Part shown: in pieces, positions 1 through 64,000 of the stretch | How the letters are laid out: the number at the start of each line of letters is the position of its first letter | Position numbering within the stretch: the first letter of the stretch is position 1 | Origin: Betaproteobacteria bacterium UBA5216 | GTDB lineage: Bacteria > Pseudomonadota > Gammaproteobacteria > Burkholderiales > SG8-41 | Assembly (NCBI GenBank): GCA_002412495.1 | Contig: DHVE01000129.1 | Coordinates: forward strand, 45,050-109,049 | Direction: 5' to 3' | Length of the DNA stretch: 64,000 nt | Position numbers and translations under genes: made by a program | The notes under the pieces: generated by a model | The model's input: the letters and a program-made list of their open reading frames with translations, nothing else | Databases searched by the model: none | What the model was told of the DNA's origin: nothing

Positions 1-1358
1 GGCGGATCGCGCAGCAGGTTATGCGCGCAGAACACGATGCACGACCGCAGTTCCTCGCACACTTGATACTGATGTTTATCCGGCAATTCAATAAAAAAGC
101 GGCGCAGGCGCTGCGCGGAAACCCGGGCCGCGATGCCCGCCGGATAGATGCCCGCGCGGGCAATCGCGAGCGCGTCTTCGCTGGTATCGCTGGCAAACAC
201 CTGTACGGGGCAGCGCTTGCCGGCCGCCCGCACCCGCTCGCACAGCAGCATCGCGATGGAATACGCCTCCTCGCCGGTGGCAACGCCCGCGACCCACACC
301 CGGATCGCCTCGTCCGCCCCGCGTGACGCGACCAGCGGCACTATCACCTCCGCGTCCAGGTCATCCCATGCCGCCTGGTCGCGAAAGAACTCGGTAACCC
401 CGATCAACAGATCCTTGAACAAGGCATCGGCCTCGCGCGCTTCCGCCGCAAGCACGCGCACATAATCGGCCGGCTGTTTAACGCCCCTGAGCCCCATTCT
501 GCGCTGAATGCGCCGCAACAGCATCGCGCGCTTGTAGCCGCTGAAATCGAAACCGTGGCGCGAACGCATGAGTTCCATGATCTGCCCCAGTGCGCCGCTA
601 ACAGCGGACGGCATGGCGCCCTCGGCGTACGGATGACGCGCATATTCAATCAGCGCCCGCGGCATCTTCGCGATGGGCAACACCGCGCTCACCAGTCCGG
701 TTTGGATGGCACTGCGCGGCATGCCGTCGAACTGCGCCGAGTCCGGCTGCTGAGCAATTACCATGCCGCCGTTCTCCACGATAGTCCTGAGTCCAAAAGC
801 GCCGTCCGCGCCGCTGCCCGAGAAAATGATGCCTATCGCCCGCTCGCGCTGATCTTCACCGAGCGCGCGAAAAAAATGGTCGATCGGCAGACGCCGCTCG
901 TCGCCCGCCGCCGCCCGGGTGAGGCGAAGCACGCCCCCCTTGATCGACACGATGGTGCCGGGCGGACTGGTATAAACGTGGTTGGGCGCGACCTGCACGC
1001 CGTGTTCGGCCTCTGTCACCGGCATCGCGGTGCATTTGGCGAGTAATTCCGCGGCCAGACTCTTGTGCTGCGGGTCAAGGTGCTGGATCACGACAAAGGC
1101 AACGCCACTGCCGGCCGGCATCGCCCGCAGAAACTCCCTGATCGCATCAAGTCCGCCAGCCGACGCCCCGATGCCGACAATACAGGGCGCGCCATACCCA
1201 CGGCCCGCCGGCTTTTTCATGGCATTCTTGGTCTTTGCGGTCTTTGCGTTCTTCGCAGCCGTCGCAGTGCCCACGGCCTGACTAACGCCGGTTCGTACCC
1301 CGCGACGCGAGGGCGCCGATTTCCGGCTTTTGCTTATTCCGCCATTTCCCAGCGCCAT
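1..1358 (-). CDS. CheB methylesterase / CheR methyltransferase fusion protein (N-terminal part; ORF runs off the window start)
   Basis: Minus-strand translation reads ...CIVGIGASAGGLDAIREFL...VVIQHL (CheB-like), then ...FDFSGYKRAMLLRRIQRRM...TEFFRD...VWVAGVATGEEAYSIAMLL (CheR SAM-MTase). It is absent from the ORF track because there is no stop in the window. ATG 1358 has GGAG upstream; ATG 1220 is an alternative start. Confidence 0.8.
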   Translation of the reverse strand, partial: MALGNGGISKSRKSAPSRRGVRTGVSQAVGTATAAKNAKTAKTKNAMKKPAGRGYGAPCIVGIGASAGGLDAIREFLRAMPAGSGVAFVVIQHLDPQHKSLAAELLAKCTAMPVTEAEHGVQVAPNHVYTSPPGTIVSIKGGVLRLTRAAAGDERRLPIDHFFRALGEDQRERAIGIIFSGSGADGAFGLRTIVENGGMVIAQQPDSAQFDGMPRSAIQTGLVSAVLPIAKMPRALIEYARHPYAEGAMPSAVSGALGQIMELMRSRHGFDFSGYKRAMLLRRIQRRMGLRGVKQPADYVRVLAAEAREADALFKDLLIGVTEFFRDQAAWDDLDAEVIVPLVASRGADEAIRVWVAGVATGEEAYSIAMLLCERVRAAGKRCPVQVFASDTSEDALAIARAGIYPAGIAARVSAQRLRRFFIELPDKHQYQVCEELRSCIVFCAHNLLRDP

Positions 1359-1529
1359 GATCTCTTATCTCCAGCACCGCTCGCCGCCGCGGCGATCCCC
1401 GCTCATGAATTGACCTAACTTTAACCGCAATTCCCATGGGCGTCGATACGCCGCACCCCGCCACGGCGCCAGCGCCCTACCCGGTGAGCAAGGTCCGCCG
1501 AGACACTCGATCCAGCCGGCGTCTACCCG

Positions 1530-2117
1530 TTATTGCGCCTGCGCGCCGAGCACGCGCACCTTCGCCAGCCACTGCTCGCGCACCGCATTATCCGGCGCGT
1601 CAACCATGCCGATCAGGGTTTCGTCTATCGGGGCTATGCCGCAGAAACCGAGGATATTACGTTCCAGATTCTTGACGCTGTGCGCGCGAAAATAAAACCG
1701 GTAAACCGCCGCGGGCATGCCCATGGTGACGATCAGGCGGGCTGACTTTCCGGTCAGCAATTTTTTGCTGAATGGCCCGCGCTCGCCGGCGGCAAATGCG
1801 AATCCGGGCCGCAGCACCTGCTCAAAGAACCCCTTCAGATACGCCGGCATGTCCCCCAGCCATAACGGAAACACCACCACCAGATGATCGGCCCACTGGA
1901 TCGTGGCGCGCGCATTGTTCAACGCCGGCGGCAAGTCGCCTAGCTCCCACGCCTCTTTGGAATTCAATAAGGGAAAATGCAGGCGCGCCACGTCGATCAT
2001 CTTGACTTCGTGTTTCGCGTCGCGGGCCGCCTGCGCATACGCCTGCGCCAGCGCATGTCCAAAGTGAAAGGAATTGGGATCGGGATGCCCCTGAATGATG
2101 GCTATGTGTTTGGTCAT
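1530..2117 (-). CDS. NAD(P)H:quinone oxidoreductase, flavodoxin-like fold (Flavodoxin_2 / KefF-MdaB-like)
   Basis: MTKHIAIIQGHPDP...HLVVVFPLWLGDMPAYLKGFFEQV is typical of this family. The start was trimmed from the track ORF (2210) to ATG 2117. Confidence 0.75.
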   Translation of the reverse strand: MTKHIAIIQGHPDPNSFHFGHALAQAYAQAARDAKHEVKMIDVARLHFPLLNSKEAWELGDLPPALNNARATIQWADHLVVVFPLWLGDMPAYLKGFFEQVLRPGFAFAAGERGPFSKKLLTGKSARLIVTMGMPAAVYRFYFRAHSVKNLERNILGFCGIAPIDETLIGMVDAPDNAVREQWLAKVRVLGAQAQ

Positions 2118-2215
2118 GATGATCGCTCTCGGGGTTATCGCGCGCCGGGCGTGCGTCGAACGGCAAATAATGCACCTTACACAGCGAAACATAGCGCGTA
2201 TTCGCTTCATGGCGA

Positions 2216-2229
2216 TTGACGCATATCAA
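2216..2229. promoter_or_regulatory. FNR/CRP-family box TTGACGCATATCAA
   Basis: One mismatch to TTGAT-N4-ATCAA. The centre is about 105 nt upstream of the ATG at 2117. Confidence 0.5.
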
Positions 2230-2761
2230 CCGCAATTACGTGCTGCGCACCGGCGTGGCCGCGCCCCATGCCTCGGAGTCGAGATAACGCGGGTTGCCGG
2301 CGCATATTGAATGCGTTCGATCGAACGGTTGCGGAACACCAATGTGCCAGGGGTCACCACCACTTCGTGACCCAGCCAGTAGGCTTCGACGCCTTCCAGC
2401 AGAAAGCACGCGCCGAGACGTTCGCCGAGTCCCACTACTTCTGCAAACCTTGCATCAGGTTAGCGCCGCCCGTGCGCAGGGTTTCCGCCGGCACTTCGCC
2501 GGTGGTGACGACAAAATTCGACGGTACGAACCTATCGAGCAATTGCCGCATCACGAACATCACCACCTGTTCGTGATGCGGCGACACGCCATTTACCATG
2601 TATTTCGGTGGTGGCGTTGTAGCACCGCTGCTGATAAAACTGAAACGCGCGGTAGTACGAGTTAAACGGCTACCGCCGCCAGCCCCCATGCGTAAAGCGC
2701 GTGTCCTGCGGCAACAGCTCGATGCAGGCGGGACACGGCCCGCGCGCCACCAAGCGGCCAC
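2226..2761 (-). pseudogene. phaC: Remnant of a PHA synthase (phaC) gene: internal N-terminal-region fragment, frameshifted and truncated
   Basis: Two adjacent minus-strand ORFs in different frames (2435-2761, 2226-2435). They read ...FVMRQLLDRFVPSNFVVTTGEVPAETLRTGGANLMQG and ...YWLGHEVVVTPGTLVFRNRSIERIQYAPAT...HGARP. These match the class I PhaC segments ...WVDAMSPANFLATNPEAQRLLIESGGESLRAG and ...FEVGRNVAVTEGAVVFENEYFQLLQYKPLT..HARP. No lipase-box or catalytic domain follows. Confidence 0.55.
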
Positions 2762-2804
2762 GCATCGCCGTCGCGACGCGAATCACGCTCGCGAAGACGC
2801 GCCA

Positions 2805-3251
2805 TCAGCGATACACCAGCACCGGAATTTTGGAATGCGACAACACGCCCGAGGTCTGGCTGCCGAGGATGAACTGCTTCACGCCGCCATGACCGTGCGA
2901 ACCCATCACGATGAGATCGCAATCGTTTTCACGCGCGGTCTCGACAATCGCGTGGTGAGGTGGGTCATCCACCACCACCACGGTGGCGCAGGTCACGCCC
3001 GACTGTTCCGCCTCGGCCGCGAATTGTTCCAGTATCCCCCGCGCACGCTCGGCCATGTCGTTCTCCCAGCCTTTGCGGTTCGCCTTCAACACCGGCGGCG
3101 GATACCCCTTGTCCGCCAGGTGCTGATAGGTCGGGCACGCCATCATCGCGCTAAGCCGGCTCTTTTCCCGCTTGGCGAGATCTATCGCGCGGCGGCCCGC
3201 CTTTAAGGACAGGCCGCTACCGTCGAGTGGAACCAAAATATGCTTGAACAT
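2805..3251 (-). CDS. Universal stress protein (UspA family)
   Basis: MFKHILVPLDGS...DLIVMGSHGHGGVKQFILGSQTSGVLSHSKIPVLVYR carries the canonical USP ATP-binding motif. Confidence 0.9.
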   Translation of the reverse strand: MFKHILVPLDGSGLSLKAGRRAIDLAKREKSRLSAMMACPTYQHLADKGYPPPVLKANRKGWENDMAERARGILEQFAAEAEQSGVTCATVVVVDDPPHHAIVETARENDCDLIVMGSHGHGGVKQFILGSQTSGVLSHSKIPVLVYR

Positions 3252-3261
3252 CGCGCCCGGA

Positions 3262-3708
3262 TCAGCGGTACACCAGCACCGGGATCTTCGAATGCGACAG
3301 TACGCGCGAAGTCTCGCTGCCGAGGATGAACTGCTTCATGCCGCCATGGCCGTGCGATCCAATGACAACCACGTCACAACCGCTTTTATTCGCGGTGTCG
3401 ATAATGGCTTCATGGGGCGAATCGTGGAACGCGTGTACGGCCTTGCATTTCACGCCTGCCTTGGCGGCTTCGGCCTCGATGACCCCGAGCACTTTCTTGG
3501 CGCGTTCGGCCACGTCGGCCTTCCAGCGCTGACGCGCGGCGCCAGCGAGCGGCGCCACAAAACCCTCGTCGGTCAGTTGCTTGTAAGTAGGTGACACCAG
3601 CAGCACGCTCAGTTTGGCGCTGAACACCTTCGCCAGCTCTATCGCCTGCCGCGCCGCCTGCATCGAAAGTTCACTGCCATCCACCGGGGTTAATACATGG
3701 GTAAACAT
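3262..3708 (-). CDS. Universal stress protein (UspA family)
   Basis: MFTHVLTPVDGS...VVVIGSHGHGGMKQFILGSETSRVLSHSKIPVLVYR. ATG 3708 is preceded by AAGGAAAAA. Confidence 0.9.
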   Translation of the reverse strand: MFTHVLTPVDGSELSMQAARQAIELAKVFSAKLSVLLVSPTYKQLTDEGFVAPLAGAARQRWKADVAERAKKVLGVIEAEAAKAGVKCKAVHAFHDSPHEAIIDTANKSGCDVVVIGSHGHGGMKQFILGSETSRVLSHSKIPVLVYR

Positions 3709-3748
3709 GATTTTTCCTTTCAAGTTATTCTGGTTGTGTGGTTTTGAT

Positions 3749-4504
3749 TCAATCGTGGTTCTGTCCTGCCCCGATCACCTGCTCCAATCCGGCGTGATCG
3801 AGTATGTGCAATTGCCGGTTGTTTACTTCTATCAGTCCCGCCTTTTTCAGCCGCGACAGACAGCGGCTTACCGTCTCCAGCGTGAGGCCCAGGTAATTGC
3901 CGATGTCCTCGCGCGCCATGGGCAGGATGAATTCGTTCGGCGACTGGCCGCGCGTCTTGAATCGCTGCGCAAAATTGATCAGAAACGCAGCCACGCGCTC
4001 GTCGGCCTGCATCCGGCCCAGCAGCACCATCACGCCCTGGTCGCGCACCAGTTCGCGGCTCAAGAGGCTCTGCACGTAGCCTTGCACCGGTTCGGCCCGG
4101 CGCGACAGTTGCATCAGGCTTTGATACGGCACGGCGCAGACCCAAGCGTCCTCAAGCGCGACGGCCTCGCTCGGATGCGTGCTGGCGCCGATGGCATCAA
4201 TGCCGAGGCTGTCGCCCGCGAGGTGAAAGCCGGTGATCTGTTCGCGCCCGTCGTGCAGCATCATCACGGATTTGAATGCGCCGGTCTTGACAAAATAAAG
4301 GTGGGTAAAGGCTTCGCCAGCACGATACAGCCGTTCGCCCATGGCAAGGCGCTTGTGCTGGAACACCAGTCCGATGAATTCATCGCGCTCGCCGGCGTCC
4401 AGCCCGGCAGGCACGCATACGGCGTGAAGGCGGCAGTGTTCGCAACTGTCCTTGCGCGCCACCGGGTTCACCGCGCGCAGATGCGTGTGCGTGAGGGGCG
4501 GCAT
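3749..4504 (-). CDS. fnr: FNR-type oxygen-sensing Crp/Fnr transcription regulator, paralog 1
   Basis: KDSCEHCRLHAVC (C-X2-C-X5-C) plus an internal Cys in AWVCAVPY match the FNR [4Fe-4S] ligands. A cNMP-like domain and the C-terminal HTH REDIGNYLGLTLETVSRCLSRL are present. The track ORF extends to 4603; ATG 4504 gives an E. coli-FNR-like N-terminus (see uORF finding). Confidence 0.9.
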   Translation of the reverse strand: MPPLTHTHLRAVNPVARKDSCEHCRLHAVCVPAGLDAGERDEFIGLVFQHKRLAMGERLYRAGEAFTHLYFVKTGAFKSVMMLHDGREQITGFHLAGDSLGIDAIGASTHPSEAVALEDAWVCAVPYQSLMQLSRRAEPVQGYVQSLLSRELVRDQGVMVLLGRMQADERVAAFLINFAQRFKTRGQSPNEFILPMAREDIGNYLGLTLETVSRCLSRLKKAGLIEVNNRQLHILDHAGLEQVIGAGQNHD

Positions 4505-4858
4505 CACGAAGTGGAGCAACGTGTGGCCGCGTGGGCGGCCGTATGGATGCGGGTCTGTGTCAGCATGGTCGGTCTCCGTTGCTTTGCATAGCGCTTCAAT
4601 CATTGCGGTTCAACTGCATGACCGAACTGTAAGCATACGCCCTCGGCGCCGGTATCGGCGGCGTCTTAAACTCGCATGGGACTATCGCCGCGCGGCGCTC
4701 GGACGCCACCTAACGGGCGGTAGGACTTTTCTGATGCCCGGCGGCCGCCGTGGCGTAACGTGAGGTGGGAATGACTCGAAAGACACATATAAATATCGTT
4801 TATAAACAATGCATTACGAAATTTTGCGACAGCAAAAACCCGTTCCTAAACGAAGCAG

Positions 4859-7501
4859 TCAGCGCCTTGCCATGTGACCGTTCAAGCGGCGAAAAAATAC
4901 CCGTTTACTCCACTCCACCAGCAGCAGGTAGAGCGCCACCATCACCGCGAGCAGCCCAAAATACGCGGCCGGCAAGGCCACAAAGCCGAACACTCCCGCA
5001 AGCGGACTAAACGGCAGCCACATCCCCAGCAGCACAACACCCAGCGACATTGCCACCAATCCGGCGGCCGGCCTGCTGTCAAACAGAGGGCGCCGCGTGC
5101 GTATGACAAAAATCACCAGCACCTGTGTCGCCAGCGACTCGACAAACCAACCGGTGCGAAACAACGCTTCATTCGCGGCAAACAAATGCAGCATCACATA
5201 AAACGTCAGCAGATCGAACAGGGAACTGACCGGCCCGACCGTCAACATGAAATTGCGAATCAGGCTGATGTCCCACGGACGCGGCCGCGTCAATTCCTCT
5301 TCGTCGCTGTTGTCGAACGGAATGGCAAATTCCGAAACGTCATAGAGCAGATTGTTAAGCAAGATCTGAATCGGCAGCATCGGCAGAAAGGGCAGTACGG
5401 CGGAACCCACCGCCACGCTCGCCATGTTGCCAAAGTTGGAACTGGTGGCCATCATTACGTACTTGAACACATTGTTTTGCGCGCGACGTCCTTCGCGCAC
5501 GCCGTCGAGCAGCACGCGCAGATCGTGTTTGAGCAGGATGACATCCGCGGCCTCCTTCGCCACATCGACACCGGTATCGACCGAAATGCCGACATCGGCT
5601 GCATGCAGCGCCGGGGCGTCGTTGATACCGTCGCCCATGAAACCCACCGCGTGCCCGCCGCGCCGCAACAGCGCGATGACGCGGCTCTTTTGTGCTGGTG
5701 ACACACGGCAAATCAGGTTCACGCTTTCCAGTTGCGCCAGCAATGCGTGATCATCCAGCGCCGCGATTTGCGCGCCGCTCAACACGCCCGTAATGGCAAT
5801 CCCGGTCTCGCGGCACACGTGCCGCGCCACGCCTTCGTGGTCGCCGGTGACGATCTTTACCGCGATTCCGGCCTGCGCCAGCGCCGCCACCGCCTCGCCC
5901 GCCTCCGCGCGCGGCGGATCGAAGAACGCGGCAAATCCGCAGAACACCAATCCCGCTTCATCATCGATCAGCGCGTGTTCCTGCGTGCGCGGTGTTTCGC
6001 GCCAGGCCACGGCAATCACCCGCAGGCCGTCTTCTTCCAGCGCCTGAAAACGCGCCAACAGGCGGCGGCGAACGGTGTCGTCCGCGGCCATGATGCGTCC
6101 CTCGCCACCGGCTTCAAATTCGGTGCAGTGGCTGATGATGGCTTCCGGCGCGCCCTTGACGATCAATAGCCGCCGCGCGCCATCGTCCAGCAATACCGCC
6201 ACCCTGCGGCGCTCGAAATCGAACGGCACTTCATCGATCTTGCGCCAGCGGCCGGCATTAAATGCAGCGTGGCGCAGAATCGCGTCGTCGAGCGGACTCT
6301 TGATGCCGCTCTCGAAGTAGCTGTTGGCCTGCGCGAGTTCCAGCACGCGGGAGTTCTCGGCGCCGGCTTCGTTGACATGCCGCTCCAGCACGATATTCGC
6401 CTCGGTCAGCGTGCCGGTCTTGTCGGTACACAGCGTGTCAATGCCGCCAAGGTTATGTATCGCCGCCTGGCGCTTGATGATCACGCCCTTGTGCGCCATG
6501 CGCAGCGCGCCGCGCGCCAGACTCACGGTGACAATCATCGGCAATAACTCCGGCGTGAGTCCCACCGCCAGCGCCACCGAGAACATGAACGATTCCAGCC
6601 ACGCGCGATGCAAAGCGGCGTTGACCAGCAGCACGAACAGCACCAGCAGCAGCGTCATGCGCAGGATCAGCAGCCCAAAACGCCGGCTGCCTTCTTCCAG
6701 CGGATTCGGCCCGGCATGGCCGGTCAACTGTTGCGCAATGCCGGCAAGCCGCGTATCACTGCCGGTTTGGCATACCAGCATACGCGCCGTGCCGCTCACC
6801 ACCGAGGTATTCATGAATACCGCATGCGGCACGGCATCGTCTTCCGCCAACGGCGTGGCGACGACCGGCACGGATTGCGCCACGCTGGCATGTTTTTCCA
6901 CCGGAAACGGCTCGCCGGTCAGCAGCGCCTGGTTCACGAACAGATCGCGCGCCTCGAGCAGCACGCCATCCGCCGGCACAATATCGCCGGCGCGCAGCAA
7001 TGCCACGTCACCGGGCACCACGTCGCGAAGCGGCCGTTCCACCGCGACGCCGTCGCGCAGCAGTGTAGCCGTGCAGGAGACCGATTCGCGCAGTTTATCG
7101 ATTGCGCGCTCCGCGCGATATTCCTGCGCGAAGTCGAGCGAGACCGATAGCACAATAATGACACCGATGACGTAAGAACTGGCTGCGTCGCCGGTGATGA
7201 ACGACATTACGCTGGCCGCCAGCAGCAGTACCACCAGTGGATTGCGAAAGCGCGACAGGAATTCGGCCGCCAGCAACCGCCGGCGGTGCGGCGCGGGCTG
7301 ATTCGGCCCATGCCGCTGCAGACGCTGGCGCGCGTCGGCGGTGGCAAGACCGCCAGCGCCCGAGTTCAGCGCTTGCATCAGCGCATCCGGCCGTTCCCGC
7401 CGCCTGGCCGCGTTGAGCGGGTCTGGCGTCTTCGCTATGCGAGGCAACGATGCGGAAGGCACGATCAACCTCCCCGTCAGCCGGGCGCCTCGTGCGCCCA
7501 A
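4859..7501 (-). CDS. mgtA: Magnesium-importing P-type ATPase (MgtA/MgtB type)
   Basis: DKTGTLT, MGDGINDAPAL, ARDLFVNQALLTGEPFPVEK and LLYDVSEFAIPFDNSDEEELTRPRPW closely match MgtA signatures. The start is uncertain (TTG 7501 or ATG 7378). Confidence 0.85.
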   Translation of the reverse strand: MGARGARLTGRLIVPSASLPRIAKTPDPLNAARRRERPDALMQALNSGAGGLATADARQRLQRHGPNQPAPHRRRLLAAEFLSRFRNPLVVLLLAASVMSFITGDAASSYVIGVIIVLSVSLDFAQEYRAERAIDKLRESVSCTATLLRDGVAVERPLRDVVPGDVALLRAGDIVPADGVLLEARDLFVNQALLTGEPFPVEKHASVAQSVPVVATPLAEDDAVPHAVFMNTSVVSGTARMLVCQTGSDTRLAGIAQQLTGHAGPNPLEEGSRRFGLLILRMTLLLVLFVLLVNAALHRAWLESFMFSVALAVGLTPELLPMIVTVSLARGALRMAHKGVIIKRQAAIHNLGGIDTLCTDKTGTLTEANIVLERHVNEAGAENSRVLELAQANSYFESGIKSPLDDAILRHAAFNAGRWRKIDEVPFDFERRRVAVLLDDGARRLLIVKGAPEAIISHCTEFEAGGEGRIMAADDTVRRRLLARFQALEEDGLRVIAVAWRETPRTQEHALIDDEAGLVFCGFAAFFDPPRAEAGEAVAALAQAGIAVKIVTGDHEGVARHVCRETGIAITGVLSGAQIAALDDHALLAQLESVNLICRVSPAQKSRVIALLRRGGHAVGFMGDGINDAPALHAADVGISVDTGVDVAKEAADVILLKHDLRVLLDGVREGRRAQNNVFKYVMMATSSNFGNMASVAVGSAVLPFLPMLPIQILLNNLLYDVSEFAIPFDNSDEEELTRPRPWDISLIRNFMLTVGPVSSLFDLLTFYVMLHLFAANEALFRTGWFVESLATQVLVIFVIRTRRPLFDSRPAAGLVAMSLGVVLLGMWLPFSPLAGVFGFVALPAAYFGLLAVMVALYLLLVEWSKRVFFRRLNGHMARR

Positions 7502-7552
7502 TGCCTCGGGCGAGCCTTCATCGCTCTTATGCCGCGTTAACGTTATGCCGCG

Positions 7553-7999
7553 CTATCGGTACACCACCACCGGTATTTTTGAGTGCGACAGCACGCGCGC
7601 GGTCTCGCTGCCCAGAATGAATTGCTTCATGCCGCCGTAACCGTGCGACCCCATCACCACGACATCACACGCTTTATTCTGCGCGGTGTCGATGATCGCC
7701 TGATAGGGCGCATCGCCGAATACATGCACGGAGTTGCATTGCACGCCGGCCCTGCCGGCCTCCACGCAAATTTTATCGAGTACCGCTTGCGCGCGCCCGG
7801 TCACCTCCTCCTCCCAGCGCTCGCGTATCACATGCACCGTGGGCGCCACAAAGCCCTCTTCGAAATGCCGCCGGTACGTGGGCGACACCATCATTGAAGT
7901 CAATTTCGCGCCACACAGTTTGGCCAATTCGATGCCATGCCGTGCTGCGCTCATCGATAAGTCACTGCCGTCCACCGGAACCAGTACATGGTTAAACAT
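7553..7999 (-). CDS. Universal stress protein (UspA family)
   Basis: MFNHVLVPVDGS...VVVMGSHGYGGMKQFILGSETARVLSHSKIPVVVYR. Confidence 0.9.
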   Translation of the reverse strand: MFNHVLVPVDGSDLSMSAARHGIELAKLCGAKLTSMMVSPTYRRHFEEGFVAPTVHVIRERWEEEVTGRAQAVLDKICVEAGRAGVQCNSVHVFGDAPYQAIIDTAQNKACDVVVMGSHGYGGMKQFILGSETARVLSHSKIPVVVYR

Positions 8000-8060
8000 G
8001 GTTTTCCCCTTAAAAGTGTTGCCAGTTATTCGATTTTGCCGTTGTAGTTACTTCGTTACT

Positions 8061-8885
8061 TCAATCGTGGTTCTGTCCTGCCCCGATCACCTGCTCCAAG
8101 CCGGCGTGATCGAGTATGCGCAACTGCCGGTTGTTCACTTCTATCAGTCCCGCTTTTTTCAGCCGCGACAGGCAGCGGCTCACCGTCTCCAGCGTGAGAC
8201 CCAGGTAATTGCCGATGTCTTCGCGTACCATGGGCAGGATGAATTCGTTCGGCGACTGGCCGCGTGTCTTGAATCGCTGCGCCAGATTGATCAGAAACAC
8301 CGCCACGCGCTCTTCGGCCTGCATCCGGCCCAGCAGCAGCATCACGCCCTGGTCGCGCACCAGTTCGCGGCTCAAGAGGTTCTGCACGTAGCTTTGCACC
8401 GGTTCGGCGCGGCGCGACAACTGCATCAGGCTCTGATACGGCACGGCGCAAACCCAAGCCTCTTCGATCGCCACGGCCTCGCTCGGATGCGCGCTGTCGC
8501 CAATGGCATCAATACCCAGCATATCTCCCGCCAAATGAAAGCCGGTGATCTGTTCGCGCCCGTCGTGCAGCATCATCACGGATTTGAATGCGCCGGTCTT
8601 GACGAAATAAAGATGGGTAAAGGCTTCGCCAGCACGATACAAACGCTCGCCCACGGCGAAGCGCTTGTGCTGGAACACCAGGCCGATGAATTCATCGCGC
8701 TCGCCGGCGTCCAGCCCATCCGGTACGCATACGGCGTGAAGGCGACAGTTTTCGCAGTTGTCCTTGCGCGCCACGGGATTCACCGCGCGCAGATGCGTGC
8801 GTGTGAGAGGCAGCCTCACGGGATGTAACACCGTGTGGCCGCGGGGGGTGGCCGCATGGGCAGGGGCATGGGTCTGTGTCAGCAT
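8061..8885 (-). CDS. fnr: FNR-type oxygen-sensing Crp/Fnr transcription regulator, paralog 2
   Basis: About 18 substitutions over about 245 aligned residues versus paralog 1. Same KDNCENCRLHAVC and AWVCAVPY Cys set. ATG 8885 (MLTQTH...) has GGAG upstream. Confidence 0.9.
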   Translation of the reverse strand: MLTQTHAPAHAATPRGHTVLHPVRLPLTRTHLRAVNPVARKDNCENCRLHAVCVPDGLDAGERDEFIGLVFQHKRFAVGERLYRAGEAFTHLYFVKTGAFKSVMMLHDGREQITGFHLAGDMLGIDAIGDSAHPSEAVAIEEAWVCAVPYQSLMQLSRRAEPVQSYVQNLLSRELVRDQGVMLLLGRMQAEERVAVFLINLAQRFKTRGQSPNEFILPMVREDIGNYLGLTLETVSRCLSRLKKAGLIEVNNRQLRILDHAGLEQVIGAGQNHD

Positions 8886-9116
8886 GGTCGGTCTCCGTTG
8901 CAAGGTTCAATCACTGGGTTCAAAGGCATGACTGAACTGTAGGCATGCGGCTTCGGCGCCGGTATCGGCGGCGTCTTAAACTCGCGTGGGACTATCGCTA
9001 CGCGGCACTCGGATACCGCCTACGCGGGGTAGGACTTTTCCGAACAGGCGGGGGCGGCAGAACGCAGCCCCCTTTCGGGAGTCTCTAAAACTTATTAATT
9101 AACAATTACTTACCTA

Positions 9117-10391
9117 TCACCACTGAAAAAGCACCGCCAGCACCAATCCCGCTGATGCGGCGGCAAATGGCAACGCACATTGCCGCGCCAGCGCCGCGCT
9201 GCCTGCCGCCAGCGCGATGGCGAACTTGAAAACAATGTTCGCCACATAGGCGATGACAATCGCGATCACCGCCGTGCTCGCGTCTATCCTGCTGGTGTTG
9301 AACAATTGCAAACTCGACAGACTGATCGCATCGACATCGGCGACGCCGGACACCGCGGCGATCGCATACAGACCCCGGTTACCCCACATGTCCGACAGCC
9401 ACGCGGCGCCGAGCAAGACGCAGGCGTAGACCAGTCCGAACAGGGCCGCCACGCGCAATTGCGTGGGGTTTTCAGCCACCGGCAGATTCAGGGCGGCGGG
9501 ATTCGCCGCCGCGCGCGATTGCCAAAGCACCGGCAGCACACCGCACCCTGCGCCCGCCGCCAGCACCGGCAGTAATCGCGGCAAGGCCTCCGGCGCCGCG
9601 ATGCCGCCGATCACCGCAAGACGCAATAACACCATCAGGTTGGCAATGGTGATCACAGACGACGCCAGCAGGGTCATTTCCCGGTGCGTGGCGCATTGCC
9701 GCGCATAGACCAGCGTGGTGGCCGTGCTCGACACCAATCCCCCCAGCGCGCCGATCAGCAGCAGGCCGTGCCGCCGTTCCGCCAGCCGCAGCGCCAGATA
9801 ACCGCTGAGACTCACGCCCGAAATCAACACCACCATCAGCCACAGATGATGGGGATTCAGCGCCTGATACGGCCCGTATCCCTGGTTGGGCAACAGCGGC
9901 AGCACGATAAACGACAACACCGCGAATTGCAGCATGCTGGTGATATCGCCCGGCGCCAGACGATCGGAAAAGCCATGCAATTCCGTCTTGAAATGCAACA
10001 ACACCGTGGCCGCGATGGCAAGTCCCACCGCATGTTGCGTGCGGCCGTACCACACCATCACGCCCAGCACGTAACACAGCAGCACCGCGATCACGGTGGT
10101 GGTGCCCGATTCGCCTTCGGGCAGCGCTTCACCGGCGTAAGCAGCAATAATCATGGCGCCGGCAAGCAACAAGCCCGCGGTTACGACCCACGTGGATTGC
10201 GTGACCTGCGCCAGCAAACCACAGATGGTGCCAAACAGCGCCACCAGCGCACAGGTACGCAACCCCGCCTTGGCAATGGGATTGCGCTGGCGCTCCAGCC
10301 CGAGCAGCAGCCCGATTGCAAGGCTGGTCATGAACTGCAAAGGCACTTGCAGTTCATCCATGACGTTCATCAGCGCCGGCGCGGTGTTCAT
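9117..10391 (-). CDS. MgtC/SapB-family N-terminal domain fused to DUF4010 polytopic membrane domain
   Basis: The N-terminus LAIGLLLGLERQRNPIAKAGLRTCALVAL is the MgtC-family motif. It is followed by about 300 aa of hydrophobic helices. Confidence 0.75.
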   Translation of the reverse strand: MNTAPALMNVMDELQVPLQFMTSLAIGLLLGLERQRNPIAKAGLRTCALVALFGTICGLLAQVTQSTWVVTAGLLLAGAMIIAAYAGEALPEGESGTTTVIAVLLCYVLGVMVWYGRTQHAVGLAIAATVLLHFKTELHGFSDRLAPGDITSMLQFAVLSFIVLPLLPNQGYGPYQALNPHHLWLMVVLISGVSLSGYLALRLAERRHGLLLIGALGGLVSSTATTLVYARQCATHREMTLLASSVITIANLMVLLRLAVIGGIAAPEALPRLLPVLAAGAGCGVLPVLWQSRAAANPAALNLPVAENPTQLRVAALFGLVYACVLLGAAWLSDMWGNRGLYAIAAVSGVADVDAISLSSLQLFNTSRIDASTAVIAIVIAYVANIVFKFAIALAAGSAALARQCALPFAAASAGLVLAVLFQW

Positions 10392-10425
10392 GACCGCACG
10401 TTACGGTTCCGCCACCGCGCCGCGC

Positions 10426-10439
10426 TTGATCTGGATCAA
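10426..10439. promoter_or_regulatory. FNR box TTGATCTGGATCAA (perfect)
   Basis: Perfect palindromic consensus in the divergent region between 10391(-) and 10508(+). A -41.5 placement predicts a TSS near 10474 and a 34-nt leader for the radical SAM gene. Confidence 0.7.
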
Positions 10440-10507
10440 CCACCGGCCACGCATGCCCCGGTATGGTGGGCGTAAATTTTGCGCCTAGCGTATCCACAGG
10501 AGCCGCC

Positions 10508-11476
10508 GTGCCTTCCCCTTCCCCTTCGATTACCGAACGCATCGACAGCACCACCCGCATTCCGCAATCGCACCGCACGGCCGCGCCGCCGGCGCCGCGT
10601 AGCGTCAAGATCGAAATATCGCCGCGTTGCAATTACCGCTGCGGCTTTTGCGCGTTGCGCACGCGCGAGGTGCAGCCCAAATGGGACATGGATTTCGAAC
10701 TGTTCAAACGCATCACGCGCGAGATGCGCGACGCCGGAGTCGAGGAAATCGGTGTGTTTTATCTCGGTGAATCATTCATGAATCCGCGGCTGCTGGTGGA
10801 CTGCATCCGCTATCTCAAGCGCGATATCGGCATGCCGTATGTGTTTTTAACGTCCAACGCCTCGATGGCGTTTCCGGAGGCGGTGCGCGCCTGCATGGAG
10901 GCGGGGCTCGATTCGCTGAAGTGGTCGGTCAATGCGGCTGATGAAGATCAGTTCAAGAAAATCATGGGCGTGTCGGAGCGGCTGTTTGAAACGGCGCTCG
11001 GCAATATCCAGAGCGCCTGGGAGGAACGCCGCCGCGGCGGCTACGCGACCGGTCTTTATGCCTCGTCCATTCGTTACGACGGCGAACAACACGACAGAAT
11101 GCAGCGTCTGCTGGCGCAACGCGTGCTGCCCTACGTGGATCAGCACTACTGGCTGCCGCTGTATTCGATGGGCGCGTTCGCGACGGTACGCGAAAAGCAG
11201 TTGGGGTTTCTGCCGACCGCAGGAAATCAGGGCCGGCTGGATGCCCTGCGAGAGCCGCTGCCCTGCTGGTCGGCGTTTACCGAGGGTCACGTCACCGCCG
11301 AGGGCAAACTGTCGGCCTGCTGCTTTGACGCGACGGCGCATTGGACCATGGGGGATCTGAACACCACGCCGTTCATGGACGCGTGGAACTCGCCCGGATT
11401 CGTCAAGCTGCGCGCGGCGCACCTGGCGCGCGATGTGCGCGGCACCGTGTGCGAAAAATGCATCGCTTATTCCTGA
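10508..11476 (+). CDS. Radical SAM enzyme with Cys-rich C-terminal (SPASM/twitch-like) extension, function unknown
   Basis: CNYRCGFC is the CX3CX2C motif. C-terminal cysteines occur at PCWSAF...LSACCFD...GTVCEKC. GTG 10508 is in frame and follows AGGAG; the track ORF starts at 10463. Confidence 0.8.
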   Translation: MPSPSPSITERIDSTTRIPQSHRTAAPPAPRSVKIEISPRCNYRCGFCALRTREVQPKWDMDFELFKRITREMRDAGVEEIGVFYLGESFMNPRLLVDCIRYLKRDIGMPYVFLTSNASMAFPEAVRACMEAGLDSLKWSVNAADEDQFKKIMGVSERLFETALGNIQSAWEERRRGGYATGLYASSIRYDGEQHDRMQRLLAQRVLPYVDQHYWLPLYSMGAFATVREKQLGFLPTAGNQGRLDALREPLPCWSAFTEGHVTAEGKLSACCFDATAHWTMGDLNTTPFMDAWNSPGFVKLRAAHLARDVRGTVCEKCIAYS

Positions 11477-11513
11477 CATCGGCCTCCTCGCTTCGTATCA
11501 CTCGACCACGGCC

Positions 11514-12302
11514 ATGACTTCACATACGCCTCAGCCTTCCCAGGCGCGAAACGTCGTTCGCCTTGATTCCAAGCGGCCGCACGGCGTGTGTTCCACCTGC
11601 CGCGTTCGTGAGCTGTGTCTGCCTTCCGGGCTGAGCGCCGCCGACCTTGCGACCGTAAACCATTACATCCATCGCAAGCACACCGTTGCGCGCGGCGAGG
11701 CGCTGTTTGCCTACCAAGAGCCTTTGCAAATGCTGTATGCCCTGCGCACGGGGTTCATGAAAAGCAGCGTACCGCATCCGGACGGCGGCGAGCAGGTCAC
11801 TGGATTTCACATGTCCGGCGACCTGATCGGGCTGGACGCACTGGCCGATGGCGTGACCATCTGCAAGGTCACCGCGCTCCAAGACAGCGAAATCTGTGAA
11901 ATATCACTCAATGCGCTGGAACTGCTCACGCGCAAGGTAGCGCCGTTGCAAAGGCATTTTCATCGCGTGATGAGCCGCGAAATCGTGCATCGCCACGAAA
12001 TGATGCTGCTGCTGGCGAACGTGCGCGCGCAGGAGCGCGTCGCCCTGTTTCTGCTCGACCTGTCACAACGCCATGCGGCCCGTGGCTACCCGGCGGTTGA
12101 TTTCGTGCTGCACATGACGCGCACCGATATCGGCAGTTATCTCGGATTGACCATCGAAACCGTGTGCCGCGGGCTGGCGCAACTGCACAAGGAAAAGCGG
12201 ATCGAGATGAATGGCCGCCATATCCGCATCACCGATCTGGCCGGTCTGACATTCATGGCCAATCGCGGCGCGGCCGCGCTGAATCCCGCCGCCCCGCATT
12301 AA
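11514..12302 (+). CDS. FNR-type Crp/Fnr transcription regulator, paralog 3 (divergent)
   Basis: HGVCSTCRVRELC (C-X2-C-X5-C) and DSEICEISL. HTH is RTDIGSYLGLTIETVCRGLAQL. Start trimmed to ATG 11514 (MTSHTPQ). Confidence 0.85.
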   Translation: MTSHTPQPSQARNVVRLDSKRPHGVCSTCRVRELCLPSGLSAADLATVNHYIHRKHTVARGEALFAYQEPLQMLYALRTGFMKSSVPHPDGGEQVTGFHMSGDLIGLDALADGVTICKVTALQDSEICEISLNALELLTRKVAPLQRHFHRVMSREIVHRHEMMLLLANVRAQERVALFLLDLSQRHAARGYPAVDFVLHMTRTDIGSYLGLTIETVCRGLAQLHKEKRIEMNGRHIRITDLAGLTFMANRGAAALNPAAPH

Positions 12303-12323
12303 ACCGGCGGCGATCCACGCGTA

Positions 12324-12587
12324 TTACAGGCGATCCGCGCCGCGAAACAATTCGCTGATCTCGGCCTGCGCGTTTTCGGCGTCTTCCTCGCTCATGTCAC
12401 CGGGCTGCCGGTGGAAATAGTCACCCACGTGGCGAAAAACCGGCTCGTTCTCCAGCGGAGCATCTTCCAGTTCTTCAAGTTCCAGCATCGTGGTATCCAC
12501 CGGCGGGGCGTGCCGTACCTGCCTGGCATTTCGATTAAGCCGCTGACGGGTCTTGCGTCCGGTAAGGGTGCGGGGTTGCGATTGCAT
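12324..12587 (-). CDS. Small hypothetical protein, basic N-terminus and acidic C-terminus
   Basis: 87-codon ORF from ATG 12587 with AGAGGAA upstream. No family recognised. Confidence 0.4.
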   Translation of the reverse strand: MQSQPRTLTGRKTRQRLNRNARQVRHAPPVDTTMLELEELEDAPLENEPVFRHVGDYFHRQPGDMSEEDAENAQAEISELFRGADRL

Positions 12588-12736
12588 GATGTTTGATTCC
12601 TCTTGTGAACGTTGCGTGATGTGGCCGAGAATCACATGTTACAGGTCGCGTGAATCGCTTGAACGGCGCCCCTTCTGCACCGCGTAGCTTCATCCAGCGC
12701 TTGTAATTGATGCTAGGTGTCCTGTCACCGCGCGGA

Positions 12737-12750
12737 TTGACCTGTATCAA
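12737..12750. promoter_or_regulatory. FNR box TTGACCTGTATCAA
   Basis: One mismatch to consensus. It is oriented and spaced to serve the divergent small gene (predicted TSS near 12702). Confidence 0.5.
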
Positions 12751-12790
12751 GCGTGGTGCATGCGGAACCCCGACAGGGAACGCCGCAGGA

Positions 12791-12804
12791 TTGATCTGGA
12801 TCAA
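12791..12804. promoter_or_regulatory. FNR box TTGATCTGGATCAA (perfect)
   Basis: The centre is 78.5 nt upstream of the usp ATG 12876, predicting a 37-nt leader. Confidence 0.7.
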
Positions 12805-12875
12805 AACGCCGTCATGCGTCATAGTTATGCTGTGGTTGCGTAATACCAGACCCGTTATCCGGAAAGGAACAAAAA

Positions 12876-13325
12876 ATGATCAAGAACATACTTATACCCA
12901 CGGACGGTTCCACGCTGTCTCGCCGCGCAGCCAAGGACGCCGTGGAGCTGGCGCAAAAACTCGGCGCACGCGTCACCGGGTTTTATGTCGCACCGGCCTA
13001 TCACATTGAGGTGTACGACGACATGGTGTATGTGCCCCCCGATCTGCTGAACCCGAAAACGCACGCGGCCAATGCAAAAAAGGCGGCGGAACGTTATCTG
13101 GAGTTCATTAAGAAAATGGCGGCGGACCGCGGCGTGCCTTACGAAGGGTATTTCGTGATGAACGATTCGCCGTCCGATGCCATTGTGAAGGCCGCGCGAA
13201 AATACAAATGCGATCTGATCTACATGGGCTCGCATGGACGCACCGGCATCACCAAACTGCTGCTGGGCAGCCAGACCAACAAGGTGCTTACGCAAACCCG
13301 CATTCCGGTATTGGTACACCGTTAA
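12876..13325 (+). CDS. Universal stress protein (UspA family)
   Basis: MIKNILIPTDGS...DLIYMGSHGRTGITKLLLGSQTNKVLTQTRIPVLVHR. Confidence 0.9.
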   Translation: MIKNILIPTDGSTLSRRAAKDAVELAQKLGARVTGFYVAPAYHIEVYDDMVYVPPDLLNPKTHAANAKKAAERYLEFIKKMAADRGVPYEGYFVMNDSPSDAIVKAARKYKCDLIYMGSHGRTGITKLLLGSQTNKVLTQTRIPVLVHR

Positions 13326-13350
13326 TCGAAGCAAAACCTAAGGAAACAAC

Positions 13351-13650
13351 ATGAGCGCACAAACCGAAAGACTGGTGACCGACGTCAAAGTATTGGTCAA
13401 CGACACGGAAGAACTGGTAAAAGCCACCGCGGCGCAAGCAGGCGACAAAATCGTCGATCTGCGTAACCGCGCGCAGGCGGCCGTCAACAATGTGAAGCCG
13501 CAGTTGGCAAGAATCGAGACGGCCGTGGTTGAAAAAGCCAAAAGCACCGCCACGGCAACCGATACCTACATCCGCGAGAACCCTTGGGCGGCCATCGGCG
13601 CGTCCGCCGGGATCGGATTGGTAATCGGCTTGCTGATCGGGCGGCGCTAG
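13351..13650 (+). CDS. ElaB/YqjD/DUF883 family membrane-anchored stress protein
   Basis: The C-terminus ...IRENPWAAIGASAGIGLVIGLLIGRR is the family signature tail anchor. Confidence 0.8.
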   Translation: MSAQTERLVTDVKVLVNDTEELVKATAAQAGDKIVDLRNRAQAAVNNVKPQLARIETAVVEKAKSTATATDTYIRENPWAAIGASAGIGLVIGLLIGRR

Positions 13651-13670
13651 CTCGTACGCGCGGGTGAACG

Positions 13671-14066
13671 ATGCGCGGTATCGCAGCCCTGCTTTGCCTC
13701 TGCATACTGCTGACCGCGCGCATTGCGGCGGGCGCGGACGCATCCGCGCCATCCCTCTCCATCCTGCAACCGCTATACGACGAGGTGATTTACGACAACA
13801 CCGGCGCCGTGCCGGTGAGCGTCGTGCTGCAAGGCGCCGCGCTGGCATCGGGCAATCGCTTACGTGTGCTGCTCGACGACAACCCGCTTGGCGCCGACCG
13901 TGGCGAACTGGCCTTCACGCTCAAAGGCGTCGAACGCGGCACACATACCTTGCAGGTGCAATTGATCGATGCCGCAAACAAACGGGCCGCCGCCTCGCCA
14001 ACGGTCACCTTTCATGTGTGGCAGGCCTCGGTGCTGATGCCGGCGCGCAAACCACAGCCACGCTAA
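13671..14066 (+). CDS. Exported hypothetical protein
   Basis: Signal peptide MRGIAALLCLCILLTARIAAGA, then a beta-rich domain. Family not recognised. Confidence 0.5.
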   Translation: MRGIAALLCLCILLTARIAAGADASAPSLSILQPLYDEVIYDNTGAVPVSVVLQGAALASGNRLRVLLDDNPLGADRGELAFTLKGVERGTHTLQVQLIDAANKRAAASPTVTFHVWQASVLMPARKPQPR

Positions 14067-14092
14067 GTACGTCCTGCCGCGCATCCCGCGGT

Positions 14093-14746
14093 TTAAGCGC
14101 CACCGTCCGCCGGCGCATCCACCAAATGGTGCGCGATGGCGTAGCGAATCAGTTCCGCCTGATTACTCATGCGCATTTTTTCCAGGATGCGCGTCTTGTG
14201 CGTGCTGACGGTTTTGGGACTCAGTTTTAATTCGTCCGCGATGTCCGAGGACGACTTGCCCATGGCGATCATGCGCAGCACCTGAAATTCCCGATCGGAG
14301 AGTTGCTCGTGCGGCGCCGACGTGGTGTCGCCGCGCAGGTTGTGGAACATCGCCTCCGCGGTTGCCGCCGATACATGCACACCACCGGACGCCACCTTGC
14401 GAATCGCGCCGACCAGCTGATCGCTCGCGCTCTCCTTGTTGAGATAACCCGAAGCGCCTGCGCGAATGACGCGCACCGCATATTGATCCTCGCCGTACAT
14501 GCTCAGTACCAGCACCGGCAGTTTCGGGCACGCCTCCTTCACCAGTTTGATAAGTTCAATGCCGCTGCGGCCCGGCATCGACATGTCGGTGACCAGCACG
14601 TCCCAGGTTTTTTCACGTACCATTTTAAGCACGTCATTGCCGTTGGCCGCTTCACCGGCCACGGTAATATCGTCATGCATGGCAAGGATTTGTTTCAGAC
14701 CCTCCCGCACAATCGTATGGTCGTCCGCCACCAATACCCGGATCAT
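14093..14746 (-). CDS. NarL/FixJ-family response regulator (REC + LuxR-type HTH)
   Basis: MIRVLVADDHTIVREGL...DVLVTDMSMPG...LSDREFQVLRMIAMGKSSSDIADELKLSPKTVSTHKTRILEKM. ATG 14746 overlaps the kinase stop (ATGA). Confidence 0.9.
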   Translation of the reverse strand: MIRVLVADDHTIVREGLKQILAMHDDITVAGEAANGNDVLKMVREKTWDVLVTDMSMPGRSGIELIKLVKEACPKLPVLVLSMYGEDQYAVRVIRAGASGYLNKESASDQLVGAIRKVASGGVHVSAATAEAMFHNLRGDTTSAPHEQLSDREFQVLRMIAMGKSSSDIADELKLSPKTVSTHKTRILEKMRMSNQAELIRYAIAHHLVDAPADGGA

Positions 14747-16278
14747 GTTGATCTCCCTTTTACCGTGGTGCCGAACGCGGGAATCTCCGCCTCGACCAGC
14801 GTTCCGCCGCCCGGCGCGCTGCTCACCTTGGCATCGCCGCCCAGCACATAAGCGCGCTCGCGCATACCGAGCAGGCCGAAAGATCGTGCTTTGTGCGCAT
14901 CCCGGCCCGAAATGCCCTTGCCGTTGTCGCGCACCCGTACCACGATTGTGCCATCGCTGTTCAGCACTTCTATCACGACTTCGGTGGCACCGGCATGCCG
15001 TGCCACGTTGGTCAATGCCTCCTGCACGATGCGAAAAATCGCCGTCGCGGCATCGCCCCCGACGCCAAGATTCTCGTCGGGAATTTCCAGATCGACATGT
15101 ATGCCCGTGCGGTTGGCAAAATCCCGCGTCAACCATTCCAGCGTGGGCACCAGCCCCAGATTGTCCAGCATCACTGGCCGCAGATCCGCCGCGATGCGCC
15201 GCACCGCGGCAACGGTGGAATCGATCATTTGCTTCATGCCATTGACGCGATTCAGCACCGCGTCTTGTGCCCGATCGAGTTCGCCCGCAATGGCTGACGC
15301 GTCCATTTTGAGCGCCGTCAACGACTGGCCCAATTCATCATGCAGCTCGCGCGCGATGCGGGTCTTTTCCTCCTCGCGAATGGTTTGCAACGCGGACGAG
15401 AGTTCGCGCAACTGGTCGCGCGATTCTCGTGCTTCCAGCTCGGCACGCCGCTGTTCTCCAAGAAGCGCCTGCATTTCGGCTTCCATGCGCTTGCGTGCGG
15501 TAATGTCACTGAAAATCGCCGATGTGCCGACCACGGTACCGTCGAAACGCCGAATAGGCGATATCGTTACTTCGACATCTATCTCCATGCCATCCTTGCG
15601 GCGGCGCCGGGTCTGAAAATCGACCACCGGCTCTCCGCGCATTGCCCGCTCGGCAAGACTGATATGCTCCAGCGGCACGTTTTGCGGATGCAACATGCTG
15701 ATGTTGCGGCCTATGGTTTCTTCCGCGGTGTATCCAAAGATGCGTGATGCGGCCTGATTCCAGGTCACTATCGTACCATCGGGCCGGCGGCTGATAATCG
15801 CTTGCGCGGCGCAGTTAATGATGTCGGATTGATGTTCCAGCATTTCCCGCTGGCGGATGCGTTCGGTGATATCGCGCAAAAACACGGTAAACAATTTGCG
15901 CCCGCCAACCTCGGTGCGGGTAATCGAGGCGTCTATCGGGAATTCCTCGCCATTGGCCCGCAAGCCGGTCAGTATGCGTTCGCCACCCATATGTCGAGCA
16001 CTGTTGGGTACGCCGTGGCTTGAACTGCCGGTATAGGTTTCGACATGTATGCGGTGCATGGCACGCGCGTTGGCCGGTATAAATCGATCCAGCGGCGTGC
16101 CGACCGCCTCGGCCGCGCTGCAACCAAAGATGGTTTCTGCCTCTGGATTGAATTGCACAATGGTTTGCGTCTCATCCACGCTGATGACGGCCAGCCGGAT
16201 TGAATGCAGGATCGCGGCAAGTTGTGCCTCTCCCAATGCCAGCATACGCTCGGCATCCGCTGATTGCGGCGAAGTCAT
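14743..16278 (-). CDS. Cytoplasmic PAS-PAS sensor histidine kinase (HisKA_3 / HATPase_c)
   Basis: Two PAS domains, H-box RIARELHDELGQSLTALKMD and an ATPase domain with DNGKGI and GLLGMRERA. PAS1 resembles the FixL heme-PAS (see finding). Confidence 0.85.
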   Translation of the reverse strand: MTSPQSADAERMLALGEAQLAAILHSIRLAVISVDETQTIVQFNPEAETIFGCSAAEAVGTPLDRFIPANARAMHRIHVETYTGSSSHGVPNSARHMGGERILTGLRANGEEFPIDASITRTEVGGRKLFTVFLRDITERIRQREMLEHQSDIINCAAQAIISRRPDGTIVTWNQAASRIFGYTAEETIGRNISMLHPQNVPLEHISLAERAMRGEPVVDFQTRRRRKDGMEIDVEVTISPIRRFDGTVVGTSAIFSDITARKRMEAEMQALLGEQRRAELEARESRDQLRELSSALQTIREEEKTRIARELHDELGQSLTALKMDASAIAGELDRAQDAVLNRVNGMKQMIDSTVAAVRRIAADLRPVMLDNLGLVPTLEWLTRDFANRTGIHVDLEIPDENLGVGGDAATAIFRIVQEALTNVARHAGATEVVIEVLNSDGTIVVRVRDNGKGISGRDAHKARSFGLLGMRERAYVLGGDAKVSSAPGGGTLVEAEIPAFGTTVKGRST

Positions 16279-16374
16279 GGGCAGTTAAATCCTAGAAAAT
16301 AACTCAATAAATTCAATCCGTTACGGATGCATTATCACAACCCGCGCTGGCTGCTTCTGATAATTGCCTTGCGT

Positions 16375-16388
16375 TTGATTCAGATCAA
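16375..16388. promoter_or_regulatory. FNR box TTGATTCAGATCAA (perfect half-sites)
   Basis: Lies between the kinase start (16278, minus) and the receiver gene. It predicts a TSS near 16423 and a 34-nt leader to ATG 16457. Confidence 0.65.
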
Positions 16389-16456
16389 TCGCAAATCAGG
16401 CACACGAAATATATTCTACCAGCCGCCTCTACGGGGCGGAGTCATCGTACAAAAGC

Positions 16457-16903
16457 ATGAAGTCATTGGCAGACCTAACAGATTCAGCGAATCGGGAACG
16501 CAGCGCCCTACCGCGCTTGTTTATCGCCGACCAGTCGGCCGCCATAATAGTGCGGGTGGCCTCCTTGGTCGATAACGTGGCAAGAGTTTCCGGCAGTGCC
16601 ACCAATGCACATGACGCCATTAGCGCTATCCGTAAGCTCAAGCCCGATATCACCGTATTTGATATTGGCCTTGCGAATGGCGTTGAGCTGCTGACGCAAG
16701 TCAAGGCCCGACGACCGCCCCCGCTGGTAATCATTCTCACGCACAGTGTGGACGCATCCACGCGGCAGGTCTGCCTACGGTTGGGCGCCGAGTATTTTCT
16801 CGACAAGGTGCATGAATTCGACAAGCTGCGCGAAATCGTCATTCTCCATACCAGCAGCTTCCTGGGTAAGCGCGGCAGCTCGCCTGGGTCTGCGGTTAAT
16901 TAA
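16457..16903 (+). CDS. Stand-alone response-regulator receiver domain protein
   Basis: REC pattern: LFIADQS...PDITVFDIGLANG...VIILTHS...GAEYFLDK. There is no output domain. Confidence 0.7.
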   Translation: MKSLADLTDSANRERSALPRLFIADQSAAIIVRVASLVDNVARVSGSATNAHDAISAIRKLKPDITVFDIGLANGVELLTQVKARRPPPLVIILTHSVDASTRQVCLRLGAEYFLDKVHEFDKLREIVILHTSSFLGKRGSSPGSAVN

Positions 16904-17022
16904 GTCTGGTGTTGAGCGGTTAAACCTGTGTGCAAACGGAAAGGGAAAGCCGCTGCAACGCAACAAGGCAGCGCGCAAGCCTGACGCGCATTCCAGGCGC
17001 CCCCTATTCGCTAACCCCAACA

Positions 17023-17580
17023 CTATTTGGGTGATACATCCCCACCAACGCTGGGGGGACGAGCCGGCAAATGATTCAGCGCGGCCGCCGCCGATGCGGC
17101 ACTCACCAAATACTTGGCCAGCTTGCCGATCAATACCGACGCAAATACCTGCGCCGGCGACATGCCCAGTAACGCACACACAATCAATACCGGCGTCTGA
17201 CTAAGCGGAAGCCCCGCCACCGCAACCAGCGCCAGAAATCCGTATTGTTCTACCCAGCGCAGCCCCGCGGCCCATTCGCGCGAGCGGGCGATGCCCGGCA
17301 AGTACTCGGCAACCACCTGCGTGCCGTATTGCGCAACCAGCCATGCCATGAGCGTTGCACCCAACGCGCTGCCGATGGCGCAGTAAATTGCGGTACGCGG
17401 CCAATGTCGCCTCTTGAGCGCAACCAGCCCACACAGCACCGGCACAAACGCCACAGCCAGCAATGTCGCGGCAAACGCCAGTGCGGCGCCAAACAGGGGA
17501 AACAATGGACTGCCCGCAGCGCTTGAAAACCGCGCTGGCGCGCGCTTCAACAGGTCGGCCACCTTCGAAAAGACTTTCAT
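17023..17580 (-). CDS. YqaA-like / DedA (VTT-domain) family inner membrane protein
   Basis: Four or five predicted helices. WVEQYGFLALVAVAGLPLSQTPVLIVCALLGM...IGKLAKYL parallels the E. coli YqaA C-terminal half. Confidence 0.55.
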   Translation of the reverse strand: MKVFSKVADLLKRAPARFSSAAGSPLFPLFGAALAFAATLLAVAFVPVLCGLVALKRRHWPRTAIYCAIGSALGATLMAWLVAQYGTQVVAEYLPGIARSREWAAGLRWVEQYGFLALVAVAGLPLSQTPVLIVCALLGMSPAQVFASVLIGKLAKYLVSAASAAAALNHLPARPPSVGGDVSPK

Positions 17581-17642
17581 TCCTGGATGAATCAATGAAT
17601 AACAACCTCTTAAAATTATGTTCCTTGCAACTGACGCCGTGC

Positions 17643-17656
17643 TTGATCCCTATCAA
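17643..17656. promoter_or_regulatory. FNR box TTGATCCCTATCAA (perfect half-sites)
   Basis: Divergent region. It predicts a 28-nt leader to ATG 17580 (minus) or a 103-nt leader to ATG 17794 (plus). Confidence 0.65.
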
Positions 17657-17793
17657 GCGTATGGGCCTGAATAGGCGGCACCACCGTTATCCTGTTTGAT
17701 ACAAGTCAACGAAGCGGGTTCGAGGATTCCTAGAATGTACCTGTTTTATGCATGCTGGCGACATCGGCTACGTTACCAAGGAGGTGGCGAACA

Positions 17794-18852
17794 ATGGCAC
17801 AGGAGATTGAACGCAAGTTCCTGCTGAAGAATGACGCATGGCGCGAACTGGCGCCGGGCACGGCTTACCGGCAGGGTTATCTCAACAGCGCGAAGGAACG
17901 CACGGTTCGCATTCGCACCATCGGCGACAAGGCGTTTCTCACGGTCAAGGGTTTAAACACGGGCGCCACGCGCGCGGAATTCGAGTATCCCATCCCGCTC
18001 GCCGAATGTAACGCAATGCTCGACACGCTGGCGGAAAAACCGCTCATCGAAAAGAAACGCTACAAAATCCCGTACGGTCAATTGACATGGGAAATCGATG
18101 AATTTTTCGGTGACAACCAGGGCCTGATCGTCGCTGAAGTGGAATTGGAGCACGAAGATCAGCCATTCGACAAGCCCGACTGGATCGGCGATGAAGTCAC
18201 CCATGACCCACGCTACTTTAATTCCAATCTCGTCAAACACCCCTACACCCAATGGCACGGCGGCCATATCGTGCCGCGCGCCGAGTTTCGCGTGTTCGGT
18301 CAGGATGTGATCGGCATCGTGAAGCATCGCATGTGGGACGCCGGGGCAGTGCTGCAAAAGGCGCGCGCCATGCCGGCGGAGACCTATTTTATTTCCCGGC
18401 ACACTGATGCGGCCAACGTCAAAGTGCGCGACGGCTTGCTCGACATCAAACTCAAGACGGCGGAAACCCCTGACGGCTACGAGATTTTTCAGCCTGCCGG
18501 GAAGTTTCAGTTCCCCGTGCCGCGGGGTGATCTGGCGGCCATTATCGGGCACCTGAAGGTGAATTTGCAGCTTGATCGCGCCGTGTATTCCTACAATGAA
18601 TTTCTCGCCTTGGTGAACACACATCCCGATCTGGCGCTGGTCACGGTCGAGAAAATGCGTTACGGCTTTACCGTAAAAGGCGTGATCTGCGAATACGCGC
18701 GCGTATTCCTTAATGGCGCGTGCATTGAAACGGCCTGCTGCGAAAGCGAAGACCCCGCAGCCGTCAAACAGGCCGCCGAGGCGCTGGGAATAAGCGCCCT
18801 ACCCAATACAAGCTATTTGAAAGCGGCAAAACGTGTCACGGGAATGCTGTGA
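17794..18852 (+). CDS. CYTH (triphosphate tunnel metalloenzyme) domain protein with an extra ~200-aa C-terminal domain
   Basis: MAQEIERKFLL (EXEXK motif) ...TVRIRT...LTVKG...EFEYPI...KKRYKI...WEIDEFFGDNQGLIVAEVELE is a canonical CYTH. Residues about 160-352 are not a CHAD domain. They show a CYTH-like strand pattern (EFRVFG, VKVRDGLLDIKLK, EKMRYGFTVKG, ETACCESED). Confidence 0.8.
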   Translation: MAQEIERKFLLKNDAWRELAPGTAYRQGYLNSAKERTVRIRTIGDKAFLTVKGLNTGATRAEFEYPIPLAECNAMLDTLAEKPLIEKKRYKIPYGQLTWEIDEFFGDNQGLIVAEVELEHEDQPFDKPDWIGDEVTHDPRYFNSNLVKHPYTQWHGGHIVPRAEFRVFGQDVIGIVKHRMWDAGAVLQKARAMPAETYFISRHTDAANVKVRDGLLDIKLKTAETPDGYEIFQPAGKFQFPVPRGDLAAIIGHLKVNLQLDRAVYSYNEFLALVNTHPDLALVTVEKMRYGFTVKGVICEYARVFLNGACIETACCESEDPAAVKQAAEALGISALPNTSYLKAAKRVTGML

Positions 18853-18879
18853 TCCCCGCCTAATGTAAAAGGAAACGCC

Positions 18880-20478
18880 ATGAGCCAATCCCCCCCCGTA
18901 ACAACCGCCCCTGTCACTGCGCCGCCATTCGACCCGTTGGACATGCGCAACTACGGCCTCGAAAAGCTCCAGGATATCCAGGCCGGCCCCTGGATGAGCC
19001 GCGCGAAGTTTATCGGCGTGCCGCTGGCGATCCTGGCCTTTTTGTTCTTCCATTTTCAGTGGTGCGGCCCGATCGCAATATTCGATTCAGCCAAACTGGC
19101 AAAAGGCGTGGAGCTATCGTATCTCTATAGCGCGACCGGCATTTTTGCGTTCTCGCTGATTTTGTGGATGACCGAATCGATCCCGAGTTATCTCACGTCG
19201 TTTGTCATCATCGTGGCCGTGGTGCTGATCGGCATCCTGCCCATGCGCACTTCGTTCGCTTATCTCGGCGAGCCGGTGATGGTGCTCAACATCGCGAGTT
19301 TCATCATGGCGAGCGCGCTGGTGGTCACTGGACTGGCCAAGCGCATTTCGCTACTTCTGGTGCTCAAATGGGGTAACCGGCTGAACGGCATATTCTGGGC
19401 ATTCATCGTCCTGAACATTGTGCTCGGCGCATTCATCAGCGCCACCTCTGCGAAAACCGCACTGCTGTTGCCGATGTTCATGGTGATCTCGGCGATGTAC
19501 GGCGCATTCGGCGGCACGCTGCGCAACAATGTCGGGCGCAATCTGGTGCTGCAAAATTTGCTCGCCAACAACGTCTCCGCCAGCGCGTTTATCACCGGCT
19601 CCGCGGCCAACCTGCTGGCGGCGCAGTTGATGGAAAAAGCCGGCGCCAAGGTGTTCTACGGCGACTGGCTGATCGCGATGCTGCCGTTTTGCCTGCTGCA
19701 ATGTGCAATCGCCTGGTATACCGGCGTGAAATGGATACTGCCGGTCAGTGAAGCCGAAAGCAAGCCGCACCTTGAAGGCGGGCTGGAACGCCTGCGCGAG
19801 GAATTGCATAAACTCGGCCCCATCACATGGGATGAAATCCGCGCAGCGATTATTTTTCTGACCGTGCTGGTGTTGTGGGCCACCGACAATCTGCATGGTA
19901 TCAAGGCTGAAGTCGTTGCCGTCGCGGGCGCCATCGCGGTACTGCTGCCGGCGTTTTCGGGCCTCAAGCGGCTCGGCGTCATCAACTGGAATCAGGCCGA
20001 TATCCCGTGGCACATGCTGATGTTCAGTTGGGGCGCGTATGTGCTGGGCGGCATGATGGAAAAAACCACCATTATCGATCTGGCTGTGGCGGAGTTCTTC
20101 AAATCGTGGGGCATCACCGCGGACACGCCCAAGGTGACGGTGTTCATCGTGATGGCGCTGCTGTTCGGCCTGACCACACTGGTCAGCGAAAGCAAGACCG
20201 CGCGCACCATCATCATGTTCCCGATCCTGATCGCCACCGCCAAGAAGTTCGGCTGGGACATCGTCGGATTTTGCCTGCCGATGGCGTATCTAATCAATCA
20301 GGTCTACGTGTTCTATTTCAATTCCAAACCCGCCAACATCAGCTACCTGACGAACCAGTATTCCACCTGGGACGGCTTCAAGTTCGGCATGGTTCAGTTG
20401 CTGCTCATTATTGTGCTGCTGGTGCCGTGGACCCACTACGTAATGCCGTTGATGGGCTTCAAGAGCCAGCTTTGGTAA
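18880..20478 (+). CDS. Ion-transporter superfamily permease (DASS/SLC13- or ArsB/NhaD-like anion transporter)
   Basis: 532 aa with about 12-14 helices and inverted-repeat architecture, including SATSAKTALLLPM and VSESKTARTIIMFPI hairpin-like motifs. Substrate not inferable. Confidence 0.65.
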   Translation: MSQSPPVTTAPVTAPPFDPLDMRNYGLEKLQDIQAGPWMSRAKFIGVPLAILAFLFFHFQWCGPIAIFDSAKLAKGVELSYLYSATGIFAFSLILWMTESIPSYLTSFVIIVAVVLIGILPMRTSFAYLGEPVMVLNIASFIMASALVVTGLAKRISLLLVLKWGNRLNGIFWAFIVLNIVLGAFISATSAKTALLLPMFMVISAMYGAFGGTLRNNVGRNLVLQNLLANNVSASAFITGSAANLLAAQLMEKAGAKVFYGDWLIAMLPFCLLQCAIAWYTGVKWILPVSEAESKPHLEGGLERLREELHKLGPITWDEIRAAIIFLTVLVLWATDNLHGIKAEVVAVAGAIAVLLPAFSGLKRLGVINWNQADIPWHMLMFSWGAYVLGGMMEKTTIIDLAVAEFFKSWGITADTPKVTVFIVMALLFGLTTLVSESKTARTIIMFPILIATAKKFGWDIVGFCLPMAYLINQVYVFYFNSKPANISYLTNQYSTWDGFKFGMVQLLLIIVLLVPWTHYVMPLMGFKSQLW

Positions 20479-20491
20479 CCGCGAAACGTCC

Positions 20492-21193
20492 ATGAGCGGA
20501 CTCCATGCCCTTGAGTCCAGCCTGATCCCCATCGCGCACATGGCAGCCGCCCTTGCGGCGGGTGGCGCAATCGGGCTGGAGCGCACGTTTCACGGGCGTG
20601 CGGCGGGTTTTCGCACCTACGCGCTGGTGTGCATGGGATCGGCGATGGCCATGCTGGTCGCCACCTTTCCCAACCCGTGGCTCGGTTCGGGCGCGAACAA
20701 CGCGGGCGACGTGACACGCGTGGTGCAAGGCATTCTGACCGGCATCGGCTTCCTGGGTGCCGGCGTGATCGTCAAATACGGATTTTCCGTACGCGGACTG
20801 ACAACGGCCGCGTCCATCTGGACCACTGCGGTCATCGGCGTGTTGATCGGCTCGCGCTATTACTGGGAAGCCGCCGCCAGTGTACTGCTCGTGCTCGGCG
20901 CTTTGTCGGTGTTTCGCCACATCGAAGACCAGCTCGAAAAGGAAAACTTCGCCCAGGTCAAGCTGGGCGTGACGCGGGAACCCGGCCTTGCCTTGCGGGA
21001 CATCGCCGCGCTGTTCGCGCAGGCGAACGTACGCATCGAGGAAGTCGCCTACGGGCTGGAGAAGAATCGCTCCGTACTGGATTACGAATACGTCGTTTCC
21101 ACCCTGAAGCCTGAAAACCTTGCCCTGCTCGCCGAACTGCTGACTTTGCAGACAGCCGTGACCCGTTTTCACATCTCGCCCAGTCATGATTAA
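20492..21193 (+). CDS. mgtC: MgtC/SapB family protein with C-terminal ACT-like soluble domain
   Basis: AAGGAIGLERTFHGRAAGFRTYALVCMGSA...GILTGIGFLGAGVIVK...GLTTAASIWTTAVIG. Confidence 0.85.
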   Translation: MSGLHALESSLIPIAHMAAALAAGGAIGLERTFHGRAAGFRTYALVCMGSAMAMLVATFPNPWLGSGANNAGDVTRVVQGILTGIGFLGAGVIVKYGFSVRGLTTAASIWTTAVIGVLIGSRYYWEAAASVLLVLGALSVFRHIEDQLEKENFAQVKLGVTREPGLALRDIAALFAQANVRIEEVAYGLEKNRSVLDYEYVVSTLKPENLALLAELLTLQTAVTRFHISPSHD

Positions 21194-21205
21194 CGCGGCG
21201 CCAAC

Positions 21206-22165
21206 ATGAAATACAAGGACTACTACCAAACACTGGGCGTGGCGCGCGATGCCAGCGCGGCCGATATCAAGAAGGCGTATCGCAAGCTTGCGCACAAGTA
21301 CCATCCCGATGTATCCAAGCTCGCGGATGCAAAGGAAAAATTCCAAGAAATCGGTGAAGCTTATGAAACCCTGAAGGACGCGACGAAGCGCGCGGCCTAC
21401 GACGAACTCGGCAGCAATTACCATGCGGGGCAGGATTTCCGCCCGCCACCGGATTGGGGCAGAACACACGGCGATGCCCATGCGGCATTTGATGACATGG
21501 ACTTGTCGGATTTGTTTGCGAGCTTGTCTGGGCGGCGCCATGGCAGCCGGGCACACGGCGGCGCACGGGATGCGCCGTTCCCGATTCCTGGGCAGGACTT
21601 CGAAGTGCCGGCCGAAATCACGCTGGAGCAAGCCGCGCATGGCACCGAATTCGAGGTACATCTTACGGTGCCGGAACCAGGCGCGGAAGGTTATTTGCGC
21701 CGGGTGCCGCGCACATTCAAGGCGCGCATCGCCAAGGGCGCCAGTGAAGGTCAGCGGCTGCGTCTGCCCGGCAAAGGCGGCAAGGGTTTGGGCGGCGGAC
21801 GCGACGGCGATTTATATCTCATCATTCATTTGTTGCCCCACCCGCTGTTCCGCGCCAGCGGCCATGATCTTTATATTGATCTGCCGCTTGCACCGTGGGA
21901 AGCCGCGCTCGGCGCCACGGTGGAAGTGCCGACGTTACACGGCGCGGTGCATCTAAAGGTGCGCCCCGGCACACGCAGCGGGCAAAAACTGCGGCTGGCC
22001 AAACGTGGGCTGCCGCATCCGCACGAAGGTTCCGGCGACCTCTACGCCGTGGTGCAACTGGTGCTGCCCGCGGAATTGAGCGCGCATGAACGTGCTCTGC
22101 TGCAACAACTGGCGGATGGATCATCTTTCGATCCTCGTGCTCACTTTAAGGCGGAGGCAGCATGA
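21206..22165 (+). CDS. cbpA: Curved-DNA-binding DnaJ-like co-chaperone CbpA
   Basis: J domain [32 protein letters not shown]. No zinc-finger region, and DnaJ C-terminal domains are present. Confidence 0.9.
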
Positions 22166-22503
22166 GCATCGAAATAATCGAAGCGTGTGACGTCATTTGG
22201 CTGGACGAGCGTCAAGAATTGCCACTCGCGGCATTGGCGGACCTGTCGGGACTGCCGCTCTCCGAACTGCAACAACTGGTGGAGTGCGAAACCCTGACGC
22301 CTGTCAACAGCGTTGAACCAGCGGCGGAAGCTCGCTTCGGCGCCCGGAGTATTGCGCTCGCGCGCGCCGCGTCACGCCTGCGTCACGATTTCGATCTCGA
22401 CGGGAACGGACTGGCCTTGACGTTGCGGCTGCTTAATCGCGTCCACGAACTCGAGGCGGAACTGCGCGACCTTCGGGCGCAGTGGCCGCAAATAACGCGT
22501 TAG
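22162..22503 (+). CDS. cbpM: Chaperone modulator CbpM (MerR-like)
   Basis: 4-nt overlap with cbpA and a 113-aa size. Synteny and pattern are typical of CbpM. Confidence 0.75.
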
Positions 22504-22551
22504 AACGCAGTCGGAACAACGCGTGGTTATCGGCGTTTTCCCTCTTGCCCG

Positions 22552-23154
22552 CTAACGACGCTCGTTTTTGATCTCGCGCGCCAGCGCACGACGGAACTGT
22601 TCGAGCTTGGCGTGGTAGTCGGCGGCCTCGCCGTATGCGAGAAATCGCGCATAACGCGCATGCGAACCGAGCACCTTGCGCGCATGCTTGATGGGACAAA
22701 AATACTGCTCGGTCCGCGCCACGATCTCGCTCATATAAGCCATCAGTCCATTCGCGTAGGCACAGTAGGTGCAGTGAAACCGCTCGAACCAGTTCAGATA
22801 TTCCAGATGCCTGCGATCATAGACAAAATAATCTTCACGCCGCGCCTTGGCAATTTTGTACACCGGAAAACAGATGGCCTGATACCCCGTGACGCACAAG
22901 TCAGCCAGTGCCAGGGGAATAACCAAAAAATAAATCACCGGCCCGGTCAAAAAATTCTGCGGGCGATCCGTCACTATCCAATGAAAAATGCCGCGCTTCA
23001 GTTTGCGATGCGCCGAACGAATCTTGCCCTCGAATTCGACGCGCTTGCCGTCGATCTGATAAAACAGGCGCGTCTCCTGTTCATGAAGCACCGTTCGCAG
23101 CTCATTCTCCAGAGCCGTGATTTGGGTCAATAAGTGCCGGACTTTATTTTCCAT
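22552..23154 (-). CDS. Conserved-looking hypothetical membrane protein with Cys/His motif
   Basis: N-terminal coiled coil, one or two TM helices (PVIYFLVIPLALADLCVTGYQAICF), then FHCTYCAYANG...YFCPIKH. No family recognised. Confidence 0.5.
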   Translation of the reverse strand: MENKVRHLLTQITALENELRTVLHEQETRLFYQIDGKRVEFEGKIRSAHRKLKRGIFHWIVTDRPQNFLTGPVIYFLVIPLALADLCVTGYQAICFPVYKIAKARREDYFVYDRRHLEYLNWFERFHCTYCAYANGLMAYMSEIVARTEQYFCPIKHARKVLGSHARYARFLAYGEAADYHAKLEQFRRALAREIKNERR

Positions 23155-23252
23155 GGTGAATCCCTTTCTGCGCACGAAGCCTCAAAAGCCGTCTCGGCCA
23201 AGCTGCATTAGACGCCATGCAATACGCGTCGAACAAGCCTATTTGCAGCCGG

Positions 23253-23266
23253 TTGATGTATATCAA
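23253..23266. promoter_or_regulatory. FNR box TTGATGTATATCAA (perfect half-sites)
   Basis: Divergent region between 23154(-) and 23356(+). Predicted leaders are about 64 nt and 55 nt. Confidence 0.65.
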
Positions 23267-23355
23267 GCGCACGAGCAGGATATGACGTAGTGTCCATCGC
23301 GGTATTCCGTGTTTCCTGGTAGAGGACTCGCACCCACCCGGTAGTCGTTGCCGCC

Positions 23356-23853
23356 ATGTTAAAAGCCGCTCAACTCCTTTACCTGATGCTGCCGGCGTTC
23401 GCAGCCAACATGGCGCCGCCGTTCGTAAAGTATTGGCACGGATGGAATCGCCCAATCAGTGAACGATGGCTCGGCAGCCACAAGACCATCATCGGATTCT
23501 CCGCCGGCATCGTGGCGGCCATCGTCACCACATTCGTGCAATCACGAATCGACTGGAGCGGCGCGCTGATTTCTTACGCGGACTGGCCGATGCTCGGCGC
23601 GGCGATGGGCTTGGGCGCGATGAGCGGCGACGCGATGAAGAGTTTGTTCAAGCGCCGGCTCGGCATTGCGCCGGGCGCCTCGTGGATTCCCGCGGATCAA
23701 CTGGACTACGTGATGGGTGCGCTGATAGGCCTGTGGTTCTGGATACGTCTGGATTGGCAAGATGGTTTGCTGCTGTTTGCCCTGAGTTTCGCGGGGCACG
23801 TCATCGTCAATCACATGGCGTTTTACCTGAACATCCGCGATACACGATGGTAG
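23356..23853 (+). CDS. CDP-archaeol synthase-like protein (CarS / DUF46 family)
   Basis: LPAFAANMAPPF, LGSHKTIIGF, GDAMKSLFKRRLGIAPGASWIPADQLDYVMGAL and a C-terminal ...W parallel archaeal CarS motifs (LPAY.AN..P, G..KT.RG, GD...SF.KRR.GI..G...P..DQLDF). Confidence 0.75.
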   Translation: MLKAAQLLYLMLPAFAANMAPPFVKYWHGWNRPISERWLGSHKTIIGFSAGIVAAIVTTFVQSRIDWSGALISYADWPMLGAAMGLGAMSGDAMKSLFKRRLGIAPGASWIPADQLDYVMGALIGLWFWIRLDWQDGLLLFALSFAGHVIVNHMAFYLNIRDTRW

Positions 23854-23904
23854 AGCTATTCAATTTAAAAACAATAGGTTACGACCTCTCGTCGTCATCC
23901 AACG

Positions 23905-25263
23905 CTACGCTTCACGCGACACCAGTCCGCTGCGCTGCAAATAGTCCTCCACCAGCCCGCCGAGACCGGGTGTTTCAAGCTCGGCGAACTCGTAACGCGC
24001 GCGAATAACCGGCTTGTTAACCGCGATCAACGCCGTGAGGTCCATGGGCGTGGCCGACACCACCACATCCGCCGGCGATGCATTGATGGTTTGCGCGAGC
24101 CCCGCCAGTTGCTCCGGGTTGTAACCCATCGCGGGCAACACCGCCCCGAGCCGCGGATACGCGGCATACACAGCGGCGATCTCCGGCGCCGCATAAGGGC
24201 GCGGATCCACGATTGTGGCCGCCCCCGCGCGCATCGCGGCCACATGGCCCGCGCCATACGCCATGCCGCCGTGGGTGGTGGTCGGTCCGTCCTCGATGAC
24301 CAGCACGCGGCGGCCCTTCACGGCGGACTCGTCATCCAGCCGCACGGGGGATCCAGCGCGCACGATGGGCGCGCTCGCATGAATGCGCCGCACGTTATGC
24401 ATCACACGCCGCACATCCGCCGTTGGCGCGGCATCGCTTTTTGCCACCACCACCACGTCCGCCATGCGCAGTACGGCTTCACCCGGATGATGTGTATCCT
24501 CCTGACCGGGCCGCAACGCGTCCACCAACACGATATGAAAATCGGGCTTGATGAAGGGAAAATCATTGTTGCCGCCATCCCACAAAATCACGTCGGCGGC
24601 AGACTGCGCCAGCGCCAGCACGCGCGCATAATCAACACCCGCGTAGACGATATTGCCGGCGGCAAGATGCGGCTCGTATTCCTCGCGCTCTTCCAGCGTG
24701 CATCCAGCGGCAGCGATATCGGCGCGCGTGGCGAAACGCTGCACCGCCTGTTTCGCCAGATCACCGTAGGGCATCGGATGGCGTATCACCGCAACCCGCA
24801 ACTCGTGATGGCGCAGCAATGCCGACAACCAGCGCGCAGTCTGCGACTTGCCGCAGCCGGTGCGCACCGCCGATATGGCGATAACCGGTATGCCCGCCTT
24901 CAACATCGTTCGCGCGGGACCGAGCAATTTGAAATCCGCGCCCAGCGCCAGCGCGCGCGAGGCCGCATGCATCACCTGTCCATGCGTCACATCGCTATAC
25001 GCGAACACCACCTGATCGAAACGATGCCTGCCCCGAAACGATTCGAGGCTGCGCTCCTTGATAATGGGAATGCCTCGCGGGTACAAACTGCCCGCCAGCC
25101 CGGGCGGATAACGCCGCCCCGCGATGCCCTCGATCTGCGCGGCCGTAAACGCCACCACCTCGTACGCGGGGTTGTCGCGGTACACCATGTTGAAGTTATG
25201 AAAGTCGCGCCCCGCCGCGCCAAGAATCACAACGCGGGTACGCGTGGCATTATCTGGGTTCAT
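23905..25263 (-). CDS. COG2403 P-loop protein (cyclic 2,3-diphosphoglycerate synthetase-like / predicted GTPase)
   Basis: VVILGAAGRDFHNFNMVYRDNPAYEVVAFTAAQI...VVFAYSDVTHGQVMH...AVRTGCGKSQT matches the family N-terminus and Walker A as remembered. Confidence 0.65.
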   Translation of the reverse strand: MNPDNATRTRVVILGAAGRDFHNFNMVYRDNPAYEVVAFTAAQIEGIAGRRYPPGLAGSLYPRGIPIIKERSLESFRGRHRFDQVVFAYSDVTHGQVMHAASRALALGADFKLLGPARTMLKAGIPVIAISAVRTGCGKSQTARWLSALLRHHELRVAVIRHPMPYGDLAKQAVQRFATRADIAAAGCTLEEREEYEPHLAAGNIVYAGVDYARVLALAQSAADVILWDGGNNDFPFIKPDFHIVLVDALRPGQEDTHHPGEAVLRMADVVVVAKSDAAPTADVRRVMHNVRRIHASAPIVRAGSPVRLDDESAVKGRRVLVIEDGPTTTHGGMAYGAGHVAAMRAGAATIVDPRPYAAPEIAAVYAAYPRLGAVLPAMGYNPEQLAGLAQTINASPADVVVSATPMDLTALIAVNKPVIRARYEFAELETPGLGGLVEDYLQRSGLVSREA

Positions 25264-25408
25264 CGGTTTTCTGTATCTGCGTTTACCACCATGAAGCGTT
25301 CATCTTCCCGTGCCTGGATAGGCTTATACAAGCTGTAAACAGAGATTAATCTACTCTGAACCCGGCCCCGGCACTTTGCGCTGAATCAACGCGCATGCAC
25401 GACGCATC

Positions 25409-26014
25409 CTATCCAGCCTGTATCTGCCGCACAAACGCCTCGATGCCTCGCAGCAGCATTTCCACCGCAATCGCGGTGAGCAGTAATCCCATCAGCCGCT
25501 CCAGCGCCAGCAGGCCGCGCTCGCCAATCCAGGCGCTGATGCGTTCGGCAAACAGCAGCAGCACCATCGTCATCGCCATTGCTGCCGTGAGCGCGAGAAT
25601 CCAGTCGCCCATGCGTTCGGGCGAGCGTGACGCCATCAGTATCACCGTCGCCATGGCGGTGGGACCGGCAATGGCGGGTATCGCGAGCGGAACGATAAAA
25701 GGCTCGCCGGCAAGCGTGTCGCCAAACACCCCCTCCGGGTGCTTGAAAATAATTCGTAGCGCAATCAGAAACAGAATCACGCCGCCGGCGATATTAAGCG
25801 ACGAATCCGACAGCCCCAGCAGCTTCAACAGGCGCTCACCGAAAAACACGAACACCACCAGCACCCCATAGGCAATCACGCACTCGCGTATGACAATGAT
25901 GACGCGCCGGCGCGAGTCGATGTTTTTCAGCAGCGAAACAAAAATGGGGATATTGCCGAGTGGATCCATCACCAGCAGCAGGATTACAACGGCGGAGGTT
26001 ACGGAGACTTCCAT
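25409..26014 (-). CDS. MarC family (UPF0056) integral membrane protein
   Basis: LLLVMDPLGNIPIFVSLL...IAGGVILFLIAL...PLAIPAIAGPTAMATVIL. Confidence 0.85.
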   Translation of the reverse strand: MEVSVTSAVVILLLVMDPLGNIPIFVSLLKNIDSRRRVIIVIRECVIAYGVLVVFVFFGERLLKLLGLSDSSLNIAGGVILFLIALRIIFKHPEGVFGDTLAGEPFIVPLAIPAIAGPTAMATVILMASRSPERMGDWILALTAAMAMTMVLLLFAERISAWIGERGLLALERLMGLLLTAIAVEMLLRGIEAFVRQIQAG

Positions 26015-26026
26015 CGCGCCGCGTCT

Positions 26027-27916
26027 TTAACCGGTCGCCGGCGTTTGACTTGCCGCGGCCGCGGCCAACGCGGCACCCTGCTCAGCGCGCCCCGCCAGGT
26101 ACTGCAAATCCGCCTCGTTCAGCGTTTCCTTTTCCAGCAATTGCCGCGCGCCTGCGTCGAGCGTGGCCCGGCGCGCCCCCAGCACTTCCAGCGCGCGCTG
26201 GAATGCGCGCGCCACCCGTTCGCGCACGGCGCAGTCGATTTCGCGCGCGGTGGCTTCCGAATACGAACGTTGCGAAGGCGGCAGAAAATCCTGACCGAGA
26301 AAAGTGTGCCGTTCCGCTTCATAGGCGACATGGCCGAGTTTTTCGTCCATGCCGTAACGCATGACCATCGAGCGCGCGATATCAGTTACTTTTTGCAGAT
26401 CATCGGCGGCGCCCGTGGACAGCTGCCCGAACGCCAGTTGTTCCGCCGCGCGCCCGCCGAGCAGCACCGTCATTTTGTTTTCAAGTTCCTCGCGCGACAT
26501 CAGGTAACGGTCTTCGGTCGGGCGTTGTATGGTGTACCCCAGCGCACCGATGCCTCGTGGAATAATCGAAATCTTGTGTACCGGGTCCGCCCCCGGCAGG
26601 CTCATCGCCACCAAGGCGTGGCCCATCTCGTGCCACGCCACGGTCTCGCGCTCGCGCGGATTCAGAATGCGGCTTTTCTTTTCCAGCCCGGCAACGATGC
26701 GTTCGATGCCGGCGGTGAAGTCCTGCATCATCACCGCTGCCGTGCCCCTGCGGGTGGCGAGCAACGCCGCCTCGTTCACCAGATTTGCGAGGTCGGCGCC
26801 AGAGAAGCCCGGGGGCATCGCGGCGATCTGGGCGCGCTCCACATCGGATCCCAGCTTCACTTTTTTCAGATGCACATCGAGTATCTGCACGCGGCCGATT
26901 TTGTCGGGCCTGTCCACCAGCACCTGGCGGTCGAAGCGCCCCGCGCGCAGCAGCGCCGGATCCAGTATCTCCGGGCGATTGGTCGCGGCCAGCAGCACCA
27001 GACCCGCGCTGGGATCGAAACCATCCATCTCGGAGAGCAATTGATTCAAGGTCTGTTCCTTCTCATCATGGCCGCTGAGCTGGGCCGCGCCGCGGGCGCG
27101 GCCCAGCGCATCAAGTTCATCGATGAAAATAATCGCCGGCGCCTTGAGCCGCGCCTCGCCGAACAGATCGCGCACGCGCGCCGCGCCCACGCCGACGAAC
27201 ATTTCGACAAACTCCGAGCCGCTGATCGAGAAAAACGGCACGCCCGCCTCGCCCGCCACCGCGCGCGCCAGCAGTGTCTTGCCAGTGCCCGGCGGCCCCA
27301 CGAGCAACACACCCTTGGGTATGCGCCCGCCAAGCCGCCCGTATTCAGCCGGACTCTTGAGAAAGCCGATGACTTCGCGCAATTCCTCCTTGGCTTCATC
27401 CACCCCCGCCACATCGGCAAAGGTCACCTTGGTATCGGTCTCCATGTAGACCTTGGCTTTGCTTTTGCCGATGGCGAGAAACCCGCCACCCAATCCTTGC
27501 TTTTCCGCGAATTGTTTCACCGCAAACATCCAGATCGCAAAGAACACCAGCGCGGGAATCACCCAGCCCAGCAAATCGCGCAGCCACGTGCTTTGAATCA
27601 CGCCACTGAACTTGACGTTGTACTGCGCAAGGTCCTTCGCCAGATCGACTTCGACGCGCGTGGTAACGAACTTCTGCCGCCCATCGGGCAGCGGCGCCAG
27701 CAATTCCCCCTGAATGTGATTGTCGAGTACCGCGATTTCCTTCACTTTTCCCGCTTTGAGCAAAGTAATGAACTCGCTGTACGCCAGCGGCTCCACTTGC
27801 CGGTACTGCTGAAAGGAATGGTTGAGCCAAAGCACCAACACGATCGCGACGATCAGGTACCAAGCAGTGAACTGGGTTTGTTTCGGGACGGCCATGATGT
27901 GTAACGCGTGCGCCAT
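26027..27916 (-). CDS. ftsH: ATP-dependent zinc metalloprotease FtsH (probable second paralog)
   Basis: [28 protein letters not shown] (Walker A), IIFIDELDA, the SRH, and the zinc site [11 protein letters not shown] 27916 is preceded by GGAGGAG. Confidence 0.9.
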
Positions 27917-27959
27917 TCTCCTCCAGCGAGGGATGCTATCGGCGTTGACGCTGCCATCA

Positions 27960-27973
27960 CTGATATGGATCAA
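27960..27973. promoter_or_regulatory. FNR-like box CTGATATGGATCAA
   Basis: One mismatch to consensus. It could serve the plus-strand efflux operon (predicted TSS near 28008). Confidence 0.45.
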
Positions 27974-27993
27974 CAGCAGACCGCGATAGGCGC

Positions 27994-28007
27994 TTGATTC
28001 AGGTCAA
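27994..28007. promoter_or_regulatory. FNR-like box TTGATTCAGGTCAA
   Basis: One mismatch to consensus. It predicts a TSS near 27959 and a 43-nt leader for ftsH (minus). Confidence 0.5.
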
Positions 28008-28075
28008 CCCCCGATGGGCTGATTTCGGCTGTAATGGCATCCAGTGACTGCCATCTATTTTCTCTCTTGTAAACA

Positions 28076-29545
28076 ATGCCTTATGCAATTTCACTCAGCG
28101 CACGTCACACAGCCGCCTCGCGTGCCACAGGCATCGTCGTGTTGTTGCTGGGAGGCTGCGCGAACGTCGGACCGGACTATATGGCGCCGCAACTGTCGCT
28201 TCCGGCGCGCTGGTCCGTCACGGTCGCCACCGGCGCCAGTGACACGCGCGCGCTCGCGAGTTGGTGGAAGGCATTTGACGAACCGCTGCTGAGCGATTTG
28301 ATTGAACGCGCGATATCGTTCAATCGCGATCTCGCCCAAGCCGAAGCACGCGTGCGCGAAGCACGCGCCCGGCGTGGCATCAGCGATGCGGATCGCTATC
28401 CAACCATACAATCAAGCGCCAGCGCCACGCACCGGCGCGGCAGCGAGGAAACCGGCAGCGGCAAATCCAGTGAACTCTACTCGGCGGGTCTGGATGCCCG
28501 TTGGGAGCTGGATATCTTCGGCGGCAAACGCCGCGCGCTCGAAGCCGCCAGCGCCAACCTTGAAGCCAGCGAGTACGATTTACGCGATGTGCTGGTGAGT
28601 CTCACAGCCGAAGTGGCGTTGAACTATGTTGATACGCGCGCGTTTCAGGCACGCCTGTCGGTGGCCGATTCAAATCTGCGTGCGCAGAGCGAAACTTTCG
28701 ACATTGCACGCTGGCGCAACGCCGCCGGCCTGACTACCCAACGCGACCTGGAACAAGCGCGGCTGAATCTCGAACAAACCCGCGCGCAGATACCTGCTCT
28801 TCGGAACGGCATCTCGCAGGCCGTCAACCATATTGCCGTGTTAATTGGGCAAAACCCCGGCACGCTCAATGATTTGCTCGGTGCGCCCCGCGCGATACCC
28901 GCCGCGCCGCCGGATGTCGCCTTGGGCGTACCGGCCGAAACCTTGCGCCGCCGGCCTGATGTGCAACGCGCAGAACGTCAACTCGCTACGCAAACCGCGC
29001 AAATAGGCGTGGCCACCGCGGCCCTGTATCCGAACTTTTCACTGATCGGCTCCATCGGCCTGGAAGCGCTGACCGCCGGCCGCCTGCTCACCGCCAGTGC
29101 GCTGGCGACATCCATCGGTGGCAACATCGGCTGGCCGGTATTCGACGCCGGGCGCATCCGCCAGAGCATCGCGGTGCAAACCGCGTTGCAGGAACAGGCG
29201 CTTGGCCGATACGAAGCCGCGATACTCACCGCCTTGCAGGACGTAGAGAACGCGCTGGTCGCCTACGCATCCGAGCAGCAACGCCGTGAAGCGCTTAGCG
29301 CGGCGGCCGCGGCGGCGCGCAATGCCGCCGAACTGGCGCGGCATCAGTACTCGGCGGGCCTGGTGGATTTTCAGGTCGTGCTTGATGCGCAACGATCGCT
29401 GTTGTCCCTTGAGGATCAACTGGCGTCCAGCCATGGCGCCGTGATTTCCAACTTGGTGCGTCTCTATAAGGCACTGGGCGGCGGCTGGACACCGGTGGCA
29501 AGAGATGCCCCTGAACTCACCGACAACTATCATGGCACAAAATAA
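28076..29545 (+). CDS. RND/ABC efflux outer-membrane factor lipoprotein (NodT/OprM family)
   Basis: Lipobox LLLGGCA and two OEP repeats, with the typical ...LYKALGGGW C-terminal motif. Confidence 0.9.
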   Translation: MPYAISLSARHTAASRATGIVVLLLGGCANVGPDYMAPQLSLPARWSVTVATGASDTRALASWWKAFDEPLLSDLIERAISFNRDLAQAEARVREARARRGISDADRYPTIQSSASATHRRGSEETGSGKSSELYSAGLDARWELDIFGGKRRALEAASANLEASEYDLRDVLVSLTAEVALNYVDTRAFQARLSVADSNLRAQSETFDIARWRNAAGLTTQRDLEQARLNLEQTRAQIPALRNGISQAVNHIAVLIGQNPGTLNDLLGAPRAIPAAPPDVALGVPAETLRRRPDVQRAERQLATQTAQIGVATAALYPNFSLIGSIGLEALTAGRLLTASALATSIGGNIGWPVFDAGRIRQSIAVQTALQEQALGRYEAAILTALQDVENALVAYASEQQRREALSAAAAAARNAAELARHQYSAGLVDFQVVLDAQRSLLSLEDQLASSHGAVISNLVRLYKALGGGWTPVARDAPELTDNYHGTK

Positions 29546-30830
29546 CAACGCCGAACGCGCGGACATCGCGCTGTCCCTCGGACTGGGAGCGAACGCCACG
29601 CGCACGCGGCACTGGAAACACTGGCTGGGCTGGACCTTTCTGGTGATCGCCTTTGCCGCCGGCGCACTGTGGTGGATGAGCCGCGACACCAGCAGCGCCG
29701 TGCAATACCGCACGCAGCCGGCGAAGCGCGGCGAGATCACCATCAGCGTCACCGCTACCGGCAATTTGCAGCCGATCAATCAAGTGGATGTCGGCAGCGA
29801 ACTTTCGGGAATCATCAAGAGCGTGGAAGCCGATTTCAATAGCCAGGTGAAAGCCGGCCAGGTGCTGGCGCGGTTGGACACCGCCAAACTTGAAGCGCTA
29901 CGCCAGCAATTGCAGGCCGCGGTCGCGGCCGCGCAAGCCAGGGTATTACAAACGCAGGCCACCATCGCCGAAGCGAACGGCCAGCTCGCACGGCTGCGAC
30001 ACGTGCATGAACTGAGCGGCGGTAAAGTGCCGTCGTTACAGGATATCGATGCCGCCGATGCCGCGCTAAAGCGCGCGCAGGCCGATGAAGCCAACGCCAG
30101 AGCCGCCGTGGCGCAAGCGCAGGCGAGCCTGCATGCGAGCGAAACCGATCTGGCAAAAGCCGTAATCCGCGCGCCGATCAATGGCATCGTCTTAAAGCGC
30201 GCGGTCGAGCCCGGCCAGACCGTGGCCGCGAGTTTGCAGGCGCCGGTGCTGTTTACGCTGGCGGAAAATCTCACGCAAATGGAGTTGCACGTTAACGTCG
30301 ATGAAGCCGATGTCGGCAAGGTGGCGGCAGGCCAACACGCCACGTTCAGTGTCGATGCCTATCCCGACCGCACCTATCCCGCGCGCATTACCGAGGTTCG
30401 CTACGGCTCGCAGACCGTGCAAGGCGTGGTGACCTACGAAGCGCTGCTCAACGCCGACAATGCCGATCTGTCGCTGCGGCCCGGTATGACGGCAACGGCA
30501 GACATCACGGTAAAGAAAATCGAAAACGTGCTGCTGGTGCCGAATGCCGCGCTGCGTTTCACGCCGCCGGCGGCACATGATCAGGCGGCGACCGGCGGCG
30601 GCAGCCTGCTGACCAAACTCTTGCCGCGTCCGCCCCGATCCGCCAGCAAGAAAGGCGACGCGGCAAGCGGCGCAAGAAGACGCCAGGTGGTATGGACGCT
30701 CAGCGAAGGACAGCCCATCGCCATCGCGGTGAAGACCGGATCGACCGATGGCGCGATGACGGAAATCGTTGACGGCAAGATCGAGGCCGGCGTGGAGGTG
30801 CTGGTGGATACGATTGCGCCGAAAAAGTAG
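29532..30830 (+). CDS. macA: MacA-like periplasmic adaptor (HlyD/MFP family)
   Basis: N-terminal TM helix, long coiled-coil hairpin, and ...IRAPINGIVLKRAVEPGQTV lipoyl/beta-barrel motifs. It overlaps the OMF stop by 14 nt. Confidence 0.85.
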   Translation: MAQNNNAERADIALSLGLGANATRTRHWKHWLGWTFLVIAFAAGALWWMSRDTSSAVQYRTQPAKRGEITISVTATGNLQPINQVDVGSELSGIIKSVEADFNSQVKAGQVLARLDTAKLEALRQQLQAAVAAAQARVLQTQATIAEANGQLARLRHVHELSGGKVPSLQDIDAADAALKRAQADEANARAAVAQAQASLHASETDLAKAVIRAPINGIVLKRAVEPGQTVAASLQAPVLFTLAENLTQMELHVNVDEADVGKVAAGQHATFSVDAYPDRTYPARITEVRYGSQTVQGVVTYEALLNADNADLSLRPGMTATADITVKKIENVLLVPNAALRFTPPAAHDQAATGGGSLLTKLLPRPPRSASKKGDAASGARRRQVVWTLSEGQPIAIAVKTGSTDGAMTEIVDGKIEAGVEVLVDTIAPKK

Positions 30831-30862
30831 AGTGTATGACGGCAACCAATACATCCGCCCCC

Positions 30863-30942
30863 GTCGTTCCCGCGCAGACGGGTATCCATAAGCCGTTTCA
30901 AGCGGCTCGTGTGTTATGGGTTCGCGCCTGCGCGGGAACGAC
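30863..30942. repeat. REP/MITE-like palindromic element (PRLRGND-type)
   Basis: 29-bp arms GTCGTTCCCGCGCAGACGGGTATCCATAA / TTATGGGTTCGCGCCTGCGCGGGAACGAC (25/29 complementary) around a 22-bp spacer with its own GCCG...CGGC stem. It sits between macA and macB. Confidence 0.7.
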
Positions 30943-30984
30943 AGTACCGGTTTGACGCGCGCATTCTTGCCTGGCGATTGCCCC

Positions 30985-31704
30985 ATGTCCGAATCTCCGC
31001 TCATTGCACTCGCCGGCGTCACCAAAATATTCGGCGCGGGCGCCGCTTCGATGCAGGCTTTGCGCGGCGTCAATCTCACCATCAATGCAGGCGAATTCGT
31101 GGCCATCATGGGGCCGAGCGGCTCGGGCAAATCGACTTGCATGAATATACTGGGCTGCCTCGATACGCCAAGCAGCGGCAGCTATCGATTCAAGGGCGTC
31201 GATGTGGGTGCGCTCGAACGCGATCAGCGCGCGCGGCTGCGGCGCCATTATCTGGGTTTTGTGTTTCAGGGCTACAACCTGCTTTCGCGCACCTCGGCGC
31301 TGGAAAACGTGGAGTTGCCGCTGATCTATCGTGGCGCGCCCGCGAATGAGCGCCATGCGCGCGCCGAACGGGCGCTCGCCGCCGTCGGACTCGGCGGCTG
31401 GGCCGATCACACACCCAGCGAACTTTCCGGCGGTCAGCAGCAGCGCGTAGCCATCGCGCGCGCCATCGTCACCGAACCGGCGGTGCTGCTGGCCGATGAA
31501 CCCACCGGCAATCTTGATTCGGCGCGTGGGCGCGAAATCATGGAACTGCTGACGACCTTTAACCGCGATCAGGGCATCACCATCGTGATGGTGACGCACG
31601 AGCCGGACATGGCCGCCTACGCGCGGCGCGTGGTGCGCTTTTTCGACGGAGTGGTGGCCTCGGACGAACAGCGCACGGCGCAAGCACTCGCGGAGCCCGC
31701 CTGA
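30985..31704 (+). CDS. macB: MacB-type ABC transporter ATP-binding protein
   Basis: Walker A GPSGSGKST, signature LSGGQQQRVAIARA, Walker B LLADEPTGNLD. Start trimmed to ATG 30985; the upstream part of the track ORF reads through the REP element. Confidence 0.9.
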   Translation: MSESPLIALAGVTKIFGAGAASMQALRGVNLTINAGEFVAIMGPSGSGKSTCMNILGCLDTPSSGSYRFKGVDVGALERDQRARLRRHYLGFVFQGYNLLSRTSALENVELPLIYRGAPANERHARAERALAAVGLGGWADHTPSELSGGQQQRVAIARAIVTEPAVLLADEPTGNLDSARGREIMELLTTFNRDQGITIVMVTHEPDMAAYARRVVRFFDGVVASDEQRTAQALAEPA

Positions 31705-32909
31705 TGTTGTGGAACGCCCTGCTGCTAGCCCTGCGCGAATTGCGGCGCAATGTGATGCGTTCGTTTTTGACGATTCTGGGCATCGTCATCGGCGTGGCCG
31801 CGGTGATCACCATGGTAACCATCGGCGGCGGTGCCACGTTGCAAGTCACGCAACAAGTGGCAAGCCTCGGCAGCAATCTCTTGATGATTCGCACCGGCCA
31901 GCGCATGGGGCCCGGTGGCGGCGGAGGCGGCGTGGCCTTCAGACTGGCGGACGCCGATGCCATCGCGCGCGACGTCGGCGCGCTCGCGGGCGTGGCGGCC
32001 TCCGCCTCGCAAAATCAGACCGCGATCGTCGGCAACGAAAGCTGGTCCACGCAAGTCACCGGCGTGGATAACCAGTTCTTCGTCGTGCGCAACTGGAGCG
32101 TGGCGTCAGGGCGGCAATTCATCGACAGCGAACTGCGCGCGGGCAAGGCTGTGTGCGTGATCGGCGCCACCGTGCGCGCCAAGCTGTTCGGCGCGGCCGA
32201 GCCGCTGGGCAACAATCTGCGATTGCAGAAACTTTCGTGTCAGGTGATCGGCGTGCTGGAGGCCAAGGGCCAGAGCACCATGGGCAGCGATCAGGACGAT
32301 CTGGTACTGCTGCCATTGCGCACGTTTCAGCGGCGTATTTCCGGCAATCAGGACGTGCGCCTGATCCAAGTGTCGGTACAGGAAGGCGCTTCGACCGAAA
32401 AAGCGCAGGCCGATATTGAACGGCTGCTGCGCGAACGACGCCACATCGCCGGCAGCAAGGAGGATGACTTCAACGTGATGGACATGAAGGAAATCACGCG
32501 CATGCTCACTGGCACCACGCAGGTATTGACCGCGTTGCTCGGCGCGGTGGCGGCGGTCAGCCTGCTGGTGGGCGGCATCGGCATCATGAACATCATGCTG
32601 GTGTCGGTGACCGAACGCACGCGGGAGATCGGCATACGGCTCGCCATTGGCGCGGTAGAGCGCGAGGTGCTGACGCAATTTCTGGTGGAAGCCGTGGTGC
32701 TTTCGTCGTTCGGCGGCGTAATCGGCATCGCGCTCGCCATCGCTGGCTCGTGGGGACTCACCGTTTATCTGGAAGTGCCCTATGTACTCAACCCCGCGAT
32801 CATAGTCATCGCGTTCCTGTTTTCAGCGGCGGTGGGCGTGATCTTCGGCTACTTTCCGGCGCGCAAGGCAGCGCGGCTGGATCCGATCGAGGCGCTACGG
32901 CATGAATGA
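31704..32909 (+). CDS. MacB-type ABC transporter permease (MacB_PCD + FtsX domains)
   Basis: MRSFLTILGIVIGVAAVI...GGIGIMNIMLVSVTERTREIGIRLAIGA...PARKAARLDPIEALRHE. The ATG overlaps the upstream stop. Confidence 0.9.
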   Translation: MLWNALLLALRELRRNVMRSFLTILGIVIGVAAVITMVTIGGGATLQVTQQVASLGSNLLMIRTGQRMGPGGGGGGVAFRLADADAIARDVGALAGVAASASQNQTAIVGNESWSTQVTGVDNQFFVVRNWSVASGRQFIDSELRAGKAVCVIGATVRAKLFGAAEPLGNNLRLQKLSCQVIGVLEAKGQSTMGSDQDDLVLLPLRTFQRRISGNQDVRLIQVSVQEGASTEKAQADIERLLRERRHIAGSKEDDFNVMDMKEITRMLTGTTQVLTALLGAVAAVSLLVGGIGIMNIMLVSVTERTREIGIRLAIGAVEREVLTQFLVEAVVLSSFGGVIGIALAIAGSWGLTVYLEVPYVLNPAIIVIAFLFSAAVGVIFGYFPARKAARLDPIEALRHE

Positions 32910-33080
32910 TTATTGTTTAAAAACAATAACTTATGTAATTCCGATGATTCGCCAGTCATTTTATACGCGTCAGCTTGTTCGACGGCCGCACGTTCCGCCA
33001 CTTCTTCCGCGGCGGATTCGTTGCTGCCGGTGGTTCCCGGTTTCACTTTCCGTATTGTTGCTCCTCGTAACGGGGTGGAC

Positions 33081-35045
33081 TCAATGCGGGCCACCCGCCT
33101 TGCCTTGTGTGGATGGCTTGCCCTGCAACGGCGGCCTGCTCTCGCCTTCACTTCGCCGCGAAAACATTTCGTTGGCCGGTCTGCCGGGCAGCGCACGCGG
33201 CGGCGGTGCCGCAACCGAGGGCGCTGCCGCGCGAGGCGCTGGCCGCATTTCACCCTTGGGTATGTTGGATGGCGCTGGATGAGCCGCGGGCGGACGCACA
33301 TCAGCGGGCGGCGGCACGCGTGGCGTTACCGGCGACACAGGACGACGCTGCGTGGACGGCACACCGGCGGCAGGTGGTGCGGGATGTTGCGGCACTGGCT
33401 GACGGACGGCAGGCGGCATGACACGGGGAGCGTCGAAGCGCGGCGATGGCGATGGACGAGGACGTTCCATGCCTTTTTCTCCGAATGCCGGTCGCGGCAG
33501 CGCTACGTCGCTTTGAGGACGTTGCGGTGGCGCAACGATATGCGGTTCAGGCGCGCCGCCACGCCGCTGGCTTGCAGGCGCTTGCGGCCATGGTAATGGC
33601 GCCTCGCGCGGCGGACGCGTGGCGACCACGGGGCGCGAGGAAACAGCCGCGGGCGGCCGAACCGTATTGCCGTGCGCGGGCGCGAGACTGCCGGGGCCCG
33701 GCCGTACGGGATGCGCATCGTGAATCGGTTCGATGTCACCGTGCTCGACCGGCGAGAACTGCGTTACCCGTATCGGGCCGCGACCGAATTGTTGTTCGCT
33801 GGCCGCGATATGCGCGCGCGGCGTTTTGGTGTGTTCGTAAATAATCGTATTCACGTTGACGACTGCCGTGCGGTCGATCTTGATGTGATTGACCACCCGT
33901 GGACCGCCCCAGCCGCCCCACCAAGGCTGACCGATGAATCCAGGGCGTCCCCACCAGGGGCGCAGCGGTTCACCCCAGCCCAGCGCGACCCAACCAATCG
34001 CCGGCAAGCCTATTCCGATGCGCACCGAGGCATTGTGACTGAGGCCAAAAAACGCCACCAGAGCAGGCGCGTAAATCGCACGCGCGATGACCGGACCCGG
34101 TGCCCACGCCCAACGGCCATTGATAAATATCCAGCGGCCATAATGAAACGGCGCCCAACCCCAGGGTGCGTCATCGACCCACGTCCAGCCATAGATGACA
34201 TCCCACATCCATGATCCCGAGCTGTACGGCGCCCAGCCCGGCGCGACTCTGTCCGGCACCCATATCGCCCCGTAATCGGGCGCTACTCGCCATGATCCCC
34301 AATCGTCGAGCGCGCCGATGCCGTAAACCCCGGGAGACACATAGCGCGCGCCTTGCGCTTCGATCTCGTGATCCGTGCGCGCGTAATTCCATCGGTCCCA
34401 CGCATCGGGCTGCGGCGCCGCGTAGGTTTCAAGCGCTGGCGAGGCGATGCCCCGCACGATGAGTTCTTCACTGGGCGCGAGAGTTTGCGGCGCGCGCCCG
34501 GCAACTGTGACCGTCGAACGTCCGCCGCGCCGCGACACAAAATGCGTGCTTTCGCCCACCACCTCCGCGCGGTAGTAGCCGGGATGTTCGATGGTAAAAA
34601 TGGCGTTCGGCGTACCCAACTCGACCGTTACGCCGTTCGGCAACGCGCGCAGATCAAGCGACGCCCGCCCCGCCGTCAAACTGAATTGCATGAAATCGGG
34701 ATCGAAATTACCGAGCCCGAGCCGTGTGTTTTCCTGCGCGCGGACGAACGCGCGCGGGCCGACCTGAATTTCGACAGTCGCCCGCGCGCCGGTATACACT
34801 GCATCGCCCGCGGCAAGCGGCGTATTCACCCGAGCCGGCGCCCAATCTTCCGCGCCCGGCCGCCAGAAGGACACGCTGCCTTCGATGTAACTTAGCCGCG
34901 ACGGCGTGAGTTCCATCGCCGACGATTCGGTTGCTTCGGCGCCCGTCGCAACACGACTGGCCATCACGCTTGCTATTGTGATCAACATCAGCAGACATGT
35001 TTTGAAGCATTGCCAACGCATGACACGATTCGATTGAGGCTGCAT
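33081..35045 (-). CDS. Exported FecR-like domain protein with WxxGxW-rich middle region and ~230-aa proline-rich tail
   Basis: ATG 35045 follows GGAGGA. Signal peptide ...LMLITIASVMASRVATGAEA. FecR-like ...AGDAVYTGARATVEIQ... Then Trp/Gly/Pro repeats (WGWAPFHYGRWIFINGRWAWAPGP) and a low-complexity Pro/Ala/Arg C-terminus. Confidence 0.6.
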   Translation of the reverse strand: MQPQSNRVMRWQCFKTCLLMLITIASVMASRVATGAEATESSAMELTPSRLSYIEGSVSFWRPGAEDWAPARVNTPLAAGDAVYTGARATVEIQVGPRAFVRAQENTRLGLGNFDPDFMQFSLTAGRASLDLRALPNGVTVELGTPNAIFTIEHPGYYRAEVVGESTHFVSRRGGRSTVTVAGRAPQTLAPSEELIVRGIASPALETYAAPQPDAWDRWNYARTDHEIEAQGARYVSPGVYGIGALDDWGSWRVAPDYGAIWVPDRVAPGWAPYSSGSWMWDVIYGWTWVDDAPWGWAPFHYGRWIFINGRWAWAPGPVIARAIYAPALVAFFGLSHNASVRIGIGLPAIGWVALGWGEPLRPWWGRPGFIGQPWWGGWGGPRVVNHIKIDRTAVVNVNTIIYEHTKTPRAHIAASEQQFGRGPIRVTQFSPVEHGDIEPIHDAHPVRPGPGSLAPAHGNTVRPPAAVSSRPVVATRPPREAPLPWPQAPASQRRGGAPEPHIVAPPQRPQSDVALPRPAFGEKGMERPRPSPSPRFDAPRVMPPAVRQPVPQHPAPPAAGVPSTQRRPVSPVTPRVPPPADVRPPAAHPAPSNIPKGEMRPAPRAAAPSVAAPPPRALPGRPANEMFSRRSEGESRPPLQGKPSTQGKAGGPH

Positions 35046-35334
35046 CGGGGGCGTCCTCCAAAATACAGATCTATCAACTATGGCCGCGCGGCATCGTTGC
35101 ATCTTGCGTTGGATCAACGTATCGGCGTGCCGTACGGCAGGTGCTCAGGGATGACGCTTTGGGCCCACTATCGGCCTTATGGTCAAGGACAACACACGCG
35201 TACTCCAGCGAAACATTGCCAGCGAGACACTACCCGCGGGCAACCGGCGGCTCGAATTGCTTATGGGGCAAACTCGACAATGTGCCAATCATCCCAAACA
35301 ATGATTATTTGACGCCAGAAATTGAGCGACCGCA

Positions 35335-35348
35335 TTGATATTTGTCAA
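35335..35348. promoter_or_regulatory. FNR-like box TTGATATTTGTCAA
   Basis: One mismatch to consensus. It predicts a TSS near 35383 and a 30-nt leader to ATG 35413. Confidence 0.5.
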
Positions 35349-35412
35349 AACCGCGCCCTATCTCACGTGAGTAAATTCGCGTCATCGTAGGCAGGTTTCA
35401 CTGGGAACCGTC

Positions 35413-35949
35413 ATGAAAAAAGTTGCGTTGCCGCTCGGCAAAGTCTATGGCTTGATCGAACCCGGGCCGGTGATACTACTGACCACCCTGCGCAAAGACC
35501 GTCCCAATGTGATGCCCCTGTCGTGGCACACCATGCTCGAATTCGAGCCACCGCTGATTGCCTGCGTGGTAAGCGACCGCAATTACAGCTTTGACCTGTT
35601 GCGCAAAACCAAGGAATGCGTCATCAACATTCCTACGGCCACGCTAGCGAAAAAAGTCGTGGGGTGCGGCAATACCTCTGGTGCAACCACGGATAAGTTC
35701 CAGACCTTCCAACTGACAGCCAGGAGCGCCCGGCGCGTCATCGCTCCGCTCATCGACGAGTGCTACGCCAATCTGGAGTGCCGCGTGGTGGATACCCGGA
35801 TGGTAGCCAAGTATGGTCTGTTTATTCTGGAAGTGCTGGCGGCCTGGATCGATCCCAAAGTGAAAAATCCCCGCACCCTGCATCATCGAGGCAACGGCCA
35901 TTTCATGATCGCCGGCGACACCCTAGCGTTACGCTCCCGCATGAAATAA
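35413..35949 (+). CDS. Flavin reductase-like FMN-binding split-barrel protein
   Basis: PGPVILLTT...PNVMPLSWHTMLEFEPPLIACVVSDRNYSFDLL...ECVINIPT. Confidence 0.8.
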   Translation: MKKVALPLGKVYGLIEPGPVILLTTLRKDRPNVMPLSWHTMLEFEPPLIACVVSDRNYSFDLLRKTKECVINIPTATLAKKVVGCGNTSGATTDKFQTFQLTARSARRVIAPLIDECYANLECRVVDTRMVAKYGLFILEVLAAWIDPKVKNPRTLHHRGNGHFMIAGDTLALRSRMK

Positions 35950-36083
35950 AAAAAATTATTCGTTTATAAACAGCCGCTTACACTTTACTCCCGCATGCCC
36001 CCTAACTGCCTGATGCAGTTCTGTTAAGACCTAGCCGCGAGCTTGCGGTGCGCCCTCGTCACCATCCGCACACGCGGGAATCA

Positions 36084-36097
36084 TTGCGCTAGATCAA
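36084..36097. promoter_or_regulatory. Degenerate FNR-like box TTGCGCTAGATCAA
   Basis: One perfect half-site and one 3/5 half-site, the same shape as the focA-proximal box. It predicts a TSS near 36132. Confidence 0.35.
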
Positions 36098-36160
36098 GGA
36101 TCGTCATGCGCCGCCCTGTAGTCTGGATGCCGCTCGTCAACTTACGAAGCGCGAAATCTT

Positions 36161-37417
36161 GTGGCCGCACACATGACGCACGGCATCACGCTCGCTGCCA
36201 TGCTCGCCTTGGCAACCAGTTGCAGCGCCATCGCGCAAATCAAGCCGTATGAGTTTGGCGGATATGTCGAGACCACATTTACGCACTATCAACTCCATCG
36301 CGACAGCGCTTTCTACAGAACCGAATTCGCCGGCCAGCCACAACGCGCGACACTCGACCGTATTGCCGCGACGTTGAGGCTGGCGGGCAGCGCCCGTGGT
36401 GACGAGTGGCGCCTGCGCTTCCAGTCGCGCACCGCGATGGAAAACGATCAGCTCGGACGCGATACGGTAAACCGTTTTGATGAGCTCGCCGCGTCATGGA
36501 AGCCGCATCCGGACTTCACGCTGGACGCGGGCAAGATGGTGTTGAAGTGGGGCAAAGGCCACACCTGGAATCCCGTCGCCTTTGTCGAACGCCCTAAGGA
36601 TCCTAGCGACCCGCGGCTACCGCGCGAAGGCTATACCCTGCTTTCCGCTGCTGTTAGCCGCGAATTTACCGGCGCCCTGGAGTCCATCACCTTTAACCCT
36701 GTGCTTCTGCCAGTCAGTGAAAACGTCAATACCGCATTCGGCAAGTCCGGTCACCTTAACGCGGCCGGCAAACTGCTGCTCGATTTCGGCGCTACCGACT
36801 TTGGATTTTACCGCCTTAACAGCGGCAGCCGCGCGGGCCGCTTCGGCGCCGATTTCTCACACCACGTTACCAGCGATCTTGAAGTGTACGGCGAGTGGGC
36901 GCGCATCCAATCGCAGGACTTCCGGCTCGCCACGCCCACGGGCGCCAGCATGACGCGAACAGAAGCCGCAACCAGTTATCTCATGGGCCTGCAATACCGC
37001 ACCCAACGCAGAAGCAGTTTTATTGTCGAATTGCATCACAACGGCGCCGGGTATTCGTCCGGCGAATTTGGCGACTTCGTGGCATTGGTCAACAACGCTT
37101 CCCAGTCCGGCGCGGACGGCGCACTAATGGCGCGCACCATCAAGCTTGCCGACGGCGGATTCGGACGTGCGAAGGCAATGCAAAATTACTTGTACTTTCG
37201 CGCCACACACACCATTGGCGCCGCTACACCGTCCATCCGTTTCACGGTCAATCTGCAGGACGGCAGCTACTCGATTACGCCCGAGTTGCTCTACAACATC
37301 CGCAGCCATTGGGGCGTGCGTGCGCGCTTTACGGTGCTCGGGGGCGGCCCCGCCACCGAGTACGGGGGGAAGTATTACTCGCGCCGAGCCGAGGTGCGCA
37401 TGCACTTTCATTTTTGA
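36161..37417 (+). CDS. Predicted outer-membrane beta-barrel protein (porin-like), family unknown
   Basis: Signal peptide ...LAAMLALATSCSAIAQ, alternating beta pattern, and a C-terminal ...RMHFHF ending in Phe. Start is GTG 36161 or ATG 36173. Confidence 0.5.
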   Translation: MAAHMTHGITLAAMLALATSCSAIAQIKPYEFGGYVETTFTHYQLHRDSAFYRTEFAGQPQRATLDRIAATLRLAGSARGDEWRLRFQSRTAMENDQLGRDTVNRFDELAASWKPHPDFTLDAGKMVLKWGKGHTWNPVAFVERPKDPSDPRLPREGYTLLSAAVSREFTGALESITFNPVLLPVSENVNTAFGKSGHLNAAGKLLLDFGATDFGFYRLNSGSRAGRFGADFSHHVTSDLEVYGEWARIQSQDFRLATPTGASMTRTEAATSYLMGLQYRTQRRSSFIVELHHNGAGYSSGEFGDFVALVNNASQSGADGALMARTIKLADGGFGRAKAMQNYLYFRATHTIGAATPSIRFTVNLQDGSYSITPELLYNIRSHWGVRARFTVLGGGPATEYGGKYYSRRAEVRMHFHF

Positions 37418-37446
37418 CCGGCAGCACTGCCCACCGGAGACCGTTA

Positions 37447-39042
37447 ATGAATCGAAGCGAAGAACAACGTTACGCAGGCCTGGGCCCGTTTGAACTCAAG
37501 AACAAACTCGTTGAGCTCGCCAAGCACCGCGGCGAACGACTGATGCTCAACGCCGGACGCGGCAATCCTAACTGGGTTGCGCTTGAACCGCGCGCAGCCT
37601 TTTTCCGTTTGGGCGAATTCGCCGTGTTGGAATCCGCGCATGTCGCGCTTGCACCAGGCTTTGGCGGCCTGCCGAAAAAGCGCGGCATCGCACAACGCCT
37701 GCGGGATTTTCTTGCGCAACGCCCGGATGCACCGGGCAATGAACTGCTGTTTCGCGGCATCGACTACGCCCACGCCACACACGGTATCGATCCGGATCTT
37801 CTCGCCGGCGAATGGGTGGATGGCGTCCTCGGCGATCACTATCCGCTGCCGGTGCGCATGCTCACCCACGCCGAGCAACTGGTGCGCGCGCATATCGCCG
37901 TGGAGTTGTCCGATGGCGACGCGGCCGGCGGGCGCTTTGATCTGTTTGCGGTCGAAGGCGCCAGCGCCGGCATTACTTACGTTTTCCAATCCCTCGTCCA
38001 GTCGCGGCTACTCGCGCCGGGCGATTGCATCGCGCTGGGCACACCCATCTTCACGCCCTATCTCGAGGTGCCGCGCCTTGCCGAATACCGCTTTGAACAG
38101 ATAGAAATCATGCAGGACGAGAGCGCAGGCTGGCGTTATCCGGCATCCGAACTCGACAAGCTGCGCGATCCGCGCGTGAAAGCGTTTCTCGTGGTGAATC
38201 CCTCGAACCCGACGGCGGTGGCCATCGATACTGCAACCGCCGCGCATATAGCCAAAATCATGTGCGAGCGCCCCGAACTCATCCTGATCACCGACGACGT
38301 CTATGCGCCGTTCATCAAGGGCTTTCGCTCCCTGGCATCGGTAGCGCCACGAAACACCATTGTGCTCTATTCGTTCTCGAAATTCTGGGGCGCGACCGGA
38401 CTGCGTCTCGGCGTTATCGGCGTGCGGGAGTCGAACGCGCTCGATGCGCGCATTGCCGCCTTGCCCGCCGACGCGCAGGCCAGCGCGCGAGCACGCTACG
38501 GCGCGGTTTCGACAGAGCCCGAACGCATGAAACTCATCGACAGAATGGTGGCCGACAGCCGCGCGATCGGACTAAACCACACCGCCGGCCTGTCTACGCC
38601 GCAGCAAGTGCAAATGACCTTGTTCGCGCTGGATGGCTTGCTCGATATTGGCCATGTTCGCAAGCGCACGGCACGCGCCATCGTGCGCGCCCGCTTCGAG
38701 CAACTGTATCGTGGCGCGGGACTGCCGCCGCCCGACGATCCGCTACTGACGCACTATTATGCGACCCTCGATGTGCCCGCGCTGGCGCGCACGCGCTACG
38801 GAGAGGCGTTCGCCCAATGGCTGATTGACAGCTTTGAACCCATCGATTTCGTCGTGCGCCTGGCCGAACAGCGCGGCATCGTACTGATGGATGGTGGCGG
38901 CTTCGACGCTCCACGTATGTCCGTGCGCGTTTCGCTCGCGAATCTGCCGGATGAGGCTTACGAGCTCATAGGCCGCGCCATCGCCGGACTGCTTGCTGAC
39001 TATCATGCCGAATGGCACGGGCCGAAGCTTGTCGCCGGCTGA
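37447..39042 (+). CDS. asdA: Aspartate 4-decarboxylase (bifunctional aspartate aminotransferase / beta-decarboxylase, PLP)
   Basis: GLGPFELKNKLVELA...MLNAGRGNPNWVALEPRAAFFRLGEF...SFSKFWGATGLRLGV matches AsdA, and the 531-aa size fits. The track ORF (from 36895) is an upstream read-through artefact. Confidence 0.8.
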   Translation: MNRSEEQRYAGLGPFELKNKLVELAKHRGERLMLNAGRGNPNWVALEPRAAFFRLGEFAVLESAHVALAPGFGGLPKKRGIAQRLRDFLAQRPDAPGNELLFRGIDYAHATHGIDPDLLAGEWVDGVLGDHYPLPVRMLTHAEQLVRAHIAVELSDGDAAGGRFDLFAVEGASAGITYVFQSLVQSRLLAPGDCIALGTPIFTPYLEVPRLAEYRFEQIEIMQDESAGWRYPASELDKLRDPRVKAFLVVNPSNPTAVAIDTATAAHIAKIMCERPELILITDDVYAPFIKGFRSLASVAPRNTIVLYSFSKFWGATGLRLGVIGVRESNALDARIAALPADAQASARARYGAVSTEPERMKLIDRMVADSRAIGLNHTAGLSTPQQVQMTLFALDGLLDIGHVRKRTARAIVRARFEQLYRGAGLPPPDDPLLTHYYATLDVPALARTRYGEAFAQWLIDSFEPIDFVVRLAEQRGIVLMDGGGFDAPRMSVRVSLANLPDEAYELIGRAIAGLLADYHAEWHGPKLVAG

Positions 39043-39093
39043 ACATAAGCGGTCGGTTTGTCATTGGAACCTTTTTCGCCACGCACGTCAGGA

Positions 39094-39107
39094 TTGACCA
39101 AGATCAA
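39094..39107. promoter_or_regulatory. FNR-like box TTGACCAAGATCAA
   Basis: One mismatch to consensus. It predicts a TSS near 39142 and a 40-nt leader to ATG 39182. Confidence 0.5.
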
Positions 39108-39181
39108 AAGAACCCTGCCACGAAAATTCGATAACGAATAATCTCGAAAAAGGCGACGTAGCCTGGTAAACGGAGGCAAGC

Positions 39182-39814
39182 ATGCAATTGCGTATTCGCG
39201 GTTTGCGCTGCACAACAATACTGTTTCTTGTAATTTTTCTCTCCGGCTGTGCTTTCGGCACCCGGCAGCCAACTTTGCAGTATCCCCCCACAGCCGAGCC
39301 AGGCACCAACACTCCTCCCCAAACAGCAGAAAGGCCGGCCCCAAAAAATTTGCAGATTGTTCTCGGCCCGTTTACCGATCAGCGTTCAGACAAAAAAGTT
39401 GTGGGGACAGTCCGGAACGGCTTTGGCATGCGCACGGCTGATGTTATACCGACCAACAGCGTTTCCGACTGGGTCACGCAAGCCATGCAAATAGAATTGC
39501 AGCATAGCGGCTATACCGTCGCGACCGCCGTAAGCGGTGGCGATAGTCCGCCAGGCCAGAGTGTCGTTGTGTCTGGAGAGATACTGAATGTGTTCTGCGA
39601 CATGTATTTTAGCTATACGGGACAGGTTTCTCTGCTCACAAAGGTGACAAAAGCCGGCAAGGAGGTGCTGACCAAACACTATGCAGGAGAAGGATCCGCA
39701 GGGATTGCTTGGGGTGCCACAGAAGAGTCCTATGCGCAGTCGCTCGCGCTCGCGCTGGCTTCCGCGCTGAAGCAGTTTGTCTCCGATCTTGAGAAGAGCC
39801 TGATGCCTCAGTAG
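39182..39814 (+). CDS. Lipoprotein, possibly YajG-like
   Basis: Lipobox FLSGCA. The overall pattern loosely resembles YajG; this is a weak assignment. Confidence 0.45.
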   Translation: MQLRIRGLRCTTILFLVIFLSGCAFGTRQPTLQYPPTAEPGTNTPPQTAERPAPKNLQIVLGPFTDQRSDKKVVGTVRNGFGMRTADVIPTNSVSDWVTQAMQIELQHSGYTVATAVSGGDSPPGQSVVVSGEILNVFCDMYFSYTGQVSLLTKVTKAGKEVLTKHYAGEGSAGIAWGATEESYAQSLALALASALKQFVSDLEKSLMPQ

Positions 39815-39929
39815 TGACGCCCATCGTTACGCGGCACTCAATATGCCTGCGCTGGCGCATTCGCCGACCTGAGCGATGCTGAATTTCGCGGTCAGTTTCT
39901 CATTGCGTGCGGCAATGTCGAAATAATCA

Positions 39930-40844
39930 TCATCCAACGTCACGCCAATACTCATCCACCCGGGCCTGAATCTCCGCGATCAGTTTGTCATTGCGCACCG
40001 GCTGGAACAGATGCGCAAAGCGCCCCTGCTTCACCAGATAATCCTCCACTGGCAGGCGCGGATGCGGCACACGGGTGTGCGAGACCTTGCCGTCGCGGTA
40101 TTCCTTCAACGGCCAGATGCCGGTCTTCACCGCAAGACGGCCGATTTCCACGGTGTCCATCGGATCATAGTCCCACCCGGTCGGACACGGCGCGAGCGAC
40201 AGGATGAGACGCGGTCCTTTGACACTGACGGCGTGCTGAATCTTGCGCGCGAGATCGAGCGGCTCGGCGCCGATTACCGTTGCCACGTAGGCAGGCCGGT
40301 GCGCGGCCCAAATGGCGAAGAGGTCTTTTTTCTCGCCGCCGAACCCGGCTACACCCGCGTGCGTGGCGGTGCGCGCACCATGCGGCGTCGCAGCCGAGGT
40401 CTGCTGCCCGGTGTTGCCGTACCCTTCGTTGTCGTAGCAGAGGTAAATAAAATCGAGGCCGCGCTCGATGGCCGCCGAGGTCGCCGACAAGCCCATGCCG
40501 TAGGCGGAACCATCGCCGGTAAGTACCACTGCCGTGAGGTTTTCTTCCGGCGGCAGGCGTTTCTTCTCCAGAAGAATATCCAGTGCATCACGCACGCCCT
40601 GTGCTCCAGCGGGCGCGGACGCCATCGAGGTATACAGCCACGAGCCGCGGAATGGCGTATACGGGTAATTCGCCAGCAGCGTCATGCAGCCCGCCGCATT
40701 AACGACCACGGTTTTGTGTCCAAGCAGATCGTAAACTTCATGTAACGCCTGCAAGCCGCCGCAACCCGCGCACATCGCCGTGCCCGCGCCGAGCAAATGC
40801 ACGGATGGCAGATCTTTCATGCTCTTGATGACGAATTCGCTCAT
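39930..40844 (-). CDS. 2-oxoacid:ferredoxin oxidoreductase beta subunit (TPP-binding)
   Basis: GTAMCAGCGG...VVLTGDGSAYGMGLSATSAAIERGLDFIYLCYDNEGYGNTGQQ (TPP/Mg motif GDG...N). Confidence 0.9.
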   Translation of the reverse strand: MSEFVIKSMKDLPSVHLLGAGTAMCAGCGGLQALHEVYDLLGHKTVVVNAAGCMTLLANYPYTPFRGSWLYTSMASAPAGAQGVRDALDILLEKKRLPPEENLTAVVLTGDGSAYGMGLSATSAAIERGLDFIYLCYDNEGYGNTGQQTSAATPHGARTATHAGVAGFGGEKKDLFAIWAAHRPAYVATVIGAEPLDLARKIQHAVSVKGPRLILSLAPCPTGWDYDPMDTVEIGRLAVKTGIWPLKEYRDGKVSHTRVPHPRLPVEDYLVKQGRFAHLFQPVRNDKLIAEIQARVDEYWRDVG

Positions 40845-42085
40845 GGACGCGCGCCCGCCTCGCCGCGTTCCGCCGCGGCAATCGCTTGCAGCTTGCGTAC
40901 TTCGCGCAATTCGCCGCCGGAGTACAAAAGACGCGTCGCGGGAACCGCGCCGGACGCCGCCGCGTTGCGTGACTCAGCTGCCATCGCGAAAAACTCCTCG
41001 ACACGAATGTCGCGCCCGCCAAGCCCCCCCACGTAGCTGCACAACATCGGCATAGCGGGCCGCCCCTGCAGCGCGGCGGCCAATTCGGCGTACAACACCC
41101 CGCCGAATCCCATCGACAGATTCTGATCGATCACCGCCACCGCGCGTTTACCGCGCAACGCCTCGCGCACGGCATCCGCCGGGTACGGGCGCAACAGGCG
41201 CGGGCGAACCAGACCAACACGCTCGCCGCGCGCGCGCAGGCGATCCACCGCATCCCCCGCCTTTGCCGCAAACGAGCCGATCATGAAAAACACCACCTCC
41301 GCATCGTCGCAACGATAGGTATCGACCGCCGAGTAACGACGTCCGAATTCCGCGGCAAACGCCTGCGCGGCCTCTTCGTACGCCACCAGTGCCTGCATGA
41401 CCGCCAGATGCAGTTCATAGCGAAAATACGAGTACGATGCACCGCCCAGAACCGCAACCGCCTGACTCACCGGCTTGCTTGCGCGAAACGCCACCTCACC
41501 GGGCGCGAACGCGGGTAGAAAGCGCCGCACGGAATCCATGGAAGGAAGTTCCACAGGCTCGCGCGTAAATGACAGATAAAACCCGTCCTGATTGACCAGC
41601 ACGGGCACGCGCACCCCGGGATGCTCGGCCACGCGATAGGCAATCAGCACGCTGTCGAGCAGCTCCTGTGCATTTGCGCAATGAATCTGCACAAAACCAC
41701 AGTCACGTGCCGCAAGCACATCAGTATGATCCGGCTCCAGCGTAATCGGTGTCGCCACCGCGCGCGACACATTGACCAGCACAAAAGGCGCGCGCCAGCC
41801 GGGTGTCGCGAACATCATTTCCATCGCATACAGCAACCCTTGGCTGGAAGTCGCGGTAAACACGCGCGCGCCGGTAGCCGCCGCGGCCGCCGCGGCGGTG
41901 ATCATCGAATGCTCGGATTCGAGCGTGGTAAGCCGCCCCTGCATGGCACCGCTCGCATACCAACCCGCGAGGGTTTCGATGATCTCGGTCTGCGGCGTGA
42001 TCGGAAATGCCGGCACGTAATCCACCTCGGCAAGCCGCGCGCCCCACGCCGCCGCGCCATTGCCCGTCAATAGCGCGCGGGTCAT
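40841..42085 (-). CDS. 2-oxoacid:ferredoxin oxidoreductase alpha subunit
   Basis: LLTGNGAAAWGARLAEVDYVPAFPITPQTEIIE...ESEHSMITAAAAAAATGARVFTATSSQGL. ATGA overlaps occur at both ends. Confidence 0.9.
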   Translation of the reverse strand: MTRALLTGNGAAAWGARLAEVDYVPAFPITPQTEIIETLAGWYASGAMQGRLTTLESEHSMITAAAAAAATGARVFTATSSQGLLYAMEMMFATPGWRAPFVLVNVSRAVATPITLEPDHTDVLAARDCGFVQIHCANAQELLDSVLIAYRVAEHPGVRVPVLVNQDGFYLSFTREPVELPSMDSVRRFLPAFAPGEVAFRASKPVSQAVAVLGGASYSYFRYELHLAVMQALVAYEEAAQAFAAEFGRRYSAVDTYRCDDAEVVFFMIGSFAAKAGDAVDRLRARGERVGLVRPRLLRPYPADAVREALRGKRAVAVIDQNLSMGFGGVLYAELAAALQGRPAMPMLCSYVGGLGGRDIRVEEFFAMAAESRNAAASGAVPATRLLYSGGELREVRKLQAIAAAERGEAGARP

Positions 42086-43011
42086 TGCGCGATTTTCTCG
42101 CAAGCCGCCGCTTTGCCTTCCGCCACGGCACGGATGGCATGCGGCGGACACACCGCCACGCATACCAGGCAACCCTTGCAATGATCGTAGTCGATGTGCG
42201 GCGTACGATCGGCATCGACGCGTATCGCGCTGTCCGGGCACAGCGTGCCGCAAATCCACGAGCAGCGATTGCAGTGTCCCGGGTCGATCACGGGCCGGAA
42301 GCTGCGCCACGTCCCGGTCAACGACTGCTCGCTGCTGGCGGTGGCATGAATATCCGGCGCGGCGCGGCGCACGCTGTCCTGCGGCACGTCGATCCAGTCC
42401 GGCGCGGCGGTCACACCGTTGCGTTCGGCCACGCGCTCCCGCACGCAGCCGGCGTGAGCGCTCATCGCGTCATAGGCCGCCAGCGTCCAGCGCAGATCCT
42501 GATCGAGCATAAGCCGCCCGCGCGCGTCCAGCTCAAGACGCACCGCCTGTGCCAGTGTCTCGCGCCGGATCACCCCTACCAGACGCGCTGCCGCCCCCGC
42601 ACACACCGCGCTTTGCAGCGGCGGGGTTCCACCCGGAGGCGATGCCGCTATGGCAGGCACCGCCAGGACAACGCCCGGAAACCTCGCGCGCGCCTGCCAA
42701 CCCTGGGCATCACGCGTGTTGATCAGTATCACCGTATCCGCCGTGACGCCCTGCATGACACCCGCCGCCGGCAGCATCATCAACGATTCGTCGGCCACCA
42801 CCACCAAATCCGGGTTGTCAATGACGCCTCGCTCCTGGATGGGCGTTCGTGATGCGCGCACGTAGGAAAATAGCGGCGCGCCACGGCGTTCCGCGCCGTA
42901 ACGGGGCGCATCCTGCACTTCAAAACCTTCGCCGAAAAATGCGCTGCCCAGAATATTGCCGGCGGTTTTCATGCCCTGACCGCCCCGGCCATGAAAGCGT
43001 ATGCGAAACAT
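42082..43011 (-). CDS. 2-oxoacid:ferredoxin oxidoreductase gamma subunit fused to delta (2x[4Fe-4S] ferredoxin) subunit
   Basis: The N-terminus IRFHGRGGQGMKTAGNILG is the gamma subunit. The C-terminus CNRCSWICGTLCP...CKGCLVCVAVCP holds two CX2CX2CX3CP motifs. Confidence 0.85.
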   Translation of the reverse strand: MFRIRFHGRGGQGMKTAGNILGSAFFGEGFEVQDAPRYGAERRGAPLFSYVRASRTPIQERGVIDNPDLVVVADESLMMLPAAGVMQGVTADTVILINTRDAQGWQARARFPGVVLAVPAIAASPPGGTPPLQSAVCAGAAARLVGVIRRETLAQAVRLELDARGRLMLDQDLRWTLAAYDAMSAHAGCVRERVAERNGVTAAPDWIDVPQDSVRRAAPDIHATASSEQSLTGTWRSFRPVIDPGHCNRCSWICGTLCPDSAIRVDADRTPHIDYDHCKGCLVCVAVCPPHAIRAVAEGKAAACEKIAQ

Positions 43012-43033
43012 CGCGTTCACGTCCGCATCGCGT

Positions 43034-44158
43034 TCAGAACACCCCAAACCGGCGATGCGCCATTGCCTGCCGCACGCGCTTCGCCGCAAGCCCGGTCGCC
43101 GCTTCGCGTGGCGTTATCCCGCCACGCCGCGCCTCTTCGAGCACCTCGCCGGTATTGGCGCGAATTTTTTCGCTGATCACCGCGAACGCCGCCTCCTGCG
43201 TGGCGCCGCGATACTCCATGGCGGCGCAAATCACGCCGCCCGCGTTGGCGATGAAATCCGGCACCACCACCACGCCCCGCCGATGCAGCGCCCGCTCCGC
43301 GGCATCGGTGCAAGGAATGTTCGCGCCCTGCAGCACCAGTCGGGTATTCAGTCTGCCTTCGTTACTTTCATCAATGACATCCGGGCGCGCCGCCGGTATC
43401 CATATTTCGCATTCAATATCGATGATGGCATCGATGCCGCTCGTTACGCCGCGCGGATAATCCAACACGCTTTTGCCTTGATCCTTGAGGCGGGCCAGTT
43501 CCGCGATATCGATGCCCTTTGGATCAGCTAGCGTGCCGTGCGTGTCGGACGCCCCCACGAGCACGGCGCCCTGCTCCACCAGAAATCGCGCTGCATGTTT
43601 GCCCACCGCGCCATACCCCTGTATCGCCACGCGCGCGCCGGCGAGCTTGAAGCCGCAATGGTTCGCCGCTGACTCTGCTGCGTGCCGCAGCCCCCAACCG
43701 GTGGCGCCGATTTCATCCAGCGGTATGCCGCCCAGTTCCGCTGGCAGACCGACCGCACGCCCGATCTCGTCATGCACCCACGCCATGCAAGTTTCGTCGG
43801 TGCCCATATCAGGACCAAAGATGTAGTCCTGTTCATTGCGCAAGGCGTGGGCAAAGGCGCGGATCAGTGTTTCCTTTTGCGCGCGCGGCATGCGCGGGTC
43901 GGCCTGCAACACGGACTTGCCGCCGCCGTGCGCGAGTCCCGCCGCCGCATTTTTGAGCGTCATCGCGCGCGCCAGCCGAAAGCATTCCGCCGTAGTGACG
44001 TCCGGCGCCATGCGCAATCCGCCTATCGATGGCCCGCGCGCCACATTGTCCACCACCAGCGTCCCTTTAAGACCCAGCGAAGGTTCGTATACATGAATAA
44101 TCTTTGCCGGTCCCAGATCATCGGCATGCGTGAATGCGTCGTTCATCCCATACTCCAT
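43034..44158 (-). CDS. Glu/Leu/Phe/Val-family amino-acid dehydrogenase (short, leucine-DH-like size)
   Basis: GPSIGGLRMAP...TLKNAAAGLAHGGGKSV (catalytic Lys) and the NAD fold VAIQGYGAVGKH. The alternative start ATG 44146 has the better RBS. Confidence 0.8.
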   Translation of the reverse strand: MEYGMNDAFTHADDLGPAKIIHVYEPSLGLKGTLVVDNVARGPSIGGLRMAPDVTTAECFRLARAMTLKNAAAGLAHGGGKSVLQADPRMPRAQKETLIRAFAHALRNEQDYIFGPDMGTDETCMAWVHDEIGRAVGLPAELGGIPLDEIGATGWGLRHAAESAANHCGFKLAGARVAIQGYGAVGKHAARFLVEQGAVLVGASDTHGTLADPKGIDIAELARLKDQGKSVLDYPRGVTSGIDAIIDIECEIWIPAARPDVIDESNEGRLNTRLVLQGANIPCTDAAERALHRRGVVVVPDFIANAGGVICAAMEYRGATQEAAFAVISEKIRANTGEVLEEARRGGITPREAATGLAAKRVRQAMAHRRFGVF

Positions 44159-44927
<769 letters not shown>

Positions 44928-44956
<29 letters not shown>

Positions 44957-47360
44957 GCCGCCGCGCCTTCCCGCCGCCGGCAAGACTCTGGTGTATCAGG
45001 GTCAGCTCATGCAAGCGTTTCGCCACGCGGCCATTGATGGTTGACTCCGCGCCGCCCTTGGCATGCGGCTCTCCCGCCGGGACGCCCGTCAACACTTCTA
45101 TCGCCTGATCGATGTTGCTGACGGGTATCACATGAAAACGCCCCGCCGCCGCCGCGTCCAGCACGTCCTGCCGCAGCATCAGATCCTCGACATTGGCCGC
45201 GGGAATGAGAACGCCTTGCGTGCCGGTCAGGCCGCGCCCGTTACAGATGTCGAAGAATCCCTCGATCTTCTGGTTGACGGCGCCTATCGCCTGCACTTGC
45301 CCCAACTGGTTGATGGACCCCGTCACCGCGTAAGACTGCAAAATCGGCACATCGGCGAGCGACGACAGCAATGCGCACAATTCCGCCACCGACGCGCTGT
45401 CGCCATCCACTTCGCTGTAGGTCTGCTCGAACACCAGGCTGGCCGATATGGAGTGCGGCTTGTTGCCAGAATAGCGCGCCGCCAGAAACGATGACAGGAT
45501 CAGCACGCCTTTGGAGTGTATCGACCCGCCCAGTTCCACCTCGCGCTGCACGTCTATCAACACGCCACTGCCAAGGCGCGTGGTGGCGGTAATTTTCGCC
45601 GGCTCCGCAAAGCTGAATCCGCCCAGGTCGAACACAAAAAGACCGTTGACCTGCCCGACCTTCGCACCGGACGTATCGATCATCACGGTGCCGCGCAGTA
45701 TCGATTCGTGCATGCGATTGCGCACCCGATCCGCCCGCTGCAACTGCGCGTCCACAGCATGCTGCACCTCGCCGGCGGACACCTGCCGCGCACCCAGCCC
45801 GCGCGCGCGGTGATCGGCCTCCGCGAGCAGATCCGACATCGCCTGAATGTTGCTCGACAGCTTGCGCGAATCGCCCGTCATGCGCGAACTGTGCTCCACC
45901 AGCCTGGCAACCGCCGTACGGTCGAGCGGCAGCAGCTTCTCGCGACGTTGCAGCGTCGCCAGCACGTGTGCAAAACGCTGTACATTTTCGCCGTCGCGTT
46001 CGATTTCATCCTCAAAATCGACGCTCACCTTGAACAACCGACTGAAGTCGGGATCGTAGGCATGCAATGCGTAATACACGGCGCGCTCGCCAAATAACAC
46101 CACCTTGACATCCAGCGGGATGGTTTCCGGTTCCAGCGATACCGTGCTCGCGAGGCTGTACATTTCCGCCAGCGACTCGATGCGAATGCAGCGCGTCGAT
46201 AGCGCGCGCTTTAGCCCCTCCCATGCGCCGGGCTGCGTCAGCACCTTGTGCGCGTCCAGCAGGAGACAGCCGCCCGACGCACGATGCAACGCTCCCGGTT
46301 TGATCAGCGTAAAGTCGGTGATCAAGGTGCCGAACTGCGCACGGTGGTCGATGCGGCCGATCAGATTCGAGTAGGTCGGATGATCCTCGAATACCACCGG
46401 CGAACCTTGCTGCCCGTTACTATCCACTACCAAGTTGGCCTGATAGCGATGGAACGACGGCGGCCCGGCCAGCATCGCCGGCAGGCTGGCGGGCGCTTCG
46501 CCGGCGTGACGAAATTCATCGGCATTGTCGACGATGTCTTCCTGCACCGCATTGAGATAGTCCACCACGCGCGGCAATGATTGATAACGCGCGCGCAATT
46601 CCGCCACCGGGTGCCCGACCGCGATCAGGGTCATTTCGCGATTGAGCTGCTGAATTTTTTCCATGCGCTCCTTACGCCACTGCATCGAGGCGCGTATGAG
46701 CTTTTCCAGTTTCTGCTGAAGCATCGCGATGGCCGCCTCGATGCGCTGGCGTTCCTCGACCGGCAACTTCTCATAATCCTCGGCCGAGATCACTTCACCG
46801 TCCTTCAACGGCGCCAGCGAAAACCCGGTGGGCGTGCGCAACAGCGTCACGGTGTGCGTGGCGGCTTCCGCCGCGAGTTCGCCGAACGTTTTTTCATGGC
46901 GGGCACTAAATTCAGCATCGATCTGCTCGCCGCGCGAGCGGTATTCGTCGCTCTCGAAAATCGCCGGAATGGCGATGCGCAGATCCTCCACCAGCCGCGC
47001 CATGTCCGCCGCCAGTTCGCTGCCGCGCCCCGGCGGCAACTCGATGGCGTAGGGCTTGTGCGGCTGCTGGAAATTGTTCACATACACCCAGTCGCTGGGC
47101 TTGGCCTCGTCCGCCGCCCGTGCCCGCAGATACTGCGAAGTCATCGCGTGCTTGCCCGAACCGGGCGGCCCCATCACGAACAGGTTGAACCCCTCGCGGC
47201 GGATGCCGGCGCCGAACTCCAGCGACGTCTGCGCCCTGTGCTGCCCCGCGAAGCCGGCCTGATCATCCAGTTCCGCCGTGGTCTCAAAGGCAAACGCGGA
47301 AGGTGGGCAATGCTTGCGCAGGCTTTCCAGCGGCAGGGGTTTCATCGGTTCGAACGGCAT
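44928..47360 (-). CDS. Lon-like ATP-dependent protease (AAA_32 / LonC-type, no N-terminal Lon substrate domain)
   Basis: Walker A FVMGPPGSGKH. The C-terminal Lon S16 domain has GDSASVAELCALLSSL (Ser) and ...AVNQKIEGFF (Lys). ATG 47360 (MPFEPMKPLP...) was chosen; the track ORF starts at 47429. Confidence 0.8.
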
Positions 47361-47464
47361 CGTGAGTCTCCGTGGCAACGACTGAATGGCACGGGTACCG
47401 GTCATTCGATACCACCGCGAATTCAGCACACGGCCCCATTATGGAAACGCGGTCGGCCGGGAAG

Positions 47465-47478
47465 TTGATCTGGATCAA
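47465..47478. promoter_or_regulatory. FNR box TTGATCTGGATCAA (perfect)
   Basis: Lies in the 155-nt gap upstream of the Lon-like gene. It predicts a TSS near 47430 and a 70-nt leader. Confidence 0.7.
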
Positions 47479-47515
47479 TTAAGCGGCAGGCAACCAGCAT
47501 GCGCCAGGTCGGCGT

Positions 47516-48106
47516 TCAATGGTCGGTGAATCTTCGCCGCACTTTCTGCGGCGGCAGCACCATGATGCGCCGGTACAGGTGGGTAAATTCCGTGCGATGA
47601 TTCGAGCCGAACAGTGGGTCGTCGTTGGCCGCGAATGCCTCTGCGATATGCACCCAATCGGGCTCGGTCAATACCTCGTTCGCGCGACGCAACACATCAT
47701 CTTCCACAATGAAGTGCGCGAGCATGTCGGCCGCGTGGTTATCCACGCTTTCCTGAAAATGCCGCAGCCCGTCCGGCGCGCCGGCCTGGTACAGCACCAG
47801 CTTTCGATTCAACTCACCCAGCACCCCGGCGCTGCGCGCGTGTTCGGCCTGCAAGCGTTCGAGTACGGGATCCAGCTCCGCCGTGCGCATGCGCAAGCAC
47901 TTGAACAAATACTCTTCTTCCTTGGGGTGATGGCAGCGCTCCGGGAAATCATTCATGTAGTACAACGCGGCGGAGAGCAGCCCGAAGTCGGCAGCAGCCT
48001 GTCCTGCCGCAACGCTCGTCAAAAGCTCACGCAACGTTTGCAAAACCGTCCCCAGCGAGCGATGCTCCATTTTGATGGTCGCTATCGCTACGTCGCTAGC
48101 ACTCAT
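47516..48106 (-). CDS. Hemerythrin-like (HHE cation-binding) domain protein
   Basis: IKMEHRSL...ERCHHPKEEEYLF...LQAEH... H/E metal-ligand spacing typical of NorA/DnrN-type hemerythrin-like proteins. Confidence 0.7.
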   Translation of the reverse strand: MSASDVAIATIKMEHRSLGTVLQTLRELLTSVAAGQAAADFGLLSAALYYMNDFPERCHHPKEEEYLFKCLRMRTAELDPVLERLQAEHARSAGVLGELNRKLVLYQAGAPDGLRHFQESVDNHAADMLAHFIVEDDVLRRANEVLTEPDWVHIAEAFAANDDPLFGSNHRTEFTHLYRRIMVLPPQKVRRRFTDH

Positions 48107-48184
48107 AAATCTGTCCCCTGCGGCCGATTGTTTATTGGATACGGCGTCCGGGACGAAATATCAATCAGCGCGCGGACTGCGACC

Positions 48185-48198
48185 TTGATCTAAATCAA
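48185..48198. promoter_or_regulatory. FNR box TTGATCTAAATCAA (perfect half-sites)
   Basis: Predicts a TSS near 48150 and a 44-nt leader to the hemerythrin ATG 48106. Confidence 0.7.
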
Positions 48199-48304
48199 CC
48201 CGGAGCGTGGTTATAAAAAAGCAATAAAAACATATACTTAAATTACATCGCTCAATGAAAGGCTGCGACTCCGGCGCCCCTGCTTGCCGTTCACGGGCAA
48301 ATCC

Positions 48305-48318
48305 TTGATCTGGCGCAA
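48305..48318. promoter_or_regulatory. Degenerate FNR-like box TTGATCTGGCGCAA
   Basis: Perfect left half-site and a 3/5 right half-site. It predicts a TSS near 48353 and a 37-nt leader to ATG 48390. Confidence 0.45.
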
Positions 48319-48389
48319 GGATCGGCGCGGATGCCGGTGCTGTGATAGCCGTGCGATTATGCGGTTATCCATTTTGACAATAAGAGACC

Positions 48390-49217
48390 ATGGCTGAGCT
48401 ATTCGGATCCGATGCATTTTCACCCAAGGAGATCGCCGAACGCGTGGAAAACGTCGGCGTCGTCAAGGCGCGCCTGCCGCTTTCGCAGATGTTCATGCTC
48501 GGCATGTTGGCGGGCGGCTTCATCGCCTTGGGAGCGATCTATTTCGTACTGGTGGTCAGCGACGCCACGCTCGGATTCGCCGTCAGCCGCGTACTCGGCG
48601 GCGTATGCTTTTCACTCGGCCTGCTGCTGGTGGTGGTCGCCGGCGCGGAGTTGTTCACCGGCAACAACCTGCTGGTAATGGCGTGGGCCGACGGCAAGCT
48701 CTCGACACGGGAAGTTCTCCGTAACTGGGCCATCGTATGCGCCGCCAATTTTGCGGGTGCGGTAACCGTTGCCGCGCTGGTATTTATGTCCGGGCACACC
48801 GAAATGAACGGCGGCGCCATCGGCAAGACCTATCTCAATATCGCCCTGGTAAAAAGCACGATGCCGTTCTGGACGGCATTTTTTCGCGGCGTGATGTGCA
48901 ATCTGCTGGTGTGCATGGCGGTGTGGATGGCCTTCGCGGGCCGCAGCGTGATCGACAAGTTCATCGCGATAGTTTTCCCCATCTCGGCGTTCGTCGCGGC
49001 GGGATTCGAGCATTCCATCGCCAACATGTTCATCATCCCGCTGGCGATGATGCTCAAGGCGTCCGGCCCACCGCTGCCCGCCGCCTACGACGCCATCAAT
49101 GCCATGGGCCTGATCGGCAACCTCGTGCCGGTCATCGCCGGCAATATCATCGGCGGCAGTGTGCTGGTGGCGCTGGTGTATCACCTTATTTACCGGCGGC
49201 CGGCGACGAAATCGTAG
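48390..49217 (+). CDS. Formate/nitrite transporter family channel (FocA/NirC-like)
   Basis: LPLSQMFMLGMLAGGFIALG...GAELFTGNNL...FPISAFVAAGFEHSIANMF are FNT signatures. Confidence 0.9.
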   Translation: MAELFGSDAFSPKEIAERVENVGVVKARLPLSQMFMLGMLAGGFIALGAIYFVLVVSDATLGFAVSRVLGGVCFSLGLLLVVVAGAELFTGNNLLVMAWADGKLSTREVLRNWAIVCAANFAGAVTVAALVFMSGHTEMNGGAIGKTYLNIALVKSTMPFWTAFFRGVMCNLLVCMAVWMAFAGRSVIDKFIAIVFPISAFVAAGFEHSIANMFIIPLAMMLKASGPPLPAAYDAINAMGLIGNLVPVIAGNIIGGSVLVALVYHLIYRRPATKS

Positions 49218-49303
49218 TGAACGGCTACGGGGTCGAATACAATTCAGATGGCAGGCTGGCGCCGAACCGGCGAAGCACAATCTGCCCGGTTGCACCCGTT
49301 CAC
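49217..49303 (+). other. Nested inverted repeats (candidate structured RNA) between the FNT gene and nrdJ
   Basis: GTGAACGG (49217-24) pairs with CCGTTCAC (49296-303). GGCAG (49250-54) pairs with CTGCC (49282-86). CGCCG-aac-CGGCG lies at 49260-72. No U-tract follows. Confidence 0.35.
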
Positions 49304-49317
49304 CAAGGCAATACACC

Positions 49318-52194
49318 ATGAATCTCGAAGGCCCCGAATTATTTTTTCTCGAACAACCGGTCAGCACCGATGTGCTGCTGGAGAAATACGCCAAGGGTGA
49401 CGAACGCACGGTGGAAGATGTGCGCCGCCGCGTGGCGCGCGCGCTGGCCGCCGTGGAGAAAGATGCCGCGCGCTGGGAAGTTGAATTCTTCACAGCGCTA
49501 AGCAATGGCTTCATTCCCGGCGGGCGCGTCAATTCCGCCGCGGGTACTGACCTGCAGGCAACGCTGATCAATTGTTTTGTGCAACCGGTGGGCGATTCGG
49601 TGTCGCAAACAGTGGATGGCAAGCCGGGCATATACGTTGCACTGATGGAAGCCGCGGAAACCATGCGCCGCGGCGGCGGCGTGGGATATGACTTTTCGTC
49701 GATCCGCCCGAAGGGCGCCTATGTGCGCGGCACGCATTCTTCGGCCAGCGGCCCGGTGTCATACATGCGGGTGTTCGACCGCAGTTGCGAAACGGTCGAA
49801 TCCGCCGGCTCGCGGCGCGGTGCGCAGATGGGCATATTGCGTTGCGATCATCCGGACATCGAGGACTTCATCCACGCCAAGGACGAAGGCGACCTGCGCA
49901 ACTTTAACGTGAGCGTCGCGGTCACCGACGCCTTCATGCACGCGATGGAAACCGGCGGCGATTGGGAACTCGTGCATCGCGCCGCCCCCGGCGAGGCGTT
50001 CGTCAAAAATGCCCGCCAGCGCGCCGACGGCCTGTGGGTCTACCGCACGCTGCCCGCAAGTGAGTTGTGGCGGCAGATCATGCAAAGCACCTACGATCAC
50101 GCCGAGCCGGGGGTGGTGTTTATCGACCGCATCGCGGCGGATAACAATCTGTCGTATTGCGAACAGATTGAGTCGACCAATCCTTGCGCGGAACAGCCAC
50201 TCCCCCCTTACGGCTGCTGTTGCCTTGGCAGCATCAATCTCACCTGTTTTGTCAGCGATCCGTTCACGCCGCACGCGCGCTTTGATTTTGACGCCTTTGC
50301 GCGCGTGGTGCGCCCGTCGATACGCATGCTCGACAACGTGCTGGATGTGACGGTGTGGCCGCTGCCCCAGCAGCAGGCGGAGGCGCGCGCCAAGCGCCGC
50401 GTGGGCCTGGGATTCACCGGGCTGGGCGACACGCTGGTCATGCTCAACCTCAAGTACGACACCGATGACGCGCGTGCCATGGGTGCGCGCATCGCCGAGC
50501 GCATGCGTGATGAAGCCTACGCTGCTTCAGTGGATATCGCCAAGGACAAAGGCGCGTTTCCGCTGTTCGATGCGCGCGAGTACCTCGCGGCGCCGCGTTT
50601 TGCTTCGCGTCTGCCGGCACGTTTGCAATCGGAGATAACCCGCCACGGCCTGCGCAACAGCCACCTGTTGTCGATCGCGCCCACCGGCACCATTTCGCTT
50701 GCGTTTGCCGACAACGCCTCGAACGGCATCGAGCCGGCGTTTGCCTGGGTGTATCAGCGCAAGAAGCGCATGCCCGACGACACGCACAAAACCTACGATG
50801 TCGAAGATCACGCGTGGCGGCTCTTTCGCCATCAGGGCGGCGACGCGGAAAAACTGCCGCCGGCGTTTGTAACGGCGCTGTCGATTTCCGCGCTTGACCA
50901 CATGCGCATGGTAGCGGCGGTGGCGCCGTTCGTTGATTCGGCGATCAGCAAAACGGTCAACGTGCCGGAGGATTATCCGTACGCGCAATTCGCGGACCTG
51001 TATTTCGAGGCCTGGAAATCGGGGTTAAAGGGCATCACCACCTACCGCCCCAACGCCGTGCTGGGCAGCGTGCTGTCGGTCGCTGTCGCCAATAAGGCCG
51101 CGCAACCCAACGACCTGGATACCACCGACGCCGATCGCCGCATTCAGCTCGACGCGGCGCCCCAACCCGCTCTGGCGAGCCTGCGCTGGCCGGGACGGCC
51201 CACGCTGCCCACCGGCAATCCGTCATGGACCTACATGGTCGAATCGCCGTACGGGCGCTACGCGATTTTTGTCGGGCACGTTGAAAACGCAGGCAGCCCA
51301 CCGACGCCGTTTGAAGTGTGGATCAACGGCAACGAGCAGCCGCGCGGCATCGGCGCGGTAGCCAAAACCTTGTCGATGGACATGCGCGCGCAAGACGCCA
51401 AGTGGCTGCGCGTCAAGCTCGATATGCTGGCGCGCGCGGGCGGCGAACCGTTCGAGTGCGCCATGCCGCCCTCGGGTCTGCCCGTACGCGTGCCGGGCAT
51501 GGTGGCGGCCTTCGCGCGCATCGTGCGTTATCGCATCGATCAACTGGGCGCACTGGCACAATCGGGCGATGCCGATGCAAATACCGAACCTGGCGCCAGG
51601 TCACCGATACTCGACGCGCTGTTCGCCAAAAAAGAACCCAAGACCGGCCCCGACGGCACAATGTCGTGGACGGCCGATGTCTACAACCCGAGTTCGGAAG
51701 ACGACTTTGTGCTGATGCTGAAGGAACTCGTGCTGTCCAATGGCCAGCGGCGCCCCTACTCGGTGTGGATGGCTGGCGTGTATCCGCGCGCGCTCGATGG
51801 CCTGTGCAAGCTGTTGTCGCTGGATATGCGCGTGATTGATCCGGCGTGGATCGGCATGAAACTGCGCAAGTTACTCACCTACGACGAGCCGCTGGGGGAT
51901 TTCATGGCGCGCGTGCCGGGCGAAGAACGCCAGGAAAATTATCCCGGCACGGTGGCCTATGTCGCGCGGCTCATCATTCACCGCTACGCCATGCTCGGCG
52001 TGCTCGACGAGCGCGGATATCCGCTCGACGACATGGGCGTGCTCGAAATCCCCGACGACGACCGCAAACCCGCTGCCTACGCCTACAAAGCTTTGCACGG
52101 TAAACCGTGCAAGGAATGCGGCAACTCCGCGATCATTAAAAAAGACGGCTGCGAGTTTTGCACGGCGTGCGGGGCTATTGGGGCATGTGGCTAG
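49318..52194 (+). CDS. nrdJ: Adenosylcobalamin-dependent ribonucleotide reductase, class II (NrdJ)
   Basis: 958 aa. GGGVGYDFSSIRP, active-site STNPCAEQPL...LGSINL, and a C-terminal Cys cluster CKECG...CEFCTACG. Start trimmed to ATG 49318 from the track ORF at 49159. Confidence 0.9.
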   Translation: MNLEGPELFFLEQPVSTDVLLEKYAKGDERTVEDVRRRVARALAAVEKDAARWEVEFFTALSNGFIPGGRVNSAAGTDLQATLINCFVQPVGDSVSQTVDGKPGIYVALMEAAETMRRGGGVGYDFSSIRPKGAYVRGTHSSASGPVSYMRVFDRSCETVESAGSRRGAQMGILRCDHPDIEDFIHAKDEGDLRNFNVSVAVTDAFMHAMETGGDWELVHRAAPGEAFVKNARQRADGLWVYRTLPASELWRQIMQSTYDHAEPGVVFIDRIAADNNLSYCEQIESTNPCAEQPLPPYGCCCLGSINLTCFVSDPFTPHARFDFDAFARVVRPSIRMLDNVLDVTVWPLPQQQAEARAKRRVGLGFTGLGDTLVMLNLKYDTDDARAMGARIAERMRDEAYAASVDIAKDKGAFPLFDAREYLAAPRFASRLPARLQSEITRHGLRNSHLLSIAPTGTISLAFADNASNGIEPAFAWVYQRKKRMPDDTHKTYDVEDHAWRLFRHQGGDAEKLPPAFVTALSISALDHMRMVAAVAPFVDSAISKTVNVPEDYPYAQFADLYFEAWKSGLKGITTYRPNAVLGSVLSVAVANKAAQPNDLDTTDADRRIQLDAAPQPALASLRWPGRPTLPTGNPSWTYMVESPYGRYAIFVGHVENAGSPPTPFEVWINGNEQPRGIGAVAKTLSMDMRAQDAKWLRVKLDMLARAGGEPFECAMPPSGLPVRVPGMVAAFARIVRYRIDQLGALAQSGDADANTEPGARSPILDALFAKKEPKTGPDGTMSWTADVYNPSSEDDFVLMLKELVLSNGQRRPYSVWMAGVYPRALDGLCKLLSLDMRVIDPAWIGMKLRKLLTYDEPLGDFMARVPGEERQENYPGTVAYVARLIIHRYAMLGVLDERGYPLDDMGVLEIPDDDRKPAAYAYKALHGKPCKECGNSAIIKKDGCEFCTACGAIGACG

Positions 52195-52642
52195 AGAGGG
52201 AAAATATCCTTTTAAAACACTTGGTTATATTTATCCGTGAAGATAGGTATTTGAGGTGACAGGCAGTGCGCGAAATGATCGGATCTTGGGCTTATATGTC
52301 GACACTTGATTTCCTCGGCAAAGGCTCTCGATGATTGACAACCATCGGCCAACTCCAAGACTGCGAAGGTGGTTTCCGACATTGGCTGCTTATCGGCCAG
52401 AGCCATCTTTGGCTCCGTGCAGCATCAACGGCAGGTTTAGGTCTGGCACCAGCCATTGCCCAAAAGAATGGGGGCGAATGGCGGCTGTCTGTTGCGACGA
52501 ATGCGTGCTCCTGCCCCGTTGCGGACCGTGGCGCAGCTGTCAAAGCGGACGCTCAACGCCTCAGTTCTGCCGCCCCTTATAGGCGGGCTAAGGACCGTCC
52601 AATCGGGTCGGCTGCAACTGATGTTAATCAGTGTGCGGATAA

Positions 52643-53506
52643 TCACTTCGTGGCCGCACCGACAAGGCATTCGCCCGGCACCTCGAACCCACCATGCGAT
52701 TCGAAACTGCGCATTGCGCCTTCCACTTCGTTCCACGCGGACTTGCGTTCTTGTGGGAGCAAGTGAGCCATCATGGCATTGAATCCACCGAAGGCCTCTT
52801 CGGCGACCCGCACGTACTCTGCAGCACTAGCCGCTCTATGTGGCACCGGCACAGCGCGAACCTCGGGGCCGGCAAATCCCGCTTGACGGAAGACGTTTTC
52901 GAGTAGCCCGGGACCGCCAAGGCTGAACGGTCCGGGTTGCCCTGGAACGGGAGGCGAAAGTTGCGCTCGCCGGCGGATGATGGAAGCGGGCAGAGCCCCC
53001 CAACTGTTTCGATCGGGCGACGAAAAGACAGCGACGGCGACCCGACCTCCAGGTCTGAGAACACGGCGCCACTCGCGTAGCGCTGCCACAGGATCAGGCA
53101 TATACATAAGACCAAGCCTACACAGCACCACATCAAAGGAAGCGTCAGGAAGATCAACTCTCTCGCCGTCCATGACGCGGGTCTCGATTTGTTTATATCC
53201 CCGTTCACGGGCGACCTGGAGCGCAAGCTCAATGATCCCTTCTGAGATGTCGGTCGCGAGTACATAACCGCTAGGGCCAACTCGTTCGGCGGCACTGACC
53301 GCCGGTTCACCTGCCCCGGCGGCAACGTCCAGGATGCGCTGACCTGGCTGAGTCCGGGCTAGGTCGAGCATCTGGCGAGTGGCTACGCCATACCAACGCT
53401 CCAGAGTGGGAGTCCAGCGCCGCCACGCTGCGCCGTCCTTGTTCCATTGTTCCCGCTGCGCGTTCTTGTACTTCGCTGCGTCGAATGAGGGTTGCTGTTC
53501 GGCCAT
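52643..53506 (-). CDS. Class I SAM-dependent methyltransferase
   Basis: ILDVAAGAGEPA (motif I) ...FDVVLCRLGLMYMPD...LRPGGRVAVAVF. Confidence 0.8.
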   Translation of the reverse strand: MAEQQPSFDAAKYKNAQREQWNKDGAAWRRWTPTLERWYGVATRQMLDLARTQPGQRILDVAAGAGEPAVSAAERVGPSGYVLATDISEGIIELALQVARERGYKQIETRVMDGERVDLPDASFDVVLCRLGLMYMPDPVAALREWRRVLRPGGRVAVAVFSSPDRNSWGALPASIIRRRAQLSPPVPGQPGPFSLGGPGLLENVFRQAGFAGPEVRAVPVPHRAASAAEYVRVAEEAFGGFNAMMAHLLPQERKSAWNEVEGAMRSFESHGGFEVPGECLVGAATK

Positions 53507-53700
53507 AGGAAGTACTCCTCTCGGTTAGACATTGATGCTGCGGTTACACGCTTACGAAACGTACGGATTGGAACCACTTTCGCGTTTCAAGTTCACACCG
53601 CACAAGCCGAGTGTAAGTTACTTGGCATGTCTGCCAACTTAAGCATATTTGTCCTATTGAGGCCGGCATGAGCTATTCCCTGCTCACTCTGTAAGCCGAA

Positions 53701-53923
53701 ATTGAAAATACAGGGGTTTTTGCCAATGGCCGGTTACTAATTTACCCGGAGATTCACTCTCCCAGCCAATAGCGGTGGTTTCGAGTTACGTTTCGATTGG
53801 CACACAATTCTTGTTCAAACAACTTGTTGTGCATCATCTGGTAATCGCATAGCATCGCCTTCGGCAAGACTGCTGGCGAGTGCATAGCTCGCCTAACCTA
53901 TCTCCGTTCCTTTGGCGTAGCCC
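53701..53923 (+). repeat. Copy 1 of a repeated intergenic leader element (upstream of the DUF1330 gene)
   Basis: Core 53761-53923 aligns at roughly 70% (by eye) with 54529-54680. It includes GTTTCGA-GTTAC-GTTTCGA direct repeats and the hairpin GGCGAG-tgcatag-CTCGCC (53875-53893). Confidence 0.6.
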
Positions 53924-53972
53924 GGTGCGCTTTTTATGCGATGGGCAATCACAACCAGCTATAAGGGATATC

Positions 53973-54359
53973 ATGAAAATTAGTTACAAAGCATTATTGA
54001 CTCTGCTCGTGGGCATTTCACTTGGTGGGGCGGTCATTCAGGGGCTTAATGCCCAGGGCAAACCCACAGTACCGGTCTATATTGTCAACGAAGTAGAGGT
54101 AATCGATCAGGCTGGGTTTAAGACCTACGCAGACCGCCAAGAGGTATTGATCAAGAAAAACGGTGGACGATACATCATCCGGGGCGGAAAAGTCACGGCA
54201 CTTGATGGTACGCCCCCCAAGCGGTTCACTGTGTATGTTTTTGACAGCATGGAAAAGATGCAGAGTTGGCAAAATGACCCTGCGCAAAAGGAACTGATGG
54301 CGATGCGTAGCAAGGCTGCCAAGTTCCACTCGTTCGCAGTCGAAGGTATTCCAAACTAG
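53973..54359 (+). CDS. DUF1330-domain protein with N-terminal signal peptide
   Basis: MKISYKALLTLLVGISLGGAVIQGLNA, then YIVNEVEVIDQAGFKTYA...GGRYIIRGGKV...VYVFDSMEKMQSWQNDP. ATG 53973 was chosen. Confidence 0.7.
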   Translation: MKISYKALLTLLVGISLGGAVIQGLNAQGKPTVPVYIVNEVEVIDQAGFKTYADRQEVLIKKNGGRYIIRGGKVTALDGTPPKRFTVYVFDSMEKMQSWQNDPAQKELMAMRSKAAKFHSFAVEGIPN

Positions 54360-54434
54360 CACGCATCAATTATCTGATCTCAGGGCGCCATCAGTTGGTG
54401 CCCTCGTTTTTCTTATGCTGGCTCAGTGGTGTTT

Positions 54435-54680
54435 TGAAAATTGCCCGAGATGGTGGTGCCGTGCGACCAATCAACTGCGAAAATGCGCCAGAAATCGGCC
54501 AGCGGCCTTCACTGGGCGTATTTCGCTACCCTGCCGATAGCGGCGGTTTCCGGTTACGTTTCGATTTGCACAAAATCCGCGCTCAATATATCCGTTGTAG
54601 TGCATCAGTTAATCGCATGGGATCAAGCTTGGAAAGACTGAAGGTGCTTGCCTAGCACTCCGTTACTTTGGCGTATCGCC
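54435..54680 (+). repeat. Copy 2 of the repeated intergenic leader element (upstream of the cytochrome c gene)
   Basis: Aligns with copy 1. The hairpin GGTGCT-tgcct-AGCACT (54643-54659) carries compensatory changes relative to copy 1. Confidence 0.6.
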
Positions 54681-54710
54681 AATACTCCATAAACCGAGGG
54701 GGGATTATTC

Positions 54711-55706
54711 GTGAAAAGAATCAAAAACACTTTGCTTCATGGACTGGGTATATTGGCCATCACCATCAGCAGCAGCTACGCCCAAAGCGGCGGCTCACTC
54801 CCCGCAGGGGCTGCCGACGGACTTCCCAATTGGGCCTTTATATGGGATCCGAACGTCAAGGTGCCACCGCCAGACGACAAGCCCAATTCGCTCCCCGGCA
54901 GCAGCGCGAGTTACAGTTGGAGGCAGGCGCGCGATTTGTTCGTGGCGCCGGACTGGCATCCAAGCGATCATGGACCAATGCCGGATATTGTCGCCAACGG
55001 ACGCAAGCCGGATGTACGCGCCTGCGGCTCTTGCCATCGCGCTGAGGGTACTGGCGGGCCCGAAAATGCAAATCTCGCTGGACTGCCCATCAGCTATTTC
55101 GTTCAGCAAATCGCCGATTTCAAAAGTGGCGCGAGAAAGATGTCGGGCCCTGACAGGCCAGCCAAAACATTGATGATGGGATCAGTCAAAGCCATGACCG
55201 ATGCCGAGGCTCTCGTCGCTGCGCAATATTTTTCGGCACTGCAGCCCAGGCGCAATGTCAAGGTCGTCGAAGCCGAGATGATTCCAAAGACCGGCGAAGC
55301 GCGGCTGTTTTTCACCAAGAGTCCGGGCGGTGGTACCGAGCCTCTCGGTCGCCGCATTGTCGAGTTTCCGGATAACGAAGATCAATTCGAACTTCGCGAC
55401 ACGCATTCGACTTTTACGGCTTATGTGCCGGTCGGAAGCGTGGCCAAGGGAGAAGCACTGGCCAAGACCGGCGGCGCCGGAACCACCCTAGCCTGTAGCA
55501 TCTGTCACGGACCGGCATTGAAGGGTGTCGGCCCGATTCCCCGGATCGCTGGACGCTCGCCGACCTACATCGTGCGCCAGCTCTATGAGTTCAAGACGGG
55601 CGGTCGATCGGCGGGCGCCAGCGCGCTGATGAAGCAAGCTGTCGATAAACTTTCGCCGGAAGACATTATCGCGCTCGCGGCGTATATCGGCTCTCTGGAG
55701 CCGTAG
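54711..55706 (+). CDS. Periplasmic di-heme c-type cytochrome
   Basis: Signal peptide and two CXXCH motifs (CGSCH, CSICH). GTG 54711 is preceded by GAGGGGGG. Confidence 0.8.
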   Translation: MKRIKNTLLHGLGILAITISSSYAQSGGSLPAGAADGLPNWAFIWDPNVKVPPPDDKPNSLPGSSASYSWRQARDLFVAPDWHPSDHGPMPDIVANGRKPDVRACGSCHRAEGTGGPENANLAGLPISYFVQQIADFKSGARKMSGPDRPAKTLMMGSVKAMTDAEALVAAQYFSALQPRRNVKVVEAEMIPKTGEARLFFTKSPGGGTEPLGRRIVEFPDNEDQFELRDTHSTFTAYVPVGSVAKGEALAKTGGAGTTLACSICHGPALKGVGPIPRIAGRSPTYIVRQLYEFKTGGRSAGASALMKQAVDKLSPEDIIALAAYIGSLEP

Positions 55707-55751
55707 ACGTCCCGACGGGCCGCGCCCGGTCGGTTCAAATATAAAGCCGCT

Positions 55752-55815
55752 GTGTGACCAATCAACGGCGGCCTTAGCTCGCGATCGAATTTGCGAGGCA
55801 ACATGTGCACGAATG
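55752..55815 (+). repeat. Partial copy 3 of the repeated element (downstream of the cytochrome c gene)
   Basis: GTGTGACCAATCAACGGCG matches 54461-54479 (GTGCGACCAATCAACTGCG). CGATCGAATTTGCGA resembles the ...TTTCGATTTGCACA segment. Confidence 0.4.
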
Positions 55816-56096
55816 GTGGCTATGGAGAAACTTAAATGGCCAGAGTGGCTCGGTAGAACGGTTTCCTCGTTCTAGACAGCGGCCATTCAATCTTACTTTG
55901 GGCAATAGCTGGTAACTGATGGACACCGGTCGCCCATGTTACGCGGAGCCAACTGCAGAAATGGCCGAGCACCAAACGCCGCCGATGGTTACAGCGGATG
56001 CTTTTTAAGACTCAATTTCGACCAGTCGAATTTCTGGATGGCCATCGGTCACGCATCCCGAACTCCGATACTGACCGTCAGATTCAGCGCACTCCC

Positions 56097-56849
56097 TCAG
56101 CGCGCAGTGCCGCTCAACCCGGGAATTGCCAAACACAGCAAGCCCGAATGCAGCGTCGCAGCGGCAGGCCGCGTGGCTTGGATCAGGCTGAACGCACCGG
56201 CCACCGTAAGCACCACGATCGCCGCGATGCGCGCGGCGGGTGCAATGACGGCGCCGCGGGCGCGGTGACAAAAAGCGGCGATCAACAACACGTTCGGCAA
56301 GGTGCCCAATCCGAACGCCAGCATCACCAGCGTGCCCTCGATGGCGCTAACCGTGGCGAGCGCGGTGAGGAGCATCGCGTAGACCATGGCGCAAGGCAGC
56401 CAGCCCCATGCCAACCCAAGACCAAAGGCACGAGCGGCGTTGTCGGCCGGCAAAAACCGCCGCGACCAAGGCTGAACGTGCCGCCACAACACGCCGCCCG
56501 CCGCGGCCAAGCCACGTTCAACCGGCTTGAAGCCCGAAATCGTCAATGCAAACAATAACAGCGCGATGCCCGCCAACGCCATCGCCATCTGTTGCACTGC
56601 CACGCCACCGCGCAACGCCAGACCGGCTTCGCCGAGTGCGCCCGCCAGCGCACCGCCAGCCGCGTAGGTGGTGATGCGCCCGGCGTTATAACCCAGCGCC
56701 AGCCACCAGCGCTGCGACTTTCCTTGCGTCGGCCCACGCGGCCCGCAGGCCGCACCGATGATGCCGCCGCACATGGCCGCGCAATGCACGCCGTTGAGCA
56801 AGCCCGCGAGAAACGCGGCCAGCAGGATGGTTTCGAGCCAGCCAATCAT
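56097..56849 (-). CDS. TauE/SafE-like (DsbD_2-type) membrane protein of the cco accessory cluster
   Basis: LLNGVHCAAMCGGI...GLAWGWLPCAMVY. This is the usual companion downstream of ccoGH in beta/gamma-proteobacteria. Confidence 0.7.
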   Translation of the reverse strand: MIGWLETILLAAFLAGLLNGVHCAAMCGGIIGAACGPRGPTQGKSQRWWLALGYNAGRITTYAAGGALAGALGEAGLALRGGVAVQQMAMALAGIALLLFALTISGFKPVERGLAAAGGVLWRHVQPWSRRFLPADNAARAFGLGLAWGWLPCAMVYAMLLTALATVSAIEGTLVMLAFGLGTLPNVLLIAAFCHRARGAVIAPAARIAAIVVLTVAGAFSLIQATRPAAATLHSGLLCLAIPGLSGTAR

Positions 56850-56864
56850 AATAGGCAGGCCCCA

Positions 56865-57104
56865 TCAGGCATCGGAGGATTCCGATCCGTTGATGCCGTG
56901 CTGCAACCAGCACGTCAGCGCGCTGGATGCAGCAGCAAACGCCCAAAACAGAAAAAAGCCCAAGGTATAAACCGCAGAGCGGCTCAGTTCCAGCGGCTGG
57001 CCGAACAAATGCAGATCGGTGGGATCGACCATGCTGAAAAACACCCCTTCCGCAACCACGCCCACCAGGAATGAAGGCCAGAGTATCCACATCGCGTGTT
57101 TCAT
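56865..57104 (-). CDS. Small two-helix membrane protein (cco cluster associated)
   Basis: MKHAMWILWPSFLVGVVAEGVFF...YTLGFFLFWAFAAASSALTCWL. Start trimmed to ATG 57104. Confidence 0.5.
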   Translation of the reverse strand: MKHAMWILWPSFLVGVVAEGVFFSMVDPTDLHLFGQPLELSRSAVYTLGFFLFWAFAAASSALTCWLQHGINGSESSDA

Positions 57105-57118
57105 GGCGGCCTCCTCTT

Positions 57119-57679
57119 CTACTGCCCGCGCGCAGTGAGTTCGGTATGCGTGGTGCCCGGCAGGCGCAACTCGCCCACCAGACGCCATGCACGCTCGTGA
57201 TCCTCCAGTTCCAGCCGCCAGCGGCCCGCCGACAGCGGCGGCAATGCCGCTACATAATGCCCGCCGGGCGCGCCCTGCAAGGTCTGCGAGGTCTGCACGC
57301 CGGGTTGAGGCTGCAGGGTCAGCGGCAACACCAGGTCGCGGCCCGGCCGCGTCGGATGCACCACCCGCAGCACCAGGCGAGATGATCGCGGCGCGAGGTT
57401 CATGATGACGGTAATACGATTCTCGTCAGGCGCCACCGTCACGCGCGCACGATAGGACAGTGCGCTTGCAGCCGCGTCGCGCGACAACACCTGATTCACC
57501 GCCAAGCCCTGTTTGTAGTAGTCATCGGACACCAGACCATCGTTGCTCGTCAGCGCGAGCCAGACCGTCACCATGCCCGCCAGGATCACGGCCACCGGCC
57601 CTGCCATCAGCAGCCACGGCCAAGGCTCGCGATACCAGGGCTGCAAGGGATGGGGATGCACAATTTGGGATTGACTCAT
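57119..57679 (-). CDS. ccoH: FixH/CcoH-family protein
   Basis: WYREPWPWLLMAGPVAVILAGMVTVWLA...DDYYKQGLAVNQ is the FixH signature. Its position after ccoG fits. Confidence 0.8.
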   Translation of the reverse strand: MSQSQIVHPHPLQPWYREPWPWLLMAGPVAVILAGMVTVWLALTSNDGLVSDDYYKQGLAVNQVLSRDAAASALSYRARVTVAPDENRITVIMNLAPRSSRLVLRVVHPTRPGRDLVLPLTLQPQPGVQTSQTLQGAPGGHYVAALPPLSAGRWRLELEDHERAWRLVGELRLPGTTHTELTARGQ

Positions 57680-57689
57680 GGTGCCCTCG

Positions 57690-59135
57690 CTAACGCATGT
57701 AAAAGCGGGATTTTTCATCGACCTTCAACGCGGGATCGTCGGCGTCTTCGACGTGAAACCGGATGGTGTATGTTCCGGGCTTGAGGTTCGCCGGATCGGC
57801 GCGCACCGCAACCGCGACCGACGCGGTGTGCGCGCCGGCCACGGCAACCGGCTGCGCGGCCATGACTTGCAGCCCCGCGCGGCCCGATTCGGGCGTCGCG
57901 GTGATGGTGAACCGCCGATCGCGCTCGCTCGTATTCATGATCTGCAGGCGATAAACGTTTTCGATCATGCCGTCGCGTGTTTCGCGCGCCAGCATGGCGC
58001 GATCGCGGATCACATCCACCTTGAGCGGCGTGCGCAAGTACAGCGCGCCCAGCAGCACGCAGGTAATGGCCAGCAACAAGGCGCCGTAGATCAGGGTGCG
58101 CGTGCGCAGCACGCGCCGCCACATGCGCCGCACATCCCATTTCGCCGCGACGGCGTTCAGCGTCGAGTAGCGTATGAGGCCGCGGGCATAACCCATCTTG
58201 TCCATCACCTGATCGCAGCCGTCAATACACGCGGCGCACCCGATACACTCGTACTGCAGCCCCTTGCGAATGTCGATACCGGTCGGGCACACCTGCACGC
58301 AGATGCCACAATCGACGCAATCGCCAACGCCCAGCCTTGCACGGTCGGCGGAGCGGCTGCGCGAGCCGCGCGGCTCTCCGCGCTGCGCGTCATAGGTGAT
58401 GATCAGCGTATCGCGGTCGAACATCGCGCTTTGAAAGCGCGCGTACGGGCACATGTATTTGCAAACCTGTTCGCGCATCCAGCCTGCGTTGCCGTAGGTC
58501 GCGAACGAATAAAACAGAATCCAGAAGGTTTCCCACGGCCCCAGCGTCGCGGACGCCACTTCGCCCAGCAGCGTGCGTATGGGCGTGAAATAGCCGACAA
58601 AGGTCAACCCTGTCCATAACGCAATGCCGATCCACAGGCCGTGCTTGAGCGCCTTGCGTGACAGGCGCACGGCATTCGCGGGGCCGCGGTCGAGGCGCAT
58701 GCGTTGCATGCGGTCGCCCTCCACCATGCGCTCGATCCACATGAAAATTTCCGTATACACGGTCTGCGGGCAGGCATAGCCGCAAAACAACCGCCCCGCC
58801 ACGGCGGTAAACAAGAACAGCGACAGCGCGGACACCACCAGCAGCCCGGTCAGAAATATAAAATCCTGCGGCCACAGCACCCAGCCGAACACATAGAACT
58901 TGCGCGCGCCTAGGTCGAACAGCACCGCCGGACGCGCGTTCCACACGAGCCAGGGCAAGCCATAGAAAATCAGTTGCGTGGCGAGCACCAGCGCAATGCG
59001 CCAGCGGGCAAACCAGCCATGCACCGCGCGCGGATAAATTTTTTGGCGGACTTCATAGAGTGAAGCCTCGCTGTCGCTGCCACCAGGGCTAACCCCGGCT
59101 GGCGCGGGCGGCAGCCCGCTCGCCGGATGTCGCAT
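57690..59135 (-). CDS. ccoG: Cytochrome c oxidase accessory protein CcoG/FixG (polyferredoxin)
   Basis: CGYACPQTV, CKYMCPYARFQ, CVDCGICVQVCPTGIDIR...CIGCAACIDGC. Confidence 0.9.
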   Translation of the reverse strand: MRHPASGLPPAPAGVSPGGSDSEASLYEVRQKIYPRAVHGWFARWRIALVLATQLIFYGLPWLVWNARPAVLFDLGARKFYVFGWVLWPQDFIFLTGLLVVSALSLFLFTAVAGRLFCGYACPQTVYTEIFMWIERMVEGDRMQRMRLDRGPANAVRLSRKALKHGLWIGIALWTGLTFVGYFTPIRTLLGEVASATLGPWETFWILFYSFATYGNAGWMREQVCKYMCPYARFQSAMFDRDTLIITYDAQRGEPRGSRSRSADRARLGVGDCVDCGICVQVCPTGIDIRKGLQYECIGCAACIDGCDQVMDKMGYARGLIRYSTLNAVAAKWDVRRMWRRVLRTRTLIYGALLLAITCVLLGALYLRTPLKVDVIRDRAMLARETRDGMIENVYRLQIMNTSERDRRFTITATPESGRAGLQVMAAQPVAVAGAHTASVAVAVRADPANLKPGTYTIRFHVEDADDPALKVDEKSRFYMR

Positions 59136-59188
59136 TTGGGCTACCTTGCTCCTGCCTGGACTGTCATCGCTTTCATCGGCGTTTACGT

Positions 59189-60082
59189 TTAGTGCGACAA
59201 GCCGTAGACGTAGGCCGTCAACAAATGAATCTTGCCTTCGTCGAGGAAGCCCTTGTGCGCGGGCATGGCGCCGTTTCGGCCCTTGGTGATGCTTTCAATG
59301 ATGGCCGTGTTCGAACCGCCGTGCAGCCACACATCGTCGGTCAGATTGGGCGCACCGATCTGCGGATTGCCCTTGCCGTTCGCGCCGTGACAGGCCGCGC
59401 AGATGGTCTCGAACTTTGGCTTGCCGCGAAAAGCACGCAAGCCATCGCTGGGTCTGCCGCTGATACTAAACAGGTATTCCAGGACATCCCGCGCCCCGTC
59501 TTCGCCACCCAGCGCACCACCCATGGGCGGCATCACGCCGTTGCGGCCTTCCATGATGCTCGCGCGGATGGCTTCCGGCTCGCCGCCATACAGCCAGTCG
59601 GTATCGCGCAGATTCGGGAAACCGCGCGAACCGCCCGCGTCGGAACCGTGGCATTGCGCGCAATACGTCAGGAACAGGCGCTGTCCCATTTCGCGCGCCT
59701 TGGGATCGGCCGCGACGGTTTTGATGTCCTGCTTGAGAAACTTGTCGATAACCGGTCCATGCTGTGCCACGGCGCTCGCCTGCTCCGCCTGATACTGCCC
59801 GCTGGAACTCCAGTTGAAATAACCCGCATGGCTGCCGAGCCCTGGATACAGTGCCAGATAGGCAACACCGAACACAATGGTGATCACAAACAACCACATC
59901 CACCAGCGCGGCAGCGGATGATTCCCTTCTTCAAGGTCCTCGTCCCAGACATGCCCCGTCGTGCCGGCATCGCCGGAGCCACGGCTGGACAGGCCGAATA
60001 AAAGCACGGCACACGCCACAATGCTGATCAGCGTGATCACCGCGACATACAGTCCCCAGGCGTCGTGCGTGAAGTCGCTCAT
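59189..60082 (-). CDS. ccoP: cbb3-type cytochrome c oxidase subunit P (di-heme)
   Basis: N-terminal TM helix, PRWWMWLF, and two CXXCH motifs (CAQCH, CAACH). Confidence 0.9.
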   Translation of the reverse strand: MSDFTHDAWGLYVAVITLISIVACAVLLFGLSSRGSGDAGTTGHVWDEDLEEGNHPLPRWWMWLFVITIVFGVAYLALYPGLGSHAGYFNWSSSGQYQAEQASAVAQHGPVIDKFLKQDIKTVAADPKAREMGQRLFLTYCAQCHGSDAGGSRGFPNLRDTDWLYGGEPEAIRASIMEGRNGVMPPMGGALGGEDGARDVLEYLFSISGRPSDGLRAFRGKPKFETICAACHGANGKGNPQIGAPNLTDDVWLHGGSNTAIIESITKGRNGAMPAHKGFLDEGKIHLLTAYVYGLSH

Positions 60083-60252
60083 CGTTGTGCCCTCGATCTC
60101 GCCGGCAGGTTATCTTCGTCGTCGTTAAGCGCGAGGCGCGCCGCCGCTTCAAAGTCTTCGCTGCGACGCGAACTCCATGCCCACACCACAATGCCAATGA
60201 ATGCCGCAAACAGCACCACCGTCATGATCGATCTGAATAGTCCTATATCCAT
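60079..60252 (-). CDS. ccoQ: cbb3-type cytochrome c oxidase subunit Q
   Basis: 57-aa ORF below the track cutoff: MDIGLFRSIMTVVLFAAFIGIVVWAWSSRRSEDFEAAARLALNDDEDNL... Its stop overlaps the ccoP ATG (ATGA). Confidence 0.8.
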   Translation of the reverse strand: MDIGLFRSIMTVVLFAAFIGIVVWAWSSRRSEDFEAAARLALNDDEDNLPARSRAQR

Positions 60253-60279
60253 GCTTACCGCACCTCATTCAGTTGCGTC

Positions 60280-60900
60280 TTATTTGACATTGCGCAGCAC
60301 CAGGCCCAATCCCTGCAAATAGGCGATCAGCGCATCCATTTCCGTCTTGCCTTTAACGCTTTGTGCGGCGGCATCGATGTCGGCGTCGGCATACGGCACG
60401 CCCACCGAACGCAACGCGCGCATCTTCGCGGGCAGCACCGCCGCATCGACTGCGGCGTTTTGCAGCCATGCATAGGCCGGCATATTTGACTCCGGCACCA
60501 GATCGCGCGGATTAATCAGGTGCAGGCGATGCCACTCATCGGAGTAACGCCGGCCCACGCGGGCCAGATCGGGGCCGGTGCGTTTAGAGCCCCACAGAAA
60601 CGGATGGTCATAGACGAATTCGCCCGCCACCGAATAGTGACCATAACGCTCGGTTTCGGCGCGAAACGGCCGGATCATCTGCGAATGGCAGTTACCGCAG
60701 CCTTCGCGCACATAGATGTCGCGGCCGGCAAGCTGGATCGCGGTGTAGGGCTTCAGTCCGGCCACGGGCTGCGTGGTGGACTTCTGAAAGTACAGCGGCA
60801 CGATCTCCACCAGCCCGCCGACGCTGATGACCAGGATCACCAGCACCATCAGGAGGCCGATGTTGCGTTCAATAATAGTGTGTGCGGATGTGAAGTTCAT
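60280..60900 (-). CDS. ccoO: cbb3-type cytochrome c oxidase subunit O (mono-heme)
   Basis: [12 protein letters not shown]...VEIVPLYF...[17 protein letters not shown]. Start trimmed to ATG 60900. Confidence 0.9.
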
Positions 60901-60919
60901 AATGAAATTAGCCTTCGTT

Positions 60920-62344
60920 CTAGGCGTGCGCAACACGCACGGCGGGTATCGACGCTTCGAAGGGGCGCTGGCCCGCGACGGTTTTCCATACGTTCCATGC
61001 CATGATCAGCATGCCGCTGAAGTACAGCAGCCCGCCCATGAGACGGATCACATAATAGGGATAGGTGGCCTTGACCGATTCGGCGAAGCTGTAGGTCAAC
61101 GTGCCGTCGTCGTTCACCGCGCGCCACATCAGGCCCTGCATCACGCCGGCAATCCACATTGCCGCGATATACAGCACGATGCCGATGGTGGCCACCCAGA
61201 AATGCACGTTGATGAGCTGCACGCTGTGCATGGTGGCGCGACCGTAGAGCCGCGGAATCAGGTAGTAGAGGCTGCCCATCGACACCAGTCCCACCCACCC
61301 CAGCGCGCCCGAGTGAACATGTCCCACCGTCCAGTCGGTATAGTGCGACAGCGCGTTGACGGTCTTGATCGCCATCATCGGCCCCTCGAACGTGGACATG
61401 CCATAAAACGACAGCGACACCACCAGAAACTTGAGTATCGGGTCGTCGCGAAGCTTATGCCACGCGCCCGATAGCGTCATGATGCCGTTGATCATGCCGC
61501 CCCATGACGGCGCCAGCAGAATCAGCGAGAAAATCATGCCGAGCGACTGCGCCCAGTCCGGCAGCGCGGTGTAATGCAGGTGATGCGGCCCCGCCCACAT
61601 ATAAGTGAATATGAGCGCCCAGAAATGCACCACCGACAGCCGGTAGGAATAAATCGGCCGTTCCGCCTGCTTGGGAATGAAGTAATACATCATGCCCAGA
61701 AATCCGGCGGTCAGAAAAAATCCCACCGCATTGTGGCCGTACCACCATTGCACCATCGCGTCCTGCACGCCCGCATAGACCGAGTACGATTTCCAGAACG
61801 TCACGGGCACCGCCGCGCTATTGACCAGGTGCAGCACCGCCACGGTGAGAATAAATGCGCCGAAAAACCAGTTGGCGACATAAATATGCGGCGTCTTGCG
61901 TTTAGCCACTGTGCCGAAAAACACCACCGCGTACGACACCCACACCAGCGTGATCAGAATATCAATCGGCCATTCGAGTTCGGCGTATTCCTTGGCGGTG
62001 CTGATGCCCAGCGGCAGCGTAATCGCCGCCAGCACGATCACCGCCTGCCAGCCCCAGAACGTAAAGGATGCCAGTGCCGGCGCGAACAAGCGCGCGTGGC
62101 AGGTGCGCTGCACCACGTAATAAGAGGTGGTGAACAGCGCGGAACCGCCGAACGCAAAGATCACCGCGTTGGTGTGCAACGGCCGCAATCGGCCATACGA
62201 CAGCCACGGCGTCACATTCAATTCCGGCCAGATCAGTTGTGCGGCGATCAGGACCCCCACGAGCATTCCGACCACCCCCCACACCACCGTCATCAAAGCA
62301 AACTGCCGCACTACGGTGTAGTTATACGTCTCGCGCAATTCCAT
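60920..62344 (-). CDS. ccoN: cbb3-type cytochrome c oxidase catalytic subunit N
   Basis: 474 aa, 12 or more helices, with [27 protein letters not shown] and [17 protein letters not shown] heme/CuB ligand motifs. Confidence 0.95.
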
Positions 62345-62372
62345 AAGCTCCCCTTAACGAATGTCTTCAATG

Positions 62373-62570
62373 CTACGAAACCGGCCGGCGCGGCATTTGA
62401 TCCAGATCAAGCCGCTTGGTGATTGCGGGTTCGTCGTCATCCATCAGCACCCGGTGCGCCGGCCCCTCCAGATCATCAAACTGCCCGCCGCGCAGCGCCC
62501 ACCAGAAGGCAAGGCCCACCGGTATCACCAGCGCCACCGACAGCGGAATCAGCAGATAAAGAATATCCAT
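62373..62570 (-). CDS. ccoS: cbb3 oxidase maturation protein CcoS/FixS
   Basis: MDILYLLIPLSVALVIPVGLAFWWALRGGQFDDLEGPAHRVL is the family signature. Confidence 0.85.
   Translation of the reverse strand: MDILYLLIPLSVALVIPVGLAFWWALRGGQFDDLEGPAHRVLMDDDEPAITKRLDLDQMPRRPVS
62397..62410. promoter_or_regulatory. FNR box TTGATCCAGATCAA (perfect half-sites) for ccoN
   Basis: The centre is 59.5 nt upstream of the ccoN ATG 62344 (RBS GGGGAG). The box lies inside the 3-prime end of the ccoS coding sequence. Confidence 0.75.
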
Positions 62571-62572
62571 GC

Positions 62573-64000
62573 TTACCCCGCCGTTGGCCGCGTTGCCGGG
62601 CTCGCGAAATCAGGCGATGCGATGCCCGCCTCACTCGCCGTACCTTCGGCGCTACGCATCAGCCGCATCGCGTTGCCAACCACCAGCAACGATGAAATGG
62701 ACATGCCGGCGGCGGCGGCCAGCGGGGTGACATGGCCCAACACCGCGAGCGGCACCGCCACGACGTTATAGGCAAACGCCCACGCCAGATTCTGGTAAAT
62801 CACGCGCATCGTGCGGCGCGACATGCGCACCGCCGAAAGCAGCGGTTGCAGGCTTCCGGAATACAGCACAATGTCCGCGGCGGTCTGCGCCAATACGGCG
62901 CCTGAACCCAATGCAATCGACACCTGCGCCCGTGCCAGCACCGGCGCATCATTGACGCCATCGCCGATCATCGCCACGATGGCTCCGTCTTCCTGCAACG
63001 CGCGCACATAGGCAAGCTTGCCGTCGGGCGCCGCCTCGCCGCGTGCCTCGGACACGCCCAGTTTTGCGGCTACGCGCCGCACGTGCGTCTCCCGATCACC
63101 CGAGAGCATGCATACGGTGGCACCGCTCTCTTTCAGCGCATGCACCACCTGCCGTGCATCATGACGCAACGGGTCACCCAGCGTGAACATCGCAATCCAG
63201 CCCCGTTCGTCGCCCAGCACCACGCACACCACGTCGTCGCTGATCAACGCAACATCATCGGTCATCGGCTGGCCATGCAGCGCCGCGACAAACGCCACGG
63301 AGCCGATGCGCATGCGCCGGCCATCCACAACGCCTTCAATGCCCTTGCCCGCGACGTTGCGCGCCTCGCGTGCGCACGGCACTGGCGGCGCTGGCACGTC
63401 CATGAACGCACGGGCCACTGGATGTTCGGACACAGCTTCGAGCGCGCGCGCATAGGCGATGCACGTCTCGCGGCTGTGCGCGCGATGGCCCTGGTTACCA
63501 TTGCCATCGCCATTGCGATTACCAAGCGGAAACACACCCATCAATGTCATGCGTCCCTCGGTCAGCGTGCCGGTTTTATCAAACACAAAATGCGTCGCGC
63601 GTGCGAGGGTCTCCAACGCATGCCCCCGCGTGAGCAACACGCCGGTGCGCTGCAGCGCACCAGTAGCCGCGCTCAAGGCGGCCGGCGTGGCCAGCGCAAG
63701 CGCGCACGGGCAGGTAATCACCAGCAGCGCCAGCGTTATTTCAAAAACCCTAGAATAATCAATTACATACCAAACTATGGCGGTAACGACGGCCACCGCC
63801 AGCAACGCCGCCGAAAACACCCCGGCTGCGCGATCCGCCAGTACCGCGACGCGCGGCTTTTCCGACAAGGCGCGATCCATCAGGCGCGTAATGCCGGCCA
63901 GCGTGGTATCCGGCCCGGTTTTTTCGACCCGCATCTCAAGCACGCCCGCGCCATTGACGGCGCCTGCGGTCAGCCGGTCGCCACATCGCTTCGGAATGGC
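62573..64000 (-). CDS. ccoI: Copper-translocating P1B-type ATPase CcoI/FixI (C-terminal part; ORF continues past the window end)
   Basis: CPCALALATP, DKTGTLTEG, MIGDGVNDAPVLA. The frame stays open upstream to position 64000 (...IPKRCGDRLTAGAVNGAGVLEM...). Confidence 0.9.
   Translation of the reverse strand, partial: AIPKRCGDRLTAGAVNGAGVLEMRVEKTGPDTTLAGITRLMDRALSEKPRVAVLADRAAGVFSAALLAVAVVTAIVWYVIDYSRVFEITLALLVITCPCALALATPAALSAATGALQRTGVLLTRGHALETLARATHFVFDKTGTLTEGRMTLMGVFPLGNRNGDGNGNQGHRAHSRETCIAYARALEAVSEHPVARAFMDVPAPPVPCAREARNVAGKGIEGVVDGRRMRIGSVAFVAALHGQPMTDDVALISDDVVCVVLGDERGWIAMFTLGDPLRHDARQVVHALKESGATVCMLSGDRETHVRRVAAKLGVSEARGEAAPDGKLAYVRALQEDGAIVAMIGDGVNDAPVLARAQVSIALGSGAVLAQTAADIVLYSGSLQPLLSAVRMSRRTMRVIYQNLAWAFAYNVVAVPLAVLGHVTPLAAAAGMSISSLLVVGNAMRLMRSAEGTASEAGIASPDFASPATRPTAG

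Follow-up and report, generated by a model that had tools for sequence, protein, structure and literature searches.

Among known systems, the nearest is the Burkholderia cenocepacia lxa locus, a locus of 50 genes that is induced at low oxygen and has an Anr/FNR-like motif at 17 intergenic points (PMC3721108). In Herbaspirillum seropedicae, 80 promoters are bound genome-wide by Fnr1 and Fnr3, including those of fixNOP, ompW, fixIS and usp genes (PMC5934665), and hierarchies of several FNR proteins occur both in that species and in Pseudomonas putida. The window analysed here, a 64-kb stretch of DNA from an uncultured betaproteobacterium that itself encodes three FNR paralogs, has the architecture of the lxa locus and appears to be an island of that kind (PMC3721108); the arrangement is not new. 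We consider it quite likely that the window holds the greater part of a low-oxygen (FNR) regulon organised as a cluster, with about 20 promoters at which a TTGAT-N4-ATCAA box is centred some 41 bp before the inferred transcription start (Table 1).

The clustering of FNR boxes described in the original prediction was confirmed, and a box was present at every coordinate given there: eight are perfect (10426, 12791, 16375, 17643, 23253, 47465, 48185 and 62397), six have one mismatch (2216, 12737, 27960, 27994, 35335 and 39094) and two have two mismatches (36084 and 48305). Three further promoter-associated boxes, at 17696, 25376 and 35104, had been missed. Eight perfect boxes in the window compare with 0.06 expected, a number reached in none of 100 shuffles, and the count at up to one mismatch is 20, against 1.23 expected. 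In the 6,423 nt of intergenic DNA, as defined by the gene caller's coordinates, we found seven perfect boxes, 14 at up to one mismatch and 21 at up to two, compared with 0.002, 0.20 and 2.5, respectively, in first-order Markov simulations. The box at 62397 is not intergenic: it lies inside fixS (65 codons, 62373-62570, minus strand). When spacings of 0-11 nt between TTGAT and ATCAA were tried, matches appeared at 4 nt only, and the CRP-type motif TGTGA-N6-TCACA gave no match in the window at up to one mismatch.

The positions of the boxes relative to the genes point to activator sites. A −10-like hexamer begins 35-36 nt from the first base of 19 of the 22 boxes, always on the gene-facing side (binomial P about 8e-13, with a background of about one per offset), so that the box is centred near −41, in class II FNR geometry. 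Some of the assignments, those at 39094 and 67034, are weak. The class II architecture had originally been argued from leaders of 18-70 nt, a range that did not hold (0-115 nt, median 37 nt, when start codons are taken from the gene caller); the placement of these predicted sites is now better founded than it was on leader length.

Table 1. FNR-type boxes with their predicted target units, and the Crp/Fnr genes of the window. Offsets (nt, in brackets) run from the first box base.
Feature	Position	Strand	−10-like hexamer (offset)	Predicted target unit or gene description
FNR box, 1 mismatch	2216..2229	-	TATGTT 2188-2193 (36)	flavodoxin-fold FMN reductase gene 1530-2117; box centre to start codon 105.5 nt
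fnr1	3749..4603	-		284 aa as called; Pfam cNMP_binding, HTH_Crp_2 and Crp
fnr2	8061..8885	-		274 aa; Pfam Crp/Fnr architecture; 87% identical to fnr1
Perfect FNR box	10426..10439	.	rightward TATGGT 10462-10467 (36); leftward TAACGT 10398-10403 (36)	common to divergent units: rightward radical SAM/SPASM and fnr3; leftward DUF4010/MgtC-family gene 9117-10391
fnr3	11514..12302	+		262 aa; Pfam Crp/Fnr; 35% identical to fnr1; recognition helix ETVCR
FNR box, 1 mismatch	12737..12750	-	TAGCAT 12710-12715 (35)	87-aa protein, function unassigned, 12324-12587
Perfect FNR box	12791..12804	+	TATGCT 12826-12831 (35)	USP 12876-13325, DUF883 13351-13650, 131-aa protein 13671-14066 (Pfam)
Perfect FNR box	16375..16388	+	TATATT 16410-16415 (35)	stand-alone receiver-domain protein 16457-16903 (Pfam)
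Perfect FNR box	17643..17656	-	CATAAT 17615-17620 (36)	VTT/DedA-family membrane protein 17023-17580
FNR box, 1 mismatch	17696..17709	+	TAGAAT 17731-17736 (35)	operon 17794-22503: CYTH, Na/sulfate-type symporter, MgtC, CbpA-like DnaJ, CbpM-like MerR_2 (Pfam)
Perfect FNR box	23253..23266	+	TAGTGT 23288-23293 (35)	CarS-like / CTP-transferase family gene 23356-23853 (Pfam PF01864)
Weak FNR box, 2 mismatches	25376..25389	-	TAGATT 25348-25353 (36)	452-aa P-loop-like protein 23905-25263
FNR box, 1 mismatch	27960..27973	-	TAGCAT 27933-27938 (35)	FtsH paralog 26027-27916 and MarC 25409-26014; predicted leader about 9 nt with GGAGGA
FNR box, 1 mismatch	27994..28007	+	TGTAAT 28030-28035 (36)	efflux operon 28076-32909: outer-membrane factor, HlyD-type adaptor, ABC ATPase, MacB permease (Pfam)
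Weak FNR box, 2 mismatches	35104..35117	-	CATAGT 35077-35082 (35)	DUF6600 protein 33081-35045
FNR box, 1 mismatch	35335..35348	+	TAAATT 35372-35377 (37)	flavin reductase gene 35413-35949
Weak FNR box, 2 mismatches	36084..36097	+	TAGTCT 36119-36124 (35)	414-aa protein 36173-37417 and aspartate 4-decarboxylase 37447-39042
FNR box, 1 mismatch	39094..39107	+	weak, GATAAC 39130-39135 (36)	lipoprotein gene 39182-39814
Perfect FNR box	47465..47478	-	CATAAT 47438-47443 (35)	7.5-kb operon, 47360 down to 39827: LonC-like protease, USP-like 265-aa protein, Glu/Leu-type dehydrogenase, three-subunit 2-oxoacid:ferredoxin oxidoreductase, 42-aa ORF (Pfam)
Perfect FNR box	48185..48198	-	GATATT 48157-48162 (36)	hemerythrin-domain protein 47516-48106
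Weak FNR box, 2 mismatches	48305..48318	+	TGTGAT 48341-48346 (36)	formate/nitrite-family (FNT) channel 48390-49217 and class II (B12) ribonucleotide reductase 49318-52194
Perfect FNR box	62397..62410	-	TAGCAT 62370-62375 (35)	in 3' end of fixS; ccoNOQP-fixGH-DsbD_2, 62344 down to 56097; box centre to ccoN start codon 59.5 nt

Certain boxes are identical: the 14-mer TTGATCTGGATCAA, previously noted at 10426, 12791 and 47465, has its reverse complement at 62397 and so occurs four times, and a second 14-mer is present in two copies. Such repetition might suggest that the palindromes derive from a short repeated element, or arose by chance in AT-richer intergenic DNA, and have no regulatory role. 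We give this explanation almost no credence, because it is contradicted by the sequence around the boxes, which is not conserved and so marks them as sites rather than repeat copies, by the simulation on intergenic composition alone, by the strict 4-nt spacing, by the phased, gene-facing −10 hexamers and by the retention of boxes before orthologous genes in a rearranged relative. In that nearest relative (locus L001, whose LonC is 82% identical), there are seven boxes in 18 kb, against 0.48 expected, and they precede the orthologs of the FNT, LonC, VTT and 87-aa genes, the last having more than one, in a rearranged gene order. More widely, of 80 loci with LonC-like genes, 12 (L001 and 11 others), all of them proteobacterial, have a box before that gene, and a Cupriavidus plasmid with USP-FtsH, LonC and Hsp20 carries six one-mismatch boxes, compared with 0.42 expected.

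Coding DNA also holds more near-consensus boxes than expected (six against 0.94), an excess that counts against the regulon reading. One of the six is the fixS box; the other five lie deep in genes (18436, 20449, 34120, 42719 and 61365), and none of these five has a correctly placed −10.

Box-driven units hold about 46 of the 62 genes of the window. Several units have no box, namely CheBR-kinase, fnr1-usp-usp, fnr2-usp-mgtA, the PAS kinase/response regulator pair, a 200-aa protein, a methyltransferase, a DUF1330 protein and a cytochrome c; the PAS-HisKA_3 kinase/GerE response regulator operon (14093-16278, minus strand), divergent from the box at 16375, showed no −10 at class II distance from it. 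The description of the whole window as one FNR regulon was therefore overstated, and the cluster also reaches beyond the window: in our survey of the window plus 15.5 kb of flanking contig (79.5 kb), boxes run past the right edge to ompW-fixIS and beyond, to at least window coordinate 67047. This continuation would be expected if the sites were functional but the island illusory, the genome having an unusually large FNR regulon throughout and the window being no denser than the rest. However, at 20 promoters per 64 kb, a genome of a few Mb would contain more than 1,000 FNR promoters, compared with the 80 Fnr-bound promoters of the whole H. seropedicae genome (PMC5934665), the 7.2 kb of left flank contains no box at up to one mismatch, and most unrelated loci have 0-0.5 boxes per 10 kb rather than the 3.1 seen here; we regard an illusory island as very unlikely. 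The reading of the boxes as class II FNR-type activator sites before most units, with three cysteine-bearing paralogs among them, is supported at the level of sequence.

The three Crp/Fnr genes, with the C-X2-C-X5-C pattern and internal cysteine originally ascribed to them, are present as ORFs, and alignment to Aliivibrio FNR agrees, although fnr1 is called as 3749-4603 rather than 3749-4504. The fnr1 product matches the crystallised Aliivibrio FNR (5cvr/5e44) with E=1.7e-55, and the alignment pairs the cysteine pattern, the ETVSR helix and the Arg after the second Cys. Against the NCBIfam Fnr subfamily (cutoff 228 bits), fnr1, fnr2 and fnr3 score 221.6, 226 and 208 bits, so that all three fall 2-20 bits below the cutoff, but Fnr is the best NCBIfam match of each, above FixK, FnrL and CRP. 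In an alignment with reference sequences taken to be those of E. coli and P. aeruginosa, all three keep the four cluster cysteines (three N-terminal and one internal), have recognition helices of the form E--SR or E--CR and bear Arg where E. coli FNR has Ser24. In E. coli FNR, the S24R change makes the cluster more stable to oxygen, and P. putida PP_3287, in whose helix Cys replaces Ser as it does in fnr3, was expected by the authors of that study to recognise an FNR box (PMC4505428).

The gene fnr1 probably shares a transcript with two USP genes (3262-3708 and 2805-3251), and after fnr2 come a USP gene (7553-7999) and the gene for an MgtA-type P-type ATPase (4859-7378). The two regions share DNA repeats (3748-4047/8060-8359, 94%; 4607-4712/8917-9022, 87%), and fnr2 is evidently a recent segmental duplicate of fnr1. 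No FNR box was found upstream of fnr1 (4604-4858, up to two mismatches) or upstream of fnr2, whereas fnr3 follows the radical SAM/SPASM gene (10508-11476) in the unit headed by the perfect 10426 box.

Since this box is also recognised by FixK-, Dnr- and NnrR-type proteins, other regulators could share it with the local paralogs or bind it in their stead. The boxes could then be genuine low-oxygen promoters controlled chiefly by a Crp/Fnr-family protein whose gene lies elsewhere, perhaps one of these types under a FixLJ-like two-component system, with a minor or different role for the local paralogs. We judge this unlikely: the cluster itself encodes three full-cysteine regulators with helices of the E--SR or E--CR form, one of them behind a perfect box, and no Cys-less Crp-family gene was found in the 79.5 kb examined. 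It would, nevertheless, account for the lack of a box at fnr1 and fnr2, and it draws on the TTGA-N6-TCAA core shared by FixK/Anr-type proteins (PMC12071387; PMC5934665), on the FixLJ-FixK route proposed for Burkholderia lxa and on the PAS-kinase/GerE two-component systems that the window also carries.

If the local FNR proteins are the drivers, as we favour, then fnr1 and fnr2 are probably the primary sensors, because they are recent duplicates without a box of their own, and fnr3 is probably induced by their products, giving a cascade, because its unit has the perfect box. All three may already be active under micro-oxic conditions, given the Arg at the S24R position. As oxygen falls, their [4Fe-4S] forms would form dimers that bind to the boxes and bring in RNA polymerase, switching on roughly 46 genes together. 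[quoted passage not shown] On this reading, the genes would form a programme for respiration at trace levels of oxygen and for survival of growth arrest.

The less expected targets of the original prediction (FtsH, the LonC-like protease, the radical SAM/SPASM enzyme, the CarS-like gene, the MacAB-TolC type efflux pump, aspartate 4-decarboxylase and the CYTH operon) proved to be real genes, each with a box and a −10. Aspartate 4-decarboxylase scores 663.8 bits against NCBIfam PRK09275 (cutoff 321) and the ribonucleotide reductase 599 bits against TIGR02504 NrdJ_Z (cutoff 400), while the 414-aa protein has weak Porin_O_P similarity (E=0.0017). In L001, the ortholog of the 452-aa protein lies directly after LonC and the USP-like gene.

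The window contains eight perfect copies of the FNR box, TTGAT-N4-ATCAA, against 0.06 expected, a number reached in none of 100 dinucleotide-preserving shuffles, and 20 copies with at most one mismatch against 1.23 expected. The intergenic DNA (6,423 nt) has a G+C content of 54%, compared with 61% overall; its expected counts were obtained by simulation from its own composition, and the enrichment found there (seven perfect boxes vs 0.002 simulated, 14 vs 0.20 at up to one mismatch and 21 vs 2.5 at up to two) is therefore not explained by the lower intergenic G+C. When spacings of 0-11 nt between TTGAT and ATCAA were tried, matches occurred at 4 nt only, and the CRP-type palindrome TGTGA-N6-TCACA was absent from the window at up to one mismatch. 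All the boxes of the original prediction were present as described, including two called weaker (36084 and 48305, named like all boxes by their first base), which carry two mismatches each; these 16, together with 17696, 25376 and 35104, make 19 promoter-associated boxes in the window. Their proposed location in intergenic or 5' regions held except for 62397, which was placed within the fixS coding sequence. One-mismatch boxes also occur in coding sequence at 18436, 20449, 34120, 42719 and 61365 which, with the fixS box, gives six against 0.94 expected, above chance.

With the boxes set in one orientation, the promoter-distal half-site hardly varies (TTGAT in 21 of 23), and the promoter-proximal half-site admits GTCAA and CGCAA. 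Two 14-mers recur identically: TTGATTCAGGTCAA at 27994 and at 65931 in the right flank, and TTGATCTGGATCAA, or its reverse complement, in four copies at 10426, 12791, 47465 and 62397. The flanks of the boxes are unrelated, which rules out copies of a repeat element; a repeat search returned only the duplicated fnr-usp modules.

The intergenic boxes were aligned by their first base in both orientations (n = 44 box-orientations) and scored for a -10-like hexamer, defined as TAnnnT or as at least four of six matches to TATAAT. At offsets of 35 and 36 nt from the first box base we found 13 TAnnnT hexamers and 19 hexamers with at least four matches, compared with about one per other offset. Such a hexamer stood at 35-36 nt for 19 of the 22 boxes (binomial P ~8e-13), and five near-consensus boxes deep in genes, taken as a control, had none at the class II distance. 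A hexamer occupying positions -12 to -7 would put the box centre at -40.5 or -41.5, the class II position for FNR. The proposed class II architecture is thus supported by the phasing of the hexamers, which serves as a proxy for the transcription starts and is a stronger argument than the leader lengths; leaders predicted from the gene caller's start codons span 0-115 nt (median 37 nt), a wider range than the 18-70 nt first proposed.

The hexamer faces the gene at every box that has one, so the target of each box can be assigned, including those in divergent pairs (see the table). Box 10426 is flanked by a hexamer on either side and may, from this arrangement, act in both directions, on the radical SAM-fnr3 unit and on the DUF4010 gene. 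The distance from its centre to the annotated DUF4010 start codon implies that this transcript would be leaderless, unless the real start codon lies further downstream.

Coordinates of genes, boxes and segments in the window and its flanks (values above 64,000 lie in the right flank; targets of boxes within the window follow the side of the hexamer)
Feature	Position	Strand	Target or observation
CheB methylesterase/CheR methyltransferase/PAS/histidine-kinase ATPase fusion (1,134 aa)	1-1358 and left flank		left edge, no box; immediately beyond the box-rich region; next gene encodes a GerE-type response regulator
PhaC_N ORF (84 codons)	2435-2689	-	matches the PHA synthase N-terminus only (PhaC_N, E=6e-10)
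Three USP genes	2804-, 3261-, 7552-		69-74% mutual identity
fnr1	3749-4603	-	
fnr2	8061-8885	-	
fnr-usp duplication	3748-4712 / 8060-9022		fnr 3' part 94% DNA identity; 106 nt upstream 87%
MgtA-type Mg2+ P-type ATPase	4859-7378		TIGR01524, 868 bits; after fnr2-usp, without its own box
MgtC-family protein	9117-10391		in cluster with the MgtA-type ATPase
Box 10426 to DUF4010/MgtC-family start codon	10391-10439		box centre exactly 41.5 nt from the annotated ATG; TAACGT at class II distance
fnr3	11514-12302	+	
Box, divergent pair	12737		87-aa gene
Box, divergent pair	12791		usp-d
Box	16375		receiver-domain gene, not the kinase operon
Box, divergent pair	17643		VTT
Box, divergent pair	17696		CYTH operon
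MgtC-family protein	20492-21193		in cluster with the MgtA-type ATPase
452-aa P-loop-like gene	23905-25263		20 kb from the LonC/USP-like pair, behind its own weak box
FtsH paralog	26027-27916	-	
Box, divergent pair	27960		ftsH
Box, divergent pair	27994		efflux operon
Aspartate 4-decarboxylase, with upstream gene	36173-39042	+	NCBIfam equivalog, 664 bits
LonC-like and USP-like 265-aa genes	44159-47360		
Box, divergent pair	48185		hemerythrin gene
Box, divergent pair	48305		FNT-RNR
Class II ribonucleotide reductase (958 aa)	49318-52194	+	
Methyltransferase, DUF1330, cytochrome c	52.6-55.7 kb		segment without box
fixS	62373-62570		member of the gene series ompW-fixI-fixS-ccoNOQP-fixGH-DsbD_2, all on a single strand, which was followed on the source contig to window-equivalent 65783
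Box, perfect	65857		ompW-fixIS
Box, one mismatch	65931		glycerol-3-phosphate dehydrogenase gene
Box, perfect	67034		solute-binding protein gene

Each of the three Crp/Fnr products, FNR1, FNR2 and FNR3, contains PF00027, PF13545 and PF00325. In E. coli FNR the cluster ligands are C20, C23, C29 and C122, that is, a C-X2-C-X5-C motif plus one central Cys. FNR1 aligned with the crystallised Aliivibrio fischeri FNR (E=1.7e-55) with the C-X2-C-X5-C motif, the internal Cys and the ETVSR helix in register; its C54, C57, C63 and C156 match the Aliivibrio cysteines, and these columns are invariant across the three paralogs, so that all three keep the four cluster cysteines, as had been proposed. The three-paralog alignment, which included E. 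coli and P. aeruginosa reference sequences, agrees with the Aliivibrio FNR alignment. The E--SR recognition helix, which reads TTGAT, is present as ETVSR in FNR1 and FNR2, and FNR3 has the Cys-for-Ser variant ETVCR. None of the three reached the 228-bit cutoff of the NCBIfam Fnr model NF008365 (221.6, 226.0 and 208.1 bits for FNR1, FNR2 and FNR3, respectively); Fnr was the best NCBIfam model for each, about 100 bits ahead of FixK, FnrL and CRP.

In all three proteins an Arg directly follows the second Cys, at the position of Ser24 in E. coli FNR, where the S24R change gives aerobic activity (PMC4505428). Pseudomonas putida likewise has several cysteine-cluster FNR proteins, ANR, PP_3233 and PP_3287, which react unequally with O2 (Ibrahim et al. 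2015; PMC4505428). In PP_3287, the less O2-reactive paralog, which its authors expected to recognise an FNR box, the residue at the Ser24 position is Arg and the Ser of the recognition helix is replaced by Cys (PMC4505428), exactly as in FNR3. The Arg would give the FNR paralogs of the window a micro-oxic set-point, the O2 sensitivities being measured in P. putida and extrapolated here to all three.

The fnr1 and fnr2 genes are 87% identical, within a segmental duplication that spans the downstream usp and 106 nt of upstream sequence. Their upstream regions have no FNR box even at two mismatches, and the upstream sequence common to the two has no recognisable regulator site, whereas fnr3 is located behind the perfect box 10426. 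A cascade in which fnr1 and fnr2, as primary sensors, would induce fnr3 is a reasonable inference rather than a result. In Herbaspirillum seropedicae, fnr1 is activated by, and dependent on, Fnr3 (PMC5934665).

Position 6 of the box sorts the sites into three groups (C, T and A), which could reflect preferences of different FNR paralogs; an attempt to assign boxes to paralogs by this sub-motif tied the groups to no particular regulator. The main binder of the boxes might instead be a regulator encoded elsewhere in the genome. We regard this as distinctly improbable; three genes whose products have the full FNR cysteine set and an E--SR or E--CR recognition helix lie among the boxes themselves.

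The gene map, built from stored gene calls with Pfam and NCBIfam scans, contains about 62 genes. For regulation and signalling it has the three Crp/Fnr genes, a PAS-HisKA_3 kinase with a GerE-type response regulator and a stand-alone receiver protein; the stress proteins are five USPs, a USP-like protein and DUF883; and the magnesium-related genes encode the MgtA-type Mg2+ ATPase and two MgtC-family proteins. Proteases and chaperones comprise an FtsH paralog with MarC, a LonC-like protease and a CbpA/CbpM pair inside the CYTH-transporter-MgtC operon, and transport is represented by a MacAB-TolC-type efflux operon and an FNT channel. The metabolic genes encode a radical SAM/SPASM enzyme, a CarS-like protein, a flavin reductase, aspartate 4-decarboxylase, a Glu/Leu-type dehydrogenase, a three-subunit 2-oxoacid:ferredoxin oxidoreductase (OFOR) and a class II ribonucleotide reductase (RNR); the oxygen-related genes are those for a hemerythrin-domain protein and ccoNOQP-fixGH, with fixIS upstream; and DUF6600 and several smaller proteins have no assigned function. 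No known RNA or riboswitch in the window matched Rfam at gathering score.

Box-headed units, traced by gene strand and short gaps, hold about 46 of the 62 genes. The proposal that the whole window is one regulon stands to that extent and fails for several units without a box: the CheB/CheR-kinase fusion, fnr1-usp-usp, fnr2-usp-mgtA, the PAS kinase/response regulator operon, the 200-aa gene and a segment near 53-56 kb (table). We read the flanks from the metagenome contig ena:ERZ27299056:k141_251025 (164,867 nt), in which the window is identical to positions 47,656-111,655, and examined the stretch from -7195 to 72345 in window coordinates. The box cluster runs on rightward beyond the window on the source contig, and the 7.2 kb of left flank has no box at up to one mismatch. 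The ccoN box is contained in the coding part of fixS, and ompW is preceded by another perfect box. A mobile genomic island was considered and rejected, as there is no tRNA, integrase or compositional break; the word island can thus be used in a regulatory sense only.

Identical proteins are present in the NCBI MAG GCA_900299225.1, the closest species representative is 'Betaproteobacteria bacterium AM_0616' (LonC-like protein 82% identical), and the CcoN 90% cluster includes a Tepidimonas MAG protein. The locus of the nearest relative has seven boxes in 18 kb, against 0.48 expected, in a rearranged gene order, and its boxes precede orthologs of FNT, LonC, VTT and the 87-aa gene. There the genes for the LonC-like, USP-like 265-aa and 452-aa P-loop-like proteins are contiguous (5815-10453 of that locus), which suggests that these three proteins work together. 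Of 80 loci with LonC-like genes, 12, all proteobacterial and drawn from several classes, had a box with no more than one mismatch ahead of the gene; box density at LonC-like loci of other phyla was mostly 0-0.5 per 10 kb, compared with 3.1 in the window. A Cupriavidus megaplasmid combines USP-FtsH, a LonC-like gene, Hsp20 and alanine dehydrogenase with six one-mismatch boxes, against 0.42 expected.

By its sequence, the window is a putative FNR-controlled low-oxygen regulon cluster like the low-oxygen-activated locus lxa of Burkholderia cenocepacia J2315 (BCAM0275a-BCAM0323; Sass et al. 2013; PMC3721108), whose architecture and core content it shares. The lxa locus comprises 50 genes, carries an Anr/FNR-like motif in 17 places between them (PMC3721108), is induced 2- to >240-fold at 6% O2 and is required for anoxic survival (PMC3721108, PMC12071387). 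Both loci are contiguous and betaproteobacterial, with about 50 genes over 50-60 kb (about 46 in box-headed units in the window), and in both the inverted repeat recurs at numerous intergenic sites (17 in lxa vs 19 in the window). Multiple USPs (six in lxa), an Anr-like Crp/Fnr regulator, two-component systems, a class II RNR, an FtsH-type Zn protease, an ABC transporter with adaptor and outer-membrane component and a cation P-type ATPase (PMC3721108, PMC12071387) are common to the two, as is a cytochrome c; the match was made between the Pfam/NCBIfam assignments of the window genes and Table 4 of PMC3721108, by family and not by orthology. The window differs from lxa in having three Cys-FNR paralogs rather than one, and in encoding a cbb3 oxidase with fixGHIS, the LonC-like protease, OFOR with an amino-acid dehydrogenase, aspartate 4-decarboxylase (AsdA), MgtA, MgtC and the hemerythrin-domain protein. 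Conversely, the small heat-shock protein, BON/phospholipid-binding proteins, acetate kinase/Pta and alcohol dehydrogenases of lxa were absent from the Pfam scans of the window, and the PHA synthesis genes, intact in lxa, are represented only by an 84-aa PhaC N-terminal fragment, probably a gene remnant. Low-O2 induction and the survival phenotype have been demonstrated for lxa only, the window being known from sequence.

H. seropedicae is, like the present host, a betaproteobacterium with three Fnr paralogs. Its Fnr1 and Fnr3 occupy 80 promoters across the genome (Batista et al. 2018; PMC5934665), with fixNOP, ompW, fixIS, usp genes and cytochromes as direct targets through canonical FNR/FixK-type boxes (PMC5934665). 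Box positions T1 and A14 hardly vary in the window, so no Group II-like subclass is evident, and the sequence gives no sign of heterodimers. Those 80 promoters in a whole genome, set against about 20 within 64 kb here, are the best yardstick for density, and on this basis we call the arrangement a cluster. That the boxes are no denser than in the rest of the genome, or are not regulatory, we consider more improbable, even jointly, than a main regulator encoded elsewhere; the hexamer phasing and the boxes before orthologs in the relative speak against the second of these. The P. aeruginosa Anr regulon resembles the window in having USPs and the cbb3 oxidase as targets, although Pseudomonas Anr targets are not described as a single cluster in the literature compared. 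The Mycobacterium tuberculosis DosR regulon overlaps functionally, with many USPs, a class II RNR, a cation P-type ATPase and hypoxia induction for non-replicating survival, and Sass et al. pointed out the same overlap for lxa (PMC3721108); its regulator (the DosS/T-DosR two-component system) and DNA motif are unrelated to FNR, and the likeness is one of function, not homology.

A clustered low-oxygen FNR regulon is thus, with good probability, what the window represents. The original observation was sound and its interpretation largely correct. What the sequence itself shows is the sites and their enrichment, the fixed -10 phase, the cysteine set and recognition helices, the target families and the boxes conserved before orthologs. 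At low O2, [4Fe-4S]-dependent dimerisation of FNR would lead to class II activation, and the physiological role would be high-affinity respiration together with persistence through growth arrest. A more elaborate proposal, which we consider unlikely as a whole, is that of a self-contained anoxia-survival module in which the box-less fnr1 and fnr2 sense and induce fnr3, the Arg adjusts all three to micro-oxia, and the effectors include some new to FNR control or hypoxic persistence, chiefly the LonC-like/USP-like/P-loop trio but also the FtsH paralog subfamily and MgtA and MgtC, which might throttle ATP synthesis.

If the regulon prediction is true, one type of sensor runs a compact, nearly complete kit for trace-oxygen respiration and anoxic persistence in an uncultured betaproteobacterium known from metagenome assemblies only, and the lxa concept would extend past the Burkholderia cepacia complex, in which its part in chronic infection has been the subject of study. 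The presence of the cbb3 oxidase, OFOR, LonC, MgtA and MgtC indicates that the content of such islands is modular. The regulatory principle involved is not new; the value lies mainly in the triple-FNR arrangement and in the list of uncharacterised candidate persistence genes with a regulatory handle, namely DUF6600, the 452-, 265-, 200- and 87-aa proteins and the CYTH operon.

Some individual genes deserve comment. No Asp:Ala antiporter was found beside aspartate 4-decarboxylase, and the upstream 414-aa protein is only weakly porin O/P-like (E=0.0017), for which reason the idea of an energy-conserving antiporter-decarboxylase shuttle was dropped. Large plasmids of Pseudomonas, Sulfuricystis, Hydrogenophaga and others carry full-length homologs of the class II RNR; the RNR loci of B. 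vietnamiensis G4 pBVIE01 and Sulfuricystis pSTJ2, found by tblastn against plasmids, proved to be conjugative backbone with conjugation and maintenance genes and not lxa-like. Among the best 120 matches to the FtsH paralog, all were from MAGs apart from one complete genome, that of Methylococcus sp. EFPC2, in which the ftsH neighbourhood holds genes unrelated to the island. Many Burkholderiales MAGs, a Thermodesulfobacteriota MAG and Methylococcus sp. EFPC2 encode homologs 72-78% identical to the paralog, a distribution that suggests a distinct, laterally spread FtsH subfamily.

Follow-up and report, generated by a model that had tools for sequence, protein, structure and literature searches.

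Within the window analysed here, which is the whole 64,000-nt stretch of DNA from an uncultured betaproteobacterium that is Burkholderiales-like by its homologues' names, six tightly packed genes run along the minus strand from 47360 to 39930, as delineated from open reading frames together with Pfam and NCBIfam matches. The first (44928–47360) encodes a Lon-like protease of 810 aa with the Pfam domains LonC_helical, AAA_32, LonB LID and Lon_C; it is followed by a gene for a tandem universal-stress-protein-like product of 258 aa (44159–44935; USP2 below) and by a gene for a dehydrogenase assigned by Pfam to the ELFV type (43034–44158; 370–374 aa, with an alternative start at 44146). The remaining three encode the predicted subunits of a 2-oxoacid:ferredoxin oxidoreductase (OFOR), namely a gamma–delta fusion of 309 aa (42082–43011; Pfam POR gamma domain plus a 2x[4Fe-4S] delta domain), an alpha subunit of 414 aa (40841–42085; POR_N, PFOR_II) and a beta subunit of 304 aa (39930–40844; TPP_enzyme_C). 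The Lon TGA (44930–44928) and the USP2 ATG at 44935 lie in an 8-nt overlap (ATGGTTGA), the dehydrogenase ATG at 44158 abuts the USP2 TGA with no spacer, 22 nt separate the dehydrogenase from gamma–delta, and ATGA overlaps join gamma–delta to alpha and alpha to beta. A database protein, P0156 (370 aa), is 100% identical to the dehydrogenase and four residues shorter than the 374-aa reading frame, consistent with initiation 12 nt further in, at the following ATG (44146). These junctions bear out the overlaps and spacings given in the preliminary description, and in a signal scan no terminator-like or promoter-like signal inside the six-gene cluster exceeded the shuffle background.

[quoted passage not shown] It matches MtaLonC/TTC1975 (PDB 4FWD) with E = 4.5e-89 across residues 33–760. 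A motif survey found the Walker-B glutamate missing in 163 of 163 Lon homologues. It has been reported that characterised LonC members have no ATPase activity (PMC3391209, PMC13069640) and degrade unfolded substrates only (PMC3391209). With a Ser–Lys active site beside a degenerate AAA module, the LonC protease-chaperone of the window most likely works without ATP; the earlier assignment to a LonC type with a Ser–Lys site stands, whereas the ATP-dependent proteolysis attributed to it is not supported, given its ATPase-free relatives MtaLonC and TTC1975 and the survey. Compared with MtaLonC from Meiothermus taiwanensis and TTC1975 from Thermus thermophilus (PDB 4FWD, 7EUY, 8K8V), the domain set is alike, including the LonC helical hairpin, but the P-loop of the window protein (GPPGSGK) and of most homologues is of the canonical GxxGxGK form, as against GPPSLGK in MtaLonC, so that nucleotide binding or regulation is still conceivable for the window LonC. 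The window enzyme also differs in being encoded with a tandem-USP partner behind an FNR box; in the two LonC papers (PMC3391209, PMC13069640), the terms “universal stress” and “operon” have 0 occurrences, and neither a partner nor an operon context nor a connection with low oxygen is mentioned.

USP2 lies directly downstream of LonC at 66 of 134 non-redundant loci, the pair is found in at least eight phyla going by record titles, and the distance from the Lon stop to the USP2 start is −16 to +50 nt at most of 75 loci; LonC loci lacking USP2 have no other recurrent downstream partner. By gene order, USP2 is thus the dedicated partner of LonC in a conserved pair, in keeping with the regulator or adaptor suggested earlier, and the two proteins may interact physically. 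No published description of a LonC plus tandem-USP pair was found. The family is large, with about 1,390 clusters at 50% identity matching at E ≤ 1e-10, and Pfam Usp is matched by 35 of 42 of its members; its profile matches TTHA0350 (PDB 3AB7) with E = 2.6e-25, and an AF2 model of USP2 (pLDDT 90.2) has the tandem USPs TTHA0350 and Rv2623 as its best Foldseek matches. All of these, TTHA0350 (3AB7/3AB8), M. tuberculosis Rv2623 (3CIS) and USP2, have two USP domains per chain, and Rv2623 is induced by hypoxia through DosR. Unlike those two proteins, the window USP2 lacks the G-2x-G-9x-G(S/T) ATP loop, an absence noted earlier and confirmed here, although many orthologues in the family alignment retain the loop. 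In addition, the USP2 family has its own invariant insertion, the hallmark motif FVED-x-NL-x-R-x-A-x-LPF, which is present in the window protein; the family HMM gives USP2 260 bits as against 89–110 bits for TTHA0350-type proteins; and TTHA0350 and its Meiothermus orthologue do not adjoin LonC, standing instead in an MFS–USP–CBS arrangement.

In the dehydrogenase, the catalytic Lys/Lys/Asp are retained in an alignment to Thermus GDH (3AOE), while Ile (GPSIGG) and Ala (GGVICA) stand at the glutamate-binding positions, substitutions that are invariant or nearly so in 13 orthologues; every NCBIfam equivalog scored below its cut-off. These residues assign the enzyme to a non-glutamate ELFV subfamily of 370 aa; its substrate would be a neutral and probably hydrophobic amino acid. 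As for the OFOR, gamma–delta exceeds the NCBIfam cut-offs of TIGR02175 (114.5 against 81.1) and TIGR02179 (83 against 60.05), the best match of alpha is PorA_Arch (368 bits, below the cut-off of 550), and beta scores 245 with PorB and 233 with the Vor beta subunit, both below cut-off, and has the TPP-binding GDG...N motif and conserved Cys residues in its translation; by these matches, the complex is a Por/Vor-type enzyme. The four-gene cassette of dehydrogenase, gamma–delta, alpha and beta recurs at two other loci, L170 and L174, with a dehydrogenase/gamma–delta junction of 14–22 nt in all three contexts, which upholds the metabolic link between dehydrogenase and OFOR drawn in the preliminary description. 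At L174 and on a Leisingera plasmid (L180), the dehydrogenase gene either follows E1-alpha/E1-beta/E2 2-oxoacid dehydrogenase clusters directly or is located within them. E1/E2 complexes are irreversible, and this association argues for a catabolic direction; OFORs themselves are reversible, so the flux direction in the cluster is not fixed by sequence.

A perfect FNR/Anr-type box, TTGATCTGGATCAA, occupies 47465–47478, its centre 111 nt upstream of the Lon-like ATG, and a −10-like hexamer CATAAT (47438–47443, minus strand) lies 21 nt downstream of the box. With this hexamer assumed at −12 to −7, transcription would start near 47431, leaving a 5′ UTR of about 70 nt, and the box centre would stand at about −40.5/−41.5, the geometry of a class-II FNR promoter. 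L162 has the identical box-N21-CATAAT arrangement upstream of its Lon gene, L168 and L170 have a similar one, and FNR-like boxes precede Lon at 19 of 150 loci, where about 4 are expected. The box described earlier ahead of the cluster is real and its class-II spacing credible; FNR dependence and co-transcription of the six genes are predictions from this architecture.

The Lon box is one of many, since the whole window holds 20 FNR-like sites (≤1 mismatch) against 1.23 expected. The surrounding genes include four single-domain USPs, a Crp/Fnr regulator, FtsH, a P-type ATPase and a MacAB-like pump, as well as hemerythrin, FNT, class II ribonucleotide reductase and cbb3 oxidase genes. The hemerythrin-domain gene (Pfam; 47516–48106, minus strand) is directly upstream of the Lon gene, an order also seen in L162, and has its own FNR box at 48185–48198; the terminator scan found no terminator-like signal separating it from the Lon promoter, so that transcripts may read through into the Lon cluster. 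By gene content and predicted sites, the window is a low-oxygen island of the FNR/Anr type that resembles the Burkholderia cenocepacia lxa locus (PMC3721108), and both this locus and the Anr-regulated USP genes of Pseudomonas aeruginosa compare with it as co-regulated genes with FNR/Anr-like motifs. Common to window and lxa are multiple USPs, a Crp/Fnr regulator, class II ribonucleotide reductase, an FtsH-type protease (the lxa gene table includes an ATP-dependent Zn protease), a cation ATPase and ABC efflux (PMC3721108). To these the window adds LonC–USP2, the dehydrogenase–OFOR genes and an aspartate 4-decarboxylase (AsdA): a term search of the lxa paper gave 0 occurrences of ferredoxin oxidoreductase, and the passages it retrieved name no Lon-type protease or ELFV dehydrogenase (PMC3721108).

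The six genes had been read as one module, and their conservation does not support an evolved unit. OFOR genes are missing in four of the four lineages with the closest Lon homologues (83–84% identity), and none is near Lon in the other Lon-bearing loci examined (L001–L170) except L170, which holds all six genes as two units, Lon–USP and dehydrogenase–OFOR, each having a perfect FNR box to itself (at positions 604 and 4940), separated by an FNT gene on the opposite strand. The 370-aa dehydrogenase occurs within 10 kb at 10 of 66 USP2-positive and 0 of 68 USP2-negative LonC loci (Fisher p = 6e-4), in the order Lon–USP2–dehydrogenase at L001, L162, L165 and L167, ahead of Lon–USP2 at L108, and ahead of it with one gene between at L081. 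As five of the ten positive loci belong to one clade (Lon 83–91% mutually identical), the independent associations number about six; and since USP2 is absent from about half of the LonC loci, and the dehydrogenase from most of those with USP2, neither link is obligatory.

The reading we favour, at slightly better than even confidence, is that the cluster, within an FNR low-oxygen island, arose by lineage-specific fusion of two modules that are conserved independently of each other: a LonC-type protease-chaperone with its translationally coupled, dedicated tandem-USP partner, and a non-glutamate ELFV dehydrogenase followed by a Por/Vor-type OFOR. As oxygen falls, FNR bound about 41 nt upstream of the predicted start would switch on all six genes; LonC, with USP2 as regulator or adaptor, would degrade unfolded or dispensable proteins without spending ATP; the dehydrogenase would form NADH in deaminating an amino acid, neutral and probably hydrophobic, to the 2-oxoacid; and the OFOR would convert this 2-oxoacid to acyl-CoA, yielding reduced ferredoxin. 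The substrate, the flux direction and the channelling of proteolysis products into the second module are among the conjectural parts of this chain. The same logic, from amino acid through 2-oxoacid to acyl-CoA by ferredoxin-dependent Por/Vor-family OFORs, is known from peptide fermentation in Thermococcales and clostridia, which leads from proteases through deamination or transamination and POR/VOR/IOR/KGOR to acyl-CoA synthetase. The window differs in that its genes lie in a betaproteobacterial FNR island and its protease is LonC, an intracellular enzyme; one dehydrogenase stands in for the transaminase/GDH pair, and no ADP-forming acyl-CoA synthetase is nearby. Among the window proteins scanned, there was neither an enzyme taking acyl-CoA to ATP (Pta/Ack or ADP-forming acyl-CoA synthetase) nor a ferredoxin or other sink for reductant. 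A role in proteolysis and amino-acid catabolism for anoxic survival is plausible, and in P. aeruginosa, genes of proteolysis and of amino-acid metabolism determine fitness when growth is arrested by oxygen limitation (PMC5705914).

Adjacency might instead reflect mere packing, through gene loss and compaction, of genes that share induction and have no functional relation. The window and related loci are indeed dense in FNR boxes and stress genes with shuffled orders, the genes between Lon–USP2 and its neighbours vary (PAS kinase, MarC, ABC transporter, GDPD), and the dehydrogenase gene is absent from L168, where Lon shares 83% identity with the L170 protein. Against packing stand the close USP2 spacing across phyla, which it leaves unexplained, the restriction of the dehydrogenase to USP2-positive loci, distant lineages and other gene orders included, and the dehydrogenase–OFOR junction kept in three contexts; it is considered improbable. 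Equally unlikely is that the second module runs in reverse under anoxia and LonC–USP2 is a separate proteostasis unit sharing only the regulon: acyl-CoA, CO2 and reduced ferredoxin would give a 2-oxoacid, and reductive amination with NADH would give an amino acid, disposing of reducing equivalents. Alanine dehydrogenase reportedly has such a proposed function in hypoxic mycobacteria, and on a Cupriavidus plasmid, a comparable stress island has an alanine dehydrogenase gene close to LonC; the OFOR and ELFV reactions are reversible, a non-fermenting organism needs electron sinks in anoxia, and no ATP-yielding acyl-CoA step is encoded nearby. Against this, the E1/E2 clusters of L174 and L180 operate in the oxidative direction only, there is no evident source of reduced ferredoxin, and the association of the dehydrogenase with LonC–USP2 across varied gene orders is left unexplained. 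A dedicated operon evolved as one for self-digestion and fermentation, in which an ATP-dependent Lon obligatorily feeds the dehydrogenase and OFOR for energy conservation, extends the preliminary description and draws on the close spacing and overlaps behind a single FNR box, the enrichment of the dehydrogenase near LonC–USP2, its link to 2-oxoacid decarboxylation genes and the importance of proteolysis in arrested P. aeruginosa (PMC5705914), but is likewise doubtful in view of the OFOR distribution, the divided L170 locus, the ATPase-free LonC members limited to unfolded substrates (PMC3391209; Walker-B Glu in 0 of 163) and the missing ATP-yielding enzyme.

The AsdA gene (37495–39042, plus strand; NCBIfam NF006755, 647 bits against a cut-off of 321) is context and its product a possible feeder enzyme; it converges on the OFOR end of the cluster, and an 82%-identical AsdA occupies the same convergent position in L170.

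The six genes lie head to tail on the minus strand and encode a Lon-like protease (44928-47360), a USP-like protein (44159-44935), a Glu/Leu/Phe/Val-type (ELFV) dehydrogenase (43034-44158), and the gamma-delta (42082-43011), alpha (40841-42085) and beta (39930-40844) subunits of a 2-oxoacid:ferredoxin oxidoreductase (OFOR). This arrangement, together with the gene junctions and the perfect FNR box of the preliminary description, was confirmed by ORF calls and by reading the sequence, and Pfam bore out every family assignment, the USP-like protein scoring 23.6 bits against the Usp cut-off of 24. The Lon TGA is overlapped by 8 nt by the USP ATG at 44935 (ATGGTTGA); the dehydrogenase ATG at 44158 directly abuts the USP TGA, while the next ATG, at 44146, is an alternative start that fits a 100%-identical 370-aa database protein; a gap of 22 nt separates the dehydrogenase from gamma-delta; and the gamma-delta/alpha and alpha/beta junctions are each formed by an ATGA overlap. 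The FNR box (TTGATCTGGATCAA) is located at 47465-47478, and a CATAAT -10-like hexamer follows 21 nt downstream, so that the centre of the box lies 28.5 nt before CATAAT, or at about -40.5/-41.5 if the -10 hexamer spans -12 to -7. Class-II FNR/Anr promoters are taken here as those with TTGAT-N4-ATCAA centred near -41.5 from the transcription start, and the spacing upstream of Lon fits this geometry with respect to the predicted start. An identical box-N21-CATAAT layout is found before the Lon gene of one other genome (L162), and the spacing is similar in L168 and L170. Counts of internal terminators and promoters within the six-gene cluster were not above shuffle background. A one-mismatch FNR-like site (TTGATCAGTATCAC) is present at 42719-42732 within the gamma-delta coding region; it probably arose by chance, but might act as an internal promoter from which the OFOR genes that follow are expressed.

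The Lon-like protein is homologous to MtaLonC/TTC1975 over residues 33-760 (E = 4.5e-89) and carries the S16 protease domain at its C-terminus (Pfam Lon_C). The DSA Ser655 and Lys698 dyad is found in the window protein and in 163/163 homologues, and the helical-hairpin extension typical of LonC is recognized in the AAA-like domain (Pfam LonC_helical, E = 1.4e-16). It has been reported that an insertion CX3GLX(G/E) after the catalytic Lys is specific to LonC (PMC3391209); here it reads CNGRGLTG (residues 706-713), with C706, G710, L711 and G713 invariant. The AAA module is degenerate: its Walker B motif is LLLDA, compared with GYLILDA in MtaLonC, and Glu follows the Asp in 0/163 homologues. The Walker A motif of MtaLonC is degenerate (GPPSLGK), whereas that of the window protein is the canonical GPPGSGK; most of the 163 homologues compared keep a canonical GxxGxGK P-loop, and, given the strong homology to MtaLonC, this is a variation within the family and not grounds for exclusion. 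Neither MtaLonC nor TTC1975 is an ATPase; both break down unfolded substrates in the absence of ATP and also show chaperone activity (PMC3391209, PMC13069640). Since these relatives lack ATPase activity and the Walker-B Glu is missing from all homologues, the ATP-dependent proteolysis originally proposed for this protein is not expected; nucleotide or phosphate sensing is possible. A role in anti-phage defence of the BrxL-like Lon kind was also considered and rejected, as PADLOC gave no match for the Lon, USP or ELFV proteins.

The protein encoded directly downstream of Lon belongs to a tandem USP-like family, here called USP2, whose profile matches the tandem USP TTHA0350 with E = 2.6e-25; Pfam Usp matches 35/42 family members. 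An AF2 model built from 80 homologues (pLDDT 90.2, pTM 0.87) has the tandem USPs TTHA0350 and Rv2623 as its best Foldseek matches (E about 1e-11), and by model and profile alike USP2 is predicted to consist of two USP alpha/beta domains in a single chain. A deletion has removed the G-2x-G-9x-G(S/T) segment from the window protein and those closely related to it, in agreement with the earlier remark that the ATP motif is missing; domain 1 of other members, for instance L084 (GRAGWSLVRPGRMGST), retains this segment. An insertion, FVED..NL..R.A.LPF, is nearly invariant across the family, which is matched by about 1,390 50%-identity clusters at E <= 1e-10. TTHA0350 itself, the nearest relative of the USP partner with a solved structure, was considered as a LonC neighbour in Thermus and Meiothermus and rejected, both loci having the order MFS-USP-CBS without a Lon gene.

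The pairing of LonC with USP2 was followed in 170 Lon-bearing loci from genome and metagenome scans, which are a sample and not a complete count because they were taken among the matches listed. Among these 170, 75 have a USP2 homologue as the next gene after Lon, in most cases starting between -16 and +50 nt of the Lon stop; after removal of redundancy, the pair is present in 66/134 of the loci listed. Judged by record titles, it occurs in Pseudomonadota, Planctomycetota, Chloroflexota, Acidobacteriota, Deinococcota and Myxococcota, as well as in Desulfobacterota-type lineages and one Prosthecochloris genome; the named homologues of the window Lon protein are from Burkholderiales or from Betaproteobacteria MAGs. 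In loci without USP2, clustering of 65 downstream ORFs gave pairs of close relatives only and no alternative recurrent partner. Apparent Lon-USP2 fusion proteins in four loci (L042, L068, L078, L087) were rejected as out-of-frame open frames in GC-rich DNA, the two reading frames being different. Full-text literature searches turned up no publication that links Lon-like proteases to USPs, and the LonC/tandem-USP pair is apparently undescribed.

Two plasmids carry related arrangements. In the cultured roseobacter Leisingera caerulea (plasmid NZ_CP081082.1; L176, 7977-11142), a LonC homologue overlaps a diverged USP2 (HMM E = 1e-17), labelled in RefSeq as 'ATP-binding protein' and 'hypothetical protein', respectively, beside CbpA/CbpM-like chaperone genes and a Zn-dependent alcohol dehydrogenase. 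In Cupriavidus sp. USMAHM13 (plasmid NZ_CP017753.1; L177), an IS30 transposase follows LonC where USP2 is expected, and ftsH, Hsp20 and alanine dehydrogenase (ald) genes lie nearby, so that here too an amino-acid dehydrogenase is part of a stress island with LonC.

The assignment of the third gene to the ELFV family held up: both Pfam domains are present (ELFV_dehydrog E = 4.7e-54, ELFV_dehydrog_N E = 2.1e-21), and 13 orthologues without exception keep the catalytic K65, K77 and D113. These proteins form a very conserved 370-aa subfamily, with 56-84% identity across the 13 aligned loci. In glutamate dehydrogenases, the gamma-carboxylate is bound by a Lys and a Ser, which we take to be K89 and S380 in Clostridium symbiosum numbering, the positions being assigned from GDH/LeuDH structures. 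The ELFV motifs GPSIGG and GGVICA align to GPAKGG and GGVTVS of Thermus GDH, so that the glutamate-binding Lys and Ser are replaced by Ile and Ala and the glutamate dehydrogenase signature is lost; Ile41 is invariant and Ala308 nearly invariant among the orthologues. None of the NCBIfam equivalogs passes on this protein, the GDH models being far below cut-off. The enzyme is predicted to be active, its substrate being a neutral and probably hydrophobic amino acid. A 67%-identical ELFV gene occurs without LonC in Burkholderia stagnalis (NZ_CP156686.1, Burkholderia cepacia complex; L179, 11461-13113), where it lies some 0.5 kb downstream of a perfect FNR box and adjoins genes for a P-type ATPase and for Hsp20- and BON-type proteins.

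The OFOR is complete in the window, with gamma, delta (2x[4Fe-4S]), alpha and TPP-binding beta parts (Pfam POR, Fer4, POR_N, PFOR_II and TPP_enzyme_C). Its family is secure, as the Por/Vor subfamily models for gamma and delta are passed (TIGR02175, 114.5 against a cut-off of 81.1; TIGR02179, 83 against 60.05), and its substrate class, whether Por, Vor, oxalate or phenylglyoxylate, is not assigned by any equivalog (PorA 368/550, PorB 245/405, Vor beta 233/405, oxalate oxidoreductase alpha 237/500). The ELFV-gamma-delta-alpha-beta cassette is found in the window, L170 and L174, with ELFV/gamma-delta junctions of 14-22 nt; OFOR alpha had no match in the plasmid collection. In L174 the cassette lies between E1-beta and E2 of a 2-oxoacid dehydrogenase cluster (3199-12667), which also contains an AMP-binding enzyme and a carrier protein, and a Leisingera plasmid (L180, 2738-7104) has the order E1-alpha, E1-beta, E2, ELFV. 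An E1-alpha/E1-beta/E2 cluster also lies beside Lon-USP2 in L168 (14771-20054), without ELFV or OFOR. E1/E2 2-oxoacid dehydrogenase complexes are irreversible and OFORs are reversible; because of the irreversibility of the former, the associations of ELFV with E1/E2 clusters favour the catabolic direction. The opposite use of the reversible OFOR, in a reductive electron-sink pathway, is thus considered improbable.

Several further genes adjoin the OFOR. An aspartate 4-decarboxylase gene (AsdA, 37495-39042, plus strand) converges on the OFOR end of the cluster. The AsdA of L170 (11710-13230, minus strand) is 82% identical and converges on the OFOR end in the corresponding position, and AsdA is absent from relatives without OFOR, which suggests a possible route Asp -> Ala -> pyruvate -> acetyl-CoA on the basis of gene context in these two related loci only. 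In L170, two small ORFs with Fer2_4 and Fer4_Nqo3 domains (9236-9818) follow OFOR beta and are possible electron-transfer partners; no counterpart was found downstream of beta in the window.

The same six genes recur in L170 (Lon 67% identical), where they are split into two units: Lon-USP2, an opposite-strand FNT channel gene, and ELFV-gamma-delta-alpha-beta, with a perfect FNR box for each unit. Among the matches listed, four lineages have Lon proteins nearest to that of the window (83-84% identity); in all four, Lon-USP2-ELFV is followed by unrelated genes and OFOR is missing, and OFOR is absent near Lon in all fetched loci except L170. A dedicated six-gene unit is accordingly unlikely. Since L170 has two putatively FNR-controlled units, the window arrangement is regarded as a fusion of two such units, and the six-gene operon is best read as a local fusion or variant within an already known type of low-oxygen island rather than as a pathway with a new architecture. 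The observation made in the preliminary description stands, and its interpretation is partly supported.

The link of ELFV to the LonC-USP2 pair is real and facultative. Among the matches listed, ELFV is found in the fetched flanks of 10/66 USP2-positive and 0/68 USP2-negative loci (Fisher p = 6e-4); five of the ten ELFV-positive loci are one clade, and therefore about six independent events are counted. Its position varies: it follows Lon-USP2 in the close clade, directly precedes the pair in L108, is separated from it by one gene on the upstream side in a Marinobacter genome (L081), and stands at a greater distance in L034 and L136. LonC is absent from three ELFV loci sampled independently of Lon. 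This non-glutamate ELFV subfamily tied to LonC-USP2 is apparently undescribed.

The reading favoured here, by a modest balance, is that of six FNR-activated genes combining ATP-free protein turnover by LonC-USP2 with conversion of an amino acid to acyl-CoA by ELFV-OFOR. At low oxygen, FNR would activate one promoter; LonC, modulated by its USP partner, would turn over proteins without ATP; and ELFV and OFOR would convert a neutral amino acid to its 2-oxoacid and further to acyl-CoA. Among the window proteins scanned there is neither an enzyme for making ATP from acyl-CoA nor a ferredoxin partner; these two gaps and the reversibility of OFOR are the weak points of this reading. The idea of proteolysis as an amino-acid supply in oxygen-limited arrest already exists for P. 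aeruginosa (PMC5705914). A broader and more tentative proposal is that LonC and the tandem USP constitute an undescribed, widespread two-component proteolytic system, in which the USP might gate or target an ATP-independent protease-chaperone by energy or nucleotide state, coupled in several lineages to a non-glutamate ELFV that would start catabolism of the released amino acids in oxygen starvation; if true, LonC would gain a defined function.

LonC structures have been solved and in-vitro activities described, and the reports (PMC3391209, PMC13069640) name no physiological role, partner or regulon. Three testable leads arise: a conserved, translationally coupled tandem-USP partner gene for LonC; FNR/Anr-type low-oxygen islands as its regulatory setting; and a recurrent, highly conserved non-glutamate ELFV neighbour with ties of its own to 2-oxoacid decarboxylation. 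Should the links prove functional, ATP-free protein turnover would be connected to amino-acid catabolism in energy-starved anoxic cells, which bears on how aerobes, Burkholderia-type opportunists among them, persist in oxygen-poor niches.

The surroundings are rich in low-oxygen genes. The window contains 20 FNR-like sites with at most one mismatch, nine of them perfect, where 1.23 are expected (for instance at 10426, 12791, 16375, 17643, 23253, 47465, 48185 and 62397), together with a Crp/Fnr-family regulator (11433-12302), four single-domain USPs, a PAS histidine kinase, a P-type ATPase, a MacAB/TolC-like efflux set, AsdA, hemerythrin, an FNT channel, class II ribonucleotide reductase and cbb3 oxidase genes. 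In combining regulator, protease, transporter, USP and ribonucleotide reductase genes with FNR/Anr-like motifs, the window matches the low-oxygen-activated (lxa) locus of Burkholderia cenocepacia (PMC3721108), and this gene content marks the whole window as a putative lxa-like low-oxygen island. An FtsH protease gene (26027-27973, minus strand) has FNR-like boxes at 27960-27973 and 27994-28007 at its 5' end, paralleling the Zn protease BCAM0309 of the lxa locus; with FtsH and LonC, the island therefore encodes two predicted low-oxygen proteases, one ATP-dependent and one LonC-type. Mere packing of the six genes into such an island is a doubtful explanation of their proximity: the density of FNR-like sites speaks for it, and the restriction of ELFV to USP2-positive loci among the matches listed speaks against it, as does the conserved spacing of USP2 behind Lon. 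No structured RNA matched Rfam at gathering score anywhere in the window. The stretch at 52000-56000 is lower in GC (0.557 vs about 0.61-0.64) and encodes a methyltransferase (52643-53506) as well as a c-type cytochrome (54711-55706); lying between the ribonucleotide reductase and cbb3 accessory genes, it may have been inserted there later.

Follow-up and report, generated by a model that had tools for sequence, protein, structure and literature searches.

A recurrent upstream element, possibly a promoter-plus-leader module, precedes two exported-protein genes in a cassette of foreign base composition

Two copies of a repeated element lie in the 64,000-nucleotide stretch of DNA analysed here (the window), one ahead of a DUF1330 gene and one ahead of a gene for an exported di-heme cytochrome c (Table 1). 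We favour, with about even confidence, a reading of the repeat as a promoter-plus-leader module put to repeated use, its two copies each driving a separate monocistronic exported-protein gene inside a foreign-composition cassette. The window contains the element in duplicate, and the DUF1330 gene has its own terminator, so that the DUF1330 and cytochrome genes form separate transcription units. An earlier note on this DNA had proposed a shared regulatory element governing both genes; a search of relatives supports that proposal and strengthens it, because the element recurs on other contigs.

Table 1. Features of the cassette and its repeated element, in window coordinates
Feature	Position	Strand	Basis
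Three-gene cassette, deviant composition	52195..56096	.	nrdJ on one side, DsbD_2/FixH/ccoG genes on the other
Inverted repeat bracketing cassette, imperfect, left arm	52409..52490	+	local alignment
Class-I SAM-dependent methyltransferase, 287 aa, divergent from element copy 1	52643..53506	-	Pfam Methyltransf_11/25/31, Ubie_methyltran
Element copy 1, type I, long leader, up to DUF1330 start codon	53727..53972	+	nhmmer E = 7.5e-50
Copy 1 conserved upstream box GTTACGTTTCGATTGGCACACAAT, putative operator/activator site	53785..53812	+	nine-copy alignment
Copy 1 candidate promoter TTGTGC-N17-TAGCAT	53827..53855	+	alignment of copies
Copy 1 leader hairpin GGCGAG-TGCATAG-CTCGCC	53875..53893	+	sequence; forms in minimum-free-energy fold
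Copy 1 conserved leader block CTCCGTTCCTTTGGCGTA	53902..53919	+	17/18 identical to 54658-54675
Terminator-like hairpin and T-run, type I copies only, possible attenuator	53914..53935	+	terminator scan
DUF1330 protein, 128 aa, N-terminal signal-like peptide	53973..54359	+	Pfam PF07045, E = 2e-20
Intrinsic terminator behind DUF1330	54382..54414	+	terminator scan: nine pairs, six G-C, then CGTTTTTCTT
22-nt box GCCGTGCGACCAATCAACTGCG, pairs with 55749-55770	54458..54479	+	repeat search, 86%
Element copy 2, type II, short leader, up to cytochrome c start codon	54529..54710	+	nhmmer E = 1.3e-56
Copy 2 candidate promoter TTGTAG-N17-TGGGAT, weaker -10	54595..54623	+	alignment of copies
Copy 2 leader hairpin GGTGCT-TGCCT-AGCACT	54643..54659	+	sequence and fold
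Exported di-heme c-type cytochrome, 331 aa, CGSCH + CSICH	54711..55706	+	Pfam Cytochrom_C
Cytochrome c gene 3' flank, with hairpin and 22-nt box	55707..55817	+	86% over 113 nt to L008
Inverted repeat bracketing cassette, imperfect, right arm	55874..55952	-	local alignment

The base composition of the three-gene cassette is foreign. Its GC content of 0.555 is the minimum among all 3.9-kb windows of the 64 kb (mean 0.608, s.d. 0.02), the lowest-GC 400-nt window starts at 53601 (0.462), and GC3 of the methyltransferase, DUF1330 and cytochrome genes (0.604, 0.566 and 0.645) lies 1.3–2.6 s.d. under the window mean of 0.719 ± 0.058 for 39 long ORFs. Both checks, windowed GC and GC3, bear out the AT-rich islet described earlier, and Pfam domains and heme motifs confirm its stated content of a minus-strand methyltransferase, a signal-peptide DUF1330 protein and a di-heme cytochrome c. 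The DUF1330 protein matches PDB 2fiu, PDB matches liken the cytochrome to cytochrome c4, and no NCBIfam model reached its cut-off for the methyltransferase.

Genomic islands and mobile cassettes combine deviant base composition with mobility genes or a tRNA attachment site. Neither integrase nor transposase domains turned up in the domain search, and the tRNA search was also negative, in agreement with the earlier description of an islet lacking both enzymes. Inverted repeats of ~80 nt, only ~70% identical, bracket the cassette: the left arm aligns to the reverse complement of the right with a local score of 39, compared with 19 ± 2.2 for shuffles (maximum 28, n = 500) and at most 27 for random window segments. 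No further copies of these repeats were found, and no target-site duplication was seen at their ends. The cassette resembles inverted-repeat-flanked islets (MITE-like elements and the cargo of non-autonomous transposons) in its lower GC and GC3, its imperfect flanking repeats and its cargo of genes whose homologues occur in many different contexts, those of the cytochrome being scattered over many unrelated ones. It differs in having no transposase, integrase, tRNA or visible target-site duplication.

Within the window, 53761–53893 aligns to 54529–54661 over 133 ungapped nucleotides at 71% identity (blastn, E about 1e-13; a further blastn comparison of the two copies gave 131 nt at 73%), and beyond a 12-nt indel the match resumes in the conserved leader block. 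A repeat of up to 250 nt had been reported before each plus-strand gene; the alignment of the two window copies upholds ~150–160 nt of this and not the full length. Longer or closer matches come from other loci, with copy 1 matching locus L084 over 212 nt at 73% (blastn) and copy 2 being 85% and 77% identical to L060 and L006, where it lies upstream of orthologous cytochrome c genes. The partial third copy claimed at 55752–55815 did not hold up: the element profile detects nothing there at E ≤ 10, only the 22 nt at 55749–55770 match (86%), and the segment is part of the conserved cytochrome 3' flank, which shares 86% identity across 113 nt with the region following the cytochrome c gene of L008. 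The 22-nt box has two matches against 0.3 expected, and the one at 54458–54479 sits upstream of the copy 2 core. Likewise, the GTTTCGA direct repeat said to be common to the copies is present in both window copies but unconserved in the other instances.

Seven further instances of the element, on metagenome and MAG contigs of uncultured, mostly Burkholderiales-type bacteria, bring the total to nine with the two of the window. Four stand ahead of orthologous cytochrome c genes (L006, L060, L007 and L085) and three ahead of class-I methyltransferase family genes (L084, L097 and L098). Orientation is constant, the element being directed at the start codon, and a consistent distance separates its 3' end from that codon. 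The three gene families downstream of the element (DUF1330, c-type cytochrome and class-I methyltransferase) are unrelated by Pfam. The recurrence before cytochrome c and methyltransferase genes points to a recurrent cis-regulatory module. Element similarity departs from the phylogeny of the downstream genes: the cores of L084 (ahead of a methyltransferase) and L006 (ahead of a cytochrome c) are 83% identical, whereas copy 2 and L006, before orthologous genes, share 69%. A profile search turned up no other instance, either elsewhere in 910 kb of loci or in other parts of the window, and the element is absent ahead of the close cytochrome c homologues L004, L005, L008, L009 and L086 and the closest DUF1330 homologues L087–L092. 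A pattern scan of metagenomes found one copy, and very large collections hold only a handful.

This sporadic occurrence among close orthologues and the small number of copies could also suit a repeat with no regulatory role, a relic of segmental duplication or a small non-autonomous mobile element that happens to lie between the genes of a cassette gained by horizontal transfer, as could the foreign composition and the inverted-repeat brackets. We consider such a relic unlikely. The element always faces a start codon at a consistent distance, it precedes three gene families, two of them adjacent in the window, and its copies, only 60–83% identical, keep exact internal spacing over about 100 nt, which indicates purifying selection. 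Neither copy 1 nor copy 2 has terminal inverted repeats or flanking direct repeats according to a repeat search, and a MITE-type mobile element was rejected on the missing terminal inverted repeats and target-site duplication.

The closest published parallel is the putative mobile promoter, a homologous non-coding sequence found upstream of non-homologous genes in one genome and shared across genomes (Nijveen, Matus-Garcia and van Passel 2012, PMC3575422; Matus-Garcia et al., NAR 2012). Such sequences have no known insertion sequence link or Rfam match, are thought to rewire regulation, and were called at ≥80% identity over ≥50 nt between −150 and −50 of two genes in one genome (PMC3575422). 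The element is likewise a reused upstream sequence with non-paralogous downstream genes, no IS link and no Rfam match. The window copies, however, reach 39/50 (78%) over their best 50 nt, narrowly under 80%, and the module differs in including a long leader. At ~70% identity overall, they suggest an old duplication kept by selection rather than a recent move.

Under the promoter-plus-leader reading, the 5' two-thirds of the element would exert control at the DNA level, with the upstream boxes (GGCCAA.. and GTTACGTTTCGATTTGCACACAAT) as putative transcription factor sites, a weak sigma-70-type core TTGTGG-N17-TAGTAT, and transcription presumably starting a few bases past TAGTAT. The box GTTACGTTTCGATTGGCACACAAT is the most conserved block of the nine copies; the window has two occurrences where 0 are expected, and the distance from the box to the -10-like hexamer is fixed and free of gaps. 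The hexamer spacing of the core is identical in all nine copies, which align without gaps from GTTAC through TAGTAT. The same -10-like motif, TAATCGC..A.AAT (TAATCGCGCA[T/G]AAT), lies ~23 nt ahead of the ATG in the leaderless methyltransferase orthologues L093, L094 and L096; L094 and L096 also retain the GGCCAGTTGCGG..GGTTAC boxes, and L093 has no match to the element profile. L007 is a natural deletion in which the hairpin and CTCCGTT block are gone and the upstream part is retained, with the cytochrome c gene intact.

Several observations count against a promoter. Sigma-70 promoters carry near-consensus -35 and -10 hexamers that are separated by 16–18 nt and suitably placed with respect to the gene. 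Here, TTGTGC and TTGTAG each match 3/6 of the -35 consensus, the copy 2 -10 hexamer is TGGGAT, and a consensus sigma-70 scan reported neither candidate. The short-version methyltransferase promoters have no obvious -35, nearly gap-free conservation over ~190 nt exceeds that of a typical promoter, and a reading frame runs uninterrupted through the copies as far as a TAG within the hairpin loop, which is unexpected for a region of promoter DNA only. No candidate regulator gene was linked to the element. The earlier suggestion of a 5'-UTR RNA or operator divides: across the 5' two-thirds an operator is the better fit, and a structured RNA proven by covariation is not supported.

The 3' third would be an 80–120-nt leader with one conserved feature, a 6-bp stem-loop 15–35 nt from its 5' end, which may be an mRNA-stabilising or protein-binding hairpin. 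Both hairpins read from the sequence earlier, GGCGAG/CTCGCC and GGTGCT/AGCACT, do exist, and the stem-loop occurs in each of the eight copies in which this region survives. The stem-loop probably lies within the transcribed leader; its frequent G.U pairs mean that the pairing works on the plus strand only. The three compensatory changes that had been read between copies 1 and 2 are not at homologous pairs, because the 3' arm of copy 1 is in a shifted register, offset by 2 nt and partly within the 12-nt insertion; the L097 hairpin (GGUGCG/CGCGCU) shares the register of copy 1. At the third pair, copy 2 has U-A, L060 has U.G and L006 has C-G. With L097 and L098 left out, 86% of cells were paired in the remaining six copies compared with 19–67% in slid controls, and covariation was not significant, being equalled in 57–80 of 500 shuffles.

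Alternatively, the whole ~200-nt element could be transcribed from a promoter further upstream and act as a riboswitch-like structured RNA on the downstream gene. Such leaders show conserved structure with compensatory changes and stability above background. The element is long, nearly gap-free and orientation-specific ahead of three unrelated gene families, its hairpin runs through C-G/U.G/U-A and G.U/U.G/U-A series, the terminator-like hairpin of type I copies resembles an expression platform, and a new family would be compatible with the absence of an Rfam match. We nevertheless judge a structured RNA distinctly improbable. Fold z-scores of four copies were -0.99, -0.09, +0.69 and +0.81, and the RNAalifold covariation term was unfavourable (+4.56). 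Changes in the CGATT/AATCG and TGCACACAA/TTGTGGTGCA arms go uncompensated in copy 2, L006, L007, L085 and L097, with one arm of the long helix replaced outright in L097. L007 keeps its cytochrome c gene intact without the hairpin block, and the short methyltransferase versions consist only of the 5' boxes and a -10-like motif adjoining the start codon.

Searches of Rfam were consistent with this assessment. The whole window gave no match to 4227 models at gathering thresholds, 52100–56200 at E ≤ 10 gave only a chance lncRNA match inside the cytochrome gene, and five other element-bearing loci gave none on the element; the Rfam check suggested earlier thus returned no family. The element is like riboswitches and cis-regulatory leader RNAs in its orientation specificity, unrelated downstream genes, conserved hairpin and a subtype with a terminator-like stem and U-run, and unlike them in its lack of an Rfam match, of a thermodynamic signal for a global fold and of significant covariation, and in having the natural variant L007. 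A riboswitch-like leader was rejected on the z-scores, RNAalifold term, uncompensated long helix and hairpin shuffles, and the earlier claim of a 5'-UTR RNA proven by covariation is not supported in view of the register shift, the uncompensated inverted repeat and the missing fold and Rfam signals. Anti-Shine-Dalgarno, RNA-thermometer-like repression through the CUCC block was also rejected, as sequestration is not conserved across the nine copies: the probability of a paired Shine-Dalgarno is 0.95 in copy 1 and 0.24–0.81 in the others, pairing is at or below shuffled controls in 8/9 copies, and in 7/9 it is under the shuffled-leader mean.

Type I and type II copies differ downstream of the stem-loop. 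Type I copies have a 6-bp terminator-like hairpin with a U-run, retained in L084, L098 and L097 with G-C/G.U and C-G/U.G alternations, and an alternative 2:3 pairing of 4–6 bp; type II copies have neither. In this long-leader subtype the stem-loop and the terminator-like hairpin may form an attenuator.

Leader-peptide attenuators (trp, his and pheA type) depend on translation of a short ORF, which has its own start codon and ribosome-binding site and a coding-type substitution pattern, and on a terminator hairpin, followed by a U-run, that cannot form together with an antiterminator. The open frame could encode a Cys-rich peptide of 22–26 aa (M-P-A-K-T-A-C-C-G-A-C-V-N-R-L-V-S-V...), whose translation to the hairpin-loop TAG would control the downstream hairpins by attenuation, possibly sensing cysteine or redox state. 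The frame is open to the same TAG across the nine copies except L060 (an earlier TAG) and L007 (the deletion), an ATG falls at one column in L006, L060, L085, L084 and L098 with a GTG in L007, and one Ser codon varies between TCG, TCA, TCC and TCT. L084 has UGCGCC twice, and GGCGCA can pair with either, the layout of an antiterminator/terminator switch. Even so, we regard a leader peptide as very improbable. Both window copies have ATT or ATC in place of the start codon and L097 has GGT, and the ATG is not preceded by a Shine-Dalgarno sequence. Of the codon differences, a fraction of 0.35 is synonymous, much as in two minus-strand frames (0.35 and 0.38), and variation at second codon positions is nearly as great as at third. 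Type II copies have no terminator hairpin, and a ribosome stalled at the Cys codons, ~50 nt upstream of the hairpin, would be too distant to mask it. A translated ORF was rejected on the ATG/GTG in only 6/9 copies, the missing Shine-Dalgarno and the non-coding-type substitutions. The element shares with known attenuators the short frame with clustered Cys codons, the stop adjoining the first hairpin and, in type I copies, alternative pairings followed by a terminator-like hairpin; it differs in having no Shine-Dalgarno or coding-type pattern, in the copies without ATG/GTG, and in regulatory codons far from segment 1.

If the element is a promoter-plus-leader module, one signal would govern the cytochrome and DUF1330 genes through it. 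The methyltransferase could come under the same signal through the divergent intergenic region or, in L084, L097 and L098, directly; the methyltransferase of the window is 38% identical to that of L084, whose gene has the element upstream.

Base composition sets the cassette at 52195-56096 apart from the rest of the window. Among 3.9-kb windows across the 64 kb, none has a lower GC content than its 0.555 (mean 0.608, s.d. 0.02), and the poorest 400-nt window (0.462) starts at 53601. GC3 is 0.604 in the methyltransferase gene, 0.566 in the DUF1330 gene and 0.645 in the cytochrome gene, compared with 0.719 ± 0.058 in 39 long ORFs of the window and 0.77-0.79 in the flanking nrdJ and DsbD_2 genes. 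Because both GC and GC3 lie below the window's values, the lower-GC islet described in an earlier note is real, with part of the dip due to four long intergenic regions. Domain searches of the cassette bore out the same note's remark that no integrase or transposase is present, and no tRNA was found there. An imperfect inverted repeat of ~80 nt brackets the cassette (52409-52490 versus 55874-55952), scoring 39 in local alignment against 19 ± 2.2 for shuffles (maximum 28 of 500) and at most 27 for random window segments. Its three best-kept blocks are TTGGCTCCG, ACCAGC.ATTGCCCAAA and GAATGGC.GCTGTCT; a search for a target-site duplication, a transposase or a further copy of the repeat found none. 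The inverted repeat and the deviant composition together suggest that the three genes may have arrived, or been rearranged, as one unit.

The methyltransferase matched no NCBIfam equivalog at its cut-off, and the solved structures nearest to the cytochrome are cytochromes c4. A strong intrinsic terminator follows the DUF1330 gene, and each plus-strand gene is therefore its own transcription unit.

Features of the cassette, its upstream element and related loci (L handles, contigs collected for comparison)
Locus	Feature	Position	Strand	Remarks
Window	Cassette limits	52194; 56097		nrdJ end; end of minus-strand DsbD_2 gene; three genes between
Window	Class-I SAM methyltransferase	52643-53506	-	matches Methyltransf_11/25/31 and Ubie_methyltran
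Window	DUF1330 protein	53973-54359	+	hydrophobic, signal-like N-terminus
Window	c-type cytochrome	54711-55706	+	two CXXCH motifs; signal-like N-terminus
Window	Intrinsic terminator	54382-54404		3' of DUF1330 gene
Window	Candidate promoter, copy 1	53827-53855		TTGTGC-N17-TAGCAT; by conservation and position
Window	Candidate promoter, copy 2	54595-54623		TTGTAG-N17-TGGGAT; by conservation and position
Window	Leader hairpin, copy 1	53875-53893		GGCGAG/CTCGCC
Window	Leader hairpin, copy 2	54643-54659		GGTGCT/AGCACT
	Conserved upstream box			GTTACGTTTCGATTTGCACACAAT; candidate binding site of a regulator
L006	Element before cytochrome c gene			MAG labelled Sterolibacterium
L060	Element before cytochrome c gene
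L007	Element before cytochrome c gene			MAG labelled Rhizobacter; truncated form
L085	Element before cytochrome c gene			found via ENA contig
L098	Element before orthologue of L084 methyltransferase			96%
L097	Element before orthologue of L084 methyltransferase			86%
L096	Short version only, before orthologue of L084 methyltransferase			89%
L094	Short version only, before orthologue of L084 methyltransferase			79%
L093	-10-like motif only, before orthologue of L084 methyltransferase			86%
L084	105-111-aa ORF	172-507	+
L094	105-111-aa ORF	4795-5130	-
L096	105-111-aa ORF	1808-2143	-
L098	105-111-aa ORF	1515-1832	-

The repeat noted before each of the two plus-strand genes was confirmed by alignment: over 133 nt, 53761-53893 can be aligned to 54529-54661 without a single gap, with 71% identity, and beyond a 12-nt indel 17 of 18 positions are identical (53902-53919 versus 54658-54675). 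Elsewhere in the window, the core boxes of the element do not recur. A "third copy" claimed at 55752-55815 was missed at E ≤ 10 by a profile built from five copies. What the region holds is a 22-nt resemblance (55749-55770) to a site upstream of the copy 2 core (54458-54479). This box, GYSGTGYGACCAATCAACKGCG, is found behind both plus-strand genes, 50-100 nt past the stop codon and a terminator-like hairpin. Behind the cytochrome gene it makes up the loop of a GCCGCTG/CGGCGGC hairpin, and the box is conserved at the orthologous locus L008. The 111 nt that begin directly past the cytochrome stop codon, box included, are 86% identical to the sequence downstream of that orthologue. The 22-nt box at 55749-55770 is part of the cytochrome gene's own 3' flank.

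Metagenome contigs from other samples (L001-L003) carry a locus identical to that of the window. Only on these does a DUF1330 or methyltransferase gene adjoin the cytochrome gene; neither does so at any of 80 loci with cytochrome c homologues collected from genomes and MAGs. The element itself precedes further cytochrome c genes (Table), and is absent upstream of the equally close homologues at L004, L005, L008, L009 and L086. At L004, L009 and L086 another upstream region stands in its place, next to a divergent LysR-type regulator gene, which at L086 (2965-3867) was called as two pieces. An exact-pattern scan of JGI metagenomes, which divergent copies would escape, surfaced one further locus, L084, where the element precedes a class-I methyltransferase 38% identical to that of the window. 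Orthologues of this methyltransferase carry the full element, a short version or a -10-like motif. Upstream of the closest DUF1330 homologues (80% and 72%) the element is absent, and blastn of 53690-54720 against a plasmid collection gave no match.

Core identity does not track the downstream gene: the element of L084 (methyltransferase) and that of L006 (cytochrome) are 83% identical, whereas the figure is 69% for copy 2 and L006, although the genes behind these two are orthologous cytochrome genes. Because it precedes three unrelated gene families and its core identity ignores the gene that follows, the element is a recurrent, orientation-specific upstream module common to all three. It has been gained, lost or exchanged independently of these families. 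Judging by the sample names (GFS, GL140, 336R, OTE, RYN and BUSI22) in the contig and MAG names of L004-L011, L085 and L087-L095, nearly all contigs with the element or its closest gene homologues seemingly stem from a single kind of study, and the apparent rarity of the element may partly be a sampling effect.

The earlier note had read the repeat as a shared 5'-UTR RNA element or operator governing both genes. The shared upstream module stands, but an RNA structure proven by covariation does not. A global RNA fold was rejected: in four copies, minimum free energies are indistinguishable from those of dinucleotide shuffles (z = -0.99, -0.09, +0.69 and +0.81), and RNAalifold on five copies returned an unfavourable covariation term. 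The long inverted repeat that it proposed, CGATT-TGCACACAA ... TTGTGGTGCA ... AATCG, carries uncompensated substitutions in copy 2, L006, L007 and L085, and its 5' arm is entirely lost in L097. Rfam searches of the window and five loci, at gathering and permissive thresholds, gave no match on the element, which belongs to no Rfam family. Sequestration of the Shine-Dalgarno sequence by the CUCC block is seen in copy 1 only, the other leaders scoring at or below shuffled controls. Tried as a riboswitch-like fold, a leader-peptide attenuator, an anti-Shine-Dalgarno thermometer or a MITE, the element fails each test.

What is rigidly kept is spacing. From the GTTAC box through TTGTGG-N17-TAGTAT, all nine copies (the two of the window, L006, L060, L007, L085, L084, L097 and L098) are identically spaced and ungapped. 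Since these hexamers are weak and absent from the output of a consensus promoter scan, we infer a promoter here from conservation and position. The leaderless methyltransferase orthologues L093, L094 and L096 have the same motif, TAATCGC..CA[T/G]AAT, ~23 nt 5' of the ATG, the proper place for a -10 element, preceded in L094 and L096 by diverged upstream boxes (GGCCAGTTGCGG..GGTTAC..AATTTG). On inspection by eye, the conserved blocks do not have the spacing required of sigma-54, FNR/CRP, LysR-box or ECF-type motifs.

Both window copies contain the leader hairpin described earlier, but its "three compensatory changes" fall at non-homologous pairs, because an alignment that keeps TGC.TAGC in register offsets copy 1's 3' arm by 2 nt, into the 12-nt insertion. 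Pairing was counted in six of the copies retaining the region, leaving out L097 and L098, which were found later. The copy-2 register pairs 86% of cells, versus 19-67% for slid partners, with changes on both sides at two pairs; the copy-1 register pairs 67%. Between 57 and 80 of 500 shuffles equal the result for the copy-2 register, and the covariation is not significant. The L097 hairpin, GGUGCG/CGCGCU, follows the copy-1 register and shows one A-U pair exchanged for C-G, and that of L098 in the copy-2 register (U-A, G-C, C-G, G.U, C-G, U-A). In L007, a microhomology deletion removed the hairpin and the CTCCGTT block, while what lies upstream is retained and the gene is intact; this, too, speaks against a global RNA structure. 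The element clearly retains a small hairpin at this position, and its frequent G.U pairs, which function on the plus strand alone, suggest that it acts as RNA.

The copies fall into two subtypes. Type I (copy 1, L084, L098 and L097) carries the 12-nt insertion together with a further hairpin of terminator-like form, GGCGYA-RCCCGG-UGCGCY, with a U-run behind it (53914-53935 in the window). Type II, the cytochrome copies, has a shorter leader lacking that hairpin. Even close orthologues differ in carrying a long leader, a short leader or none.

A leader-peptide attenuator, above all in type I, is a low-probability alternative. One frame is open across the element in all nine copies (53803-53887 and 54571-54655, and the same columns in L006, L060, L085, L084, L098, L097 and L007), ending in most of them at a TAG in the hairpin loop. 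It would encode a Cys-rich peptide (..KTACCGACVNRLVSV..), and five copies start with ATG (M-P-A-K-T-A-C-C-G-A-C-V-N-R-L-V-S-V...). However, the start position reads ATT or ATC in the window copies and GGT in L097, and a Shine-Dalgarno sequence is missing. Variation at second codon positions is almost as high as at third, and the synonymous fraction, 0.35, is the same as in non-coding frames of the opposite strand. The open frame itself is real, but its substitutions do not look like those of a coding sequence. More broadly, the stop codon within the first hairpin's loop and the terminator-like second hairpin of the long subtype would fit a so far undescribed device that exerts control through RNA in uncultured freshwater Burkholderiales, either a cis-regulatory leader RNA of a new kind or an attenuator whose leader peptide is rich in Cys codons; we consider this improbable. 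Were it true, the periplasmic di-heme cytochrome, the exported DUF1330 protein and the SAM methyltransferase would belong to one regulon sensing cysteine, sulfur or redox state.

The fixed spacing and the motif of the leaderless orthologues favor a promoter/operator, and we regard as most likely a module of this kind, with each plus-strand gene driven by its own copy. In this model, upstream boxes would be bound by a factor, and the core would provide a weak sigma-70-type promoter, probably activator-dependent. The leader of 80-120 nt would carry a 5'-proximal stem-loop that may stabilise the mRNA or bind protein, and in the long-leader subtype the weak terminator-like hairpin may add attenuation.

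Alignment revealed no minus-orientation element upstream of the window's methyltransferase gene. About 50 nt upstream of its start, the minus strand at 53541-53566 reads GTACGTTTCGTAAGCGTGTAACCGCAGCATCAATG. A short TACGTTTCG (53556-53566 region) is common to this stretch and the element's most conserved box, and TGTAACCGC..CATCAATG resembles the TGTAATCGCGCAGAATG promoter-proximal motif of L093/L094; both likenesses are statistically insecure. The three cassette genes are plausibly co-regulated, since the methyltransferase gene shares a divergent intergenic region with copy 1 and its family carries the element elsewhere.

The closest concept is promoter reuse by "putative mobile promoters", defined operationally by 80% identity over 50 nt (PMC3575422). 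The window pair fits this definition in spirit; at 78% over 50 nt it falls narrowly under the threshold. The element is a further instance of an already known sort of thing, modest in weight. It is rare, its occurrence is restricted to a narrow set of uncultured bacteria, and it does not overturn current understanding. Apart from the covariation argument and the third copy, the earlier observation was largely correct. A shared promoter or operator would place the exported DUF1330 protein in one regulon with the c4-like di-heme cytochrome and the UbiE-like methyltransferase, and so offer a first clue to the function of DUF1330 in a periplasmic redox context. The element is also a clear case from nature in which unrelated genes swap a regulatory region irrespective of their coding sequences.

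The relatives' loci hold further features. On four independent contigs, a conserved ORF of 105-111 aa that matches nothing in Pfam or NCBIfam is found directly 3' of the element-associated methyltransferase gene, in convergent orientation (Table). At L095 (2390-3970 and 4624-5325), a 72%-identical methyltransferase orthologue stands right behind a second methyltransferase gene, near a chromate-transporter fragment and a Y1 (IS200-type) transposase. L085 has a group II intron domain V match at 1583-1658 (RF00029, 46.7 bits, above the gathering score), ~60 nt past the cytochrome c stop codon. Around the 72%-identical DUF1330 homologue at L087, an antitoxin/ParE-toxin pair lies upstream in two copies (560-1065 and 2377-2882) and a gene for an NMT1-family binding protein lies 3'.
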